Origin: Promethearchaeota archaeon
GTDB lineage: Archaea > Asgardarchaeota > Lokiarchaeia > Sigyniarchaeales > SOKP01
Length of the DNA: 64,000 nt
Assembly: GCA_030603385.1 (NCBI GenBank)
Contig: JAUVXW010000007.1
Span: forward strand, 1-64,000
Reading direction: 5' to 3'
Positions 1-64,000 of this stretch are shown one piece after another. The position numbers and the translations under genes were made by a program. The notes beneath the pieces are model-generated. The model was not told the origin of the DNA, did not search any database, and worked only from the letters and a program-made list of their open reading frames with translations. Numbering within the stretch: the stretch's first letter is position 1; each line of letters opens with the position of its first letter.

Positions 1-111
1 CAAAATAAATCGAAAAAAGTCTTCTAAATCCATATGCCAAAGAGAAATCTTTGTCAGATCTGTTGATCTCTCATCTTCCTTCTCAATTATTTTCACAATT
101 TTATTTATCAT
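1..111 (-). CDS. 5' part of a hypothetical protein running off the window (MINKIVKIIEKEDERSTDLTKISLWHMDLEDFFRFIL...)
   Basis: Manual translation; ATG at 111-109 with GTGAGG SD-like motif upstream; not in ORF track. Confidence 0.6.
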   Translation of the reverse strand, partial: MINKIVKIIEKEDERSTDLTKISLWHMDLEDFFRFIL

Positions 112-183
112 AATTTTAACCTCACTTTCTCAAAAGTGGCATTTTTGGGAATTATCTATAAGTAACAGATTGTGGGAGTCTTT

Positions 184-211
184 TTAAATTCTTCCTGAAA
201 TTTTATTGCTG
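184..211. repeat. 28-bp imperfect direct repeat, copy 1 (copy 2 at 5218-5245)
   Basis: TTAAATTCTTCCTGAAATTTTATTGCTG vs TTAAATTCTTCCTGGAATTTTAATGATG, 25/28 identical. Confidence 0.75.
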
Positions 212-331
212 CTAAATTAAAAAAAGAAAATTAATTCAAAATAATTTTGAATAAATTGATTCAATTAATTCTTCAAATTTGAATTATTTAATTCTTTGAA
301 GATGAAATAAATTTGTTTTTCTAAGAATTAG

Positions 332-373
332 TGATTTATACAAGCTGTATAATGATTTATACAAGTTGTATAA
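332..373. repeat. Tandem 2 x 21-bp repeat, each containing palindrome TTATACA-N3-TGTATAA
   Basis: TGATTTATACAAGCTGTATAA followed by TGATTTATACAAGTTGTATAA. Confidence 0.9.
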
Positions 374-521
374 TTCAATTTATTAAAATTTCAATTAAGT
401 CATCTTTAGATGTTATAATTGAAATTTCTATTGATACTAATATAATTTTGAAAGTAAATTTGCAATTAATTTTAATTTAAAATTTTGCGAAACGGAGGCG
501 CCTTTTTTTAGAAATAATTTG

Positions 522-552
522 AATTTCAAATTCAAGTTTCAAATTTGAAATT
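522..552. repeat. Perfect inverted repeat with 11-bp arms and 9-bp spacer
   Basis: AATTTCAAATT-caagtttca-AATTTGAAATT. Confidence 0.75.
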
Positions 553-690
553 GCGAAGCCAACTTTGAAATAGAGTTAAGATATTAAGAGATTTCTAGCA
601 TTCCCATTAAATTTATTGATAGGCATAAATCTTTTGAATCAAAAGTTAAAAACCTTAAAAACAAGTACTTGGGAAGAATTAGTGATTTAT

Positions 691-730
691 TAATAAATAG
701 TGATAAATAGTGCTAAATAGCAAAAAATAG
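691..730. repeat. Four 10-bp iteron-like repeats ending in AAATAG
   Basis: taataaatag tgataaatag tgctaaatag caaaaaatag; preceded by AAGAATTAGTGATTTAT (674-690), which is identical to 323-339. Confidence 0.75.
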
Positions 731-1067
731 TTATGGTTTTAAGGTTTATTCTGTATCTTAGAAACTACCCACTAACTTTTGCGAAACCTTTTGCTTCTTT
801 GTCCTTTATGAGTGGGCGGTCATTAGGAAGGAGATCTCAGAAATAATTTCCGAAACGATTTCGGATTTTTTTAATAAAATCTCGTGAAACTAAAATGAAA
901 AAAATAATTTTGAAATTATTCCAAATTTTGGATTTAATTAAATCCTTTAAATTAAAAGTTTTTTTAGAAAAAGTGAGATGGTGGGAATTCCTGCTAATGA
1001 GTTTTTTTGTACCAGGTTGGGGTAAGTTTGGCCCCTATCTGAAAAGCCAAATTTGGGTTTTCCCTTT

Positions 1068-1505
1068 CTATAAATCAGTATATTCCAATAATAATTGTAA
1101 TGTAGTTAAATAATCGTATGCTGTCCTTTCTGAAATACCAAAATTCAAATATATATCTTCTATCTCTTTTATTGTTAACCCTAATAATAAACCTCTAAAA
1201 TGCTGTATAGCTTCACTTCCTACTCTTTCAAAAAGAGAATGTTTTAGAGAAATAGCAAACCGGATTAAATTTTGAAAAGAAAGAGGTCTAATTTTTTCGA
1301 TTGATTTGTATGGTTTCTCATTAATTTCTTCAAATAATTCGAGAGTAGTATATGGTAATTTATTTTTCAATACTTTTTCATGTTTCTCTTTAATCTCTGG
1401 GTTTTCTTCTGCTAATCTTTTTATGATCTCTAATCGTTCTAAATTTCGTGGTGAGATATCTAAGCTTGTGGAGATTACTCTCCAATCTTTAATTTTTTTC
1501 TTCAT
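1068..1505 (-). CDS. Hypothetical protein with probable C-terminal HTH
   Basis: C-terminal TIKEIEDIYLNFGISERTAYDYLTTL resembles an HTH recognition helix. Confidence 0.55.
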   Translation of the reverse strand: MKKKIKDWRVISTSLDISPRNLERLEIIKRLAEENPEIKEKHEKVLKNKLPYTTLELFEEINEKPYKSIEKIRPLSFQNLIRFAISLKHSLFERVGSEAIQHFRGLLLGLTIKEIEDIYLNFGISERTAYDYLTTLQLLLEYTDL

Positions 1506-1717
1506 AATAAATACAAAATAGTTTTTATTTTTAAGGTTTTGTCATTATATGACAAAAAGAAAAAATAATCCCAAATCTTAATTTATAATTCTGAATTTCT
1601 TTTTTATAAATAAACTTTATAAAGTACTATATAATATAATATCATAATAAATAAAGTACTTACTTTATATAAAAATTAAATTTTAAAAAATAAACATAAG
1701 GAGTTGAATTTAAAAAA

Positions 1718-1855
1718 ATGAAAGTAATAACAATATATTTCGAAGAAGATGATTTCAAGGAGCTGAAGAAGCTTAAGGGTAAATTATCTTGGCGAGATTT
1801 CATTTTAACTCTAATTAATAAAGATGAAAGTGGTGATAATATCGATGTCGGATGA
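1718..1855 (+). CDS. Small ribbon-helix-helix / antitoxin-like DNA-binding protein (45 aa), not in ORF track
   Basis: MKVITIYFEEDDFKELKKLKGKLSWRDFILTLINKDESGDNIDVG: alternating N-terminal beta strand plus two helices; AGGAG SD upstream; overlaps the start of the next gene. Confidence 0.7.
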   Translation: MKVITIYFEEDDFKELKKLKGKLSWRDFILTLINKDESGDNIDVG

Positions 1856-2642
1856 TTTACCTAAAGCATGGGTTAGACCTGTTAAAAAAGAGACCTATAT
1901 TTCCGCAATTGGAACTACAAGTCTTCGTGTTGTGGCATCTGCATATGTCGAATTAAATAATGTTAAGATTATAAAACTTATAGCCAAAAGCGGAACCGCT
2001 CCTAAGGAGACTGATGTATTGAGTGAAGATTACGGTGTCAAGGTTGGTGATGGACAGGTAAAGGATTTTATGGTTAATTATAAACTTGAGAAGGATGAGG
2101 ATTTAGATGATATGAACCCTTTTGATGTCACATGTCTAGCTAAAATTATAGAGCTTATGGATGATACTCTTCCTGAGTTTATAGATAAAAAAACACGAGA
2201 ATCACACCCTCCTGATTTACCAATCTCATTAATGGAAGTGGAGATTACTGACCCAAAGTTTATAGAGATAGCCGATATAGAAAACCCTAAGCTTGATTTA
2301 CGGTTTAATACATTAAAAGCTGAGAATGAGCAATTAAAACAGGATATATATGATAAGCATAGAGATCATGCATTATCTTATTTATTTACACACGGTTTTA
2401 AGAGACATACGCTTAATTGTCAAATGGTAATTGAAACATCTAAGAGATTTTCTGAAAAGGAAGACCGTAAGAATGCCATTATGTATTGGGGAGGAAAGGA
2501 TGATTTATTTCCTAAAACGGATTATAACTTATGGTTATTTATTCATACACATTATATTACACCTAGAGCTTTTGCTATACAAAAGAAGTTAGTTCTTGCT
2601 GACGAAGATAAATTATCACTTGACGGATATAAATGGGGGTGA
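1845..2642 (+). CDS. Hypothetical protein (track start 1824; ATG 1845 more likely)
   Basis: Long ORF in an operon; GGTGA SD upstream of ATG 1845; no recognisable family. Confidence 0.75.
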   Translation: MSDDLPKAWVRPVKKETYISAIGTTSLRVVASAYVELNNVKIIKLIAKSGTAPKETDVLSEDYGVKVGDGQVKDFMVNYKLEKDEDLDDMNPFDVTCLAKIIELMDDTLPEFIDKKTRESHPPDLPISLMEVEITDPKFIEIADIENPKLDLRFNTLKAENEQLKQDIYDKHRDHALSYLFTHGFKRHTLNCQMVIETSKRFSEKEDRKNAIMYWGGKDDLFPKTDYNLWLFIHTHYITPRAFAIQKKLVLADEDKLSLDGYKWG

Positions 2643-2647
2643 TAAAA

Positions 2648-2911
2648 ATGGTGGATAAATTGGAAGGAATTAAATTTAAGGAAAAGTGTTGGCTCATTCC
2701 ATTAGACGATGACGAGCTTACATTATATTTCTATGATGATAAAGATGTCGCAATGAAAGAATTGAAGTCATTGATAAAGGAAAATCCTGACGCAGAAATC
2801 TCGATTGCAGAGCTTACATATTCGATACAAGGGGATAAAGGTAAGTTTAGTGCTACTGGTGTTGAGTTGAAGGAGATTATGAAAGCATGGGCAACTGAGG
2901 AGGATGAATAA
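2648..2911 (+). CDS. Small acidic hypothetical protein (track start 2633)
   Basis: GGGGTGA SD before ATG 2648; TAATG coupling to next gene. Confidence 0.7.
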   Translation: MVDKLEGIKFKEKCWLIPLDDDELTLYFYDDKDVAMKELKSLIKENPDAEISIAELTYSIQGDKGKFSATGVELKEIMKAWATEEDE

Positions 2912-4038
2912 TGGGTAAGTTTGAAATGGAATCAGATGAAGATGTTAGTATAGATGAAAAAGCGGGTATTGTATATCCATCTCATTATCAAGAAAAGAAG
3001 ATGATTTCTGTTAATGATATCATATTCGATACTACCCAATCAAGACATGGTGAATGGGAGAATGATGAACTTGACCTTCAGTTGATGAGTTCTGTTGAAG
3101 AAATTGGTTTGATATATGATATTATGGTTAGACCTACTGACAGTGTTAAATATGGTGGTAATCATGATAAACCATATGCTTGTGTGGCTGGTTCTCGAAG
3201 GTTTCATTCCATGATTGCCGCTGGACATACTGAAGTTCCGTGTATTATAAGAGATCTTAGCGATATTGATGCTGTTATGTACTCTTTGAGTGAGAATATT
3301 GGTCGAAAGGCATTAACCCCATTTCAAGAACAACGTGCGGTAAATCTATGGTTTAATATGTTATTAGAAAAAAGAACCCAAGAGTTTATGAAAGATAAGG
3401 GAATAGATAATATCGAAGGTGATAATTATAAAGGAGATAGACGAAAAATTAGAACTTCTGTTGTACAAAATATTGCAGATAAGATATATGCTAAAAAAAC
3501 TGATTCTGTACATAGGATATTAAGGATAGGAAGTCTCCCTGATAGTATAAAAGGACTACTCAAAAAGTTAACTGAAAGAACTCCTGAAGATATAAAAATT
3601 CTTAAATCATATGGATTAAAGCATGATTTTATGATGGATAAAGACGGGCTTTTAATTATTAGAGAAATTCAAAAAAGGTTTTTTGGAGAAGAAAAAATTG
3701 ATTCAATTTTTTCTCAAAAAATTTTTGAAATGATAAAAAAAAGTAAAATTGACGAAAAGGAATTTCATGCGACCCAGAATTATATACTAAAAGACATAAG
3801 AGATCAGCTTAAGGCAGGGAAATCTTTTGAAGTTGTTATGAAAGAACTAAAAACAAAGGAAAAGGAGTACACATTTGAAGAAGGGGTACAGAGATATATT
3901 ATTAGAGTACCACCAGATTACACTAAATGGCACGAAAGAGCTTGTAGTGAACTTAGAAAGAAAAGTAATGAGATAATATCTTACATCTATTTAAAATGGT
4001 TAAGAGATCAAGCTAAGAAAAATGATTGGAAACAATGA
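2911..4038 (+). CDS. ParB/Srx-family protein
   Basis: ParB N-domain pattern: ISVNDI...QSR...LMSSVEEIGLIYDIMVRP...VAGSRRFHSM...EVPCIIRD...SLSENIGRKALTPFQE (GxRR and EN..R motifs); RHH-like C-terminus. Confidence 0.85.
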   Translation: MGKFEMESDEDVSIDEKAGIVYPSHYQEKKMISVNDIIFDTTQSRHGEWENDELDLQLMSSVEEIGLIYDIMVRPTDSVKYGGNHDKPYACVAGSRRFHSMIAAGHTEVPCIIRDLSDIDAVMYSLSENIGRKALTPFQEQRAVNLWFNMLLEKRTQEFMKDKGIDNIEGDNYKGDRRKIRTSVVQNIADKIYAKKTDSVHRILRIGSLPDSIKGLLKKLTERTPEDIKILKSYGLKHDFMMDKDGLLIIREIQKRFFGEEKIDSIFSQKIFEMIKKSKIDEKEFHATQNYILKDIRDQLKAGKSFEVVMKELKTKEKEYTFEEGVQRYIIRVPPDYTKWHERACSELRKKSNEIISYIYLKWLRDQAKKNDWKQ

Positions 4039-5203
4039 GTTTCAAGTTATAAGAAATGGAGAAAACAAGGAGAATAATATAGAAGATGTAATACCTAAGT
4101 TACTTCCAGATTCTTATGATGCATTAATCCATAGAAATTGCCTATTTCTTGATGAAAGCTTTAATCCTCGTGATGAGAAACCTGACCCGAGGTTGACTAG
4201 CGATATCAGAAAGAGGGGAGGATACCAAGTAGCTATTGTCGTATTTAAATATGGTGAATATAAATTCGGTGTTGGTGGGGGTTGGCAGAGGGAACAAGCA
4301 GGTATCGAAATTGGATATACTGTATTTCCATGCAAGATATTCGATAATAGGCGTAAAATGTTAGAATATCTCGATAGTAGTTATCTTCAAACACCTCTAA
4401 GCAATTTAGCGAATATTCGTAATATTATGATACATTATAGAGAATTTAATGATATTAATGTTGTTGCTCAAAAGCTTAGTAAGTCAATATCCACTATCAA
4501 AAGAGCTGTGAAAATTAATAAACACTTTTCTCTATTATCATTGGTAGCCAAGCCTCATGAACGTGATGTAGACAATTGGCGATTTATTTATGATATAGAA
4601 GGTCGTGATATGTTTGAAAAAAGAAGTCTAACACTCGAAATTGCTGAATCATTAGCTTTAGGATTGCATAAATTCTCAGAGAATAGTATAGGTAAGATTG
4701 CTATTCTTCTATTTAAGAATAAGAAGAGTTATAATGGAAAAATTGATAGGATAATTGATTATATTGTGTCTAAGCCTGATAGAGATGATTATAAGGTATT
4801 AATTGCAGAGTTTATGAATATAAAAAAGAAACAGAATATAACAATGAATCTTGCATCATTCACTCTTGATGAACGAGAATTATTAGAAAAGTATAAGGGT
4901 GAGATGCGTGTAAAAACTATTAATGAACTAATAACACGATTGATAAGAAGGGATCTCTGCTTATATAATAGTTCTTTTATCGGGCGTCCTAACAAACCTT
5001 TTAAAGATCTTAGATTTAAATATGGAACTCAAGAGATTATTATCCGCAAGAATGATGGAGATACTGAGGTTGCAATTCTTGGAGACGATGGATTCTTCAT
5101 AAAATATCAATTAAATGATGTGTTAGAAAAGAGATGGAATAGTAATACATTAATACATAAGCCTATAAAAGCTATACTTAATACTCTTAAAATAAAATAC
5201 TAA
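4022..5203 (+). CDS. Second, divergent ParB-like protein with HTH
   Basis: NPR...LTSDIRKRGG...IVV...VGGGWQREQA...FPCKI matches the ParB N-domain; VVAQKLSKSISTIKRAV is HTH-like. Confidence 0.7.
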   Translation: MIGNNEFQVIRNGENKENNIEDVIPKLLPDSYDALIHRNCLFLDESFNPRDEKPDPRLTSDIRKRGGYQVAIVVFKYGEYKFGVGGGWQREQAGIEIGYTVFPCKIFDNRRKMLEYLDSSYLQTPLSNLANIRNIMIHYREFNDINVVAQKLSKSISTIKRAVKINKHFSLLSLVAKPHERDVDNWRFIYDIEGRDMFEKRSLTLEIAESLALGLHKFSENSIGKIAILLFKNKKSYNGKIDRIIDYIVSKPDRDDYKVLIAEFMNIKKKQNITMNLASFTLDERELLEKYKGEMRVKTINELITRLIRRDLCLYNSSFIGRPNKPFKDLRFKYGTQEIIIRKNDGDTEVAILGDDGFFIKYQLNDVLEKRWNSNTLIHKPIKAILNTLKIKY

Positions 5204-5217
5204 TTATTATTTTTTTA

Positions 5218-5245
5218 TTAAATTCTTCCTGGAATTTTAATGATG
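5218..5245. repeat. 28-bp imperfect direct repeat, copy 2 (copy 1 at 184-211)
   Basis: 25/28 identity to 184-211. Confidence 0.75.
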
Positions 5246-5258
5246 TAAAAATGCATCA

Positions 5259-5858
5259 TTATAAAAAATGGATTTTATTGAGATATTCTCCAAATTCAAT
5301 TCCTTTATAGAGCGAATCATCATATTCCATTAATCTTTTTAACTTTAAATGAGAATATTTTGTATGATAAAGAACTCTTAACAGGAATACCGGGAGAATT
5401 CCAAAAGTATAGCATTTAAGATAAAATAATTCTTTTTCATATCCAAGTAATCTACAGGATATAACTTCATGTAAATATAAGGCTTCTCTAACTTCATTTT
5501 CAGTTAAATCCCTAACAAGTAACCCAATATTTTTATCTAGTTCTTTTTTTGAAATGTTAGGGTTTCGGGAAGCAATATAACTTCTAAATTGTTTTTTATC
5601 CTCTTCATTCAAATATCTCATAACAGCAGCAATAACTTTTTCAAAATATTTTTCTTCATTAAGTAAAAATGCTCTTATGTTTAAGGCCATATCAGGAGCT
5701 ATATTAAAATCATTTTTATTCCTAACTCTACAAGAAATTGTAGTGGATCTACTATGCCAAAAATGTCTTTTTCTTTTATTGATAAAATAATATTCTGAAT
5801 CATCTTTGTCAACAATGTTGTTAACAACTTCCAGGATTCTTTTACTCAATTTTTTCAA
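5259..5858 (-). CDS. Hypothetical protein
   Basis: 199-aa ORF, TTG start, no recognisable motif. Confidence 0.65.
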   Translation of the reverse strand: MKKLSKRILEVVNNIVDKDDSEYYFINKRKRHFWHSRSTTISCRVRNKNDFNIAPDMALNIRAFLLNEEKYFEKVIAAVMRYLNEEDKKQFRSYIASRNPNISKKELDKNIGLLVRDLTENEVREALYLHEVISCRLLGYEKELFYLKCYTFGILPVFLLRVLYHTKYSHLKLKRLMEYDDSLYKGIEFGEYLNKIHFL

Positions 5859-6136
5859 CCAGGTTAATTAATGTAAACCAATTATGGAATATAAATCAAT
5901 GAAAATATATAAATAATTATTATTAATCAATTAATTTGATCCATGTTTACAATATATCAATGCGAAATCTTGAAGTTAGGATGCTTTCTCAAAATATTTT
6001 CTTGAAATTTGGAGAAATTATAAATTATTATTTAATAATTTAGTGGAAATTATTTTTGGAATAATCTTAATTTTGTTTGCTTATTAGCAAACATTTATAA
6101 AGAACAAACACATCTTGATCTTAGTGATTAAAAAAA

Positions 6137-6345
6137 TGGTAAGTTATAAAAAACTGTATGAAGACCAAATAGAGTTTATTAGAAAAGAATGGGATTCAGA
6201 ATATAAATGTCCTAAATGTGGAATGATACTAAGAGAATCCTTAACAGGAATTATCTGCTCTAATGAGAATTGCTCTTTTGAATACTCTATAAGTGGTTTA
6301 GTAAGCAGAATAGCAGAAACAAATCACTGGGAGAGGTGTGATTAA
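6137..6345 (+). CDS. Small Zn-ribbon protein (track start 6115)
   Basis: CPKCG...CSNENC. Confidence 0.65.
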
Positions 6346-6592
6346 AAAAATGAAAAGTAAAATTGGAAAGATAATGTTTGAACAAGACTTAAAGGATTTA
6401 ATGAAAGAATCACATCAAAGAGAACAATTAATTTTAGAACAAGCTCGAAGAAATGCTTGTAATAAATGTAAAGAATGTATTTTTAAAGATTATTTTGAAG
6501 ATAGTACTTTCATAAAAGAAATTATGCCTAAAAAAGGAGAAGTTTATTCAAAAAATCAATGTATTGAAATTAAAAAAATATTAGAGGATTAA
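6338..6592 (+). CDS. Small Cys-containing hypothetical protein
   Basis: CNKCKEC...C; overlapping operon arrangement. Confidence 0.6.
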   Translation: MIKKMKSKIGKIMFEQDLKDLMKESHQREQLILEQARRNACNKCKECIFKDYFEDSTFIKEIMPKKGEVYSKNQCIEIKKILED

Positions 6593-6594
6593 AA

Positions 6595-7398
6595 ATGTGT
6601 GAATGTAAAGAAACACTGGATTATTGGATTGAATCCAAAAAGGCCTATCAAAAAATAACAATCGAAACTCCAAGAAGTAAAAGAAAAATATTAGTAGAAT
6701 TATACAATTGCGATATTGATTACTTAAAAAATGTTAAAAAAGTAATCTGTATTCATCCTGCTAATCATTCAGTAGCGTTATTCTTAAAAATGAAAGATAA
6801 AGCAGACTTATGTCTATATTGTCATCCTTTATTAGCAAAAGAAACTTCTAAAGATTTTGTTATTTCTTATACTCAAAAGTTTAATTATCCATTAGTAATC
6901 CTTACTCGAATCGAAAATATAGAAGATTTATGTAGGGAAAATGGATGTCCAACAAGATTTAGAAGATGGTGTACTAGGATGTTCAAAATTGAACCAATAA
7001 GATTATTTTACAAAACTTTTATTCCTTCAGGAGTAATTGAATATATTGGAATTCAAAAATTTCATTCTAAAGAAAGATCAGAAATAAATCCTGAATTAAT
7101 TGAAGATGCAAAATCCCAAAAAAGATATAAAATTTATAGAGAAATGCCAATTTTCCACGAATCAGAAGAATATAACACTGAAATAATGGAAGAGGCAAAA
7201 ATCAATCCTTATTCCGATTCAGTAAGGGGATATAATAGATATGGTTGTTATCTATGTCCTTTTGCCGGAAAAAAATATTATGAGCAATTAAAAGTAGTTG
7301 ATACTGAAACCTATAAAAGATGTAATGAATTGATGGATATCGCTTCAGAAAAAACAGGATCAAGATATTATTATTATAGAAAATCAAAAATAATGTAA
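6595..7398 (+). CDS. PAPS-reductase-family (CysH/DndC/IbrA-like) protein with degenerate N-terminal PP-loop
   Basis: RWCTRMFKIEP, YIGIQKFHSKERS and NPY...GYNRYGCYLCPF match family motifs; no SGGKDS motif (HPANHS at the equivalent place). Confidence 0.8.
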   Translation: MCECKETLDYWIESKKAYQKITIETPRSKRKILVELYNCDIDYLKNVKKVICIHPANHSVALFLKMKDKADLCLYCHPLLAKETSKDFVISYTQKFNYPLVILTRIENIEDLCRENGCPTRFRRWCTRMFKIEPIRLFYKTFIPSGVIEYIGIQKFHSKERSEINPELIEDAKSQKRYKIYREMPIFHESEEYNTEIMEEAKINPYSDSVRGYNRYGCYLCPFAGKKYYEQLKVVDTETYKRCNELMDIASEKTGSRYYYYRKSKIM

Positions 7399-7412
7399 AA
7401 AGGTAGATAAAA

Positions 7413-7709
7413 ATGGTTAAAGAAAAGATTTTAAAGATCCGGATAAGTGAATACTTAAAAAGTAGAGCAAAAGATTGCGCTAGTTCATATGAATGGTCTT
7501 TATCTCAATATATTCGATTTTTAATTAGAATGGATGTTGATAGTCCAATATATCAAAAAATTATTCCTTTGATAAAGGAAAATGTGGACACATTAGACAA
7601 GATTCAAGAGTTTACACATGAAGGAAGGCGTTTTCTGATCATACCTGAAAATCAGGAGAATTTAAAAAAATCAATTAATGAAATATTGATAAATAAAAAG
7701 GAGAATTAA
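7413..7709 (+). CDS. Ribbon-helix-helix DNA-binding protein
   Basis: KILKIRISEYLKSRAKDCASSYEWSLSQYIRFLI is a typical RHH pattern. Confidence 0.75.
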   Translation: MVKEKILKIRISEYLKSRAKDCASSYEWSLSQYIRFLIRMDVDSPIYQKIIPLIKENVDTLDKIQEFTHEGRRFLIIPENQENLKKSINEILINKKEN

Positions 7710-7710
7710 A

Positions 7711-8052
7711 ATGTTTATAATGAATGGGGAAAAATTTTGGAGATCTGTTAAAGAGGAGATCTCCCAAATAGCTAATCTCGACATACTTGAAGGCTGTCAA
7801 AACTGTGAAATTCTAAAAAGAATCCAAAACTTAGACAAAAAACTTAATGCTCCAAAAATTCAATATAGAAAGAGAGGGAATTACTATTATTTTTATGAAA
7901 TGGAATGGTATTATGATAAGGAAGTAAAAGAAGGAAGAAGAAAAATAAAAGATAAGTTAGGCCGTATTTCAATAAAAAATTATGAAATCAATAGAGAAAA
8001 AATTAAAAAAATGGGAAAAAAGGAATTATTAGAATTCTTGGAGCAATATTAA
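7711..8052 (+). CDS. Small basic protein with a beta-sheet DNA-binding-like motif
   Basis: YRKRGNYYYFYEMEWYYDKEVKEGRRKIKDKLGRI resembles the N-terminal motif of IS1634-type transposases and some archaeal integrases. Confidence 0.5.
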   Translation: MFIMNGEKFWRSVKEEISQIANLDILEGCQNCEILKRIQNLDKKLNAPKIQYRKRGNYYYFYEMEWYYDKEVKEGRRKIKDKLGRISIKNYEINREKIKKMGKKELLEFLEQY

Positions 8053-8110
8053 AAAATGTAATAAAAACTAAGTTAGAATAAAAATTTAAAAAAAATTAAA
8101 ATAAAAAGAG

Positions 8111-8497
8111 ATGAAAATGAAACCAGAAGAAGTTAGAGAGAAAAAGATAATAAGTAATGCATTTCAGAGATTTGACATAGAATATAAACTATTAGAAGCT
8201 AAATTATGGGCTGATTATTATGAAGTATTAAAAGGAGATATAGAACATATTATATGCGACTGTGGTCATTCTAACGAACTTACTCAACCATTTTGGAAAG
8301 TAATTTGCGAGAAATGTGGAATAAACATCGGTGAGATAGCTGGGAAAAGAACAGAAAAAGTATTTAATAGATTTTTTAGAGAAACAGGGGCTTACATAGA
8401 TAAAATGCCGATATCTGATAGTGAGAAAAATCTTTTGAAAAAAGGAATTATAAATATTTGGGCAAAAAGAGACTATAAAAATTGGAGAAAAGAGTAG
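8111..8497 (+). CDS. Zn-ribbon hypothetical protein
   Basis: CDCGH...CEKCG. Confidence 0.65.
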   Translation: MKMKPEEVREKKIISNAFQRFDIEYKLLEAKLWADYYEVLKGDIEHIICDCGHSNELTQPFWKVICEKCGINIGEIAGKRTEKVFNRFFRETGAYIDKMPISDSEKNLLKKGIINIWAKRDYKNWRKE

Positions 8498-8611
8498 GAT
8501 TAAAATATAATAGATTTACAGGAAGATAAAATAAATAAAAATTACAAAATTATGAAGATCTTCTCACAAAAGAAAAAATAGATTTTAAGTTGCAATTAGA
8601 TCTTAGTCAAA

Positions 8612-8764
8612 CTAACTAAGATTTTTTTCTTTCACAACAAAATAAATAAGGCCCTTAATGTCTTTAGTACCAATTACATCAAAACCAATTTTATCAAGTT
8701 TTTCTTTTGCTACTAAAAATTCTTTAGCAAATTTCTTTTCAGAATCCATTTCTAAAGACATCAT
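8612..8764 (-). CDS. Possible 50-aa hypothetical protein, not in ORF track
   Basis: Manual translation MMSLEMDSEKKFAKEFLVAKEKLDKIGFDVIGTKDIKGLIYFVVKEKNLS. Confidence 0.4.
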   Translation of the reverse strand: MMSLEMDSEKKFAKEFLVAKEKLDKIGFDVIGTKDIKGLIYFVVKEKNLS

Positions 8765-8929
8765 TAATTAAAATAAATTCTAATCAACTATTTAAATGTA
8801 TTGGTAAAAATGCCCAAAAACAAGTGAAAAAAGCTATATTTTAATCAACTTTTTAAGGGTTAGGATAATAATCATTATCTAAATTACCATCTTCAGGAAA
8901 GATTAATTTTCTCCAAACTTCCAATTCAC

Positions 8930-9694
8930 TCACTTCCTTTTATTTTTTCTAAATTCAAATCCACAATTTTCACATATTGCAATAGGTTTATCATACTCTT
9001 TATCACAATTGAAACAGATGAATTTTGTTGATTTTGGCTGTGGTTTTGGTTTTTCTCTTACAGTTAAAATTACTTCTCTTACTTCTTTTATAACTTTTAC
9101 TTCAGGTTTTTTCCCTATTAATATCTCAATTGCATCATATATTCCACTTATCATGCTTAATAATTTATTATATGTTTCAAGTTCTTTCTCATTTGAATGC
9201 ATAATATCATAGGTTTTGTCTAATGTTTCAATTATATCATCAGGATAAGGGTTGACATATGTTTTACTTTCGAGGCATAATTTTTTCCGATTTTCTCTAT
9301 TAAGAGAAGCTATGGCGAGAGTCCAAACTAAAGAATTCAAACCTAAAACCCAACTTGAGATATATTCTCGTGTGTTGTCTCTCCATAAGCCCATTCTCCA
9401 TTGAACAAGACTTCTTCTTATTTCTGTTCGACATTCTCCAATATGTTTGAGAGGAAGATACCTTTTTCGTGTAAAAATTTTATCATCGTATTCTTTTTGT
9501 AAACGACTAATTTCTCTAAATATCTTATTTTGGTTAATCTTCAATTTGGTTTTTTCTTTCATATCAATTATTAAATCAACAGCAGTCCCAGCAATTCCCG
9601 CAATCCTATCTCTTCCTTCAGGTATATCTTTTACTCGTTTGAATGCTTCATAAGCAATTTCAATTTCTAATTTCTTTATATTCAATTTAATCAC
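8930..9694 (-). CDS. Helical hypothetical protein with C-terminal Zn ribbon
   Basis: CFNCDK...CENCG at the C-terminus; coupled to the upstream gene. Confidence 0.7.
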   Translation of the reverse strand: MIKLNIKKLEIEIAYEAFKRVKDIPEGRDRIAGIAGTAVDLIIDMKEKTKLKINQNKIFREISRLQKEYDDKIFTRKRYLPLKHIGECRTEIRRSLVQWRMGLWRDNTREYISSWVLGLNSLVWTLAIASLNRENRKKLCLESKTYVNPYPDDIIETLDKTYDIMHSNEKELETYNKLLSMISGIYDAIEILIGKKPEVKVIKEVREVILTVREKPKPQPKSTKFICFNCDKEYDKPIAICENCGFEFRKNKRK

Positions 9695-9876
9695 CTAACG
9701 GAAAGATTAAATGTCTCTATAATAAAAACTGCGATAATATATCCTACAATAATTACTATTACCACTAGAGGTAAAGATATTGCATATAGTTTATTTGCTC
9801 TTTTATCTTTTCTTTTCTGTTTTTCTTTTTCTATTATTTCTTGAGCTATTTTATCTTTTTCTTCTTGACTAATCAT
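9691..9876 (-). CDS. Small single-pass membrane protein
   Basis: Charged N-terminus then AISLPLVVIVIIVGYIIAVFII; GTGAGGTGA SD upstream. Confidence 0.7.
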   Translation of the reverse strand: MISQEEKDKIAQEIIEKEKQKRKDKRANKLYAISLPLVVIVIIVGYIIAVFIIETFNLSVR

Positions 9877-10477
9877 ACTTTATCACCTCACTTCCTTTTA
9901 TTTTTTTAAATAATATTTTTTTATCTATTTTTTTCATTCTATCAAATAGGGCCTTCTTACTAATTTTAAGATATTTCATCGTAGTTTCAAGATCTTTATG
10001 TCTTAGAATTCCAGATACATTTTCCAATGCCATTCCATTGTTTAATAAATGTGTTGCTCGTGATCTCCGGAAACTATGGGTAGTTATAGGTTTTTTAATT
10101 TCTGTTAGTTCTACACATTTTTTCACAATTTTATAGGCCATAGGATAACTAAGTTGAGAAGATCGATTGGATTGAAATACAAAATCCTGAGTTTTAATCT
10201 TTTTATCATTACAAAAACGTTCAATTTCTCCATAAATATGTGGGGGTACTGGTTGAGTTTCCCAATTCCTCTTGTCTGTTTTTTGATCTCTCAGTAATAA
10301 ATAAGTATAATCATCTTCATTTCTATAATCTTCATATTTGCTATTCAAAGCTTCTGAAACACGTAAAGCACCATAATAACATACTCTCATTAATAAAAGG
10401 TTCCTAGAGGAGATTCCAGGCGTTTGCCATAATATTTCGATTTCTTTCTCTGAAAGCCATTCTTTTGAATATTTCAT
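9869..10477 (-). CDS. Tyrosine recombinase/integrase, catalytic domain only (202 aa)
   Basis: Catalytic residues present: GALRVSEAL (R), QKT (K), THSFRRSRATHLL (HxxR), LRHKDLETTMKY (H, Y). Confidence 0.95.
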   Translation of the reverse strand: MKYSKEWLSEKEIEILWQTPGISSRNLLLMRVCYYGALRVSEALNSKYEDYRNEDDYTYLLLRDQKTDKRNWETQPVPPHIYGEIERFCNDKKIKTQDFVFQSNRSSQLSYPMAYKIVKKCVELTEIKKPITTHSFRRSRATHLLNNGMALENVSGILRHKDLETTMKYLKISKKALFDRMKKIDKKILFKKIKGSEVIKYD

Positions 10478-10683
10478 TTTGTTATCAATTTTGCTTTTTC
10501 TACTATATTTCTAGCGTCTTGAATACATTCATTGCAATTTCTAATAAAATCCTCTAATATTCTCTTAGGAATTGGAACCTTAATATCTTCTAAATTTATA
10601 TAGAAAGAGTTATCACTTTCGAAATAACCTAAGTTCAGATTTTTAAAATATTTATAAATTTCATGATCCATCATATTTTTCAT
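10474..10683 (-). CDS. Hypothetical protein upstream of the recombinase
   Basis: 69-aa ORF overlapping the recombinase start (ATGA). Confidence 0.6.
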   Translation of the reverse strand: MKNMMDHEIYKYFKNLNLGYFESDNSFYINLEDIKVPIPKRILEDFIRNCNECIQDARNIVEKAKLITK

Positions 10684-10891
10684 TTTTACACTTTTATTTA
10701 ATTTTTATAAAATTAAAGATTTTATAGGAAAATCTCTACTTATGGATCGGATGATTATTTTTATTTATAAAGGCACTTGTTTTTTGATTAACAAAAGTAA
10801 AGATTTTACCGTATTTTCTTTACTTAAAAAATAGAATTTTTGCTTTATAAAATATGATCTTTATGCATATTTTCACGTTAATAAAAAAAAG

Positions 10892-10947
10892 GAGAATGAA
10901 TCCTGGCTAATATTTTATTCTTTGAGGAATAAAAGAGGTTCATTCTC
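10892..10947. promoter_or_regulatory. Extended stem-loop / nested inverted repeat in the divergent intergenic region
   Basis: GAGAATGAA/TTCATTCTC outer arms, CCT/AGG, TTTTATTC/GAATAAAA inner arms. Confidence 0.55.
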
Positions 10948-11348
10948 TAAGGTTATTATTATTTTTCTAATATTTAATTATCGCTTTTTTCGATAAATAT
11001 AATCGAAATTTTCAATAAATCAAATTTCTAATATTTATTCATTCCTTTTTGAAAAACGTTCTAAAAATGGGGATTAATTGCCTAAAAAATATATGAATAT
11101 TGCAATTTAATTATGATTTAATTTTCTGATTTTTTCTAATTCAAAGAAAGTTTTCTCATTTTTGAGAAAGGTTGGAGGAATTATTTAAATACCACGTTTT
11201 TGTTACTTCTTAAAATAATGTATAGTCAAAAGTTTTAGGTGTTACAGAATTTTTCCTTTAAATTGGATTTCTATTACAATTTCGTTTTGGGTTTCTTCAG
11301 TTTTTGTAAGATTTTGCATATTTTTTTTTCTCTTTATATATCTTCATT

Positions 11349-14300
11349 ATGGGTTATATAAAGATTCAACATTATGTTTCTTTCACATTAAAAGAGGTGC
11401 AAAGTATGGAACTAGTTGAAAAATCTTCAAATATAGATGAGCTGATAGAGCACCATTGTCAGAAAAAGATTAGACTGCCTAAAATACAATTAAATTATTC
11501 AAATAAAGCGAAAGGAATAACCTGTTTTGCAAGTTTCTTTCTTTTCTTAATTGGTTTTATATTGTCTGGAAACGATATACAAAGTAAAATAATAATTACT
11601 GGAGGATATCTTTTCTTTTTTTATTTAAACTTACCTAGATTTTCTGACTCGGGAATAAAAAAAGATTATTATGCAGCATTACACGAATATGTAATTAAAA
11701 GAACCGATTTTCTTAATCTAGATTCCAAAAAAGCACTCATTTGCTTAACTTCTTATCTAATCTCTTCGATTTTTTCACTATTGTCTATTTATGTTTTTAA
11801 TAATATAGAAGCCTTTCTCATCTCCTTCTTCATTTTTCTTATTGTTTTAAAAGTATACATGCCAGATCTAACAAATTATAGAAAGAAAAATGTACGATTT
11901 CTTGCAATCATAATAATTTTTTCTTTAATTCTCTTTCCAATGTTAATAAGTTGGGAATCTCTCGGGTTAAAGCAAGAAGTATGTCCATCCCCTTCCTTTG
12001 GAATATATCCACAGCACCAAAGAAGAGAAAATAACGTAATTGATCTAATTAATTTAGATTATACAGAAAATCTTAATGAATTAACAGATATTACATTCAA
12101 TTCCTTGATCTCAATAAAATTTAAAACTTCTTGTTCCACAAACAAGATAATAACATTTCATGCAGATCTAATTCCCAGAAATGTATCGATATCTGGAGAA
12201 CTCAACTCAGAAGCAAAAGTATTGGAAAAAACACATTCATTTAGTTCAAAACAATTTAAGGGACCTTTCTCTGAGCGAGACCTTTATTTTAAATTAGATT
12301 TGTCAAGTACTCAAACACCTGTTTTGCCGGGAAAGTATCAACTAGATATATTTTATATTGTTCAAAAAGGATTTACAGTTGGAGAACACTCATCAGTTCA
12401 TTCATATGAAATTAACATTCAGAAGGAATATGTGTTCTTTATTGAAAAATATTCAGCCGATCCTGGAAAATCCACTCGAAAGGGAAGCATTTATACAATT
12501 GAGAATTTAGACTTACCTGGTTGGACAACAATTTTTGAGACAAGAATAGAAGACTCCTTGGGAAATCCCATCCCTAATGGAATTGTCTCATTATATACAA
12601 CAGATTATAAAGATGGGAATATAATTTTAAAAAAAACGTCAGACTATCAAGTAGGAGACGATGGATTCATCTATTATAAGGCAAACAGTAGATATTTTGG
12701 AGAATTAACAAGAGGAAAGCTAGTATTTGATGGTTCTCAGAGCTTGTATTATAAAACGACAACTCATTTGGAAAGTGCTGAGCTCTCGGAGGATAAATTT
12801 GTCCATTCATCTGATTATCCCACTAATGGAGATTTTCTTTACAATGGAACTCAATTCAAATTGGAAGAGGTAAATCAGTTTAAAACGAGAACTCATTTAT
12901 TATATTTCCATGACTTTAGTATAAAAGAATTACAGTGGGTTAAATCCCCAAATTATTGTTATTATACGGGAACTTCAGATTTCATTTACCTTAATACTAA
13001 AAAATCAACCGATACATATATTGAGAGCCCTATAATAACATATTTAGGCACAAAAGCGGAGTTAGCTTATCTTTCATACAGATATCAGCTATATAACTAT
13101 GAAAGTTTAAATGATGAGATTTGGGTTGATCTTCAATCTCAATTGTGGAGAGATGGGGTAATAGTGCACCAACAATTTGATTACAAGGGATTTTATAATG
13201 AAAAAGGTGGCAACTGGAAAACAATTGAGACTAATTTAACCAACTATTTTCAAGAGGGGGGTCAGCAATTTAAGATTAAGATTCTCGCCAATTTTACTGC
13301 CAGATCCCATCATATAAATGAAATATCAATTAGGTTTGATTATGCCAGGTTAGAGGTTTATCATCCTCCAGTATATTTTAGGGATTTTACGTTTCATAAT
13401 GGATTTAATGAATTCACATCTCCGATTACTGAAACTACTGAATCATTTTATTGGGATTTAAATAATACAGTATCAGAAGAACAATTTAATGCTATTATTG
13501 GCAATAATTTCTCTCTAGAAGCTATTCCAAACGGCTCCTCTCCAAATTCTTTTGGAATTCTTACTAAACTAAAAGAAAAAACTGAATTCTCGGAAAGTGA
13601 ATTTCTAATCACTAATCAAATCAATCTCGATAATTTGGAGTTTTTGAAATATGAAAATTTATCGAATTGTTACCTAGATCTTGATGCAAAATTAAACTTA
13701 TTCAGTTTTATAAATAAAAATATAGCGAAAAAATCAACGTCACTTTCTGGAGCTTTAGAGACCGAGATGTTAGTAATGACTGAATCTTTCTCTGATCCAG
13801 ATTTAGTAATTTCAAGTGAAATAATATATGATGATTTTGCTAATGATTATATTCTTAAGGAGTTGAATTTAAGAGAGACTTGGGACAAAGATTTTGGTGA
13901 ATTGTTTTATAATTTTGACACTTTAACAAATGAAATAGAAGTGCCAAATATTGATCAGTACCTTCAGCTCTCTGCTAAGGAGCAAGAGGATTTATTTATT
14001 CTGTTTAAAAACCTATATGAAGAGGGATATCACAAGATATATTTAGTATTTAAATTTAAAATCAACATTTTTAACAAGATCCAAGATGAATCATTAAATA
14101 ATATTAATGTTTGGTTCAATAGATTTCAATTATGTTACCGTTGGATGAATTTTTCTGGTTTTTTTAATCAGACATATTTACTTGAAAGAGATAAAGATCC
14201 ATTTATATTCTTCGAAAAACTAACAAGTGAGGCAAATCTCAACCTATTATCGGATTTTGGAATTGAAATTGAAGGACGCAATGATCTTATTTCTTTTTCC

Positions 14301-17300
14301 TCATTAAGCGATAATTATTTTGGTACCCTTGGAGTTTATGATTCTTTTGGGAAGTTCACTGTTGATGAAAACAATATTAAAGCAAGAACTGGAATTATTT
14401 CACCAAATTTATATTCAAATAATACTAACAATTATACTCTTCGAGCAATTATCGATTTCTATCCATTTTTAAAGTGTCAAGAGGATATACAACTTGAATC
14501 GATATTTCATAGTTTTAACTCCAATAAAATGAATCTGAACTTAGAAATCTTTAATCAATATGAGGAAAAGATTGCAACCAATTATGGAAATCCATATTTA
14601 ATGGTCAGAGATTTAGATGTCAATGATTTTGCTTCTATTACCAATAACAATGGTGAGAAATATTATTTTACTATAAAACCAATGAAACTCCATGTATATT
14701 TACACGATATTATTACATCAACTGATTATATCTATTTGAAACTTGTTTCTGAGTTTTCAGATAAATTTAATTCTACAATCACCTATGAACAGGGTGTTTT
14801 CTTAGATACTGTTAAACTAGAGTTTATACAAGAAGAAACCTATTTCGAAGAGGAATCATATTCCGAACCGATAAATAATCATAATAACGACTATTCGTCA
14901 GGAGCACCAATTTATTTCCAGGATATCCCGTCCTTTATAGAAAATATGTCCATTAACGACCATAATTTTGAAGAGATTGTGTTCTTCAATGATCATACAA
15001 ATTTAACCTTAGATTTGAAAAATAATGATAATGTAAGTTCTGTTAAAATTCATGCCATCAAAATTTTGGGGGATCCCGCATTCTATACATATATAGATCA
15101 AAATAAACAATGGTTTAATTTAATCATAAAAGGGACTTCAAGCTATCCTAACTCAAATTCACCTTATTTAACATCGGACAAACTTTCTTATTCTTTTTTC
15201 GATGGTTATGATCTTAATGGTACATTTAATTATGAGAATGTTATCCACTTAGATAATTATACAATTCCATTTAAGGATTTAAACATAATAGATATTGAAA
15301 GAATTTATACAAGTCAGGAAATTTCAATTCCGTTCTATTTCGATCCAATAGCCCAAGAATTGACAATAGATCGAGAATATGCTAGGTATCTTAATAGTTC
15401 TACTAATTTAATCTTAAAAGGTGTAAAATGTGATTTAGGTTGGAATAGTTCATTTTCTTTTGAAGGGGAAAAATGGGTATTAGAAGAGTTTAATGTGGTT
15501 AATTATTTATCTTCAGTTCCAGAATGGTTTGAGTGCCTTTATGGATTTGAAAATGATGAGTCTTCTGAGTATGTCCATTATAAACAAGTAGATCAATATA
15601 CCAAAGACATGTTTGAATTCTACTTCTCAATTAGTTATGATAATGGAAGTAAAAAAACCACACCAATTTATAATGCAAGATATGATAATGTAAAAGCAAC
15701 AGGGATATTTGGAAAAATTTTAACGAATTCCGAGGGTGAAACAAAAGTAAATTATCATATGTTGGGGGAGACAGGAAATTTCAGAAATATTATGTTTGGA
15801 ACTTCAAACCCAGAGCATAGAACACTTTATTTTACTCTTGGATATGAAATAATCAATGTTGGTGATAGTGAATATTATATTAGCTCACAATTTCCCTCCC
15901 CATTAAATAAAATTAGACAAATTGAGTTATACAATCAAACCAACTCTAAGATTGGGTCAATGAATTTAGATTATTCCTCTGAACCGATTCGTTATTTTTC
16001 ATTAGAATTAGACTCTAAGTACTTTAATGAGGGATTCAACTGGATTAAAGCTATTATAACAGATCAAGCAGATAATAATAAAATTATATATACTTCTATT
16101 TATGTCTACAAAGAGCTTAATTATTCTCTCTCACAGTCACTAGCTTTTGGAGATACTATTTATTATAATCAAGAAAGGAATTACACACAAGATCCTCACC
16201 AATTCTTTGGATTTTTGAATAATTGGGTTGATAATGGAAGAAAGAGCAATATTACCGTTGAGATTAGTTATTTTAACTATAATGAGCAAATTTGGATTCC
16301 CTTAGGGTCAACAGTAAGTTCGGATGGATCATTTACAGTAGATTGGCATGAAATTGATGAGAGTTACAGATCGCTTTTACCGTCTCAGCGAGGATATTTG
16401 CCGGTAAATTTGACATATTACGAAAGACCACCGGCTTACTTTTATGGAGATTATGGGAAATTTGATAGTTCTAATACCTTGTCACCTTTTTTAATTGATG
16501 AAACGGGGAAAATATATATTTATCACTTTAACCATTTTAAAGACAAGTGGATTATAAACAAAACAATAGGATTGGGTGTTTCACTCAATGATAATACAGT
16601 TTCTGCGCTAGATTTGAATGGAGACGAAAGAACTGATTTAGTTTTCTCAAGTAAAACGCAAGAAGATAATAGGATTCATTTTTACATTTATAATTCAGAA
16701 ACTAAGATATTTGATTTTAATCAGACAATAAATATCCAAAAAGATATTTCATACTCTCAAGCGTTAGCTAAACCTGTTATACGGGATTATTTATTTGATT
16801 TTACAGATGGAACAACCCCTGTCTTATATTTATGCATAAGTAACACATCAAATGACGTAAATTTCATCTTAAAGCTTTCATTTGACTTTTATTTAAACTT
16901 TGTTCAAGAATCTATCACCCAAATCCCGGCAAATTACCTGATCACTAAACTTTCATTAATTAAAGATCGACTATTTATTGGGGCTATATCACCTCAAAGA
17001 CAAGCAAAAGTTCAATCTTCAATCTTTACTCTTGATCCTAAACTTCTTATAAACAGTACAGAGATTTTTGAAGATTCTATTGAGGGAATTGTCGCTGAGA
17101 TTTCATATTTTAAGGCACAGGTGGGTGAAATGCTAGTTCTAGGTATTTCGAAAGATCAATACAATGAAGATGATATAATCTTGTACTATCTTTTTGATGA
17201 AGTAGAAAAATCTTGGAAACGACCAGCTTTAATATTTAATCCTAATTCTGACATTTTTTTTAATGATTCTCTTGATTTTCGCATTCGTGCAATAGTTACT

Positions 17301-20300
17301 TCCAAAGAAGAACATCTCGAATCATTGTATATAGCCTCGAATCATGGTGTTTTTAGGACTATAATTACAACTGAGATTTTTGAGGAAGATATTATACCTA
17401 TATACTATTCTGTTGATACTGTTAGAATAAGTGATTTGCTAGCTTATAAGGAGGAAAACGAAGATTATATCCAATTACCTTTAACCAATTATCCAATCAC
17501 ATCAATTATTAATGTCTATAAAGTTGAGAAATGTTATTATGATGAGATTTATATATTCAACAGAATTGAGCGATTAGATGAAAATGGATATTCAATAAGT
17601 AATGATAGACGGTCTTTAATGTGTTATCCTGAAAGAGGAAATTGGACACTCAATACATTACTTAATTCTGATTTGTACTACGAAATTCGGTATTACTATG
17701 AAGCCACACTAAAAGAGGCTTCTGGTTATATCTCATCAAGGATAAAGAAAGAGGAACATAGTCATTCTACTGATATAATAGCATCAACTTCAGAAATGAA
17801 GGCAGAAGACTTGAGATTTCAATTAAAGAACATATATGATAACTCTTGGACTCTCAATTATGGCACTAACTATGAAGATTGGAATTATCAAACCATACCA
17901 GTAACAAGTGGCTTACCATTTATAATTCGTTATGGCTCACTTGAAGGTAGTGGAATTACTTCTGTGTCTCAATTATCAACTTTAACTGAGTACAACAATA
18001 AACGTATAAATTATGGAACAATCACTACCACATCTGATATGGTATCGACGAGTACGGAATTAAGCCAATTTGAGACAGGACAAGATTTTAAAGATCCGAA
18101 TAATTACCAATATCCATATAGCAACTCCTATATTGACTCGGTTTGGGTTGAAGATTTAGACTTATCCTCTAGTATAGATTTTAGAACTGATATGGGTGAT
18201 TATACTGAACTTCTAGGAGATATGGGTAATATCGCTGATGATATTCTTCCTAGTACAGTAGCCAATACTGTTGCATATCAGCCTGAGATTATTAATGTAG
18301 CAGTTAGCGTCTCTGGTGGAGGGACTCCAACCGTGAAAGATGATCAAGACCAAGATGTTACTACTAATAATCAACGAATTCAAATACTCAAAAATAAAGG
18401 TAATTACCTTCAAGTATACGAATCAAATAATGCTGATTTGGGTCTTTATATCGACGTCATGTTCCAATTAGATGATAATGAAGATTATAAAAGCATTAAG
18501 TGTATCTTAGTCTCAACTGCATTTGCTCAAATTATTGTACCAACTGGGAATTATGATCCAGGTGGTTATGTCGACTATGTCAAAAACATGAAAGTCTCAC
18601 TCATAGATAATGAAAACATTGAGATCGGTACCTTCCATACTAAGGATGATATTTTTGAAAATATTTTTGAGGCATCTAATTTATATGTCATTGATAATGA
18701 CGGTCTACCTAATTTTGATGATGATATCTATAGAAAGTTTAAAACATACAATTTTGGTAAGTCTATTTATTCTGATCCTGCTTATATAGAGCAAGGATAT
18801 TACAAAGTAGATAACATTCCAGAGAGAGCCAACTTTTTGTTTCCTAATAAATATAATATACACAAAATAACTAAAGGTGTGTTCTCTAGAGGTGCAAATA
18901 ATCAATTTAGATTTTATTATTATTATCATGATGATGCTCTTTATTATGAACCTGAATCTACCTATGAAGAAGAGCATATTTATGATTACAATTACTTAAG
19001 ACTTGATACAAGTGATACGACCAATTTTGTTAATGACGGGAAATTAAAATTAAGGTTTTCAATGGCAGGATATACTGGTGATCTTTCAAAGATTTTACGG
19101 AATGAGTTAATTGTTCGACATTTTAATTGCACCGTATTTTCAGATAAAGACAATCTAAACAATCAAAATTGGGATTTCTCAGGAGATGGTTATACTTCAC
19201 AAGACACAGATGGGGGTCTAATTTTAAATTCTGGCTCTATATCATTAGACGATACTAATTGCCCCACTAAGACCTACATAGACTCTAATAGTGATATAAA
19301 ATATCGAGCTGTTTTTAGACTACAAGACACAGGAAATATAGTCACTTTTTCAGTTGGAAGTGCTTCATATAGATACGATACACTTGATCCTAATTTACCT
19401 GATAAGCTTAGCCTACAAAACGGAATAAACACAATTGAAATTACCTACGATGCTTTTAATTCATGGAACTTGTTTATTAACGGCGAAAATGGAACAGATG
19501 GAACAGGTGAATTAGAGGGATGGTTTAATCCAAACGAATTTGAACCTTCAGGTGATTTCTATCCAACAATTTCTGTTGGTGATAATGATGAAATTAATCT
19601 CATTGAAATTAAAAATCAAGTTTTTGAAAAGATTGACGCTAACTATAATGGATGGTCTACTGATTATAATGATAGCGAAGAATTAGTTGTTGGAGGTAAA
19701 GGAGAGACATATAAGGACCTTACGTATTCAGATATTTCATTACAACGAGAAATTATCTACTCTTTTAACAATGGGTTATCCAATATTAAAGCCGTATTTG
19801 AGGATTTACGCCTTTGGTCTGATTTAGATTATCACACTAACATTGATGAGGTCTCGCAGCAACAGTATGACACAGATTTTCCTTTATTTATAAGTAACAT
19901 TTACAATGATGATGAATATAGTGGGACTTTCTATACCGAGCCAAGTAATACTTTTCCAATAAGTGGTATTATGCCATTTCCCACTGATTTGGATTTGAAT
20001 TTTCCAAACTTTGCTCCATCAATGCCAGATAATATTTATATATTAAAAGTTGAACCACATTTCTATTTTAAATATGATTATGGAACTGATGCTAAATTAA
20101 TAGTTAGATTATCCAATGGTCTTTATATTGATGCACCTCTTGATAATCCCTATATAGGCAATCAGATTTTACAAATTGATTACCTTTATGATTACATTTT
20201 AAGTGATTTACAGGTCTATAGTTCTAGCAATTTTCAGGCCGAAGCGTTCAATTATGGATTTACATACACCGACGACTTAGAATTAAGTACCACCACAATT

Positions 20301-23300
20301 AAAATAGAAAACTGCTATGGTAATGTAGACATTTACATGATGCAATATAAGGTTTATACCACCCCCAAACCAAATACGTTTAGAGATCTTCTATATAATC
20401 AGGAATTTAATATTCCAAATAACGCGGTTACTGAATTTTATATACTTGATAAATATTCTAATAAGCAATTAATTAGCAATAATGTGAATTTCAAATCCGC
20501 TGGCTCTTATATCAAGGCATTGTTAAATAACTCAGGCAACATTAATTATAACCCGGAGAACAACCTTGAAAATATTATTTATAAAAATTCCTTTGGGCAA
20601 AACGCTTTAAGTTTTAATATTAAAGCAAATATTAACTATCCTGATTTTGCAGATGATTCAGAGACAATCAGAGCGTTTAATAAAATCAATGATTTCAAAA
20701 TAGTTCCCAAATTAAAGCCAAAAGAAGGAAATGGTTTATCAAATCCAGATCCAGATGATCCAACCCCATATCCTTACGGATCAAGTTGGTGGCATCAACA
20801 AGAATTAGTAGTGCCACTTCCGTTTAATCTTACATTTAATGAATTTAGTTCTCAAGATTTCAATGACCTTTCAGAGTTAGTTTTTGATGTTGAGTTTAAT
20901 CTTTCACTATTAGGTTTTAGTAGTTTCGCATGGAGACCAAATTTAAAAATTTATGATTATAGTACCAAAGAATGGATTTCTTATGTTGAAAATATAACTT
21001 CAGGAGGTAAAATTCTGTGGAATTGGAAAAATGATTACATTACTAACAATACATACGATAGAATTCAGTTATATCATGAACCAAATAGGTATTTTCAAAT
21101 TTTTAATGGAAATAGTCATAATTGTGAATTCTCCTTTAGATTCACTCGTGAAGCTTATCCCAACTTAGATCAATTACTTCAATCTTCAGGAAATTCTGTT
21201 TCTATTACTCTTATGTGTGAAGCGTATATCATTCCAGGAGTTTATAAAGATGGCGGCTGGAACATCGAATTTGAGAATTCAACACACCCATTTAATCGAA
21301 AAGAAATTTCTTCAAAAATAATATTAAAAAATTCAAGTATTAGACGATTCCGGAAAACTGAGATTTATAAAAAGAATATTTTCTATTCAAATAATTTTCA
21401 TAATGGAAAGCCGTTTGATAAACCTTCCAATTCTTATATAGACCTTAAAACACTTTTAGGAGGCAATTCCTTTGATGATATCGCCGGGATATGTACTGTG
21501 TATGGAATCAAACAAAAACCGTTAATAATTGTGCCTTTAGATTCTAATCAATGGGATTTCAATAGAACTTTAGGGCGTCTTCAATTATCTAATGAAGTTT
21601 TACTAAATTTTGATTATTTCAACTTTACTATGGAACTCTGGAGCGATTTCTTATCACTTGGTGGTAATAAATTTGAACCGAATAAAAGTCTATTTGAGAA
21701 TATTACTCTTATTGAGAAAATTATAGGAGTAAGGAATGACGGTTCAATTCAATGGTTTACTAAAAATTATGAAAATGGTCTTTTCTCTTATACCCAAGAA
21801 GAACCATACTATATACACCTAAACCAAGATGACTCAATAGACCATATTACATTTGCTTCTCATATCAATTTAAGCGAGTTCATAAGAATCCGTGGTGTCG
21901 TACAAGATATTGGAAATTATCGAAGCTCGCTTTATAAAGAAAAGATAAGTCTTTTACACACTGATCATCTAAGATTTCCTTTTGATTTCAGCAGCATTGA
22001 TAATTTAGAATTTCAAGATTTACGATTAAATTGTGCTTTCGAATCCGGATTTATCAGTGATGAAAGTATTAATAATATTTTTTCTGATAGTTATTATTCT
22101 GTTTATATTGATTTTTATAAAACTGTTGATGAATATTGGGACTCAAATCCTGAAAATATGTCCTACATAGGTAGGTATAATGTATTGAATAATTTGCTTT
22201 TTAATTCATCAGATTTTCGATATCATTCCTTTACATTATCTGGTATAGATCTAATGAACCTTAGTTTAGATACATCAAGATTATTCGGTTCCTTTCAACA
22301 AAATAATACTTTAATTTTAAAAATTACTTCTGAATTTAGAGGATCTCACCAGGGTAAGTGGTTGGAGGGGGATTTTGCCTTTGAAGTCAAAGATGCTTCC
22401 CTAAAAATACACATGGAAGATGGAAATTATAGTGAGTTAGAGGAATTAGTGGCAAGTTCCGCATTTATTCAAAATTTTCCTATTCCTGATTTGAGTAGTA
22501 TTGAAGCTATATCTTTTCAAATTAATTATTCAGAAATTCCTCAGATCGCAACCTCAGCATTCATAATAGGAAATAATAATGGAATTTATCCACTTCAACA
22601 ATATGAAATATTTAAAGGTCCAAGTGTAATTCAAATTCAGTTTTTTAACCCAGAATTGGAAAAATGGATTATTGTTGATTCTGTTATATATGATCTTGGG
22701 GATGAGAATCTTTATACCTTTTTATATTTAATTGACAAGCATTCGACAGATTTAACTCAATTTGATTGTCTTAAAGATAATAAAAGTACGTATCAGCTAA
22801 GATATCGCCTTGTTATAGACAAAATTTTTACTGATAAAGCTTGCTTTGTTGAAGTAAAATTCCGTATGGAGGATGTTAAACTTCAAATTTATTATATGCC
22901 CGAATCAAACACCAATGAATTGAATCCCAAGCTATTTTTTTCTGCTGATATAACCGATCTTTTAACTGTTGGGGATTATCCTATGCAAAACTATATTGAA
23001 GATTTATTCATTTCTCTTAATTTTAATTATGGGATTTCACTCTCTAATCAGGCTAAGGATTATTTCAATCAATATGCGTTTTATACTGAAACCATTAAAT
23101 TATTTATCTTTGATGAAAATAATAATAGAAGGCTTATCGGCAACCCAAATTCGATTATCAACTTGAAGAAAATTGCTAAAGATTCTCTCTATGAATACAT
23201 TAAATACAGAAATGGAAAGTATTATATTGATTTCTTATTAGATTACAAATGGCAACTCAAACAATTTCAAAGTTATCAGTGCAACTCAATCTTTAACGTT

Positions 23301-26300
23301 AATGCGTATATTAAATTAATTAAGTTTAGTATCCAGGCTCAAGTTGCTTCAGTAAAAAAAGAGTTAATTTCCCCTAATGATATTGGAGAGAACAGTGTCT
23401 TATTTACTGGAGATATCACGAGTGACGGGATCGTTGATATTGGTTTTTCAGGGGGATTTCTCGAGAAAAAAGAAAATAATGAAAGAATATACCTAAAATA
23501 CTCTTTTAGCTACGTTTTTGATTCAAACTATAATAATGAATTCGATAACACCGATCCTCAAATAACATTTGCTGAATTCATCTTTGATTTGAGGTTTACT
23601 TGTAATGAGTCCAGTACTTATCTTTTTACTGATATGGGGTTACCGTTTAAAAAACTCATATTAGGCAATGAGAAAGTCCTTAATTTAACTACAAACGGAA
23701 GAGTAGACAAGGCATCTTTATATCTATCATCACCTGTGCAGAAAATTGGGGAATTTTCGAGAGTTAATGGAACTAAAAATAAATTTGTATATAATTGGAC
23801 CAATATCCGAACTCTTTTAGAGCCTTACTATACCACTGGTGATGAAATAGAAATCATAATTAATGTGTTTGACTCGTCCTCAAAAATTAATGATACTTTA
23901 CGATACACCTGCCTCCTTGATTTTGAACCTCCTGAAGTTAAAGTTAAGATAGGAGATGGAGCAACCAATTATTCCTCGAAAAACTGTGCTACACCTTGGA
24001 CAAGATATATAGTTGATATTTATGATAATTTAGAAAATATTTTGAATCATTCTCATTATTACTATTCAGAGATTTTAAGAAATTATTTCCAAGTAAAAGT
24101 CTTTGAGATTTCTAATAATTTAGTGTGTAAAACTGGGTTCATTCCATTAGATCGAACCATTGGAAACTTAAATGATTTGCATATTCCAATAAAAAATTAT
24201 GAAAACCCCGATGAATACTATTATGTTGTTGAGTTTAAAACAGTCGATGCTGCTGGTAATGTGGGTATAAATTCATCTTATTTGGGCGATAAATGTAAAT
24301 TGTTTGTATCAAACGAATTATATATTGAGTTTAATGATATTCTTATTGATGTTAATGAATTATTTCAAAACAGTAACGATTTCCTAAATTTTACATTAAT
24401 TGATGCTAACCAGAATAATGTAATAAATGCATCTTTATTCGCCAAATCTGGTAATTATTATTTGAAAAATCCAGTTTGGAATGAATCAACACAAACTTAT
24501 TATATAGAATTTGAGAATATTTTAGATTTAGTTATCCATTCTGAGAATATATTTGACCAGGAAATAATCTCAAATTACTATTTAGATAACAATCTAAACT
24601 GGGAGGTAAATAACGATGATTGCTATGCATTTGTAAAGCATGCCTCTCAGAAAGATCCACTTACTTTATCTTATTTCTTACAAAAAGAAAGAACGGTATT
24701 ATTAAATATTTCTAATCTTGAAACATATAAGCTTATTGACTTTATAAGACCAAATGAAGTTTATTGTTATGTTTGGAATAATGTCACAAAAGCTTATGAC
24801 ATCAAACACACATTTGCTCAAGAAGATTACACTGTTAGTAAAAATGGATCTATCTCATGGGACACTGAAATAGATTTTGAGTCAATGAATTTAAGAGGAA
24901 ATCAGATTATTTTTACCTATTTTGGCTCTAATTATAGCAATATTATTAAAGACAATCGAAAAAATGGCATGTTTTTCACTATTTTAGTGCCTTCGCTATA
25001 TTCTACACATTGTACAATCGATACTCTTCAGATTGAATTCCGAGATTTTGAAGACAATACATTCAATTATCTCATGGATTCTCTTGATTTTGATATTTAC
25101 TTTCAAAATGCAACAAAATACAAGAAAGTGATACCCGGTCTAGGCGAAATGCTTCAAATACCGATTTACATTGACTTTTCTAGATTAAATTCTCCAGACC
25201 TTCAAGCTCAGTTTAATATCTCTCATATTCACACTATAACCTTTGGAGTATTTGATGCTCATATCTGGCCCGGAGACCCGGTATCTTTTAACCAAGAATA
25301 TGGTTACATTAATCTAAATTATCCATATCAAGTGTTTGGAATCTCTGAAATATCGTTTTATGATATACTTACAGACGGATCCAATTTAACACTCCAAATT
25401 AACGATTTAAATTTTAAATATTCTATTGATGAATATCCAATTACAGTTAATAAATTCGACGCCCATATAACAGGGTTAGAGATTCTTAATGATAAAACCA
25501 AGTTATTATATGATCAACTTAATCTTATCAAATTTGCAGACATTTTAGATGTATACTTTCAAATTAATAATGATTCTGAGTTATTCCCTATATATGAGAT
25601 GACAACACCATTAATGGGATTAGTTGATATTCTTTCTAATACGATAATTGGGCTTTCCCTAATGGAATGGGATCTATCTATTAAGAAATATCACTCTCGG
25701 TTTACAATTGCAGAAGATGTAATGCAAGATGGACTCGAAAATTATCGTTTAAAACTTATGTTTATCCCTACTGATATTGAAAACTCTATTAACTCTACTG
25801 AAACGCTGAATATTGACTTAATCCCTCAAACCATTTCAAAAATTTGTTTATGGAATAATAGAGAAATAATAATTAATGATGATTATGTTTTTGATTTAAA
25901 AACCAAATTTACCCTACACTATGAAGAAGAATTACAATTAAAGGGATATATTCTTGATAATTCCACCTATTATCGCGAGAGAGAAATTATTCCATTTAAG
26001 GCTACTGATCCTCTCGGAGATCAAAAGGTTCAAATTTATGATATTGATCTTCATGGATTAATAGGGGAGTCACACTTTATAGATGTCAATAATTTCAAGG
26101 TAGAATTTATTGATAGAGCGAGTTTTAACTCAATAGAAATACTTTTTGAGGTTGTTAATGGGATCGTTGTGGTTCAATCAGATATTATAGAAAATGCATG
26201 GATTGAATATTTTGATTATTACCACCCTCAATATCCTAATAAATTTGTATTAAAAGTGAAATGGAACGAAAAGACACCCAATATCCTCCCATTTGATACA

Positions 26301-29300
26301 GATTTATTGTTATCTTATAAAGTAATGCAAGGTAAAAAAATTATACCTGTCACCTTTGAAGATTCTGATGATGTACTAACTCCTGTTGATTTCTGGAAGT
26401 ATGATTATGATACCTTCAAATGGGTGAATTCAGAAATATTTACCGAAGTGCTTAATATCAAGCAGACTAAAGAAAATAGCTCTTTATTTACTGGAGTAGA
26501 TCCAAACCAAATAATAAGAATTCTTGGATCATCAATCGGATCAGGTATTATAACTCTCGTAAATGTATGGCAGAGGGTAGGGACTACTTTTATTGTGGTA
26601 GATGATTCTAATTATGAGTATGAACTTATTAAGGTTAACGGAATCGATTCCCTTGAGGTTAAGTATTTAGGTGTTAACTCAGTAGATTTATTAGTGGAAT
26701 ATACTTTCATTCCCTTAATAAAACTTAAACATTATGCGATTGATGATTTATTAGCGGATTCTTATATAAAAACATGGGTAAACAATCATTTCTTTTCTAT
26801 TCCTATGGAGGTTGGAGTAGATTATGATATTGTAGGAGAAAATAAAAATCAATTAATCTTTTACACCTTTTACACATCGGTTACTCCGAAATTCAACTTA
26901 AATAATGGATGGTTTATTGTTTATTATGGATATCTTACAGAAGAGATAAATCTAGTTAAGAATTTAATTCTAGAATTTCTTGATTATGACGGGTTTTGGA
27001 AACCAATTGCTAAAATTCCACTTACATCAACAGGAGATTTCGATCATAGATTTTACATAGGGAACGGAGGTCTTCAGATCCCATTAAACGAAGAAACTAT
27101 TATGAGACTTACCTATTTACCATTGAATTTAACTAGTTATTGCAATCAAAATTCTGAAGTCAATTATAACTTTAATTGTGTGTATAACACATCCCATTCT
27201 GTAAATGAGCTTTTTACTCTTTTTGTTGAAGGAAAGACAAGTAAGATCAATTATATACCTACAGAATTTTCAAAATCTTTTGATAGATGGGCAATTATTC
27301 CAGAGAGGAAATATACAACGACCACTAACCCTTATGAATCCTTGCATGAAGGAGAGGAGTATACTTATCTCGAATTTCATAGAACTATTACAGATAATTA
27401 TGAGTTTACGTTCCAGCTAACTGATGGGAAAGGCGATTTTCTTGCCAACCAATTAATATGGTGTGAAATTGGCTGGAAACCAAAAGCGGGGCTTAACTAT
27501 AAGCTAGTTGACTGGGAAGATGATTACGGTCAATATATTGATTCTGAAGCTTTAGGTACTGTATGGCTTAAAGATGAGGGTGAGAAAATGTGTTATGGTC
27601 CCGGTATTCTGGATTATGAATATCCCATATCAAGAATGTTTACGAGACCGGAAACATGGGAATTTATTGATTCAGAAACAGATACAATAAGTGAATATTC
27701 AAGTTACGCATGGGATTATAGAATTAGTGATTCTAATGGTTTAGTTACATTTAACTTCACGTTTGATGATGACTATATTAGGGATCATCATAAAATTTTC
27801 GACAATTCACTTTTCAATAGTGGATCGGTTACTTTTGACTCTTTAGATGATTATAGACTGTATATTCGTGTTTTTCATGCTCCTGTTGTCGATATTAACC
27901 ATATGGCATTTGAGAATTCTTCAAGTCTTGTTTGTTCAAAAGGTAATAATGTGTTCGATATGAGCAGAACTTCTGAATTACATGATTATGATATATCTCA
28001 AACTATGTTCTATTCTGGAAGTTATGCTGAAGGCCTAATTTCATTATATCCCGAAGATATTATGCTCGGAGTTCCTAATTTACTAATCTATCAGTTAGGT
28101 TCTGAGTTGGATGATATATTTTCCTTTAATATAGAAGTTGCTGAAGCCAATGTCATACCAGATACTGAAATAATGACTATTAATAAATTAGGAAAAAATT
28201 TTGAGACCGATAAATTAATTCCAGAATATGATAATAATTCGTATTTAATTGAAGGAATGCCTATTGTTGCAACAATCACGGATTTTTCTGGAAATAGCCC
28301 ATTTGCAGAAGGTAATGTTGAATTTTTCGAGTATGTGGATGAGGCCGGTAAAGCAAAACTTAATATTAGCGACTATTACATGCAACAGTTAAGTCCAGGT
28401 GTATATAAAGTTAATATTTATGCAATTCCGAGAACTTATACAAAATCAATGTATCGCTTCATAACTCTCGAAGTGAGACCAGAAAATTGGCTTAAAATGG
28501 GAGAACCTACAATGACTTTAGATTTGCTTAATTGGTATGACAGCGGTTGGGGTGGCGCTTCTTTCGGTTCTGATTATTGTTTTTATGAAGATATTTATCC
28601 AAGACTTACAGGATATCTTGCAGCAAACCATAGTGAAGAAGGACTTGAGGATTATGTGAAATTCCAGTTATATGCCAAACTTAGAGATATTGATTCTACA
28701 ACTGATTGGGATGAAGTGGAATGGATTGAATTAGGAGATGAGGATATCTATCTTAGTTCCCTTGTCTATGACGGACTGTACTACTTCGAGTATCCTTTAG
28801 GATTTGACGGAGATATGCTTATTGGAAAGGAAATTATTTTAAACATTACTGCAGATTGTACATACAACCAAACAGGAATGTCAGCAGAAAATAGAAAACA
28901 ACAATTAAATATATTGAATTTAACGTTAGCAACTTCAACTATTCGGAGAGATGCTGAAGTATTACGCTCTTACAGTGATTCTGATATACATAAGGTGTGG
29001 ATTGGTGATTTCTCGCAATATGGTGTTGAGAGATATTTCGAATATGTTGATACCAAAGATATTTATGGTATTGATGCTGAGGATATACTTTTGAATTTGA
29101 TAGGTTATGTGGAAGAAAGTATTTCTATTGTAGAAGTAAAGGCTATTCAAAATTATAGAGAAATAATTTTAGAGGAAAATATTGATTATGATTTTGAACC
29201 AAATGGCTATGAAATTGATATAGAATCTTCCACTTTACTAGATAATCATTCAGATCTGGTAATATCGTATGCTATTAAAGTTGATGCAAATAAAGTACTA

Positions 29301-32300
29301 GAATTTACTTTCTCAGAATCCAGTGGCTTTACACATAGCTCCCTTATTTTAGGTACCGAGAATAATACTATAAAATTAGAAAAGGAGAATTATTTAGGAA
29401 AGTTTTATTCCACGTTCAATGAGACCTACAGATTAGACTCTTCAGGATCCACTTATCTTTCTAAATCATTTACAGGTATTACATCAGACGATTTTAAGAT
29501 AATAAATATCAATAGCTCAAATCCTTATTCTATTGATATCTTAGATGACAGAATTCTAATCGATTTTGATTCTATGAGAAATGAGGATGTAGCTATTGAA
29601 TATGGGATTGCAACTTATCAATTAGATCGAGGTTATCAACAGTTTGGGATGACCCTAGGAAATGCTGTTAGGAAATTATCTAAGTTTCATAGTACTCACA
29701 ATATATTAGTATTTTCAGATGATATTGTTAATACTGTTAATTTGCTTACAATACCAGATGATCCACAAAATCCGCTTGAATCTGGAGATTCAAAACTTTT
29801 AATTCCTATTTCAAAAAATAATAAGACTTCTATTTCCTTTACTAATTTAGGTTTATTATATGACTCAGTTTTAAGGGGAAACTTTTATTTAGATGATTGC
29901 ATTCTCTTAGGAGATATTCACGATCTAAAATCCGTTTTAGCTACATTTACCTTCACAACCGAGGATGGTGAATCATACTTCGACTATGTTTCAATCGATC
30001 CAAGCACAGATAATAATAAATTTGATTTTGAGATCGATTTACAACCCATATTTTGTGTTAAAGGTTATACAACGTATGATATTGAAATTGATTTCTTAAG
30101 TTATGGAGACAATAAAAAATTCCTGCAATATATCTTGTTTGAAAAGTTTGAGCTTACTGTAGATGATAGGATCATACAGACAGTAGACAAGCCAATGCTT
30201 AATAAGAGAAGTGAACTAGATGTAGCCCAAACAATAAATACCGCTCATTATGCGCAAATTTTCACCAGCAGGCTGGATGAAGCATATAATGTTCCCGAGG
30301 ACGCATGGCTAACTATTACCATTGAAGGTTTTGATGAATATGGGGAGTTAGTTAAATTATATCAAAATGATCAGAAAAAGCTAGCTTTTGAACATGTTGA
30401 TAACAACGAGTTTTACTTCCAATCTTTAAAGTCTCATGATAATAGATTAGTAAATTCATTAGGTTTCCACTTAAATGCATATGATCTTGAAATACCTAAA
30501 TATATTGAAGGAGAAATTAACCTCTATGCTGGAAAAGGAACACATAATGATATAGATGATGAATCATGGATGTATTGGTCAACAACGGAAGATTTTCAAT
30601 TCTATCCAAATGAATATAACTTTACTTCTTTTGAGTTTACGGGTTTTACAGATCGCCATTTTGAAGTTTCCTTAGACCTAACTCATGGTGGAGAATTTAG
30701 TGATATAATTAATAATAAAGAATGGTGGAGAATTAAACCATTTGGAATTACGGTACAGACTGAGGCGGGTGAACGATATATCGATAGGAATTTCTTCTGT
30801 AGTTGGCAACATGATACTAGCTATCCTAATAAGCCAATTTATACATTCTCACTCCTCCGTGATTATTATGAATATATTGGAATTCTCAGTAATACTGAAG
30901 TTGTAGTCACCTATTATTATCAGAAAGAAAGCTTGAGCTATTTTACTGCATATGACGAGATTTTATACGGAAATGATTATACGTTTATTATTAGGAACTC
31001 CCAGGGATCAGTCATCAGTGATATTGAGAATATACATTCAATTGAAGGCAATAATATAACTTTCACAGATAAGATCAAAATTTTCTTGGAAATTGGAGAG
31101 ACTTTCACTATTGAGTACGAGTTCAGAACCAAAAAATTACTGGATACCAAGCATTTGCTTATCGAAATTCAACCATGGGAAATGAAATTTTATAATAGCT
31201 TTTATCCCTTTAGTGGAGGATCTATAATTGCACCTCTTTACTATAATTTATCTGCTAATTATCAATATCAATTAGCGCTCAATTATAGGTTGCAGGAAAA
31301 AGATATTCTTACATTCTCTATTAATTTAACCTCAAAGGATATCCAAAATGATATGGTAGCTTATGATTTTGGTTATAACAATCCAATTGTAGATTATGAC
31401 AATACACCTGTAATCATTGCTTACTTCTACAATGAGGATAATGAGAAAATACTAATTCCAGATGATTGTTTACATTGCACTTTTAATTCTATTATAATAA
31501 AAATGATTAAATCCAAGTTTGCCCTTACAGAGGAAGACACAATCAACATCTCGATTTTTCCTGAGCTACATAATAAATATCAGTTATTCCATAACCTTAT
31601 TGTAGATCTTGTTAATGATAATATTGTTCTTACTAATTGGACAGTTTTTCAAGATCCACAAAATAACCTTATCCCTAATTATGAATCACCATATTTCATT
31701 TTTGAGGTCGATCCCTATGAGACGACTAATAAAGGCAAGGTAAAAGAAATTTATGCGATATTAAACGAAACAAATTATCTTACTTATTATTTAACTGAAG
31801 ATCTCAATGATCCTATTAATGGGTGGAAATATTTTGATACTCTTATCATGAAACTTGGATTTTTGAATCCCGAAGTACTTGATTATCTAGAAGTATCATT
31901 TTACTATGAAAATAACGGAAAACAGCTGATAGGAAGTGTAAATGTTACCATAGATATGATTGATACGGAATCTGGTGCAGTCTATATAAGATTACCAGAA
32001 TCCACTGATTTCAATAAGTTTACCATTCAAAACGGTGCTCAAATTGTATTTAGACCTGTATTTCGCACTCCCTCTGAATTTCAAGGATTTTATTATCAAG
32101 ATGGTTATCCAACTATACAGTTAGTAGAGTGGAATTCAAATGATGTTAAGGATGGATTTCTTGAGGTGGAATTGGATAGTAAAATTATTTCAGAAAATCA
32201 GAGTGTTTATGTATTCAATGATTTAATGGAAAACATGTATGAAGCTACTGAAGTTAATGTTGAAACAGAAGAACATGAATATGATGGATCTACAGAAAAA

Positions 32301-35300
32301 TTTAGTTTAGAATTCAATACTATTACAATTCCTGAGGTGTTTCTGGATACAAATGGAAACACTATAAAAATGAGAGATGGAGATATTCTATTTTTAAAAT
32401 ATAAGGCGTTTTTGGAGGCTTCGATTGGTATCACTGTTGAGGATATGGTGCTTCAAAGGAAACCATACTTTGAAAATTATGAAACAAATAGATATGATAT
32501 TCCTATTGCAGAAATTTCATTACTGGGTGTAAATGTTGATGGAAATAATTATTCAATTGATGATGTTTTTGAAAATAGAGAGAAGTTAGTAGCTTGGGAG
32601 ACATCGTTAGATATAACGCCATTTGAATCTGAATTAGAAAATACCTATAAACAACAAGTATTTAATATTAGTTTTGCAGATATTAAGCCTGAGTTCAAGA
32701 AATTAGACGAAAAAAATATTGAGAATTGCTATGTCACCGACATCATGATTACATCGAACGACCCGAGATATGAGATCGTTGTAGATTCATTTTTTATTTT
32801 TGAATTTGACGAGAATGCTAACATCTATGATTCTGATATTTTTGAAATCTATCCAAATAACCACATGGAAACTTTCTATTTTGGAAATTATTCGGATATT
32901 TATAGTAATTCAGTAATCCTTAATACCAGTGAATTCTTACCAATTTATCAAGGGATTGAATCTGTAGACGAGACCTATTATTTTGAGGTATTTGATAATT
33001 TAGATAATTGGTACTATTTTGGCGAGCATCTAATCGGAGAAGAGATATCTTCTGGGGTTTATAATATAACTTGGAATCTTCAATACTGCCAAGAATATTA
33101 TTATGCATATATCAATCAATATGAAGATCTTTCTGAACTCTATGACTATTATAATCCGCATATTGACAAACTTAGGTATCTCTATTTAACTTGGGCTGAT
33201 AAAAACGCTTGGAACGAATGGCAGACCATCGAGCAAGCAAATGTAAATATCAGCACCTTAGATATCACATTCGAATGGTGTGATGAAACGCCAGAAGAAT
33301 ATGAATCGGTTGTATATAACCAAACTTTAGACGAATTTGAAGCACGACATATTGCAGTTGAGCCCATATACCCATATGATTCAAGTCGCAAAACCGATAT
33401 TTTTGAGTTGTCGCAAGACTATAGCAACGCCCAAGACCTGGATATTTACAAGATCACGGGATACTTTTTCAACGAAACTGTGAAAAATTTTGATCCAAGT
33501 ATATCAAATATTCAACTTGATAAAAAATCGATTGAAATTTCCGCCCCTAGTGGCTTTAATTTAGATAATTTTGAGAAAATTATCGTATATCTGAACTTTA
33601 CTGAGGGTGCCTATTCAGATTATACACAATTTAGACTCCTTCAAAATGCTATTGATAACCATCCAGAAGCACCATCATGGACTAAAAATGACTCGATATA
33701 TATTGATTTTGAGTATACCGATATTGATTATTTCCTCCTCCTTGAAGATTATGCGGTTGGTTCTGAAGATTCAATGTTTGAATATTTTGAATATGTTAGA
33801 AATGACAAATTCGTTTCATTCGATTATTCATTCAGTATGCTAGAAGAAATTGATAACTTTGATTCATTTACAGAAGTTAATGATCCTTCTTCTGTTTTAG
33901 AGCTATACGATTTTGATTTAGATGCCAATCATGAACTTGTTATCCAAAAAGATGATGTCTCAAATGATGGAGTGTTTGATTCATTTAAATATGGGGCTTT
34001 AAATCCAGCAGGAGAGATTTCTTTCCATACACTTGTTCAAGAGGCTAGTTCAGTACAAGTCTATAAAGACCAAAGCGTAGATTACAGCGTAAGTGAAGGT
34101 TATCAAATAAACTGGAAGGATATATGGCGCAAATACTATATTTTTGCCCGACGCTATCTTACTACATACACTACAGTTACTAATACAATAAGTTCAGCGG
34201 GTAAATTAATTCAAAAGGATCTTGATGCTGATGGGATCCCCGATAAGGAGATTTTCTTTAGAACAAGCTTTTCAATTACCGAAGTTATAACCGTAACTAA
34301 TGAAACGACTCACTTACATTTCAAACCTACATGTCATAACCCTGGTGGCAAGAGGCATGACGGTTATCTCACTGAGTTGCGAAACTCGACTACAATATAT
34401 ACAGATCAATCTGTATCATTTATGTTTAAGGATTTTGAAGGAGAAGAAGCCGTTTCTATACGTCTTTATGAAGATATATTCCCAAACGAGTTATCCGAGG
34501 CGTATAATTTAGAAAATAACCTCTATTCAATTACTAATGATCAAAATGACGAAGATCCCGATAATGACATAACAATTGATTCACCCGCACTTGAGGAGCT
34601 TCTTTCGCTTTCACATGATACTGATCCAGTTTCGGCTATCTTTGATCAAGTATCTATATATGAAAATGATGAATTCGATACAGAAAACATATTAGCAGTC
34701 AATAAGTCGTTAACAGCTTCAGGTATGTATAATGCAATTACAGGATTAGGTTCACAAGGTAGTGAACATGAGTTCTCGGTTAGCGTTATCGAGGTTAAAC
34801 CAAACGAAGGGGTATATTATGATATCAATACTCGATTCGGGCCTCAAAAAATTGAAGGTTCATATTATTACTACGATGAGAACAATGATGGACGGTACAG
34901 TACTATATTTGTTACAGATTCAAATGATAATATCATTGGTATTGGTTTCGATAATGATAAAAATCTAATTTTCGAGCCTAACAGCAGACAATTCGTAGAA
35001 AAACATATAATTAAGGGTGGGGCATTTGGTTGGAAGAAATATGACTACCTTACCGGTGAAGAATACTATGTAGTTGAGAATTATATTAAAAATAAGCTTG
35101 TGTTCTTCCAAGATGAAGATCGATATGAGGGATATTTCTTAGAACCGACTCTTAGTGATTCGCTATTTGACATCTGGAAAATGCAATATAATGCAGGATC
35201 CAGCAAGTTAATAAAGGAACAAATGTCAATTACCTCCCATCAATTCCTTTCATCAATAACACCCAGTAAGATAATTGGAGATATCGCTTGGCAAATAAAA

Positions 35301-38300
35301 GCCCAAACAATCTCGGCTGTAGTTGGAGGAGTTCTTGCTGGAATTGTTTCAATTTTTACAGCAGGTGCTGGAGCTAAGATTGCATATTATGTTGGCCATT
35401 TCATTACTTATGCAATTTGCAATGCAATCCATTCATATATACAAGAAAGAGACCAAAACTATTACATTCGCTCTCAGACTTTTCACAATGTCAATTATGA
35501 AGGCGAAGTGAAATTATCTGATAAACTAATGAAAGATCGCTATTTTGGCGATATGATGACTGATGCCTTGTTAGATAGTGGCAGTGGAGTATATGCCCCT
35601 GTAAGGGCTGAAACCGATAAACACGCGTATTCTGGTGAAGTTGTCCTTGCCCCTCGCGGCAAATCAAAGACTTCTCTAAGTATAACGCTTGATGTTTCAT
35701 TTAAGCATTTAGCTTTGGATTATTCTCAACAAACTCGTGGTTATTTCACATATTCTGATCTTGACGATCCTCGATTTATTTCGTTCTATCACGAGGGTAA
35801 TGAGGTTTTCATAATTCCGAGAAACGATAAGAGTAAGTATATGAGTAATTCAATTATGTATTTAGAAGATACGGTCCACAACACGACTATAGCGAATGAT
35901 GATACCCATTATGATAGCATTACTCCTTATATGGTTTATGGCGATGGCACGTTTGTTCCAGTACTTCAATTTGCCGATTCGGAAGGAGCTATCCCAGTTC
36001 CCGAATTCTACGACGAGTATCCAATTTTCTTATCCCCAGAACATTACGAGCTTATAAGCGAAGAATATCATTCAATCTATAAGATCTACGATGGTATTTC
36101 CAATACCATCCAGCTTATACCCGATTATAGTACTCATACTTTACATTCTGATATCGTATCATTTGACGCATATCTCTCTGATGGACAAGGTACTGAAATT
36201 CCCATTGGAAATTATAAGAACTCTGATAGTTATGAGTCCTTTACCTTTAACAGCACTTCAGGGAAAGTAGTTCTATCACCCCAACAAGTAAATCATTTAG
36301 ATGATTATTTAGACAACTATGAAGGTGATGCATATATTGTCCTTGAGTTTTTCATTGAGAAATATAGATCAGTTGATGATTTAAGAGATCTTACCGCCGA
36401 AGAAGTGGAGAACATTGCAACCATGCAATCTGCTCACGCTAATATCTTAGAATATATGTATCAGCATACCATAGCCACGAAGACTCAGCAAAAGTTAAGC
36501 GAAGCAGCATACACGGTACTTGTGACCGTTATAAGCACACTACCTTTTGCAATAGCTGGTGCTTTTAGTAAAGGATTGATACAATTACCTAAAATGGTTA
36601 TATTCGAGACGTTTGAAGAATTGTTCATTGATCCATGGATCGAATCGTATGTTTCTGGTTATGCAGAAGAACATGGATGGAGCACATTAGGAAAGTCACT
36701 TGCCGTAAGCTTTGCTGAAAGTAGCAGAGAGACATTTGGAAGCACGATATCCAGAGGACTTAAACAAGTTTTCTCGATAAATCAACAAGCTTCACAGAGT
36801 ATTAATTCAGAATCACAATCGCAAGCTCAATCAGTACAGTCGGCAAGTCAGCTAAAAGCAGATCGTAAATCAGCAACACTTCAATCGGTTTCTCAAATAG
36901 CATTATCGACAATCATACTCTTTGCGGGCTTTATATCACCAATTGCTGTCATATTTGGCACTTATGCCACTCAAGTTGGAATGGGTGTTATGTCGACAGT
37001 TAAAGAAGTTCGATACAAGCATTTGCTTAATAAGATTATTGACTCATATTCAGAAGCCAATGTACAGGATCTTTTAAGCATACTTGCCCCATCAAAAGTA
37101 TCTGATGCACAGACCAACTTAGTTCATAACGAATTAAGCCCTATAATAAGTAAAGAGCATAGTTTAATTACTGATGAGCAGAAGAATAAAGGTAAATCTG
37201 AAAATTTACTACAAAAAACTTTTGCGTGGGTAAAACAACATAAGAAACAAATTGCAATGTATGCCGGAGTTGCCATTACTGGATTTCTTGCCTCTCAAGG
37301 TATTAATGCTCTTTTTTCTGATTCTATGTTTGGAAGTCTTGCTGGTAGTGTTACCAGCATGGGACTCGGTACAATTGGGATGGTTAAACAAGAGTCTACT
37401 TCTGATAAAAATACCAAAAAGGTTAAGATCCAACAGACTCTAGACGGTAAATCCTTACTTCCTTCTAAAGTAGATAGAATAATTTCAAGAGAATTTGGAG
37501 GAAAAAAACATTATACTCAGGAATATATGAAAAATCTTTGGAAATTAGGTAAAACTGATGGGAAGGATGGTAATTACATTTTTGGTATGATTTATCAGTG
37601 GACTCATGAGAAAAGCGGTAAAGTTTATGTATATCCAGGAAGAACGGAAAGGCGTAGAGGTACTCCAGATTATCGACCATATTCATCCATTTCTGTAAGG
37701 TTTGATGAGGAAATTAGGACCGCTATTGAGAGCAAAATAGGAGAATTACAGAGAAGGAAATGTAAAATGTATTACGATATGCGACTAGTATTTGATAGTG
37801 CTGGTAAAGGTCAAAAAGGTATTAATGCAATTATAAAGAATTTTAAGCTCGAAATTGTGGAATTGCAAGTAATGTCAGAAACTTATGAGAAAGATAAAAT
37901 AATAATTGAACAGCTTGAAGATTATTGGTCGGATGTGGCAATTTCGAAGGGCTATGAATTATACACTAAAGCAGGTGGTAGAATTGGAGCCCATGTTTCA
38001 GAGCTAAAGGGAGCACACGGTAGAAAAGCTGCTCACAAAAAAGTTAGGGATATGATACGACACGGATTTTCTAAAAAAGATATTGCTCAATATTTCGAGA
38101 TGCCTTGGAGTCCCATAACTCACGGTTCAATGGCTCTTAATTATTTACTTCGTGAGGCTTTAGACGGTAAATCTTACACTAAGGTAAGAAACGAAGAGAT
38201 TAGTTCAGAAATTCTAGACCTTATAGATAATGGAGTCCTCACAATTCCAGATCTTGCTTCATATTTTAAGGGTATGACTCCCAAAGATATTTTTAATTTT

Positions 38301-38702
38301 TTACGAACCAGACATTTTCCACAAGGAAACTTATATCTTAATGGATTGATTAGTTCTGCAATCTTTAAGCTAAAGCAAGATAAAGTTTTCGACAAATATG
38401 ATCCTGTATTCACATATCACGATATATTAAATGAATTAGGTATAAGAACTGGAGATCTTTTGCTTACTGAATATATGAAAAGAGAAATGAAGACTATAAC
38501 TAAAATCACAGAAGATGATCTAATCTCTTGGTTAAAACCTTATGCTAGAATGCTAATTAAGAATTCCAATAGTGCTTCTGAATTGTTAGACTTACTAAAT
38601 TGGGACGAAGGTTTGACAGAAGATTATAGGGTCCATAAGTTGTTTGGGATGGATTTTAAACAAGCTAAGATGACTTTTACTAGTGGGGTTCTGAATAAAT
38701 AA
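11349..38702 (+). CDS. Giant (~9,100 aa) membrane-anchored surface protein with C-terminal GIY-YIG-like nuclease/HTH region; candidate polymorphic toxin. Likely true start is ATG 11406
   Basis: Uninterrupted 27.35-kb ORF; GAGGTG SD before 11406; about five hydrophobic segments in the first ~200 aa; many N-x-S/T sequons; DxDxDG loops; Gly/Ala-rich hydrophobic helices at ~35.3-37.4 kb; GMIY...VYPGRT...R...E...GYE motif at ~37.6-38.0 kb. Confidence 0.85.
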   Translation: MGYIKIQHYVSFTLKEVQSMELVEKSSNIDELIEHHCQKKIRLPKIQLNYSNKAKGITCFASFFLFLIGFILSGNDIQSKIIITGGYLFFFYLNLPRFSDSGIKKDYYAALHEYVIKRTDFLNLDSKKALICLTSYLISSIFSLLSIYVFNNIEAFLISFFIFLIVLKVYMPDLTNYRKKNVRFLAIIIIFSLILFPMLISWESLGLKQEVCPSPSFGIYPQHQRRENNVIDLINLDYTENLNELTDITFNSLISIKFKTSCSTNKIITFHADLIPRNVSISGELNSEAKVLEKTHSFSSKQFKGPFSERDLYFKLDLSSTQTPVLPGKYQLDIFYIVQKGFTVGEHSSVHSYEINIQKEYVFFIEKYSADPGKSTRKGSIYTIENLDLPGWTTIFETRIEDSLGNPIPNGIVSLYTTDYKDGNIILKKTSDYQVGDDGFIYYKANSRYFGELTRGKLVFDGSQSLYYKTTTHLESAELSEDKFVHSSDYPTNGDFLYNGTQFKLEEVNQFKTRTHLLYFHDFSIKELQWVKSPNYCYYTGTSDFIYLNTKKSTDTYIESPIITYLGTKAELAYLSYRYQLYNYESLNDEIWVDLQSQLWRDGVIVHQQFDYKGFYNEKGGNWKTIETNLTNYFQEGGQQFKIKILANFTARSHHINEISIRFDYARLEVYHPPVYFRDFTFHNGFNEFTSPITETTESFYWDLNNTVSEEQFNAIIGNNFSLEAIPNGSSPNSFGILTKLKEKTEFSESEFLITNQINLDNLEFLKYENLSNCYLDLDAKLNLFSFINKNIAKKSTSLSGALETEMLVMTESFSDPDLVISSEIIYDDFANDYILKELNLRETWDKDFGELFYNFDTLTNEIEVPNIDQYLQLSAKEQEDLFILFKNLYEEGYHKIYLVFKFKINIFNKIQDESLNNINVWFNRFQLCYRWMNFSGFFNQTYLLERDKDPFIFFEKLTSEANLNLLSDFGIEIEGRNDLISFSSLSDNYFGTLGVYDSFGKFTVDENNIKARTGIISPNLYSNNTNNYTLRAIIDFYPFLKCQEDIQLESIFHSFNSNKMNLNLEIFNQYEEKIATNYGNPYLMVRDLDVNDFASITNNNGEKYYFTIKPMKLHVYLHDIITSTDYIYLKLVSEFSDKFNSTITYEQGVFLDTVKLEFIQEETYFEEESYSEPINNHNNDYSSGAPIYFQDIPSFIENMSINDHNFEEIVFFNDHTNLTLDLKNNDNVSSVKIHAIKILGDPAFYTYIDQNKQWFNLIIKGTSSYPNSNSPYLTSDKLSYSFFDGYDLNGTFNYENVIHLDNYTIPFKDLNIIDIERIYTSQEISIPFYFDPIAQELTIDREYARYLNSSTNLILKGVKCDLGWNSSFSFEGEKWVLEEFNVVNYLSSVPEWFECLYGFENDESSEYVHYKQVDQYTKDMFEFYFSISYDNGSKKTTPIYNARYDNVKATGIFGKILTNSEGETKVNYHMLGETGNFRNIMFGTSNPEHRTLYFTLGYEIINVGDSEYYISSQFPSPLNKIRQIELYNQTNSKIGSMNLDYSSEPIRYFSLELDSKYFNEGFNWIKAIITDQADNNKIIYTSIYVYKELNYSLSQSLAFGDTIYYNQERNYTQDPHQFFGFLNNWVDNGRKSNITVEISYFNYNEQIWIPLGSTVSSDGSFTVDWHEIDESYRSLLPSQRGYLPVNLTYYERPPAYFYGDYGKFDSSNTLSPFLIDETGKIYIYHFNHFKDKWIINKTIGLGVSLNDNTVSALDLNGDERTDLVFSSKTQEDNRIHFYIYNSETKIFDFNQTINIQKDISYSQALAKPVIRDYLFDFTDGTTPVLYLCISNTSNDVNFILKLSFDFYLNFVQESITQIPANYLITKLSLIKDRLFIGAISPQRQAKVQSSIFTLDPKLLINSTEIFEDSIEGIVAEISYFKAQVGEMLVLGISKDQYNEDDIILYYLFDEVEKSWKRPALIFNPNSDIFFNDSLDFRIRAIVTSKEEHLESLYIASNHGVFRTIITTEIFEEDIIPIYYSVDTVRISDLLAYKEENEDYIQLPLTNYPITSIINVYKVEKCYYDEIYIFNRIERLDENGYSISNDRRSLMCYPERGNWTLNTLLNSDLYYEIRYYYEATLKEASGYISSRIKKEEHSHSTDIIASTSEMKAEDLRFQLKNIYDNSWTLNYGTNYEDWNYQTIPVTSGLPFIIRYGSLEGSGITSVSQLSTLTEYNNKRINYGTITTTSDMVSTSTELSQFETGQDFKDPNNYQYPYSNSYIDSVWVEDLDLSSSIDFRTDMGDYTELLGDMGNIADDILPSTVANTVAYQPEIINVAVSVSGGGTPTVKDDQDQDVTTNNQRIQILKNKGNYLQVYESNNADLGLYIDVMFQLDDNEDYKSIKCILVSTAFAQIIVPTGNYDPGGYVDYVKNMKVSLIDNENIEIGTFHTKDDIFENIFEASNLYVIDNDGLPNFDDDIYRKFKTYNFGKSIYSDPAYIEQGYYKVDNIPERANFLFPNKYNIHKITKGVFSRGANNQFRFYYYYHDDALYYEPESTYEEEHIYDYNYLRLDTSDTTNFVNDGKLKLRFSMAGYTGDLSKILRNELIVRHFNCTVFSDKDNLNNQNWDFSGDGYTSQDTDGGLILNSGSISLDDTNCPTKTYIDSNSDIKYRAVFRLQDTGNIVTFSVGSASYRYDTLDPNLPDKLSLQNGINTIEITYDAFNSWNLFINGENGTDGTGELEGWFNPNEFEPSGDFYPTISVGDNDEINLIEIKNQVFEKIDANYNGWSTDYNDSEELVVGGKGETYKDLTYSDISLQREIIYSFNNGLSNIKAVFEDLRLWSDLDYHTNIDEVSQQQYDTDFPLFISNIYNDDEYSGTFYTEPSNTFPISGIMPFPTDLDLNFPNFAPSMPDNIYILKVEPHFYFKYDYGTDAKLIVRLSNGLYIDAPLDNPYIGNQILQIDYLYDYILSDLQVYSSSNFQAEAFNYGFTYTDDLELSTTTIKIENCYGNVDIYMMQYKVYTTPKPNTFRDLLYNQEFNIPNNAVTEFYILDKYSNKQLISNNVNFKSAGSYIKALLNNSGNINYNPENNLENIIYKNSFGQNALSFNIKANINYPDFADDSETIRAFNKINDFKIVPKLKPKEGNGLSNPDPDDPTPYPYGSSWWHQQELVVPLPFNLTFNEFSSQDFNDLSELVFDVEFNLSLLGFSSFAWRPNLKIYDYSTKEWISYVENITSGGKILWNWKNDYITNNTYDRIQLYHEPNRYFQIFNGNSHNCEFSFRFTREAYPNLDQLLQSSGNSVSITLMCEAYIIPGVYKDGGWNIEFENSTHPFNRKEISSKIILKNSSIRRFRKTEIYKKNIFYSNNFHNGKPFDKPSNSYIDLKTLLGGNSFDDIAGICTVYGIKQKPLIIVPLDSNQWDFNRTLGRLQLSNEVLLNFDYFNFTMELWSDFLSLGGNKFEPNKSLFENITLIEKIIGVRNDGSIQWFTKNYENGLFSYTQEEPYYIHLNQDDSIDHITFASHINLSEFIRIRGVVQDIGNYRSSLYKEKISLLHTDHLRFPFDFSSIDNLEFQDLRLNCAFESGFISDESINNIFSDSYYSVYIDFYKTVDEYWDSNPENMSYIGRYNVLNNLLFNSSDFRYHSFTLSGIDLMNLSLDTSRLFGSFQQNNTLILKITSEFRGSHQGKWLEGDFAFEVKDASLKIHMEDGNYSELEELVASSAFIQNFPIPDLSSIEAISFQINYSEIPQIATSAFIIGNNNGIYPLQQYEIFKGPSVIQIQFFNPELEKWIIVDSVIYDLGDENLYTFLYLIDKHSTDLTQFDCLKDNKSTYQLRYRLVIDKIFTDKACFVEVKFRMEDVKLQIYYMPESNTNELNPKLFFSADITDLLTVGDYPMQNYIEDLFISLNFNYGISLSNQAKDYFNQYAFYTETIKLFIFDENNNRRLIGNPNSIINLKKIAKDSLYEYIKYRNGKYYIDFLLDYKWQLKQFQSYQCNSIFNVNAYIKLIKFSIQAQVASVKKELISPNDIGENSVLFTGDITSDGIVDIGFSGGFLEKKENNERIYLKYSFSYVFDSNYNNEFDNTDPQITFAEFIFDLRFTCNESSTYLFTDMGLPFKKLILGNEKVLNLTTNGRVDKASLYLSSPVQKIGEFSRVNGTKNKFVYNWTNIRTLLEPYYTTGDEIEIIINVFDSSSKINDTLRYTCLLDFEPPEVKVKIGDGATNYSSKNCATPWTRYIVDIYDNLENILNHSHYYYSEILRNYFQVKVFEISNNLVCKTGFIPLDRTIGNLNDLHIPIKNYENPDEYYYVVEFKTVDAAGNVGINSSYLGDKCKLFVSNELYIEFNDILIDVNELFQNSNDFLNFTLIDANQNNVINASLFAKSGNYYLKNPVWNESTQTYYIEFENILDLVIHSENIFDQEIISNYYLDNNLNWEVNNDDCYAFVKHASQKDPLTLSYFLQKERTVLLNISNLETYKLIDFIRPNEVYCYVWNNVTKAYDIKHTFAQEDYTVSKNGSISWDTEIDFESMNLRGNQIIFTYFGSNYSNIIKDNRKNGMFFTILVPSLYSTHCTIDTLQIEFRDFEDNTFNYLMDSLDFDIYFQNATKYKKVIPGLGEMLQIPIYIDFSRLNSPDLQAQFNISHIHTITFGVFDAHIWPGDPVSFNQEYGYINLNYPYQVFGISEISFYDILTDGSNLTLQINDLNFKYSIDEYPITVNKFDAHITGLEILNDKTKLLYDQLNLIKFADILDVYFQINNDSELFPIYEMTTPLMGLVDILSNTIIGLSLMEWDLSIKKYHSRFTIAEDVMQDGLENYRLKLMFIPTDIENSINSTETLNIDLIPQTISKICLWNNREIIINDDYVFDLKTKFTLHYEEELQLKGYILDNSTYYREREIIPFKATDPLGDQKVQIYDIDLHGLIGESHFIDVNNFKVEFIDRASFNSIEILFEVVNGIVVVQSDIIENAWIEYFDYYHPQYPNKFVLKVKWNEKTPNILPFDTDLLLSYKVMQGKKIIPVTFEDSDDVLTPVDFWKYDYDTFKWVNSEIFTEVLNIKQTKENSSLFTGVDPNQIIRILGSSIGSGIITLVNVWQRVGTTFIVVDDSNYEYELIKVNGIDSLEVKYLGVNSVDLLVEYTFIPLIKLKHYAIDDLLADSYIKTWVNNHFFSIPMEVGVDYDIVGENKNQLIFYTFYTSVTPKFNLNNGWFIVYYGYLTEEINLVKNLILEFLDYDGFWKPIAKIPLTSTGDFDHRFYIGNGGLQIPLNEETIMRLTYLPLNLTSYCNQNSEVNYNFNCVYNTSHSVNELFTLFVEGKTSKINYIPTEFSKSFDRWAIIPERKYTTTTNPYESLHEGEEYTYLEFHRTITDNYEFTFQLTDGKGDFLANQLIWCEIGWKPKAGLNYKLVDWEDDYGQYIDSEALGTVWLKDEGEKMCYGPGILDYEYPISRMFTRPETWEFIDSETDTISEYSSYAWDYRISDSNGLVTFNFTFDDDYIRDHHKIFDNSLFNSGSVTFDSLDDYRLYIRVFHAPVVDINHMAFENSSSLVCSKGNNVFDMSRTSELHDYDISQTMFYSGSYAEGLISLYPEDIMLGVPNLLIYQLGSELDDIFSFNIEVAEANVIPDTEIMTINKLGKNFETDKLIPEYDNNSYLIEGMPIVATITDFSGNSPFAEGNVEFFEYVDEAGKAKLNISDYYMQQLSPGVYKVNIYAIPRTYTKSMYRFITLEVRPENWLKMGEPTMTLDLLNWYDSGWGGASFGSDYCFYEDIYPRLTGYLAANHSEEGLEDYVKFQLYAKLRDIDSTTDWDEVEWIELGDEDIYLSSLVYDGLYYFEYPLGFDGDMLIGKEIILNITADCTYNQTGMSAENRKQQLNILNLTLATSTIRRDAEVLRSYSDSDIHKVWIGDFSQYGVERYFEYVDTKDIYGIDAEDILLNLIGYVEESISIVEVKAIQNYREIILEENIDYDFEPNGYEIDIESSTLLDNHSDLVISYAIKVDANKVLEFTFSESSGFTHSSLILGTENNTIKLEKENYLGKFYSTFNETYRLDSSGSTYLSKSFTGITSDDFKIININSSNPYSIDILDDRILIDFDSMRNEDVAIEYGIATYQLDRGYQQFGMTLGNAVRKLSKFHSTHNILVFSDDIVNTVNLLTIPDDPQNPLESGDSKLLIPISKNNKTSISFTNLGLLYDSVLRGNFYLDDCILLGDIHDLKSVLATFTFTTEDGESYFDYVSIDPSTDNNKFDFEIDLQPIFCVKGYTTYDIEIDFLSYGDNKKFLQYILFEKFELTVDDRIIQTVDKPMLNKRSELDVAQTINTAHYAQIFTSRLDEAYNVPEDAWLTITIEGFDEYGELVKLYQNDQKKLAFEHVDNNEFYFQSLKSHDNRLVNSLGFHLNAYDLEIPKYIEGEINLYAGKGTHNDIDDESWMYWSTTEDFQFYPNEYNFTSFEFTGFTDRHFEVSLDLTHGGEFSDIINNKEWWRIKPFGITVQTEAGERYIDRNFFCSWQHDTSYPNKPIYTFSLLRDYYEYIGILSNTEVVVTYYYQKESLSYFTAYDEILYGNDYTFIIRNSQGSVISDIENIHSIEGNNITFTDKIKIFLEIGETFTIEYEFRTKKLLDTKHLLIEIQPWEMKFYNSFYPFSGGSIIAPLYYNLSANYQYQLALNYRLQEKDILTFSINLTSKDIQNDMVAYDFGYNNPIVDYDNTPVIIAYFYNEDNEKILIPDDCLHCTFNSIIIKMIKSKFALTEEDTINISIFPELHNKYQLFHNLIVDLVNDNIVLTNWTVFQDPQNNLIPNYESPYFIFEVDPYETTNKGKVKEIYAILNETNYLTYYLTEDLNDPINGWKYFDTLIMKLGFLNPEVLDYLEVSFYYENNGKQLIGSVNVTIDMIDTESGAVYIRLPESTDFNKFTIQNGAQIVFRPVFRTPSEFQGFYYQDGYPTIQLVEWNSNDVKDGFLEVELDSKIISENQSVYVFNDLMENMYEATEVNVETEEHEYDGSTEKFSLEFNTITIPEVFLDTNGNTIKMRDGDILFLKYKAFLEASIGITVEDMVLQRKPYFENYETNRYDIPIAEISLLGVNVDGNNYSIDDVFENREKLVAWETSLDITPFESELENTYKQQVFNISFADIKPEFKKLDEKNIENCYVTDIMITSNDPRYEIVVDSFFIFEFDENANIYDSDIFEIYPNNHMETFYFGNYSDIYSNSVILNTSEFLPIYQGIESVDETYYFEVFDNLDNWYYFGEHLIGEEISSGVYNITWNLQYCQEYYYAYINQYEDLSELYDYYNPHIDKLRYLYLTWADKNAWNEWQTIEQANVNISTLDITFEWCDETPEEYESVVYNQTLDEFEARHIAVEPIYPYDSSRKTDIFELSQDYSNAQDLDIYKITGYFFNETVKNFDPSISNIQLDKKSIEISAPSGFNLDNFEKIIVYLNFTEGAYSDYTQFRLLQNAIDNHPEAPSWTKNDSIYIDFEYTDIDYFLLLEDYAVGSEDSMFEYFEYVRNDKFVSFDYSFSMLEEIDNFDSFTEVNDPSSVLELYDFDLDANHELVIQKDDVSNDGVFDSFKYGALNPAGEISFHTLVQEASSVQVYKDQSVDYSVSEGYQINWKDIWRKYYIFARRYLTTYTTVTNTISSAGKLIQKDLDADGIPDKEIFFRTSFSITEVITVTNETTHLHFKPTCHNPGGKRHDGYLTELRNSTTIYTDQSVSFMFKDFEGEEAVSIRLYEDIFPNELSEAYNLENNLYSITNDQNDEDPDNDITIDSPALEELLSLSHDTDPVSAIFDQVSIYENDEFDTENILAVNKSLTASGMYNAITGLGSQGSEHEFSVSVIEVKPNEGVYYDINTRFGPQKIEGSYYYYDENNDGRYSTIFVTDSNDNIIGIGFDNDKNLIFEPNSRQFVEKHIIKGGAFGWKKYDYLTGEEYYVVENYIKNKLVFFQDEDRYEGYFLEPTLSDSLFDIWKMQYNAGSSKLIKEQMSITSHQFLSSITPSKIIGDIAWQIKAQTISAVVGGVLAGIVSIFTAGAGAKIAYYVGHFITYAICNAIHSYIQERDQNYYIRSQTFHNVNYEGEVKLSDKLMKDRYFGDMMTDALLDSGSGVYAPVRAETDKHAYSGEVVLAPRGKSKTSLSITLDVSFKHLALDYSQQTRGYFTYSDLDDPRFISFYHEGNEVFIIPRNDKSKYMSNSIMYLEDTVHNTTIANDDTHYDSITPYMVYGDGTFVPVLQFADSEGAIPVPEFYDEYPIFLSPEHYELISEEYHSIYKIYDGISNTIQLIPDYSTHTLHSDIVSFDAYLSDGQGTEIPIGNYKNSDSYESFTFNSTSGKVVLSPQQVNHLDDYLDNYEGDAYIVLEFFIEKYRSVDDLRDLTAEEVENIATMQSAHANILEYMYQHTIATKTQQKLSEAAYTVLVTVISTLPFAIAGAFSKGLIQLPKMVIFETFEELFIDPWIESYVSGYAEEHGWSTLGKSLAVSFAESSRETFGSTISRGLKQVFSINQQASQSINSESQSQAQSVQSASQLKADRKSATLQSVSQIALSTIILFAGFISPIAVIFGTYATQVGMGVMSTVKEVRYKHLLNKIIDSYSEANVQDLLSILAPSKVSDAQTNLVHNELSPIISKEHSLITDEQKNKGKSENLLQKTFAWVKQHKKQIAMYAGVAITGFLASQGINALFSDSMFGSLAGSVTSMGLGTIGMVKQESTSDKNTKKVKIQQTLDGKSLLPSKVDRIISREFGGKKHYTQEYMKNLWKLGKTDGKDGNYIFGMIYQWTHEKSGKVYVYPGRTERRRGTPDYRPYSSISVRFDEEIRTAIESKIGELQRRKCKMYYDMRLVFDSAGKGQKGINAIIKNFKLEIVELQVMSETYEKDKIIIEQLEDYWSDVAISKGYELYTKAGGRIGAHVSELKGAHGRKAAHKKVRDMIRHGFSKKDIAQYFEMPWSPITHGSMALNYLLREALDGKSYTKVRNEEISSEILDLIDNGVLTIPDLASYFKGMTPKDIFNFLRTRHFPQGNLYLNGLISSAIFKLKQDKVFDKYDPVFTYHDILNELGIRTGDLLLTEYMKREMKTITKITEDDLISWLKPYARMLIKNSNSASELLDLLNWDEGLTEDYRVHKLFGMDFKQAKMTFTSGVLNK

Positions 38703-38807
38703 TCAATAAATCCCCTCTTATATTATGTTATATAAAACTTGCTTACTGTCAAGAGATTTAAATAATAATGATGATACAATCTTAATAGGAATACGGTAAT
38801 AAATATT

Positions 38808-39668
38808 ATGGCAAGGAGCGATGTAGGTATACTAGAAGATGACGAAGAGGCTGATGTAGCAGGATTTATGTTAGAAGCTTGTGGAATAGACTCTCCCGAT
38901 TTTTATCATAATAAAAGAATTTTAACTAGGGAGAATTTTGAAAAAAATTATAAATTCTTCGTCAAAATGGCAGAAAACCGTGGCTCGAGAAGAGCCTCAT
39001 ACTTTGTAATTGGTTATTTTGCCCTAATAACTGGGGGAAAAATAACTGAAGAACTTCGAAAAAAAATATTAGAGATAGCGAAATGGGAACACGAGGAGGG
39101 ATATTGGCAAGATAAGGAGTTTGCTCTCATGAGAAAGATTTACCTCGAAGACTTTCGAGAGAAAATTCGTATTCATAAAGCCGGAACAAAGCTACATCCC
39201 GCAATCTTTAAGTATAGCGGGAAGGACATGTCTGAATCAAGAGTCCTTATTGGTGTTAATAATATACTGAGTCTTTATGAAATTAATGACATAAAACATG
39301 TGAATTTAGATGGGTGGAATTTAACTTCTATTCCACATGAAATTTTTGAGCTTCAAAATCTTAAGTCATTAAGTTTAGAGTTTAATCAAATATCAGACAT
39401 TGATGATGAGATAACAAACTTAACAAAATTAAAGCATCTTTTTTTAGATTATAATCAACTTAAGTCAATTCCTGAGTCATTTGGAAAATTAGCATCACTT
39501 AAAAGCTTAAGTATCATACATAATAATGTAAATAGGTTACCAATATCATTGAAGAATCTAAAACACTTAAAGCATATTTATGTAAGAGGAACAGGAATAA
39601 ACCAAGCACCAAAGTTCCTTAAAGGCTCTAAGCTTGAACCTCTTAACGAGACAATTTACCTTAAATAA
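38808..39668 (+). CDS. N-terminal helical domain plus leucine-rich repeats; candidate immunity protein
   Basis: LRR units LKSLSLEFNQISDI, LKHLFLDYNQLKSIPESFGKL, LKSLSIIHNNVNRLPISL; acidic N-terminus (GILEDDEEADV) loosely DUF4259-like. Confidence 0.8.
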   Translation: MARSDVGILEDDEEADVAGFMLEACGIDSPDFYHNKRILTRENFEKNYKFFVKMAENRGSRRASYFVIGYFALITGGKITEELRKKILEIAKWEHEEGYWQDKEFALMRKIYLEDFREKIRIHKAGTKLHPAIFKYSGKDMSESRVLIGVNNILSLYEINDIKHVNLDGWNLTSIPHEIFELQNLKSLSLEFNQISDIDDEITNLTKLKHLFLDYNQLKSIPESFGKLASLKSLSIIHNNVNRLPISLKNLKHLKHIYVRGTGINQAPKFLKGSKLEPLNETIYLK

Positions 39669-40034
39669 AAGGTGTAAATTAATTTTTTATTCTAAATTTT
39701 ACTTAAACCTTATCTTTCTTTAGACTTATTTTATTATTGAATTAGCTTTTGAGATGTTTACCAGAAATGAGTTATTAGAGAGAAGTTCTATTTTTTTTCA
39801 TTTGATCTTTTCCTTACCCATGAGGATTTAGGCTCAGAAGTAGGTAAGATAAAATTCCGTTTTTGAGGATTGCAATATTTTTTCCTACCAAGCAAATTGT
39901 TCTCGTTCTTTTTAACAAAGTTTCTTGACCGTAAGTAGGTTTGACGTAAATCGAAATCTTAATAAATAGAAAAGGATTTTATAATTTGGGAAAATTAGGA
40001 TAAGTTTCCATACATTTCTGTCAAACAATATAAA

Positions 40035-40877
40035 ATGAAAAAAATGAAAAATCTAAAAAAAATCACATATATTATTGTTTCATTAATTCTTCTCCAATTT
40101 TTATTTATCTTCTCAGCTCCAACAGTAAGAGCAGACACAAGTGTTCCTGACAATTTCAATCAAAACTTAGATCTAAATAGAATATATATCTATAATGTAA
40201 CTGCATTTAATACTACAAAACCTCTGGAATGGGTAGATGTGGATTGGATGGCACCCACAAAAGGATTTGTGAATGTAACACCTGGAGGACAGATGAAGAT
40301 AAATCTTACTGGTTTTTACGAAAAAGATCCCAACGATTTCTTTAACGTCTTTGAAAGTCCAATGCCCTATATGAATATCGAGTTTTTAGAAAATAGGTCA
40401 GGTATATTATTTACAAATACTACACTATATAATGTTTCAAATGGAGAAGCAGCTCAAAATTTACTTCTTGGTTATAATAGTTTTAAATCAGGATTTCTAA
40501 TTCCAATTTCTGATTTCAACAATTTGACGCAACAAGCGTACGCACAGGATGAGCCACCTTTCATGAATGCAACAGTTTCTGTCATAGAAACGTCAAAGAC
40601 GATTTCTTTTGATTTTAAACAAAAAACTTTCTTACAACAAAAAACCAATTGTATCTACGATAAGGCTTCTGGATTGCTTATTTATACGAATACTAGTTTT
40701 GGGAATTATACTCTTGAGATGACTTTAATTAATCTTCCAAGTTTTCCTTCTGATTCGTTCTCAATACCATCATTCCATTTATTAATAGTAATAACGATCC
40801 TAGGTACAACAATATTAATCAATATCTGCCTAAAAAAAATAAAACTTACTAAGAAGTATTCTAAATTTAGAAATTAA
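40035..40877 (+). CDS. Secreted/surface glycoprotein with N-terminal signal and C-terminal anchor (PGF/Loki-CTERM-like)
   Basis: Basic-hydrophobic N-terminus ending VRA-D; several sequons; IPSF + hydrophobic helix + Lys-rich tail. Confidence 0.75.
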   Translation: MKKMKNLKKITYIIVSLILLQFLFIFSAPTVRADTSVPDNFNQNLDLNRIYIYNVTAFNTTKPLEWVDVDWMAPTKGFVNVTPGGQMKINLTGFYEKDPNDFFNVFESPMPYMNIEFLENRSGILFTNTTLYNVSNGEAAQNLLLGYNSFKSGFLIPISDFNNLTQQAYAQDEPPFMNATVSVIETSKTISFDFKQKTFLQQKTNCIYDKASGLLIYTNTSFGNYTLEMTLINLPSFPSDSFSIPSFHLLIVITILGTTILINICLKKIKLTKKYSKFRN

Positions 40878-40913
40878 AATTTATTTTTTTATTTATTATA
40901 TCTAAAAAATACA

Positions 40914-41339
40914 ATGAAAAAAAAAAACAGATTTATACTTATAAGCTTTATAGCAATTTTTTCTTTCAGTTTTTTATTAATTTATAGTTTTATTATAGTT
41001 CCTCAATTGCAATCATCTATTAATCAAATTATTGGGAATGAAAGAGAAAAGCAATATGAAGTAACAAATGTGACTGTAATAATCGATTATTCTGGTGTTA
41101 AAGATAATGAATTATTTGAAAATATTAACCTAACTAACTACAAAACAACAGCATATTATGCATTAGCAAATTGTTGTGCTGTATCTGTGCAAGATTTTGG
41201 ATGGGGGCTTTATGTAAATGAAATAAATGGTGTAGGTCCGGGTTGGATATATTCTATTAATGATGACCCACTACCAAATATACCTTCTAATTATTTCTAT
41301 TTAATGGATAATGATACAGTTAAATGGAAACATGTATAA
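40914..41339 (+). CDS. Membrane-anchored DUF4430 (transcobalamin C-terminal-like) protein
   Basis: GLYVNEINGV..GWIYSIND...NYFYLMDNDTVKW pattern; N-terminal TM helix. Confidence 0.75.
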   Translation: MKKKNRFILISFIAIFSFSFLLIYSFIIVPQLQSSINQIIGNEREKQYEVTNVTVIIDYSGVKDNELFENINLTNYKTTAYYALANCCAVSVQDFGWGLYVNEINGVGPGWIYSINDDPLPNIPSNYFYLMDNDTVKWKHV

Positions 41340-41363
41340 AAATACAAAGAATATTAGAAGAAA

Positions 41364-41798
41364 TTAATAATTTATATCATTGGTTTGGATTTTCTTTAAT
41401 AGAGGTTCTATATCCCTGAAAGATTTTCTAATTTTATGAAAATAATATCCTAATTTATATCCTTTTTTACATCTTGTAAATAACATAAAATCATTATCAG
41501 CATCACCTACTAATATAATTGTATACCCCTTAGCACCTCTGATAACTGCATCTCTAAGCTCACCTTGTTGTAAACTTTGGCTAATCTTTTCCCCAAGAGA
41601 AATCAATGTAGCTGGACTTGCACTATAGATATCCCCAACAACATCAGTAGTTTCTGAACTAGCAATACGTAATCCATTTTTTGAAACAATAGCAGTTCCT
41701 TCTAAATCAGTAGAACTTTCTAATTGTTCTAAGGCTTTCATTAACTCATCTAAAATTTGTTGGCTGATTTCAAATTCAGATTCTTTAACTTTTTCCAA
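41364..41798 (-). CDS. Roadblock/LC7 (MglB-like) domain protein
   Basis: LEGTAIVSKNGLRIAS...LISLGEKISQSLQQGELRDAVIRGAKGYTIIL. Confidence 0.85.
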   Translation of the reverse strand: MEKVKESEFEISQQILDELMKALEQLESSTDLEGTAIVSKNGLRIASSETTDVVGDIYSASPATLISLGEKISQSLQQGELRDAVIRGAKGYTIILVGDADNDFMLFTRCKKGYKLGYYFHKIRKSFRDIEPLLKKIQTNDINY

Positions 41799-41838
41799 TT
41801 TTAACTCCTCTAATATAATTATAATGATTTTTAAGAAT

Positions 41839-43257
41839 TTAAATCTTTTTTAGATGAAAACTTCTTAACTCTTTTAGATAAACGGGATCTCCCTTTTTTA
41901 CTTCCATTTCATTAGTTTCTATTCCCACAATAACATTTCCTTTAGTACCAAACGTATTTAAAACTCTTGTAAAAGGATGTTCCAACTTTTTGTCAACAAT
42001 CTTTTTAGCACCTATAACACTTTGAGCTAATCCTGTACAAATTATACCTTGAGAATGTTCTGGGTTCTTAATAGTTCCCTTTTTAACTTTATATTTATAA
42101 AAAAGTGGAGGATCTTTATGAATTTTAAATATTTTTGCTGATCCTAAGATTCTAAGAGCTGTAGGGGGTAAATCTAATCGGCTTATAAGCATTATTGTTT
42201 TTTCTTTTCTTATTAAAACCTTTTCTTTCAATATCATTAACGCATTAAATCCATTTTCTTTATTCGAAACAGTAAATTGAATTCTTTTACGATCTTCCTC
42301 ATAATAAGGATAAATATTGCCTACAGTAGTCAACATACCGATCGTAATGTGAACTTGAGTTCCAAAATGAGTTTTTGGTTTGAAGAGTTTATTATTATTT
42401 ACATTTATTTCAATAACATCACAATATTCAAAAGCATCTGGGTTGTTTGTTGCATAACAACCACGATAGATTTTATTCACATCTACCCCTTTTACATTAA
42501 TTCCTATTCGATCACCTGCTTTCGCAGAATCAACATTTTGATGGAAAATTTGAATACTTTTAACGCGACCTGAAGATTTTATTGGTAAAATATCTAAGTT
42601 TTGATTTAATCTTAATTTGCCACTTAGTAATGTTCCTGTCAATACTGCTCCTATACCTTTGATTGGAAAATGATGATCTACAGGAATTATAACATCTCCT
42701 CCAGTATCCCTTTTTAATTCTATAGAATTTATTATGTCTAAAATTCCATGTTTTAATTCCTTAAAACCGGTATTAGTTTTTGCAGAAACGGGATATACTG
42801 GTATATTTGAACCATAAGATGTAGTTTTAAAAAAATTCCTTGTCTTTTCTATTTCATCATTAATATTTCCAGAAAATAGATCAATTTTATTAAGAATTAC
42901 AATTATTTTACTAATTCCAAGCGATTCAACCATAATAATATGCTCTCCAGTTTGCACTTGAGGACCTTTATTTATATCAATAACTATTAAAGCACAATCA
43001 ATGATTTCCACAGATGAGGCACTAATTTTAATTAGATCGGCATGTCCAGGACCATCCACGAGTGTAATAAGATAATCGTTAAGTATAAAACTAGTAAAAC
43101 CTATATCTATTGTAATCCCTCTTTCTTTACTTTGAGGATGAGCATCAATACCTGCTGTTGATATAATTTCACTAAGAACTTCTGCAATTGCCGTTTTCCC
43201 AGAATCTATATGACCAAATAATCCAATATGTACAGGAATTTTCTTAGTAATATCCAT
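41839..43257 (-). CDS. selB: Selenocysteine-specific translation elongation factor
   Basis: GHIDSGKT, PQSKERGITIDIGF, DGPGH, NKID, DHHFPIKGIG; tRNA-Sec and SepSecS nearby. Confidence 0.92.
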   Translation of the reverse strand: MDITKKIPVHIGLFGHIDSGKTAIAEVLSEIISTAGIDAHPQSKERGITIDIGFTSFILNDYLITLVDGPGHADLIKISASSVEIIDCALIVIDINKGPQVQTGEHIIMVESLGISKIIVILNKIDLFSGNINDEIEKTRNFFKTTSYGSNIPVYPVSAKTNTGFKELKHGILDIINSIELKRDTGGDVIIPVDHHFPIKGIGAVLTGTLLSGKLRLNQNLDILPIKSSGRVKSIQIFHQNVDSAKAGDRIGINVKGVDVNKIYRGCYATNNPDAFEYCDVIEINVNNNKLFKPKTHFGTQVHITIGMLTTVGNIYPYYEEDRKRIQFTVSNKENGFNALMILKEKVLIRKEKTIMLISRLDLPPTALRILGSAKIFKIHKDPPLFYKYKVKKGTIKNPEHSQGIICTGLAQSVIGAKKIVDKKLEHPFTRVLNTFGTKGNVIVGIETNEMEVKKGDPVYLKELRSFHLKKI

Positions 43258-43439
43258 CTTTTCTAATTAAAGAAATGATGTAAGATATAAATTCCTTTTT
43301 TTTAATAAAACAACCTAATTTAGATTTGAGAATCCTAATAGAAAAGAGAATTAAATTTCAATAATTCTAAATTTCTTATAGCCTTTTTTAAACTATCCTT
43401 TAATTTTAAAAATAATCGTATAATAAAGATGAATGACTA

Positions 43440-44240
43440 ATGAATTATAGAGAAAATTTCATGGAATGGGAAGATCCAGGAATAGCATTAATTACAGGTG
43501 CTTCTGCCGGAATAGGTGCTGAATTCGCTCGTCAATTAGCTTCACAGGGTTTTGGTTTAATTTTGATCGCAAGAAGAAAAAATAAACTTGAAAAATTGAG
43601 TAAAGAATTACATGAAGAATATTCTGTTTTTGTTGAGGTATTTGTTGGAGATTTATCAAAGCTAGATGATAATCATAAAATTATTTCAAAAATCAAAGAA
43701 ATCGACAACCTTGATGTGCTTATAAACAATGCGGGCTATGGAATTAATAAAACTTTCCTACAAACAGATATAACGGGACATATTAATATGATTAATGTCC
43801 ATTTTACAAGCGCAGTAATGTTTTGTCACGCCGCTATTCCAGGTATGACGAAAAGAAATCGAGGAGTTATTATAAATACGTCATCTACTGCAGCGGTAAA
43901 TAAAAGTCAAATGGGTGTAATGTATACAAGTACTAAGACAGCGCTCACAGTTTTCAGTGAATTATTACAAGAAAAAATTAAAGACACCAATATATATATT
44001 CAAAGTCTGTGTCCAGGATTCACATATTCTGAGTTCCATGACACAGAATCAATGCGTGGTTTTCAACGAACTTGGTTTCCTAAAGAAGCATGGATGGCAG
44101 CCGAAGATGTAGTTCGTCTATCTTTAGAATCTGTAAAAAATAAAGAGGTAATATTCATTCCAGGAAAATATAACCAAAATAACACAAGAAAGATCCGTGA
44201 AGCTGCAATTGAGCAATATCTAAACGGAAAAAGGCTGTAA
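43440..44240 (+). CDS. Short-chain dehydrogenase/reductase
   Basis: TGASAGIG, NNAG, YTSTK (YxxxK). Confidence 0.93.
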   Translation: MNYRENFMEWEDPGIALITGASAGIGAEFARQLASQGFGLILIARRKNKLEKLSKELHEEYSVFVEVFVGDLSKLDDNHKIISKIKEIDNLDVLINNAGYGINKTFLQTDITGHINMINVHFTSAVMFCHAAIPGMTKRNRGVIINTSSTAAVNKSQMGVMYTSTKTALTVFSELLQEKIKDTNIYIQSLCPGFTYSEFHDTESMRGFQRTWFPKEAWMAAEDVVRLSLESVKNKEVIFIPGKYNQNNTRKIREAAIEQYLNGKRL

Positions 44241-44392
44241 GTATAAAATTTCAATAAACTCATTTAACATACTATAGAAGAATACAATATTTTTTTTAAT
44301 TTAAAAAGGTAAAGAATGTTTAAAAATCGGACTCGATTAATTTTATTTATTAATTTCATTTTAAGTAATATATAATATAATAATTATTTTAC

Positions 44393-45280
44393 GTGGAACA
44401 TATGCCTAAGTTTTGTCCATACTGTGGAAATCCAGTAAAAGGATCTGATAAATTTTGTATCATATGTGGGAAACCGCTTCTTGCTGATATCCCAAAAAGA
44501 GAAAAGAAGCCTGAAATCAAAGATACTAAGAAAGAAGAGGAAAAAGAGAAATCTGAAAAAAAACCAAAAGAAGAGGCACCAGTGGATAAAGAAGGAAATA
44601 AAGAAATATTAGAATTGGAAGAAAATGAAAAAAATGAAAAGAAATCAAAGAAATCTAAAGAGAAAAAAGATGTAAAACCTCTTCCCGAAGATGTAAAAGA
44701 ACAAATGGTATATTATATTGAATACAATGATATCCAATTAAATAAAAAGGTCTTAATAGATAAGCTAAATGTAATTTCGAAATTAACTAAAGACACTAGA
44801 TATGAATATGATTTCGCCTTCAAGAACGAAGTCAATATAAAACTTGAAGCAGTTAAAACACTAATAAACGAAATGAAACAAAAAGAAACCGTTGTTAAAC
44901 AAAATTTAGAAGAACCTTTTATTGTTCAACGAATTAATAATGATATCGATACAAAAGTGTTATACCTCGAGAACTTAAGCCGTGAACATAAATTACATAA
45001 AGTGGATAAAGAAACCTTTGAGAAATTAAGGGAAAAATACAAACGAGAAAAATTTGATTTGGAGACACAAAGAGAAGATTTAACTGTAGGTATGAAATTA
45101 TGGATTCAAGATTTAAAACTAGAAAAAGCAGAGTTATCTAGTGAGCGCAAACTTAACAAAGGTCAATTCCGCGCAAAAGAGATTTCAGAAGAGCAATATC
45201 AAGGAAACGATAAAGGTTTTGATTTGAGGTTAAAAAAAATTGACACTAAAATCAAAACATTAGAAGAATTGACAAAGTAA
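44393..45280 (+). CDS. Double Zn-ribbon plus coiled-coil protein
   Basis: CPYCG...FCIICG; Lys/Glu linker; long coiled coil. Confidence 0.75.
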   Translation: MEHMPKFCPYCGNPVKGSDKFCIICGKPLLADIPKREKKPEIKDTKKEEEKEKSEKKPKEEAPVDKEGNKEILELEENEKNEKKSKKSKEKKDVKPLPEDVKEQMVYYIEYNDIQLNKKVLIDKLNVISKLTKDTRYEYDFAFKNEVNIKLEAVKTLINEMKQKETVVKQNLEEPFIVQRINNDIDTKVLYLENLSREHKLHKVDKETFEKLREKYKREKFDLETQREDLTVGMKLWIQDLKLEKAELSSERKLNKGQFRAKEISEEQYQGNDKGFDLRLKKIDTKIKTLEELTK

Positions 45281-45330
45281 AGTTTTAGTAAAACTATTTT
45301 TATTAGGTAATATTTTTAAATTCGATAAAC

Positions 45331-45456
45331 ATGAGAAACAAGATAATTGGTATTATTATTCTAATCATAGCACTTTCTTTATTAACAATAGGGATAGCGC
45401 AAGGACAAAATAATTTGATAAATATTTTTTATGATGAAATGGCAGGAATTCCTTAA
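45331..45456 (+). CDS. Small membrane protein (41 aa), not in ORF track
   Basis: MRNKIIGIIILIIALSLLTIGIAQGQNNLINIFYDEMAGIP; fills the gap and its stop overlaps the convergent gene's stop. Confidence 0.5.
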   Translation: MRNKIIGIIILIIALSLLTIGIAQGQNNLINIFYDEMAGIP

Positions 45457-45803
45457 ATCTCCCACTTTCCTTTTTTAAGAGAAGCTGAATTATCTAGAAA
45501 ACCTTTCTTCTGGAAACTCTTTTCTTGCATTTTTCGAAATTTATTAGATTGACTATAGTGTGGTTTACACAAATAAATTTTCCGACTGGAACTATCTTTA
45601 AGTTTTAACCCTGCTTTTTCCACATATTTCTTCCATGCATTCTCTGAGAGAGAACGAATCGCATTCTCATTACAGTCTTTTACTGAACATTTTCTTTTTT
45701 TAGCCGTTCTTCCTATATCTCCTTTATCTCTAAGTTCCTTGGGAATTTTCATGATTTTACACTTGCTAAAAACTTTTTTAGGAATAAATATTATGATTTT
45801 CAA
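45453..45803 (-). CDS. Small basic Zn-finger protein (archaeal conserved hypothetical type)
   Basis: CSVKDC...AIRSLS...IYLCKPHY; true start may be the internal ATG. Confidence 0.7.
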   Translation of the reverse strand: MKIIIFIPKKVFSKCKIMKIPKELRDKGDIGRTAKKRKCSVKDCNENAIRSLSENAWKKYVEKAGLKLKDSSSRKIYLCKPHYSQSNKFRKMQEKSFQKKGFLDNSASLKKGKWEI

Positions 45804-45836
45804 ATAATTTTAAATTTTTGCTATATATCGAAAAAC

Positions 45837-46505
45837 TTGAATTTCAACGAAAATTTAATAAGGAAGAAAATATATCCCTGCGATTCTCATTCAAGGACTT
45901 CTCTTAATGATAGTTTCTTTACAAAAGCAGCAGTTCTTTTCTCAATAATCCCCCACGTAAATAAACCTTATGAGCTTATTTTAATTCACCGTTCAAATAT
46001 GGGTACAAGACATAGGGGTGAAATGTCTTTTCCCGGAGGGAAATTTGAACCTGAAGTGGACAAATCTTTAAAAGATACAGCTTTGAGAGAAACTGAGGAG
46101 GAAATAGGTGTACCTAGGAGTAATGTTAGAATTATAGGGTGTTTAGATGATTTTCCTACTATTTCGAAATTTATTGTTACCCCATTTCTCGGACTTATAA
46201 GTAACAACCAAAAACTCAAAAGAGATGAGAGAGAAGTTCAAAAAATCTTGAAAGTCCCGATTGATTTTTTTATAAACAAAATTAACTTCACGGAACAAGA
46301 GTTTAGTGTAGCTGATGAAAAATTCCCTGTTTTTTATTTTAACTATTTTAACGAAGAAAATGGGCAAACTTATACTATCTGGGGTGCTACTGCCTTTTTA
46401 ATCACACATTTCCTTGAGCTAGTCTACAATGTTCAAATCGGGTCAAGAAAAGCAAGGAGACCCACGTTGGATGATATAATAAGAAGGCATCAATATTTAA
46501 AATAA
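45837..46505 (+). CDS. Nudix hydrolase, CoA pyrophosphatase (NudL/Pcd1) subfamily
   Basis: HRGEMSFPGGK...TALRETEEEIG...IWGATA. Confidence 0.9.
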   Translation: MNFNENLIRKKIYPCDSHSRTSLNDSFFTKAAVLFSIIPHVNKPYELILIHRSNMGTRHRGEMSFPGGKFEPEVDKSLKDTALRETEEEIGVPRSNVRIIGCLDDFPTISKFIVTPFLGLISNNQKLKRDEREVQKILKVPIDFFINKINFTEQEFSVADEKFPVFYFNYFNEENGQTYTIWGATAFLITHFLELVYNVQIGSRKARRPTLDDIIRRHQYLK

Positions 46506-46989
46506 TAATTTTTTGTATATTTTAATCTAGCACTCTTGATTCTTAGAGTGAGAAGAGCTACTATTGATGATCTAAAAGATAAAAATGTGAAATAATTTTT
46601 ATTTTATTTTATCTAATTTAGTAATGTATTCTGAACAGTTTTTACATTCTGGAATTTTACATAAGAAATTAATTTTTGGAAGAGAACAAGCTGAATGAAA
46701 GGGACATTCAAGTAAATTTAAAGCGATTGTGAGATCTACATCACTACTCATATTATTTTCCCATATTATTTGTTTTTTTTAAGAAAATAGCAGTTATTTA
46801 TTTATAAAGAGAAAAACAGTTCAAATTTAGTAAATCATTATTTTAATTAGATCTACTTAAAAAAGAATATATTATAAGACAATATAATATCTAAATAATA
46901 ATTTTTTCTGATAGAAATAAAGAATAAACTTCAATTAGAATTGTATATTTTTTGCATTAATTATATTAAAAACAATAATAGAGATTAAT

Positions 46990-48207
46990 ATGAAGTATAG
47001 AAAAATGGGTTCACTTGATTGGGAAGTCTCTGCTCTTGGTTTTGGGGCGATGCGATTACCGGTATATAATCCATTAAAAGTAAATGAAGAAGAAGCAATC
47101 AAGATGATTCGATATGCAATTGACAATGGTGTGAATTATGTTGACACAGCTTATCCTTACCATAATGGTCAAAGTGAAGTTGTTGTGGGAAAAGCTTTGA
47201 AGGATGGATATCGTGAAAAAGTCCATCTGGCTACTAAATCACCCCTCTGGATGGTAAAAAAAGCAGAAGATTTTGATAAATTTCTCAATGAACAAATTGA
47301 ACGATTACAAACTAATCCTGATATTTATCTCTTTCATGGATTAAATAGAAGTAGGCTTGAGAAGATTAAAAACCTGAATTTAATCGAAAAAATAGAAGAG
47401 GCTAAAGCTAAAGGATTAATCAAATACATCGGCTTTTCTTTTCATGATAATTATGAAGTGTTTAAAGAAATTATTGACTATTATAATTGGGATTGCTGTC
47501 AGATCCAATATAACTACCTTGATGTTGAATATCAAGCTGGTACAAAGGGAGTGCAATACGCTGGTAGTAAGGGTATTGCTTTAATAATTATGGAACCAAT
47601 TCGTGGAGGAAAGCTAGCCATTCCTGACAATGTTTTGGATAGAAAACCTGAAATAAAAGAAGTGCTTGATAAATCAGAAGTGAAAAGAAGTATGCCTGAC
47701 TGGGCCTTACAATTTGTATGGAACCATCCAGAAGTTTCAGTGGTATTAAGTGGGATGAGTTCTATGCAACAAGTTGTAGAGAATGTTGAATCCGCCAGCA
47801 AATCAGTAATTAATACCCTCACTAAAGAAGAATTGCAAACGATTTCTGAATTACGTGAAGCATATAGTAAATATATTATGGTTCCTTGTACGAGTTGCGG
47901 TTATTGCTTACCATGCCCAAATGGTGTCGCTATACCTGGAGTTCTTAGAATGATAAATGATCTCTACTATTGGGGTGACCGTGGTAGACCCAGAATTGCT
48001 TTTTTCTATAATAGGATGGCAAAATCAGAGGAAGATTTTGAAAAAAGGAAAGCTGCTGGCGAAGAAGTTGAAGGAGCAGCTACATTATGCATACAATGTG
48101 GAGATTGTCTTGATAAATGCCCTCAACAGATTGATATTCCCTCCTGTATGGAACAGGCTAATGCATTATTTGAAGAAAATAAAAGAGTTTCAGAAGTATT
48201 TAAATAA
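46990..48207 (+). CDS. Aldo/keto reductase with C-terminal 4Fe-4S domain
   Basis: LGFGAMRLP, YVDTAYPYH, CTSCGYCLPCP, CIQCGDCLDKCPQ. Confidence 0.92.
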   Translation: MKYRKMGSLDWEVSALGFGAMRLPVYNPLKVNEEEAIKMIRYAIDNGVNYVDTAYPYHNGQSEVVVGKALKDGYREKVHLATKSPLWMVKKAEDFDKFLNEQIERLQTNPDIYLFHGLNRSRLEKIKNLNLIEKIEEAKAKGLIKYIGFSFHDNYEVFKEIIDYYNWDCCQIQYNYLDVEYQAGTKGVQYAGSKGIALIIMEPIRGGKLAIPDNVLDRKPEIKEVLDKSEVKRSMPDWALQFVWNHPEVSVVLSGMSSMQQVVENVESASKSVINTLTKEELQTISELREAYSKYIMVPCTSCGYCLPCPNGVAIPGVLRMINDLYYWGDRGRPRIAFFYNRMAKSEEDFEKRKAAGEEVEGAATLCIQCGDCLDKCPQQIDIPSCMEQANALFEENKRVSEVFK

Positions 48208-48215
48208 AAAATTTT

Positions 48216-48308
48216 GGCCCTTGACGGTTAGAGTGGTCTCTGACACTGGGCTTCAAACCCAGTTATCCTGCGGAGGGATAGGGGTTCGATTCCCCTCGAG
48301 GGCCGCCA
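48216..48308 (+). tRNA. selC: tRNA-Sec (anticodon UCA), 9/4 fold, CCA encoded
   Basis: 9-bp acceptor GGCCCTTGA/TCGAGGGCC, 7-bp D stem GTTAGAG/CTCTGAC, anticodon TCA at 48253-48255, long variable arm, 4-bp T stem GGGG-TTCGATT-CCCC, G discriminator then CCA. Confidence 0.95.
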
Positions 48309-48326
48309 ATGGATAAGTGATATAGC

Positions 48327-49694
48327 ATGGTTGATTTTAATAAGATAAGTGAGTTTTTTCAAAATTCCTCTATTCCTCAAAATATGCTAGATAGAGGGCA
48401 AATAGTACTTAATAATTTCATGAAACCAATAAAAACTTTGTTTGAACAAAAGAGTGTTCCAAAAGAACCTTGGAGCGATGAGCAAATTGAATTTCTCCTT
48501 CGGACTCTTTCGAATATGGATACTGATAAAGATAGCAATGCAGCAAGAGTAGGAGAAAGAGAGGCAAGAATAGCATCAAAATTACATCTACAAACTTCTG
48601 CAGGATTTTGTCATGGAGTCGGAAGAAGTGGATTTCTAACGGCCCCGCAACCTAAAGCACCTGGAGGATCAATAATGTATGAAATCTCTAATTATTTAGC
48701 GAGAGATATATTAAGGAGTTATGGACTACCAAATATAAAAGAAGCAATTGTAGTTCCATTATGTACAGGGATGTCTTTATCCTTAACATTAGGTGCTTTA
48801 CGGCCAGATGGGGATAAAAAATATTCAAGTAGGAAGAAAACTGTATTAATTCCTCAAGTTGACCACAAATCATTGTTAAAATCGATAGAATTAATGGGAC
48901 TTAAAACTAAAATTATAAAAGGTAAAATTTTTGGAGATGCAGTAAGGATCCCAACTGAGGATATAGAAACTAATATTGATAATGATTGTTATGCAATAAT
49001 CTCAATTACGAGTTTTTTTCCGCCTCGTGAACCTGATAACATAAAGGAAATTAGTAAATTAGCACAGGAAAAAGATCTTGTCCATATTATTATCAATGCC
49101 TATGGTGTTCAGAGCCCGGAATGGATGAAATTAATTCGTTCAGCAATAGATGCCGGGAGAGTTGATGCGATAATTCAATCAACTGATAAAAATTTTCTCA
49201 CACCTGTTGGAGGGTCCCTGATTGCATCTCCCACTAAAGAAAATATAATTAAAATCAGCCAGACTTATGCTGGACGGGCATCAGCTACTCCAGTTGTTAA
49301 TTTTTTAATATCTATGCTCTCTTTAGGAATTAATGGTTATCAAAAATTGATTGAAGAACAACAGCAAAATAGAAAATTACTTGAAGAAAAATTATCAATT
49401 GTAGCAAAGAATTTGAACGAGAGAATATTAGAAATTTATAATCCTGTAGCCGTGGCTTTATCTCTTGAAAATTTAAAAGAAGAACATTTATTTGCAATTG
49501 GTGGAGCATTATATAATCTAAGAGTTACTGGTCCTCGAGTGTATAATCCTAAAGAAAGTGCATTTGGCACATGTTGCGAAAATTATCCAACCCCCTATAT
49601 TGTCATGAATGCAGCAATAGGCTCAAAAAAAGAAGATATTGTCTCTGCTGTTGAAAGGTTTGAGAAAGCTTATAAGCAAATAACTCTGAAGTAA
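48327..49694 (+). CDS. spcS: O-phosphoseryl-tRNA(Sec) selenium transferase (SepSecS)
   Basis: GEREARI, HGVGRSG...APQPKAPGGS, QSTDKNFLTPVGG (PLP lysine), YAGRAS; directly after tRNA-Sec. Confidence 0.95.
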   Translation: MVDFNKISEFFQNSSIPQNMLDRGQIVLNNFMKPIKTLFEQKSVPKEPWSDEQIEFLLRTLSNMDTDKDSNAARVGEREARIASKLHLQTSAGFCHGVGRSGFLTAPQPKAPGGSIMYEISNYLARDILRSYGLPNIKEAIVVPLCTGMSLSLTLGALRPDGDKKYSSRKKTVLIPQVDHKSLLKSIELMGLKTKIIKGKIFGDAVRIPTEDIETNIDNDCYAIISITSFFPPREPDNIKEISKLAQEKDLVHIIINAYGVQSPEWMKLIRSAIDAGRVDAIIQSTDKNFLTPVGGSLIASPTKENIIKISQTYAGRASATPVVNFLISMLSLGINGYQKLIEEQQQNRKLLEEKLSIVAKNLNERILEIYNPVAVALSLENLKEEHLFAIGGALYNLRVTGPRVYNPKESAFGTCCENYPTPYIVMNAAIGSKKEDIVSAVERFEKAYKQITLK

Positions 49695-49815
49695 AAATCC
49701 TCTACAAATTTAAAATTTCTACTTAATTAGAAATAAAAATAATTAAAAACTAGAAGCACTATATTTTAATAAAATTTAATCTAACTTTATTTATACAAAA
49801 ATATGGCAGATTGTT

Positions 49816-50496
49816 ATGGAAAACCGACTTTTATCTCAATTTAACGGTGTTATTACTTCGCAGTGGCTTTCCAAACAAATAGAAGAACCCTATGATTCCT
49901 TAATACATAGAGAGTTGTTTGAAATAGCCTATCATACCTGTAATTCCGTGGTTATGAGAAATATTTATATTAAATTATCTTCTAGTGAAGATCAAGCAGG
50001 CTCTAAAGCTGTTTTCTATTCAAATACTAAAAAATTTACATCTATAGAAGCTTTAGAAGATGGTTTAAAAATTACAAAATATTTCGGTCCAGAAGGTACA
50101 GGAGATAAAGTGGTAACGGAAATTCAACCAGCTCTTAAAAGAAGAAAAGAGATATTTATGTTAAAAGATCAAAATTTGAAAGCTCAGATCTTAAAAAGCA
50201 TTCTAGTCGAAAGAAAACTTGATGAATGTGCTAATTTGGTAATGCTAAAAGGTAATAATCGAAGAATATATTTTGCCATTGGCGATGCTAGAGAATCTGC
50301 TGCTGTTATTCCGATCTTCATGGAAGCTGAAGGGGCGAGTCTCGTACAACTAGCCTTAAATAAATGGATGGAGACAGCTCAGAGATTAAACCACGAACAA
50401 AACTTTCCCGAGAATCTTATATCTGGTTTTATTAGAAATCTTACCCAAATAAAAAGATGGCTTCTTGATTTAATTAGTGTTAATCTAGATAAGTAA
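49816..50496 (+). CDS. Hypothetical protein
   Basis: 226-aa ORF with host-like composition. Confidence 0.7.
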   Translation: MENRLLSQFNGVITSQWLSKQIEEPYDSLIHRELFEIAYHTCNSVVMRNIYIKLSSSEDQAGSKAVFYSNTKKFTSIEALEDGLKITKYFGPEGTGDKVVTEIQPALKRRKEIFMLKDQNLKAQILKSILVERKLDECANLVMLKGNNRRIYFAIGDARESAAVIPIFMEAEGASLVQLALNKWMETAQRLNHEQNFPENLISGFIRNLTQIKRWLLDLISVNLDK

Positions 50497-50636
50497 ATTA
50501 TCTTTTCAATTTTTTTAATACTATATTTTAGAAATCTTAAAATAATATCTCAATACATATAGAGATAATACTCTGAGATATATAAAAAAACGTGAAATTG
50601 ATGTTTCACGAAGAATCTATTTATAATAAAGTAAAA

Positions 50637-50822
50637 TGGGCCATCGGGGATTTGAACCCCGGATCTCAGGTTTTTACTTTTTATAGACACTTTGCTAATA
50701 AATTTTTGTATGTCTATAGGTCATTTATAAGACCTGCGCTTGTTGGCCAAGCGTACTCAAAAACCTTGATAACCAATTTAGAAATGGGAATAATTTTCCA
50801 ATTTTGGCTAAGCAAATGGCCC
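50637..50822 (-). tRNA. Intron-containing tRNA, most likely tRNA-Ile(UAU), with a 53-nt intron at 37/38 and ~58 extra nt in the D loop
   Basis: Acceptor GGGCCAT/ATGGCCC + A; D stem GCTT/AAGC; anticodon stem CAGGT/ACCTG with CT-TAT-A; short variable loop AGATC; T arm CGGGG-TTCAAAT-CCCCG; intron hairpin TATAGACA/TGTCTATA. Confidence 0.7.
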
Positions 50823-50998
50823 TTTGTTATCACTGTTTATGGCACTTTTTTATAATAGTTAATAAAAAAATACCATATAAACTCAAAAAGTACAAAAAGA
50901 TAAAAATTTTTTTATTGATGTAATCTGTTATATTTATAATTGAAGTAACAAAAAGAGTCTTTTATAAATTGCCAAAAAAAAGAAAAAGTTGATTATCT

Positions 50999-51412
50999 AT
51001 GGCTGAAATGTTAACGGATCTTTTACAAAACATCTATAAGAGGATTGCACAGCTAGGAAAAGCAATACAGGACCTAAAAATCTCATTAGATGGCCTTAAT
51101 ACAAATATTGAAGAGAAAATTTCAAATTTAACAGAGAAATTGGAAGAATTTTCTAATGAAATTAATGTTACTCAGACTAAACATATTGATGCAGTAAAGG
51201 AAATTGGAGGAGAAACAACGAAAGAATTAAAAATAATACAAGAAGGCTTAGGATTGGATGCGCTTCAAAATTTAATTAAAAAACTTGAAGATTTTTCTAA
51301 TCTTTCTGAGGGAATACTTAATCAAGAGACAGTGAACCTATTATTATCGGAAGCTATCGATTCCGTAAAAGTTCTAAAAGAATCTCTTAAAGAAGAAGAG
51401 GTAATAGAATAA
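50999..51412 (+). CDS. Coiled-coil hypothetical protein
   Basis: Heptad-rich, acidic. Confidence 0.75.
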   Translation: MAEMLTDLLQNIYKRIAQLGKAIQDLKISLDGLNTNIEEKISNLTEKLEEFSNEINVTQTKHIDAVKEIGGETTKELKIIQEGLGLDALQNLIKKLEDFSNLSEGILNQETVNLLLSEAIDSVKVLKESLKEEEVIE

Positions 51413-51447
51413 AAAATTTTTAAATAAAATATGTAGGTGAGATAAAA

Positions 51448-51870
51448 TTGGCAGAACAATTATTAGAAGAGATGATTCAAAAAATTAATCAGATTATGAA
51501 CTCGTTAGATGGAACAATCGCTCAAATCAACCAAATGAGTGGTGCAATTACCCAAATGAGTCAGAGCTTCGCTGAACAAACAGTTGCGATGACTGAAAAT
51601 ATTAGACTAATTGTAGAGGTTTTAAAACAATTCAGAATTCAATCGAGTAATAGTTTAAAAGAATTGGCTGAAGATTTTAATAATAAAGTAAAAGAACTTT
51701 GGGATAAAAAATCGATTGAAGCAATTACAGAGGAAGAAAAGAAAGCTATTGATACAATAAAACAGGCATCAAAAGCAGTTGCAGATAATCTTTATTTTGC
51801 TCAATTATTGAATATTATCCAAAGTATTCGAGAAGAAACCAATAGGATAATTAGTACTAGTCAATCCTAA
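51448..51870 (+). CDS. Coiled-coil hypothetical protein, probable distant paralogue of the upstream gene
   Basis: MAEQLLEEMIQKI vs MAEMLTDLLQNI; similar length; AGGTGA SD before TTG. Confidence 0.75.
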   Translation: MAEQLLEEMIQKINQIMNSLDGTIAQINQMSGAITQMSQSFAEQTVAMTENIRLIVEVLKQFRIQSSNSLKELAEDFNNKVKELWDKKSIEAITEEEKKAIDTIKQASKAVADNLYFAQLLNIIQSIREETNRIISTSQS

Positions 51871-51935
51871 ACTATAAGAATTTAATTATAATAACTTGTT
51901 TTATATTTAAATAATTAAGAGGTGCATAATTTAAG

Positions 51936-52838
51936 ATGCCAACTGGCTGTTTTGTAGTATTACTCCCAACAGATTCAGATTATAAAATAATGGGGTATTA
52001 TTTTAAAGAAGGAAAATCGCAATTTGAAATAACCAATGATTTATTTCTAAGGTTAAATCTTGATCATTCAAAAAGCGATTACAATTTGTTAAAATTGAAA
52101 GAGGACCGAATTTTTTCTTATGTTTACAAATTAAAAGGAAAGTTGGCTAGAAAGGCTTCTGCAATTATAATAGGTTTGTTAATGACTGAAGAGGATGAAC
52201 CAGAAAAATTTCGTTCTTCTCTTAAAGAAGCAGTTGAAGCACTCGAGATGCCAAGTCTTAATATCTTAAGCAAATCCAAGGAAGAATTTGAATTTATATT
52301 AAAAGATATTTATTTTGAACATTTAGAACCATTGGTTGATATTCTTCAACCTGACGCGTTGAAGAATAACATTATAAATATAACTAAATTCATGTTAAGT
52401 GGTGGTAAAAAAGAAAGAAAGATCGCTCAAAACCTTTGGGAAAAAATTGAGAATGGTGAGCATATCAAAGTCTCTGATTTTTATAAATCAGCTGAAACTG
52501 CCATAAAATCTTTAGATTATGAAAAAGCCGCAAAATCATATAATAAAGCAGCGGAATTAGCTGAAGAATTATATATCATGGATATAGCAGCTTCATTAAA
52601 AGAGAAAGCAGAGTTCTCTCAAAAAATTCCAGAGTTATCAAAAGAAAGAGAAAAAATAGTACAAGAAGCACGTAATGCTTTAAGAAACGAGGATTTTCAT
52701 ACTGCTTATACTTCATACAGAAAAGCAGGTGAAATATCTAAAAAGCTAGTACAATTTGATAAAGAAGAGGAATTTAGGCTAAAATCTAAAGCTCTAGAAG
52801 ATTTTTATAAAATAGATCAGAAATATAAGAAAGAGTAA
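51936..52838 (+). CDS. Hypothetical protein: longin-like N-terminal alpha/beta domain plus TPR-like helical C-terminus
   Basis: Beta-rich N-terminus; DYEKAAKSYNKAAELAEEL and DFHTAYTSYRKAGEISKKL repeats. Confidence 0.6.
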   Translation: MPTGCFVVLLPTDSDYKIMGYYFKEGKSQFEITNDLFLRLNLDHSKSDYNLLKLKEDRIFSYVYKLKGKLARKASAIIIGLLMTEEDEPEKFRSSLKEAVEALEMPSLNILSKSKEEFEFILKDIYFEHLEPLVDILQPDALKNNIINITKFMLSGGKKERKIAQNLWEKIENGEHIKVSDFYKSAETAIKSLDYEKAAKSYNKAAELAEELYIMDIAASLKEKAEFSQKIPELSKEREKIVQEARNALRNEDFHTAYTSYRKAGEISKKLVQFDKEEEFRLKSKALEDFYKIDQKYKKE

Positions 52839-52934
52839 TTTTCATAAATTTTTTCTATGAGAATTTCTTGATGTGTTCATAAAATAGCATTAAAAAGTTC
52901 TTCTAAGAAGAATTCATCCACCTTTTTTGAAATA

Positions 52935-53762
52935 ATGGAAAGAATAATTGGATTAATAACTGATTTTGGATCTAGAGGCCAGCATTATGTAGCTGCAATG
53001 AAAGCAGTTATTTTGAAAATTAATCCCCTTGTAAAGATAATTGATATCTCCCATGATATTTCTCCTTATTCAATAATTGAGGCATCTTATATATTAAAAA
53101 CTACATATAAACATTTTCCTAAAGGAAGTATTTTTATAACTGTGGTTGATCCCGGAGTTGGTGGTTCGAGAGAAATTTTAGCCTTGAAAACAAATTTAAA
53201 TTATTTTTTTATTGGCCCTAATAACGGAATTTTTCCAAATGTATTTGATATATCTGAAATATCAGAATGTATTAATATTCAAAATCAAGAATATTTTAAT
53301 CATCCTGTATCAACAACTTTCCATGGAAGAGATATCATGGCACCAATAGGAGCTTATATCACGAGATATCAGAACTTTCCTTTGAGTGATCTTGGCCCAA
53401 AATTTAATTTTAACAATATAATAAAAATAATAATAACTAATGAAATAGACTTAGAAAATAGAAGTATAATTAGTTCGATACAATATATAGATTCTTTCGG
53501 AAATGGAACAACAACTATCCAAATGGTTGGGAATAAAATTAAAGATTTAGATTTAGCCTTAGAAGATGGTACAAAAATCAGTTTAATTATTAATCAGGAT
53601 AATTATGAAGGGATATTCACTACTCATTTTTCAAGTGTACCTATTGATTCATTGTTATTTCTTGTTGGCTCCACAGGATTCCTTGAAATTTCAATTAACC
53701 AGGGAAATGCATCCAAAAAATTAGGTTTTAAATCAGGAGATATTATAACTATACAAGTATAA
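52935..53762 (+). CDS. SAM hydroxide adenosyltransferase / halogenase family (DUF62)
   Basis: ITDFG, VVDPGVG, STTFHGRDIMAP, IDSFGN, GFLEISINQG. Confidence 0.93.
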   Translation: MERIIGLITDFGSRGQHYVAAMKAVILKINPLVKIIDISHDISPYSIIEASYILKTTYKHFPKGSIFITVVDPGVGGSREILALKTNLNYFFIGPNNGIFPNVFDISEISECINIQNQEYFNHPVSTTFHGRDIMAPIGAYITRYQNFPLSDLGPKFNFNNIIKIIITNEIDLENRSIISSIQYIDSFGNGTTTIQMVGNKIKDLDLALEDGTKISLIINQDNYEGIFTTHFSSVPIDSLLFLVGSTGFLEISINQGNASKKLGFKSGDIITIQV

Positions 53763-53777
53763 GAGGAAAAATTAAAT

Positions 53778-54920
53778 ATGAATAATGAAATCCTGGCATG
53801 TATTGATGACGAAAATATAAAATATTTACAATCAGGCCAAATTTCTAAATATATATATCCTATTGAAAGAAAAGAAGCACATGAGAAAAAAATCAGTCAT
53901 CTGATTACTCGATTTTTTATAATATCAAAATCACCTGAAGGAGAAATCAACTATTTAGTTCAAAAAAGGAGTAAAAGTAAAAGTTCTTATCCTGGGTATT
54001 TTACAGATTCTTCTTCTGGACATATCCAATGGACAAGAAATTTAGATCTTGTTAATATTAAAAAAAATGCTCTGAGAGAACTAGAAGAAGAGTTTGGAAT
54101 TCCATCAAAAGCTATCCAAAAGGTTAGATTTTATGAGTTAGGTGATGAAGAAGATAATAAAACAAAAGAAATAGCTTACGTTTTTCTTGGATTAGTTGAT
54201 TATGAAATACCTTTAAATCCTGATCCTGAAGAGTTAGATATTGAACAAAGTAGATTCTATAATAAAATTGAACTGGTTAATTTATTAAAAAATGAGAAAT
54301 CAGTTGATCATAGCAGAAAAATCTGGAGAATAATCTTAAATACTGATATTGACTCTCTTTTTGAAAAAAAATTGGGCTTGAAAAGAACTTCTAGTAATGG
54401 CACTGCTTTATTTATAGGAAGATTTCAACCATTACATCATGGACATATATACGTCCTTCGGAATATTTTAAAATCATATAAAAAAATAAAAATTGGAATA
54501 GGTAGCTCTCAATTATCAAATAAAATTAATGATCCATTTACAAGTACGGAAAGAGAAGAATTCTTAAAAGCTATTTTCAAGAAAAGAAATATCTCCCCTA
54601 AAAGATACGAGGTTTATCATATACCAGATATTTTTAACGCGAAGAAATGGGTAGATCATGTAGTTTCCATTGTTGGTGAATTCAATGCTCTTTTCTCAAA
54701 TAGCGATTGGATAAGAGCATTATTTCAAAATAAGGGTTTTAAAGTAGAGAAGAAAATCGCAATTTTTAAAAATAAATTCAATGCTAGTAATATTAGACGC
54801 TTAATCATTAAAAATAATAGATCTTGGAAACTATTAGTACCAAAAGAAGTTATAGAATTAATTGAAGAGTTTGATGGAATTAATCGTTTGAAATCTCTTA
54901 ATACCGCTGATAATTTATGA
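53778..54920 (+). CDS. Nudix domain fused to nicotinamide-nucleotide adenylyltransferase
   Basis: N-terminal Nudix box (GH...ALRELEEEFG); C-terminal FIGRFQPLHHGH, GSSQ...DPFT, NASNIR. Confidence 0.88.
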   Translation: MNNEILACIDDENIKYLQSGQISKYIYPIERKEAHEKKISHLITRFFIISKSPEGEINYLVQKRSKSKSSYPGYFTDSSSGHIQWTRNLDLVNIKKNALRELEEEFGIPSKAIQKVRFYELGDEEDNKTKEIAYVFLGLVDYEIPLNPDPEELDIEQSRFYNKIELVNLLKNEKSVDHSRKIWRIILNTDIDSLFEKKLGLKRTSSNGTALFIGRFQPLHHGHIYVLRNILKSYKKIKIGIGSSQLSNKINDPFTSTEREEFLKAIFKKRNISPKRYEVYHIPDIFNAKKWVDHVVSIVGEFNALFSNSDWIRALFQNKGFKVEKKIAIFKNKFNASNIRRLIIKNNRSWKLLVPKEVIELIEEFDGINRLKSLNTADNL

Positions 54921-55990
54921 AAACAGGAAAAATTGTAGAAATTGACGGTTCTTTTGGAGAAGGAGGAGGTGCTATACTCAGATTAGCAGCAGGATTCTCT
55001 CATTTATTTAACATTCCTATAAAGATAAGAAATATTCGTGCTAATCGTCCCAAGCCAGGATTAAGAACACAGCATTTACGGGGTCTAAAAATAATAACAG
55101 AATTAACAAAAAGCAGATTAAGTGATTGTAAAATAGGGACTGAAGAACTTACTTTTATCCCAAATCCTAAACGAGAAATAGGTAATTATCTTCATGTAGA
55201 TATTAGTACTGCTGCAAGTCTTGGATTATTATTGCAGCCAATTCAAATAGCAAGTCTGGGTTTTAAAAATAGAGAGAAGATCGAGATTTCTCTCTCAGGG
55301 GGTGGTACTTTTGGTAAGTGGGCTCCAAGTCTTAATTATCTTCAAGAAGTTACGTATAAGATTTTCAAAAATTCGGGATTAAATATTGAACTTGAAATCC
55401 AAAAACAAGGTTTTTATCCCAAAGGTGGAGCTCGAATAATATGTGATATATTTCCTTTAAAAACAATGCTAAATCCAATTAATTTGACTGAGTTAGGAAA
55501 CATCGATTTAATTCAAGGAGAAATTATTATTACTAAACAACTAATGCGAAGCAGAGACAATATTGGAACAAGAATAAAAAAATCTATCCAGCAACAAATA
55601 AAAAGAGATTTAAAAGTTGAGACTGATATAAAATTTATTTGTGTGGATTCAACAAGTCCAGGAGTAGGCCTTTCTTTATGGGCTCATTCAGATACGGGAG
55701 CAATTATTTCTACAGGAACAATATTAGGAGAAAGAAAAATAAGATCTGAAGATTTAGGAAAAATAGCTGCTAATGAAATAATTAAATATGTTAAAAATGA
55801 TATCCCCGTTGACAATTATTTAAGTGACCAATTAATTCCATTAATGGCTTATGTTAAGAAACCTTCAAGAATCAAAATACACCAAATAACAAGCCACACA
55901 CAAACTAATCTGGAATTAGTTAAATTATTTACACAACGTGATTATCGTATTACAAAAGAAAATAATAGTTTTATCTTAGAATACCCTTGA
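54917..55990 (+). CDS. rtcA: RNA 3'-terminal phosphate cyclase
   Basis: IDGSFGEGGGAILR, IRANRPKPGLRTQH, GFYPKGG, DQLIP, TSHTQTN. Confidence 0.93.
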   Translation: MKTGKIVEIDGSFGEGGGAILRLAAGFSHLFNIPIKIRNIRANRPKPGLRTQHLRGLKIITELTKSRLSDCKIGTEELTFIPNPKREIGNYLHVDISTAASLGLLLQPIQIASLGFKNREKIEISLSGGGTFGKWAPSLNYLQEVTYKIFKNSGLNIELEIQKQGFYPKGGARIICDIFPLKTMLNPINLTELGNIDLIQGEIIITKQLMRSRDNIGTRIKKSIQQQIKRDLKVETDIKFICVDSTSPGVGLSLWAHSDTGAIISTGTILGERKIRSEDLGKIAANEIIKYVKNDIPVDNYLSDQLIPLMAYVKKPSRIKIHQITSHTQTNLELVKLFTQRDYRITKENNSFILEYP

Positions 55991-56158
55991 GAAATTGATA
56001 TTGTTCAAATTCTTATTATGATAGAGTAATAAATAGATAAGAACCAATAAATATACACAGTATTGAATACGGATATAATAAAAATTTAAAAGAAATTTTT
56101 ATAAGATTAATTTATTATATGTTTATTATAAAAAATTTTAGGATGCTGTGAAAATTTT

Positions 56159-57082
56159 TTGTCTCAAGTCGCTTCATTCCAACGTTGTCCTAGATGTGGA
56201 AATGAGAATACTGCTGATAGTTTTGCCTGCAACTTCTGTGGTTTTCGTCTAAAAGTTGAGAAGATTGAAACTGTACGCTTTTTTAGAAGATACGAAGCAG
56301 AATGGGTAAATCCATATCCATGGTATTTGAAAATCCTTTATCTCTTTATTTCTGCTAACAAAGCTTTCTGGGACATCAACCACAAAAGAAGTAAGGCTCC
56401 AGGTTGGCTGATTTTATTGTTTAGTTCTTTACTCTATGGACTTATGGGCTTAGCGTTTTTTTCTCATTTTAATTTTGCTGGAATTGATACTTATTCTTTA
56501 ACCCGATTGTTATATAATTTGATCTTCTTTGCTACCTTTTTCATTTTTGGATTCATAACTCAGTTGATCTTCTTTGCGATTTTGATTTGGTTATTTACAA
56601 AAGGAGCGAATGTTGCAGTCGGATTCACTCAAAGATTAGAAACACGCTTTGGAGGGTTAAAAGAAACCCAAGAGAAATATAAAGAAGCAGAGATAAGCCC
56701 GTTTAGTATTTATAAGGGTGGTACTATGCTACAATTAGAAGGTGCTTATAAATTTAGAATGATGTTATGTGCTTTTACCCCATTCTTACTTATTAATGCA
56801 ATTAAAGTTCTCATTGTTCTCGTTGGCTTCCCAAATGTAAGTACTTCTACTGCACTTCCATTTGATGATACTATATTTAACCAAATGTTTGCGTCTGGAA
56901 CTTGGGCAGTTTTAGATGTGATTGATGCTTTAACTATCGCTATTTGGGTACCCATTTTGATAACTTTATCTATTAGAGAACTAAGTAATTCTTCTACCAC
57001 TCGTGTATTAATTCCAACTATTATAATTGGTGTTCTTGTAGCAATATTGTACTATTTCTTACGTCCAACGTTATTAGGTTAA
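56159..57082 (+). CDS. Zn-ribbon plus Yip1-like multi-pass membrane protein
   Basis: CPRCG...CNFCG then about five TM helices with a Yip1-like layout. Confidence 0.65.
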   Translation: MSQVASFQRCPRCGNENTADSFACNFCGFRLKVEKIETVRFFRRYEAEWVNPYPWYLKILYLFISANKAFWDINHKRSKAPGWLILLFSSLLYGLMGLAFFSHFNFAGIDTYSLTRLLYNLIFFATFFIFGFITQLIFFAILIWLFTKGANVAVGFTQRLETRFGGLKETQEKYKEAEISPFSIYKGGTMLQLEGAYKFRMMLCAFTPFLLINAIKVLIVLVGFPNVSTSTALPFDDTIFNQMFASGTWAVLDVIDALTIAIWVPILITLSIRELSNSSTTRVLIPTIIIGVLVAILYYFLRPTLLG

Positions 57083-57134
57083 GGTTTTTAGCTAATATTC
57101 AAAAATTTAAAAAGCTCCATTCGAAATAATTAAA

Positions 57135-57791
57135 ATGGTAGAAGAAAACAATTTTAGTTTAGAAGAAGAATCTGATTTTGAATCTGAATTATATGCTTTA
57201 GTTAATACCATTCTAAATGCATATGAAAAATATAAAAATGGAGCCATAAAAGAATACTTTTTCCATAAAAAAGTCAAAAATACAATTAACGAATTATTAA
57301 AATTTAATATTTATTTAGACGAAAATGATATTAATCTTTCTGTACTCCTTAAGAAAATGAATTTTACTAACCAATACTTTACTACAATTGATATCATTAA
57401 TCAAATGTCAGCATTAGAATTCCCTAACACCTTCTCTGAAAGATATGGAAAAGAACAATCTCGATCTTCCAAAGATTTGAGTTCAACAGTATTAGAACTC
57501 CCAGCGATTACTTTAGAAATAACATCAACCTTTATTACGTTAATGGATGCTTTGAAGCTAAAAGGCTTTCAAGAGATTGAACTTGTAGATAATTTATTTA
57601 AAGATCTAAATAAGAGTTTAAAAAAATTTCCTGGAATGGACAATCTTCTCACAAAAGTTAAAAGAATACACAAACGCACTTTAACAAAATCTCATAACAT
57701 AGATAAAGCTAAAAGATTGATCGAGGAAATTGTAGATGAAATATATCAAATCTTCATAGAATTCCAAAACAAATTAAATCTAAAAGCCTAA
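57135..57791 (+). CDS. Vps28-like (ESCRT-I) protein
   Basis: ESELYALVNTI...EKYKNGAI and FITLMDALKL...LFKDLNKSL match eukaryotic Vps28 N- and C-domain motifs. Confidence 0.8.
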   Translation: MVEENNFSLEEESDFESELYALVNTILNAYEKYKNGAIKEYFFHKKVKNTINELLKFNIYLDENDINLSVLLKKMNFTNQYFTTIDIINQMSALEFPNTFSERYGKEQSRSSKDLSSTVLELPAITLEITSTFITLMDALKLKGFQEIELVDNLFKDLNKSLKKFPGMDNLLTKVKRIHKRTLTKSHNIDKAKRLIEEIVDEIYQIFIEFQNKLNLKA

Positions 57792-57883
57792 TTAAAACAA
57801 TAAAATTAATATTCTTTCTATACTTTAAAATTATATTAGCTTTATTAGTATCGCTTTAAAACTAAACATATAAGGTAATTATT

Positions 57884-58153
57884 ATTCCACGTCCAGGATT
57901 AAGATCCAAAGCTCAAGCTAGGAAGAAGGTAAGAACGCCAGGAAATAGAAATGTTTCCCATTATTGGAGAAGAAAACCTAAAAGAGCACACTGTGCCATT
58001 TGTAAAAGACCTATCCAATCTATTCCACGATTACGACCCTCTGAAATGAGAAAGACAGATAAAACTGCTAGAAGAGCAAATAGAATTGAAAGTGGAAGGT
58101 ATTGCGCTAAATGCCTTCAAACAATGATAAAAGAGGCAGTTTGGAACCAATAA
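57884..58153 (+). CDS. rpl34e: 50S ribosomal protein L34e, apparent ATT start; not in ORF track
   Basis: (M)PRPGLRSK...VRTPGNRNVSHY..RKPKRAHCAICKRP...NRIESGRYCAKCL; sits upstream of cmk and L14e as in the conserved archaeal order. Confidence 0.92.
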   Translation: MPRPGLRSKAQARKKVRTPGNRNVSHYWRRKPKRAHCAICKRPIQSIPRLRPSEMRKTDKTARRANRIESGRYCAKCLQTMIKEAVWNQ

Positions 58154-58245
58154 TCTTTTTTTCATTTGATCACATTCTTTTATTTAGTTACTAAAATTTC
58201 ATTAATTGATTTGAAATATTATCAATCCCCTAATTTAAAATAATA

Positions 58246-58779
58246 ATGATTTTAACAATATCTGGACTTCATGGAACTGGAAAAAGTACAATAGGAAAAC
58301 TAGTTGCTGAAAAATTAGGAATCAAGTATTATAGCACAGGAGAAGCTTTTAGAGATCTTGCAAAAGAAATGAATTTAACCTTGGAAGAGTTCACAGAATA
58401 TGTAGAAAACAATCCTAACATCGATAAAAAATTAGATCATAAAATAATTGAAATCGCACAAAAAGGGGATATAATTATTGACGGTCAACTAAGTGCTCAC
58501 TTTCTTGAATCAGTTACGAACTTTAAAATATTATTAATCTGTCCATTAGAGATACGAGTTGAGAGAATGGCTGAAAGGGATAATACATCCTATAATAAAA
58601 AATTGAAAGAAACGATAATGAGAGAAGATTCTGAATTAAATCGATATAAAAAACTCTACAATATTGATCTAAAAGATGAAGAGAAAATAGCAAAACTCTA
58701 TGACTTGATTATAGATACCGAAAACTTGACTGTTGATGAAGTTTTTGAACAAATTCTTACTGCAGTAAAAAAATTATAA
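58246..58779 (+). CDS. cmk: Cytidylate kinase, archaeal type
   Basis: TISGLHGTGKST, STGEAFRDLAKE, RYKKLYNID, YDLIIDT; located between L34e and L14e. Confidence 0.9.
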   Translation: MILTISGLHGTGKSTIGKLVAEKLGIKYYSTGEAFRDLAKEMNLTLEEFTEYVENNPNIDKKLDHKIIEIAQKGDIIIDGQLSAHFLESVTNFKILLICPLEIRVERMAERDNTSYNKKLKETIMREDSELNRYKKLYNIDLKDEEKIAKLYDLIIDTENLTVDEVFEQILTAVKKL

Positions 58780-58895
58780 TTTGGTTTAGATATCCCAAAA
58801 ATCAAAAATAATTTATTCTTGTATAAATTTACTAACTTACTAAAAAATGTAATAATTTACTGGAAGTATCAAATACCAGTAATCATAAAAGTAGT

Positions 58896-59183
58896 TTGGT
58901 GACAAATTATATGAGTGTTTATGATATAGGACGACTCTGCGTCAAGACTATGGGAAGAGAAACAGGCCATTATTGTATTATTGTTGACGTCATTGATAAA
59001 AATTATTTATTAATTGATGGCTTAAAAGTTAAAAGAAGAAGAGTTAATTTCAGGCATATTGAACCATTAGCAGAAACTATTGAAATCAAAAAAGGAGCTA
59101 AACATGAAGACGTCGAAGCTGCCATTAAAAAAGCTAAATTAGAAAAAAAGATGAATGAAGCTGTTTCTATTCCTATTAAATGA
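58896..59183 (+). CDS. rpl14e: 50S ribosomal protein L14e (start may be ATG 58911)
   Basis: IGRLCVKTMGRETG..CIIVDVIDKNYLLIDG..VKRRRVNFRHIEP. Confidence 0.95.
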   Translation: MVTNYMSVYDIGRLCVKTMGRETGHYCIIVDVIDKNYLLIDGLKVKRRRVNFRHIEPLAETIEIKKGAKHEDVEAAIKKAKLEKKMNEAVSIPIK

Positions 59184-59409
59184 ATTATTCCCTTTTTTTT
59201 AGATTAATAATTAATTTTATTACTTTTTTTTGGATTAGTAAATTTTTCAATTAGTCTTTTTCCAATTCTTTACCTACAATTCCATAGTTGATTTAAAGCT
59301 TGTTCTAAGCAATATTATTCTTTCTAATCAAGTTTTTTTGAAGAATTATTTGAACATTCATCTTTATTTATATAGAAATAATGACTAATTTATCTTAGAG
59401 AACCATTAT

Positions 59410-60927
59410 ATGATAGAGTATGAAATTAACGAGTTCCTCGCTCTAAAGTTGGAGGAGGGTAAAACTCAAATTTATGTTAATGGTAAGAAATTTCTTCAGT
59501 GTACAAGGTTAGCTATAACCATTCCGAAACAAAGCATTCCGATATATAATAGTATCGATTCTATAGATGAGGCTGCCGATTTGTATCAAAAACATTTATA
59601 TCAAAATAAAATAGTGGAGGGGCCTAATGCACGAGTCTTACGTGATGAAGTTCATGATATAACTCCCGAGCAAGAATTTTGGGGGCATTGTTCCAACTTA
59701 CAAGCGTGGTACGAACATAATTATGATACTCGACTGCTACATAGTAACATAGCATTTCACTTATTAAAAGCATTGGTTGATGCGGGGGACCCTGATGCAA
59801 AAAGAGTCTTCAAAACAGAGATTGCAGACCGTTTCGAAAGTGGTTATCCAAACACGATTATATCTATCTTTGCAGCAAGATTAATAGATTATTTTAGTCC
59901 AGAAGAAAAAAAGCAATTAATCCAATACAATTTTCCTGTTATTTTAAAGTATATAGAAAAAATATCGAAGCATTATCTAAACATGTTTCCATATATCTTT
60001 GAGGAAAAATTATTAGATTATTTAAATTCAGAAGAAAAAACACAATTAATGCAACTAAATTATCCTGTTATCTTAAAATATATACAAAAAATATCGCGAT
60101 CGAGGTATTATCCCAAAGCGATTCGATATGTCTTTGAGGAAATATTATTCGATCATTTACGTCCAGAAGAAATAAATCAATTAATCAAACACAATTTTCC
60201 TCTTATCTTAAGGGATATAGAAAAAATAGGGAAGCATTACCCAAATATGTTTTTATATCTTTTTGAGGAAAGATTGCTACATTATTTAAGTGAAGTAGAA
60301 AAACTAGTCTTAGTCCAAAAGAATTATCCTATTATCTTAAAATATTTAATAAATTTGAAGTATTATCCCGACAAGTTTATCTATATCTTTGATGCAGGAA
60401 TCTTAGATTATTTGCATCCAGAAGATAAAAGCCAATTAATCCAACAGAATTATCTTATTATCTTTAAAAATATACAAAAAATATTGAAACCAGAGATTGC
60501 GGAAGAACTCCCTGTTCTGTTTTATCCAAAAAGGTTAGTAGATATCTTTGAGGAAAGGTTATTTGATTACTTAAACCCAGAAGAAAAAAAGCAATTAATC
60601 CAACAGAATTTTCCCGTTCTCTTAATTTACATACGAATAATATCGGAACAGTATAATTTTGAGCAGCAGAGGCCAGAATCTGAAGTCAAAATTTCAGATA
60701 AAACCCTTTCTTACATATATATAACCGTAATTAATGCGATAAAAGGAACAAAATTAATAGATGATTTTTTTAATGCCCTTGCTGATCTTTTATACCTTGG
60801 TTCTAAAATATTTATTGCTATGTTAGGGGCGATAGGTTCAATTAAAACTTCAAAAAGTAACTGGCGCGACGTGTTCTCTGCTTTCAGGAACGTTCTCGCG
60901 GAAGAGAGAAAGAAAATTGAAGAATGA
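59410..60927 (+). CDS. Lokiarchaeia-type paralogous family protein with six ~43-aa helical repeats
   Basis: N-domain LKLEEGKTQIYVNG...PEQEFWGHCSNLQAWYEHNYDTRLLHSNIAF; repeats of IFEExLxDYLxPEEKxQLIQxNxPxILKYI. Confidence 0.75.
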   Translation: MIEYEINEFLALKLEEGKTQIYVNGKKFLQCTRLAITIPKQSIPIYNSIDSIDEAADLYQKHLYQNKIVEGPNARVLRDEVHDITPEQEFWGHCSNLQAWYEHNYDTRLLHSNIAFHLLKALVDAGDPDAKRVFKTEIADRFESGYPNTIISIFAARLIDYFSPEEKKQLIQYNFPVILKYIEKISKHYLNMFPYIFEEKLLDYLNSEEKTQLMQLNYPVILKYIQKISRSRYYPKAIRYVFEEILFDHLRPEEINQLIKHNFPLILRDIEKIGKHYPNMFLYLFEERLLHYLSEVEKLVLVQKNYPIILKYLINLKYYPDKFIYIFDAGILDYLHPEDKSQLIQQNYLIIFKNIQKILKPEIAEELPVLFYPKRLVDIFEERLFDYLNPEEKKQLIQQNFPVLLIYIRIISEQYNFEQQRPESEVKISDKTLSYIYITVINAIKGTKLIDDFFNALADLLYLGSKIFIAMLGAIGSIKTSKSNWRDVFSAFRNVLAEERKKIEE

Positions 60928-60993
60928 AAGCAAAAAGAAAATAAGAGAGCAACTAAAAAATCAAATTTAAAAAAGAAATATTTTAAAAAAGAA

Positions 60994-64000: not shown

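Follow-up and report, generated by a model that had tools for sequence, protein, structure and literature searches.

A 9,117-residue membrane-protein gene beside a short tyrosine recombinase: a probable composite accessory island in a Loki-type Asgard archaeon

A giant gene of 9,117 codons and a short tyrosine recombinase gene were found next to each other at a variable spot of an Asgard archaeal chromosome. Comparison with related genomes indicates that they probably belong to a composite accessory island formed by two separate arrivals, and not to one mobile element. The spot, between a conserved 14-gene operon (contig C51) and the Roadblock-aSelB genes, would be a recombination hot spot in which two parts of different age have come to lie side by side. 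Part A would run from about position 2076 of C51, across an assembly gap, to position 10981 of the window, and may be a truncated and mosaic member of an element family with several copies in the genome. The family backbone would consist of a 199-aa ORF, a pair of conserved non-coding segments and a short tyrosine recombinase with only the catalytic domain; this enzyme presumably once integrated the element. Part B (positions 11349–39668), composed of the giant gene and an LRR gene, would be one haplotype of a family of giant membrane proteins that evolves fast, is restricted to the host lineage and is gained and lost in many parts of the chromosome; part B most likely moves by homologous recombination in conserved flanks.

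The window analysed here is the first 64 kb of the 137.7-kb contig C41, from an assembly (G000) of 3.9 Mb in 58 contigs, to which C51, C50, C15, C3, C4, C1 and C23 also belong; the other G numbers denote Asgard comparison genomes. The relatives of the source genome are named as Promethearchaeota/Promethearchaeia MAGs and are thus Loki-type members of the Asgard archaea, the group closest to eukaryotes among known organisms. Genes typical of Asgard archaea occur in the right half of the window (Roadblock, aSelB, tRNA-Sec, SepSecS and VPS28). Base 1 is the end of the contig and not a biological edge. An extension to the left, as proposed in the preliminary description, did not succeed: C41 ends at base 1 without an overlapping contig, and the only match was the paralogous end of C15. 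Since positions 1–202 match this end, the assembly breaks inside repeated element DNA. The features of the window up to the right flank of the island are the following.

1–202, no strand: repeat at the contig start, 94% identical to the end of contig C15, in reverse orientation
1068–1505, minus strand: ORF of 145 aa, no family match
1824–2642, plus strand: ORF of 272 aa, no family match
2911–4038, plus strand: ParB_N-domain protein of 375 aa (Pfam PF02195, E 3e-13)
4022–5203, plus strand: partner gene of 393 aa, overlapping the ParB_N gene by 17 nt
5211–5998, minus strand: backbone repeat with the 199-aa ORF (5259–5858)
6595–7398, plus strand: PAPS-reductase-fold protein of 267 aa (Pfam PF01507, E 5e-6)
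7413–8497, plus strand: three small ORFs of 98, 113 and 128 aa
8601–8895, no strand: conserved non-coding backbone segment
8930–9694, minus strand: ORF of 254 aa in a variable slot, no family match
9869–10477, minus strand: tyrosine recombinase of 202 aa, catalytic domain only (Phage_integrase PF00589, E 6e-25)
10478–10981, no strand: conserved region upstream of the recombinase, with C50 homology
11349–38702, plus strand: giant gene, uninterrupted ORF of 9,117 aa
35310–36953, plus strand: C-terminal membrane-helix cluster of the giant (residues 7988–8535), with sequon-poor loops
37416–38699, plus strand: tail of the giant (residues 8690–9117), with a GIY-YIG-like domain at about nt 37581–37976 followed by helix-turn-helix repeats
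38808–39668, plus strand: LRR protein of 286 aa, without signal peptide
39947–39980, no strand: first DNA again matching G002, upstream of orf280; here the extra DNA ends on the right in the comparison with G002
40035–41339, plus strand: orf280 and orf141, allele type A

In 21 congeneric genomes orf280, orf141, Roadblock and aSelB adjoin the orthologs of the start of C51. The distance from the 154-aa gene c51_154 to orf280 was 0.2–2.6 kb in 20 congeners, and in one further congener the next operon-side gene (c51_226) abuts orf280. In G002, the closest congener, with aSelB and Roadblock 90% identical to those of G000, the order aSelB-Roadblock-orf141-orf280 leads, after no more than about 1 kb, to genes orthologous to those that start at C51:3135 and open the conserved 14-gene operon. 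Relative to G002, the edges of the extra DNA in G000 lie at C51:3135 and window position 39947, so that the site holds C51:1–3135, an unsequenced gap and C41:1–39947, at least 43 kb in all. The join between C51 and C41 was deduced from synteny, not sequenced, and genes for replication, ParA or structural proteins could lie in the gap. The spacer at the same site contains a 234-aa ORF in G002 and two longin-like genes in G026; G022 has an LRR gene, without a giant, just beyond the 154-aa gene. Since the short spacer holds different genes in different congeners, the site can be considered a hot spot. The region is not fixed and syntenic in the relatives, the site being empty or differently filled in 21 congeners, G002 included, and to this extent the earlier view of the region as accessory DNA was sustained.

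The orf280/orf141 alleles of G000 were 65% identical to those of G069 and 56–69% to those of six other congeners, but only 38–44% to those of the otherwise closer G002, suggesting that the variable tract runs up to the Roadblock gene. These type A flanks also occur in genomes without a giant. The att repeats that had been proposed for the site were not detected: the longest words common to both flanks were 11–12 nt and AT-rich, and the left end may fall in the gap. When the C51 flank was compared with 38.6–40.05 kb for direct and inverted words, and the ends of the C41/C51 module with those of the C50 module, the matches were AT-rich and of 9–12 nt only; a 12-mer near the module ends had no counterpart at the left end of the C50 copy. 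A precise element end was found for neither part A nor part B. No tRNA gene was present at the site in C51 or in the four relatives' loci scanned, and the sole tRNA of the window, tRNA-Sec (48216–48308), is 9.5 kb off, behind conserved host genes.

Positions 1–202, 5211–5998, 8601–8895 and 9887–10981 of the window, and likewise C51:1–102 and 1718–2076, matched C50 and/or C15 at 88–97% DNA identity with their order kept, and the genes between these backbone pieces differ from copy to copy. The slots are occupied in C41 by the ParB_N protein, its partner, the PAPS reductase and small ORFs, in C50 by GmrSD_N, RiboL-PSP HEPN, Fic and DUF2299 genes, and in C15 by Fic, SDH-type ClpP-like protease and HD genes. 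On these sequence comparisons the left ~11 kb looks like the mosaic backbone of a multi-copy element family with defence-gene slots. The copies of 5211–5998 on C50 and C15 were 88–93% identical in DNA and 89–91% in protein. The non-coding segment 8601–8895, which contains 38-nt direct repeats at a spacing of 61 nt, was 95% identical to C50:44750–45044, 92% to C15:62841–62588 and 82% to a further C15 copy. A DUF2299-like gene takes the place of the 254-aa ORF in C50, and the 98-aa ORF is 60% identical to an ORF of a related recombinase element in the metagenome locus L154. The C50 homology ends sharply at about position 10981, 368 bp before the ATG of the giant.

Of the ParB pair announced in the preliminary description, only the first member was confirmed by its Pfam match (50 bits, residues 30–130). 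In this protein the N-terminal ParB/Noc-type domain (residues 30–145) is alone recognisable: NCBIfam gave partial matches to parB_part and Noc in the N-terminal part, the full-length NCBIfam ParB models stayed far under their cut-offs, and the helix-turn-helix domain, the dimerisation domain and the ParA partner of a full ParB/Spo0J were not found with it. A contig scan of the genomes with this protein as query found no relatives. The 393-aa partner had no match in Pfam, NCBIfam or PADLOC, and resembled the ParB_N protein over 36 residues only, around the ParB arginine motif (BLASTP E 0.027); it would carry at best a degenerate ParB arginine-box region, and as a second ParB it could not be upheld. 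The PAPS-reductase-fold protein has weak similarity to SspD, BrxP and DndC, which belong to DNA-modification defence systems (PADLOC SspD E 2e-9; NCBIfam), and the ParB_N and PAPS-reductase set was above threshold for no curated defence system. ParA/MinD gave no match in the ORFs of at least 100 aa of positions 1–11348, the contig ending at base 1. Capsid, terminase, VirB4, relaxase and replicase families were all absent from the Pfam results for ORFs of at least 100 aa, in agreement with what had been noted before. Ten ORFs of the C50 element had no match in PHROGs, the recombinase, the 199-aa ORF and the giant all lacked a close relative in IMGVR, and tblastn against phage records returned nothing for the 199-aa ORF and generic XerD-like matches only for the recombinase. 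A crude CRISPR scan of the G000 assembly found no array.

The identification of the tyrosine recombinase was correct: its Phage_integrase match reached 88.3 bits (cut-off 27.1) over profile positions 2–170 of 172. The protein aligns with residues 94–259 of the 263-position archaeal XerA model of NCBIfam, the N-terminal core-binding domain being absent. Since about 100 database homologs are all 186–202 aa long (typically ~193 aa) and comprise the catalytic domain only, the 202-aa protein does not appear to be a fragment. A second copy, 95–96% identical, is located at C50:45715–46308. Relatives with 67–72% identity occur in the loci L154 and L155, and those with 60–65% in virus-like contigs with XPG nuclease, ThyA, dUTPase and queuosine-type genes; that the family is known from virus-like and element-like contigs supports the accessory character of the region. 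In C50, L154 and L155 the recombinase is followed by genes of ~350 and ~475 aa for predicted membrane/surface proteins, in a block that ends in a protein of 1.9–2.7k aa, and L154 and C50 have a DUF2299-like gene in common. The C41 copy lacks the ~350/~475-aa surface-protein block after the recombinase. No recombinase homolog was found in G003, G077, G076, G005 and G253, the five genomes searched that have giants 45–54% identical to the one studied here, nor in 52 of 53 congeners (the exception is one 34% match in G011), and these absences are weaker evidence than they look because MAG binning can lose element contigs. The element family, with its minimal tyrosine recombinase, defence-gene slots and surface-protein blocks, is undescribed.

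The giant gene takes up 27,354 of the first 39,668 bases (69%), as had been estimated (about 70%). An open frame of 9,117 codons in DNA of 30% G+C, with colinear homologs elsewhere, is not a chance occurrence. Four to five membrane helices were predicted near the N-terminus (residues 56–200), and others at about residues 7988, 8389 and 8517, in the C-terminal cluster. The body in between (residues 216–7987) is acidic, rich in Asn and Tyr, and has 1.43 N-X-S/T sequons per 100 aa; its only Pfam match was an FG-GAP repeat below threshold, and a search for internal sequence repeats found none. The protein is thus predicted to be anchored by its N- and C-terminal helices, and the distribution of charge and sequons, the only guide to the topology, would put the ~7,800 residues of the glycosylatable body on the outer side of the membrane and the tail in the cytoplasm.

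The tail is basic (K+R 16.6%) and sequon-free, and has 43 relatives among 1.84 billion representative proteins, several of which look like the C-terminal ends of similar membrane proteins, with membrane helices or giant-like sequence. It was modelled from an alignment (pLDDT 78), the single-sequence model (pLDDT 39) being unusable. The best structural match of this model among 48,161 chains was the GIY-YIG catalytic domain of I-TevI (1ln0_A), with Z 6.0, rmsd 2.9 Å, 90 of 92 residues aligned and 20% identity; Foldseek gave no match at E 0.001 or better with the same model. I-TevI also ranked second in a weak profile search against PDB (E 0.29), and Pfam GIY-YIG matches were obtained at E 0.03–0.1 in tail relatives only. 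Of the GIY-YIG motifs, GxIY, G-R-T and Glu (residue 168 of the tail, in at least 90%) show conservation across the tail alignment, and the Asn of the family is Thr in the giant. Myb/TetR-like helix-turn-helix repeats follow the nuclease-like domain. Homologous giants bear unrelated tails, suggesting that the tail is a swappable module. Options for its role are homing-like spread, tethering or cutting of DNA at the membrane, or a toxin-tip function in partnership with the LRR protein.

With residues 6600–8550 as query, 41 of the 400 sampled Asgard genomes gave homologs of the giant; the host family accounted for 37 (of 134 genomes) and other Asgard genomes for 3 (of 265). Beyond the host's own lineage only two stray matches were counted. 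The family thus appears, from its distribution in these samples, nearly confined to the host's own family. Its open frames reach 20,619 aa, and a colinear paralog of 14,833 aa, 21–27% identical, is located on C3 of the same genome. Close homologs (45–62% identical) occupy other chromosomal places: in G003 the far side of the 14-gene operon, in G024 an insert of 10.9 kb that separates C1- from C23-type genes (neighbours in G000), and in G077 a position beside C4-type genes. Upstream of the giants of G253 (contig C47) and G077 (contig C36), 9 kb and 4.8 kb, respectively, contained no recombinase; beta-helix surface-protein genes were present there.

At the very site of the island, G069 carries an LRR gene (59% identical) followed by a 91-codon ORF that matches the last 80 residues of the giant (46% identical). 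Both are colinear with their G000 counterparts, with orf280 on one side and, on the other, the two genes that occupy the G026 spacer. Since G069, in which no recombinase homolog was found, keeps this colinear LRR gene and giant remnant, the giant-LRR haplotype would be either old at the site or moved by recombination in its flanks. Movement by recombination in the flanks is suggested because the neighbouring orf280/orf141 alleles travel with the giant. The haplotype is 46–65% identical between species, whereas the copies of part A are 88–97% identical within the genome, and the near identity of these within-genome copies suggests that the recombinase module is recent.

The reading of the island as composite thus draws on the stop of the C50 homology at position 10981, the giants elsewhere without a recombinase, the remnant in G069 and the different ages of the two parts. 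The preliminary description had combined them in a single integrative element, which would consist of module, giant and LRR gene (at least 43 kb), inserted by the short recombinase with the giant as cargo. Such an element would agree with the absence of the whole stretch from C51:3135 to window position 39947 in G002 and the short site in 20 other congeners, with the distance of only 870 bp between recombinase and giant, and with the recombinase relatives of C50, L154 and L155, which precede surface-protein genes of 1,893 to more than 2,600 aa. It is at odds with the end of the homology to the paralogous element 368 bp before the giant, with the lack of the ~350/~475-aa genes of the other three loci after the C41 recombinase, and with the failure to find a recombinase homolog in the five other giant-bearing genomes searched and in G069, or att repeats longer than 12 nt. 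A single insertion is therefore considered unlikely, although it keeps weight because the left end is missing and the recombinase relatives accompany large surface-protein genes. What did not stand in the earlier claim is the union of giant and recombinase in one unit, against which both the stop at 10981 and the other giants without a recombinase argue.

Two further explanations give an active part to one enzyme each. The 202-aa recombinase could act as a Fim-type invertase that flips a promoter-bearing segment, located between its own gene and the adjacent surface-protein genes, and so switches the expression of the giant on and off. Its FimB/FimE-type length, an end-to-end though weak model match (NF007371, E 1e-6), its position adjoining, and divergent from, a surface-protein gene in C41 and C50, the opposite orientation relative to the surface-gene block in C41/C50 and L154/L155, the high conservation of the flanking non-coding segments and the very short length of many contigs with family members are all consistent with this role. 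However, eight loci yielded no convincing or shared inverted repeats (the best exact arms were of at most 14 nt and AT-rich), a 20-nt imperfect pair (8826–8845/10972–10991) is not conserved in C50, and the 60–65% identical relatives sit in ordinary virus-like genomes, so that such a switch is held to be highly improbable. Alternatively, the giant might propel itself, its GIY-YIG/HTH tail behaving like a free-standing homing endonuclease that, following DNA exchange, cuts giant-less alleles of the locus, with repair copying the giant and its flanks in. The GIY-YIG fold and motifs of the tail with I-TevI as the top structural match, the helix-turn-helix repeats after the nuclease domain, as in homing enzymes, the varied sites of the giants without integrases, and the orf280/orf141 alleles that travel with the giant/LRR haplotype point in this direction. 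Against it, the structural and sequence scores are modest and the conserved Asn is replaced, type A flanks are also present in giant-less genomes, other giants bear unrelated tails, and a membrane-tethered nuclease would be an odd homing enzyme; we regard this mechanism as very unlikely. The composite island, with separate arrivals of the recombinase module and the giant-LRR haplotype, remains the preferred reading.

Among known systems, the aloposons of Ca. Heimdallarchaeum (Wu et al. 2022, PMC8813620) contain tandem giants of 3,000–6,000 aa (Otus and Ephialtes), with the tRNA gene that serves as integration site downstream of these and, upstream, four conserved genes, one of which encodes a MinD/ParA ATPase; ParB-like genes also occur in them (PMC11529989). 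The region studied here is similar in being an Asgard accessory region dominated by an enormous gene with a ParB-like gene nearby. It differs in that the giant is single, the site lacks a tRNA gene, a tyrosine recombinase gene is close by, homologs of the giant occur nearly exclusively in the host's own family, and ParA was not found, although a ParA/MinD gene may lie in the assembly gap. The kinship with aloposons that had been suggested was not maintained, the 9,117-aa giant being single (the next ORFs are of 286 aa downstream and 202 aa upstream) at a site without tRNA; the resemblance appears to be one of kind and not of membership.

The P2/P4-type prophage hot spots, reportedly described by Rousset and co-workers in 2022, are said to hold defence genes in conserved backbones of integrated elements. 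Part A shares with them a conserved backbone, including an integrase, that alternates with slots of varying defence-type genes, and differs in its archaeal host, its ~200-aa recombinase and the lack of recognisable capsid and replication genes. The recombinase itself is similar to the FimB/FimE-type tyrosine invertases in length (~200 aa), in comprising the catalytic domain only and in lying beside surface-structure genes; in contrast to them, flanking inverted repeats were not found, and the best model is the catalytic half of the archaeal XerA.

The tail of the giant has the motif order GIY...YxG-R...E...(Y)N, the I-TevI fold match and the subsequent HTH modules in common with I-TevI and the phage Seg GIY-YIG homing endonucleases. 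These enzymes stand alone, whereas here the predicted domain is fused to a 9,117-aa membrane protein and scores below the family thresholds. A very large surface protein with a C-terminal domain that varies between homologs also recalls polymorphic toxins and contact-dependent inhibition, as does the small downstream LRR gene kept with a tip remnant after loss of the giant in G069. In contrast to such toxins, the tip of the giant follows membrane helices and looks cytoplasmic (basic, no sequons), and no secretion or cleavage motif was identified in it.

Giant genes in Asgard archaea had already been noted and left unexplained (PMC8813620; bioRxiv 10.1101/2023.11.21.568195). The 9,117-aa giant can now be placed in a sizeable lineage-restricted family, of 8,000 to more than 20,000 aa, whose members are gained and lost at many sites. 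A giant of this kind need not travel with an integrase, its adjacency to one here being probably a pile-up at a hot spot, and single windows can therefore mislead calls of giant-gene mobile elements. A more far-reaching proposal is that the giants of this Promethearchaeota family bear interchangeable cytoplasmic DNA-acting tails, used for spread of the gene itself between strains or chromosomal sites or for tethering and cutting DNA at the membrane, together with ~193-aa recombinases dedicated to moving or switching large surface-gene cassettes. We consider this distinctly unlikely; if true, it would be an archaeal system that couples cell-surface diversification to selfish DNA enzymes. The most interesting leftovers of the analysis are the short-recombinase element family and the predicted GIY-YIG/HTH tail in which the 9,117-aa membrane protein ends, and a giant with such a predicted nuclease-like, DNA-binding tail is testable at the bench.

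A second giant gene was found in the same genome, outside the window, on the minus strand of contig C3 (19350-63848; 14,833 aa), and it is a colinear paralog of the window giant, with 21-27% identity. In relatives, open frames reach up to 20,619 aa; contig C13 of the related Asgard genome G024 and genome G253 belong to this set, and G253 carries at least three such frames of about 14,000 aa. Genes for beta-helix (NosD-type) proteins of 364-377 aa lie by the giants of G077 and G253:

G077, contig C36 (locus L123), 5895-6989: beta-helix (NosD-type) gene, a short way upstream of the giant
G253, contig C47 (locus L099), 11012-12145: beta-helix (NosD-type) gene, a short way upstream of the giant

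Near the G077 giant there is also a gene homologous to C51:2592-3044 of the island. Elsewhere in the C51 portion of the island, 266 nt of a 95-codon ORF (C51:2185-2472) are 96% identical to C4:232490-232755, both contigs being outside the window.

The element family represented by C50:38754-60056 of G000, the genome of the window, and by the metagenome loci L154 and L155 is undescribed. Its gene order runs from a tyrosine recombinase of about 193 aa through two genes whose membrane/surface products are roughly 350 aa and 475 aa long to a 1.9-2.7k-aa protein, which has a repeat in common with the C3-type giants. The recombinases of C50 and of the window contig (C41) are oriented opposite to those of L154 and L155.

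In G069 (contig C24, locus L046), an 85-codon fragment (4984-5272) adjoins the giant remnant and shows 45% identity to a 449-aa protein of G000 (C19:16215-17564), which from its sequence looks like a Schlafen/AlbA_2-type DNA-binding protein.

To the right of the window giant, the alleles of orf280 and orf141 (40035-41339; loci L040-L071 in relatives) fall into two types separated by deep divergence, one with 38-44% identity to the G000 genes and the other with 56-69%. These types are discordant with the aSelB and Roadblock relationships. Many of the genomes carry a duplicated orf280. A selenocysteine gene set follows at 41839-49694:

41839-43257, minus strand: aSelB
48216-48308, plus strand: tRNA-Sec
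48327-49694, plus strand: SepSecS

The listed ORF 47957-48316 overlaps tRNA-Sec and is probably spurious. Further right, ORF 59410-60927 (505 aa), for which no Pfam match was obtained, contains a tandem array (59844-60650) of several coding repeats, each roughly 130 nt long, that have diverged from one another; similar repeat units were observed on seven other contigs.

Follow-up and report, generated by a model that had tools for sequence, protein, structure and literature searches.

Within the 64,000-nt window analysed here (the whole stretch of contig JAUVXW010000007.1 of a Promethearchaeota archaeon), the giant ORF P0001 ends in a C-terminal tail that varies among related giant proteins and is linked to a small downstream gene, P0002. 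Tail variation together with tail-P0002 linkage is what marks a polymorphic toxin-immunity system at the genetic level. We estimate the chances to be about even that the locus is the Asgard counterpart of such a system, on a scaffold peculiar to it, with the tail as effector and P0002 as its cognate inhibitor.

The giant ORF and its genomic context

The features of the region are the following (coordinates of the window, strand in brackets):

2911–4038 (+): ParB_N-domain protein in a mobile-element-like context (Pfam ParB_N, E 3e-13; PHROG ParB-like)
6595–7398: PAPS-reductase-like gene, upstream of P0001
9869–10477 (−): tyrosine integrase, about 870 bp upstream of P0001 (Pfam Phage_integrase, E 6e-25; PHROG integrase)
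11349–38702 (+): giant ORF P0001, 9,117 aa, stop-free over 27.4 kb of DNA with about 30% G+C
11511–11969 (+): N-terminal membrane anchor of about five hydrophobic helices, aa 55–207 (Kyte-Doolittle scan)
11970–35300 (+): acidic, aromatic-rich body, aa 208–7984, delimited by composition and presumed extracellular
35301–36503 (+): hydrophobic helix aa 7985–8009 and conserved 375-aa domain aa 8010–8385 (54% identity to P0003)
36399–37385 (+): conserved pre-tail membrane module ending in GLGTIGMV, common to about 25 other giant ORFs in relatives
37386–38699 (+): variable C-terminal tail, aa 8680–9117, delimited by the identity drop against P0003
37575–37946 (+): GIY-YIG nuclease-fold core, aa 8743–8866 (AF2 model, structural matches, column conservation)
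38013–38681 (+): helical region with HTH-type DNA-binding modules, aa 8889–9111 (VIA-align, Atlas)
38808–39668 (+): P0002, 286 aa, candidate immunity protein, starting 105 bp past the P0001 stop
40035–43257: syntenic chromosomal flank with two unknown genes, a Roadblock/LC7 gene and an aSelB-like GTPase (60–80% identity and same order elsewhere)

The sequence-only reading had described a single ORF of about 9,100 aa with ordered parts, and P0001 indeed runs uninterrupted from the anchor through the acidic body and the hydrophobic helices to a Lys/Arg-rich tail. The body, of about 7,780 aa, is net acidic in each 300-aa interval and contains 7.9% D, 7.1% E and 15% F+Y+W. It had been called sequon-rich, which holds as an enrichment, but a modest one (113 sequons observed versus 93 ± 8 in shuffles); what had been taken as a DxDxDG-rich block consists of about five DxDxD/N motifs, loosely clustered at aa 7521–7868. 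Searches of the body against Pfam, NCBIfam, PHROGs, PADLOC and PDB sequences gave no match, a single FG-GAP_3 match in Pfam being sub-threshold, and no internal repeats were detected by self-BLAST. When compared with P0003, the closest homologue, collinear blocks of the body share 50–62% identity. Hydrophobic Gly/Ala-rich helices are located at aa 7985–8009, 8386–8408, 8514–8541 and 8635–8679; it is by analogy only that they have been termed translocation helices. The domain comprised between aa 8010 and 8385 is also present in the fragments P0005, P0006 and P0008; no family match was obtained for it, and the ESM Atlas feature search returned no usable match. In a search of sequencing runs, the best DNA run contains 0.21 of the sampled words, and no RNA runs were listed.

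The upstream genes (integrase, ParB_N, PAPS-reductase-like) suggest that P0001 may lie on a mobile element. As the contig starts 11 kb upstream of P0001, the boundary of the element is not visible. The downstream flank is conserved in L042, L048 and L053; these lack the giant gene and retain a tail, or a remnant of it, together with a P0002 homologue. The AHSA1 and ribosomal operon genes that flank the L053 remnant are here located on a separate contig, C51, 3.1 kb from its end, an arrangement compatible with an insertion, although the contigs cannot be joined.

Aloposons (Otus, Ephialtes, Heimdallarchaeum) consist of tandem giant genes encoding 3,000–6,000 aa, with a downstream tRNA integration site and an upstream ParA/MinD-like ATPase; in the same work, many unrelated giant genes were remarked upon across Asgard archaea (Wu et al., 2022, PMC8813620). 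P0001 resembles them in being an Asgard giant gene in a mobile-element-like context. It was rejected as an aloposon: the giant gene is single, ParB_N and integrase genes are located upstream, where ParA was not found, and there is no adjacent tRNA, the sole one (tRNA-Sec) being at position 48216, 9.5 kb away. Neither variable-tail nor immunity logic is described for aloposons (PMC8813620).

The pre-tail module and the fold of the variable tail

The pre-tail module, of ~350 aa, includes the motif EEVxxIATMQ (aa 8351), the helix at aa 8386–8408, the loop motifs DPWIE and AESxRET, the helix at aa 8514–8541, a K/R-rich linker and a weak hydrophobic hairpin that terminates in GLGTIGMV (aa 8672–8679). 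It is also carried by about 25 other giant ORFs of this Asgard family, the longest of 20,619 aa, in 21 of 100 related genomes. Many of these giants have a small co-directional gene 37–106 bp past their stop, of different families.

Sequences past GLGTIGMV vary, both in P0003 and in the approximately 25 paralogous giants. P0001 and P0003 share 52–82% identity up to aa ~8630 and 12–28% beyond aa 8680. The other giants align with P0001 solely over the first 300–350 aa or so of the tail region, and their C-terminal 450–850 aa are either unrelated to the P0001 tail or very diverged from it. Homologous proteins hence carry a C-terminal domain that is variable past a sharp junction. The tail of P0003 is no unrelated cassette; it is an extremely diverged GIY-YIG+HTH tail of the same build.

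The Lys/Arg-rich tail of P0001 (10.4% K, 5.7% R) includes the motifs GMIY (aa 8746), YVYPGRTE (aa 8760), VRF (aa 8783) and LEDYW (aa 8856). A GIY-YIG-like motif had been noticed at the C-terminus, and the nuclease fold is borne out by the AF2 model of the ~440-aa tail (pLDDT 80.9), in which a GIY-YIG core precedes HTH modules. When the model was compared with 48,161 PDB representatives by VIA-align wide, the top match was the I-TevI catalytic domain (1ln0_A; a moderate Z of 6.4, rmsd 2.7, 88/92 residues); this N-terminal portion of the model is also matched by T4 EndoII and by the PD-T4-3 endonuclease, each with Z 4.8. A GIY-YIG cluster of the ESM Atlas matches with TM 0.76 by target, and phage GIY-YIG clusters also match. 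The core shows the three-stranded sheet and flanking helices of the GIY-YIG superfamily and is superposable on solved domains. Matches of the helical half are to AraC-type tandem HTH, sigma-70 region 4, TetR and LuxR HTH structures (VIA-align, Z 4.4–6.0), and AraC-type clusters match this region in the Atlas. It was only with VIA-align wide and the Atlas that the GIY-YIG match surfaced; Foldseek with the whole tail against the PDB gave nothing at E ≤ 0.001, and the helical half dominated its list.

Relatives of the P0001 tail form 43 clusters among 1.84 billion representative proteins. Their alignment conserves Y in 16/17 rows, G in 18/19, R in 19/19, E in 24/25 and N in 23/25. P0001 presents Y8749, G8764, R8765, R8784 and E8857 and departs from the family consensus in Thr8873, which replaces the conserved Asn, and in a YVYPG insertion in the YIG motif. 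Pfam PF01541 matches the P0001 tail below its gathering score (E 0.32) and on a different stretch than the core; the P0003 tail (16.7 bits, E 0.009) is also sub-threshold, and the L040 tail reaches 22.5 bits versus a cut-off of 22.6. The tail is predicted to cut DNA. It would be otherwise if the GIY-YIG core were degenerate and the tail were a non-catalytic DNA-binding part of a membrane-tethered regulator, released or repositioned upon a signal from the body, with P0002 as cofactor. The HTH modules, which make up half of the tail, the missing Asn and the altered YIG motif of the P0001 copy would fit such a regulator, which we nevertheless regard as very improbable: nearly every relative, and P0001 too, retains the catalytic Tyr, Arg and Glu, and both the decayed tails located beside intact P0002 genes and the unrelated tails of the paralogues are ill-suited to a conserved signalling output.

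With respect to topology, a scan of 25 tails (hydropathy and positive-inside rule) shows that the second hydrophobic stretch of the pre-tail module is 30–53 aa long, with both flanks positive; it may be a hairpin. In P0007 and P0008 the tail directly follows the K/R-rich linker, with no hairpin between, which hints that the tail may face the cytoplasm of the producer itself. This location would be needed if P0001 were a self-acting, membrane-tethered nuclease, that is, a surface sensor or receptor (e.g., of viruses or foreign cells) whose cytoplasmic tail, when triggered, cuts incoming or own DNA in defence or abortive infection, with the LRR protein as regulator. The hairpin-less variants, which put the tail on the side of the K/R-rich linker, favour it, as do the lack of an export signal in P0002, the failure to find an export or release domain in the giant and the fact that diversifying tails and decayed copies are also common for defence genes. 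We consider it unlikely nonetheless, since the topology scan is ambiguous, none of 5,027 defence-system models gave a match, tail-plus-neighbour modules persist alone, without the sensor part, and a body of about 7,800 aa would be a costly sensor.

The downstream LRR gene and its linkage to the tail

The short co-oriented gene that follows P0001 had been read as an LRR gene, and both its Pfam match (LRR_8, E 7e-16) and its fold agree with this. P0002 comprises a helical N-domain (aa 1–135) and an LRR domain (aa 145–286); its model has a pLDDT of 90.4, and LRR proteins match it at Z 18.7. Neither a signal peptide nor a membrane helix was seen by eye. Homologues group in 91 clusters from Asgard MAGs (Lokiarchaeota, Thorarchaeota, Promethearchaeota), source names that support an Asgard origin of the locus, and are fairly conserved (50–93%). 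A weak Atlas lead relating the N-domain to DUF4259 (score 0.90, 28% of cluster members) was not reproduced by Pfam in 26 family members and was discarded. P0002 is a candidate to bind and block the tail; in complex prediction, three runs of tail plus P0002 gave 0.54, 0.18 and 0.28, scores on both sides of the mark of 0.32 that speak neither in favour of binding nor against it.

It had been suggested that tail and downstream gene should be checked for joint variation, and the two are linked across genomes, orphan tail-plus-neighbour modules included. A full-length P0002 homologue lies within 110 bp in 7/7 loci with the P0001 tail type versus 0/23 loci with other tails, a comparison restricted to one tail class among related genomes; the loci are thus not independent and the support is qualitative. 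Within that tail class, the immunity-type gene both adjoins and co-varies with the tail: identities of tail and neighbour rise together (26%/40%, 32%/46%, 46%/59% and 51%/63%). Scans of 100 relatives yielded 14 strong matches to the P0002 N-domain, 9 of them adjoining a tail or a tail remnant and 5 without a tail nearby; likewise, 3 of 6 P0002 homologues looked up on long contigs have no tail nearby. As these homologues are conserved and some lack a nearby tail, P0002 could have a function of its own.

Some loci of the P0001 tail type do not include a giant gene, and a stand-alone tail or a decayed remnant of 98–134 aa is found instead. At the syntenic site, the tail is a stand-alone ORF of 443 aa in G018, whereas only a remnant of it is present in G043 (98 aa) and L053 (134 aa); all three adjoin an intact P0002 homologue. 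A remnant within this size range is also located beside an intact P0002 homologue in L052. The tail is a free-standing ORF in G037 as well, and several tail-P0002 modules are present in G018. For a second giant gene of this genome, a search with the last 350 aa of its tail gave no orphan copy at E ≤ 0.001. Orphan or displaced cassettes of tip and immunity-type gene are hence part of the family.

Free-standing tails would also be expected of a selfish, homing-endonuclease-like gene, in which a GIY-YIG+HTH enzyme of the Seg/I-TevI type, together with its partner, would on repeated occasions have entered at the 3′ end of a giant gene or become joined to it in frame, with no benefit for the host. 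The P0001 tail shares with GIY-YIG homing endonucleases (I-TevI, phage Seg proteins) a catalytic core followed by helical/HTH DNA-binding modules, and it is members of this group, I-TevI and phage GIY-YIG proteins bearing sigma70_r4 or NUMOD3 modules, that match it best in structure; a weak LAGLIDADG_3 match was found in the tail of another giant. Unlike those enzymes, the P0001 module forms the C-terminal end of a membrane protein of 9,117 aa and goes together with an LRR gene; it has no intron or intein setting, and its sequence similarity lies under the Pfam threshold. We know of no homing endonuclease that travels with a conserved LRR partner, as the P0001 tail does. Taking also into account that the junction falls at the same point of the membrane module in about 25 paralogues, that a nuclease is not recognised in most of their tails and that there is no PHROG match, we hold a homing-like origin to be improbable.

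Known polymorphic systems and the proposed function

Toxins with a URI domain (GIY-YIG fold) as well as immunity proteins of the Imm-LRR type are on record from polymorphic toxin systems of bacteria (Zhang et al., 2012, PMC3482391). The P0001 tip, of GIY-YIG (URI) fold, and its LRR neighbour resemble such Tox-URI and Imm-LRR pairs, P0002 being comparable to Imm-LRR by its adjacency to a tail of toxin-tip type. Like CdiA, Rhs and MafB, P0001 is very long and exported or anchored, and has variable C-terminal domains past a sharp junction; a small linked downstream gene that accompanies the tail type and orphan tail-plus-neighbour modules are further likenesses. The earlier comparison with the CdiA/Rhs/MafB layout thus stands for gene logic but not for homology, no Pfam or NCBIfam match to any of the three having been obtained. 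Unlike the bacterial proteins, P0001 has no TPS, FHA, YD/Rhs, PAAR, LXG, HINT or other known trafficking, repeat or release domain; it is anchored by N-terminal membrane helices in a one-membrane organism, its body is non-repetitive and its tail, of ~440 aa with several HTH modules, is far larger than typical toxin tips. No Pfam or NCBIfam domain of the secretion, repeat, pre-toxin or releasing-peptidase kind matches P0001 at any point along its 9,117 aa, which covers trafficking domains (T5SS TPS, T6SS PAAR/VgrG, T7SS LXG/WXG, signal peptide), FHA/RHS repeats and releasing peptidases. P0001 was rejected as a CdiA/CdiB or Rhs/YD toxin, as it has neither TPS and FHA with a CdiB partner nor YD repeats with an Rhs core. 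The HTH modules would be more at home in a site-specific enzyme or a regulator than in a blunt toxin.

VARTIG modules of Thermococcales (Makarova et al., 2021, PMC8416519) also combine a large archaeal surface protein, a hypervariable C-terminal region and variable downstream genes in a polymorphic-toxin-like organisation. What varies in them is an Ig domain, and they lack an enzymatic tip, whereas P0001 has a tip of enzymatic fold and belongs to a different lineage; no homology was detected.

If the locus is a polymorphic toxin-immunity system, the N-terminal helices would anchor P0001 and the ~7,800-aa acidic body would be displayed. The conserved membrane-associated module would serve as a fixed junction for exchangeable C-terminal effectors, the one in this copy being a GIY-YIG endonuclease fused to a number of DNA-binding HTH modules. 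Cytoplasmic P0002, as the cognate inhibitor, would guard the producer and also cells that keep the inhibitor gene alone. Such a system would presumably act between cells, in antagonism or kin discrimination. A broader and rather speculative proposal is that Asgard archaea of the Lokiarchaeia type have their own class of cell-to-cell effector delivery, owing nothing to bacterial secretion: N-anchored giants of 5,000–20,000 aa would carry exchangeable enzymatic tails behind the conserved membrane module, each with a cytoplasmic inhibitor, and the tail would reach the cytoplasm of the neighbour by body-mediated membrane contact or fusion. If this were true, giant tailed proteins would serve kin discrimination in the lineage that is nearest to eukaryotes.

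Classical polymorphic toxin systems have been reported to be rare in archaea (PMC3482391), and no published description of a giant family with the P0001-type pre-tail module was found in the literature searched. Here, the logic of a polymorphic tail plus a partner is seen across a family of giant genes, the largest that these Asgard genomes have, on a scaffold without known domains, and the conserved junction module is a search key for new effector domains. If the tails are toxins, the 440-aa tail and its 286-aa partner are a pair small enough to be assayed with no need to culture the organism. A function would then be at hand for part of the Asgard giant-gene dark matter, along with a way into the study of conflict or self/non-self recognition in the prokaryotes most closely related to eukaryotes.

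The giant ORF and its variable tail

A single ORF of 9,117 aa (11349-38702, + strand) lies in DNA of about 30% G+C; at such a G+C content, a frame of this length is not open by chance. It aligns in collinear blocks, with 50-62% identity, with its closest giant homologue, the metagenomic protein P0003 (5,938 aa). The order of parts put forward in a sequence-only reading (anchor, acidic body, hydrophobic helices, Lys/Arg tail) was found:

Parts of the giant ORF (+ strand)
aa 55-207: five hydrophobic helices, at the N-terminus
window 11970-35300: body of ~7,780 aa, net acidic and rich in aromatics
aa 7985-8009, 8386-8408, 8514-8541 and 8635-8679: Gly/Ala-rich hydrophobic helices
from aa 8680: tail rich in Lys/Arg

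Two further claims of that reading stood in part: sequons are enriched, but only mildly (113 vs 93 ± 8), and the DxDxDG-rich block amounts to a loose cluster of about five DxDxD/N motifs. Pfam, NCBIfam and PDB searches gave no match for the body, and BLAST detects no internal repeats in it, which is uncommon among surface proteins of giant size. Large block insertions or deletions (e.g., aa 502-2128) set the body apart from that of P0003.

When the giant was compared with P0003 in 40-residue windows, identity stayed at 52-82% as far as aa ~8630 and was 12-28% once aa 8680, right after the motif GLGTIGMV, was reached. BLAST between both tails yielded nothing significant. As the P0003 tail nevertheless includes canonical GIY-YIG motifs and HTH-like repeats, the two tails must either have diverged extremely or have been exchanged inside a single tail class. 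Matches to the tail region were obtained in 21 of 100 related genomes, and about 25 large ORFs (open frames of 931 to 20,619 aa) share the first ~300-350 aa of that region, where EEVxxIATMQ, one helix, DPWIE and AESxRET as loop motifs, and another hydrophobic stretch are located. BLAST relates none of the 460-880 aa that follow to the window's tail, and the sequence after GLGTIGMV, singled out in the earlier reading, is variable across homologues. Pfam leads in these tails are few and weak: ubiquitin-like plus GIY-YIG (L040), LAGLIDADG_3 (L023) and a treble-clef zinc finger (L026 and L027). The tail of a paralogue, L040:6137-8056 (- strand; G048:C71), carries a ubiquitin-family domain (Pfam E 8.7e-7), with no Gly-Gly at its end, directly before a canonical GIY-YIG core and HTH-like modules.

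Giants with the pre-tail module, the conserved membrane-associated stretch before the tail
G000:C3 (L055), window's own genome, - strand, ends at locus position 7351: 14,833 aa
G024:C13 (L056): 20,619 aa
G038:C95 (L057): 12,779 aa
L049, GenBank MAG: 12,880 aa

Many other giants are followed by small co-directional genes of their own, 37-106 bp past the stop, several of which encode LRRs, with different N-domains. A DUF2695 protein comes after the C3 giant, and an Arf-family small GTPase gene lies 64 bp downstream of the 20,619-aa giant.

Fold and motifs of the tail

Among 1.84 billion representative proteins, 43 clusters were retrieved with aa 8695-9117, most of them C-termini of big fragmentary proteins with the same membrane module ahead of the tail. 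The tail was modeled with AlphaFold2 from a 27-row alignment of its relatives (first model residue, aa 8695; pLDDT 80.9). A beta-beta-alpha...beta-alpha core spans model residues 49-172; its top PDB match, among 48,161 representatives, is the catalytic domain of I-TevI, a homing endonuclease (Z 6.4, rmsd 2.7 Å, 88/92 residues). Two further endonucleases, T4 EndoII and PD-T4-3, match this N-terminal part of the model with Z 4.8 apiece. The data support a GIY-YIG fold for the predicted nuclease tip. Matches in the ESM Atlas are phage GIY-YIG clusters, some bearing sigma70_r4 or NUMOD3 modules. A selfish module of the homing-endonuclease type, fused to giant genes, is a reading that we consider improbable.

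The GIY Tyr, the YIG Gly, Arg, Glu and Asn are each kept in at least 92% of the family's rows. The window's tail retains Y8749, G8764, R8784 and E8857, and departs from the family at two positions, with Thr8873 where Asn is expected and extra residues inserted into its YIG motif. Pfam GIY-YIG stays below threshold in this tail (E 0.32, over another stretch of it), falls just under the cut-off in the L040 tail (22.5 vs 22.6 bits) and reaches E 0.009 in that of P0003. Farther along the model, residues 195-417 have HTH domains as matches (AraC-type, sigma region 4, TetR, LuxR). Putative catalysis by the window's tail is likely, and a DNA-binding tail devoid of catalysis is thought very improbable.

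The downstream gene and its site

The short co-oriented gene noted downstream was confirmed: P0002 (286 aa) starts 105 bp past the giant's stop and includes an LRR domain (Pfam E 7e-16). It is built from a protein-binding repeat and has no export signal. Its homologues come from sources named Lokiarchaeota, Thorarchaeota and Promethearchaeota.

Loci found via the tail alone (tail; P0002 homologue, with identities)
G018:C32: stand-alone tail ORF, 443 aa, 51%; adjoining homologue, 63%
G037:C6: stand-alone tail, 32%; homologue, 46%
G031:C14: large ORF bearing the tail, 26%; homologue, 40%
G018:C19 and G039:C45: tail fragments; homologues, 47-49%
G043:C24: tail remnant, 98 aa; homologue, 59%
G016:C11: the sole tail fragment with no P0002 homologue nearby

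When the search was begun from P0002 homologues on long contigs, one adjoined the 3′ end of the 12,880-aa giant, which has the window's tail type, two had tail remnants (111 and 134 aa) just upstream and three had neither tail nor remnant. In whole-genome scans of 100 relatives, a tail or remnant was present within ~1 kb of 9 of 14 strong P0002 N-domain matches. That the downstream gene goes with the tail, as had been anticipated, is borne out by a table of 30 loci: a full-length P0002-type neighbour accompanies the window's tail type in 7/7 cases and other tails in 0/23, a pattern to be taken qualitatively and not by its Fisher P value, because the seven loci are from related genomes and of one tail class, and one was found through P0002. 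Genome G018 (C32, C19, C69, C70) has four strong P0002 N-domain copies and a fifth, weak match; three P0002-type copies adjoin tails (one full, one of 292 aa lacking the beginning of the tail and one 118-aa remnant), in what looks like an accumulation of orphan tail-plus-neighbour modules.

Genes around the giant and P0002
1824-8497: ParB_N protein whose end a 393-aa gene overlaps, PAPS-reductase-like protein, several small uncharacterized ORFs; a tyrosine integrase, oriented the other way, closes the set
40035-40877 and 40914-41339, +: two genes assigned to no family; in G018, G043 and L053 they follow the P0002 homologue in conserved order, 60-66% identity
41364-41798, -: Roadblock/LC7-domain protein adjoining the GTPase; pairing kept in three other species, 80% identity
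41839-43257, -: aSelB-like elongation-factor GTPase
48216-48308, +: tRNA-Sec (anticodon TCA), the window's only tRNA

The set upstream of the giant is typical of an integrated element. The genes 3′ of P0002, from the unassigned pair to the GTPase, keep their synteny in three genomes (G018, G043 and that of L053), where the giant is absent and a tail or tail remnant is left with a P0002 homologue; the tail-plus-neighbour pair is thus of long standing here. The giant body was either repeatedly lost or brought to the window's site by a mobile element. The L053 locus has a ribosomal operon upstream, whose counterpart genes are on another contig in the window's genome. GTPase and tRNA-Sec genes are less than 7 kb apart, and SepSecS is found at the L053 locus too; the region looks like a selenocysteine gene neighbourhood.

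Toxin-immunity and other readings

Five features together make up the signature of a polymorphic toxin-immunity system: the junction is conserved, the putatively enzymatic tails behind it vary, the neighbour gene is specific to the tail, it is retained beside orphan or decaying tails, and its product lacks an export signal and is built from a protein-binding repeat. In bacterial systems of this kind, toxins of the GIY-YIG (URI) fold and immunity proteins with LRRs have each been recorded (PMC3482391). Against this reading count the unusual size of the tail and its wealth of HTH modules, the two deviating motif positions, the P0002 homologues unaccompanied by a tail, and the lack of any trafficking or release domain of known type in Pfam and NCBIfam searches of the giant. 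A hint exists that the tail could lie on the cytoplasmic side of the producer itself. A self-acting, membrane-tethered nuclease, serving defence or sensing, is rather unlikely, and we give the toxin-immunity reading an even chance.

Membership in CdiA, Rhs or MafB was rejected, as the giant has none of their defining domains, and a place among the aloposon giants was rejected by comparison with PMC8813620 and by tRNA position. Its likeness to VARTIG (PMC8416519) is one of logic only. No description of the giant-protein family was found in the literature searched. We class the locus as a candidate polymorphic toxin system in its logic, carried by a scaffold specific to Asgard archaea.
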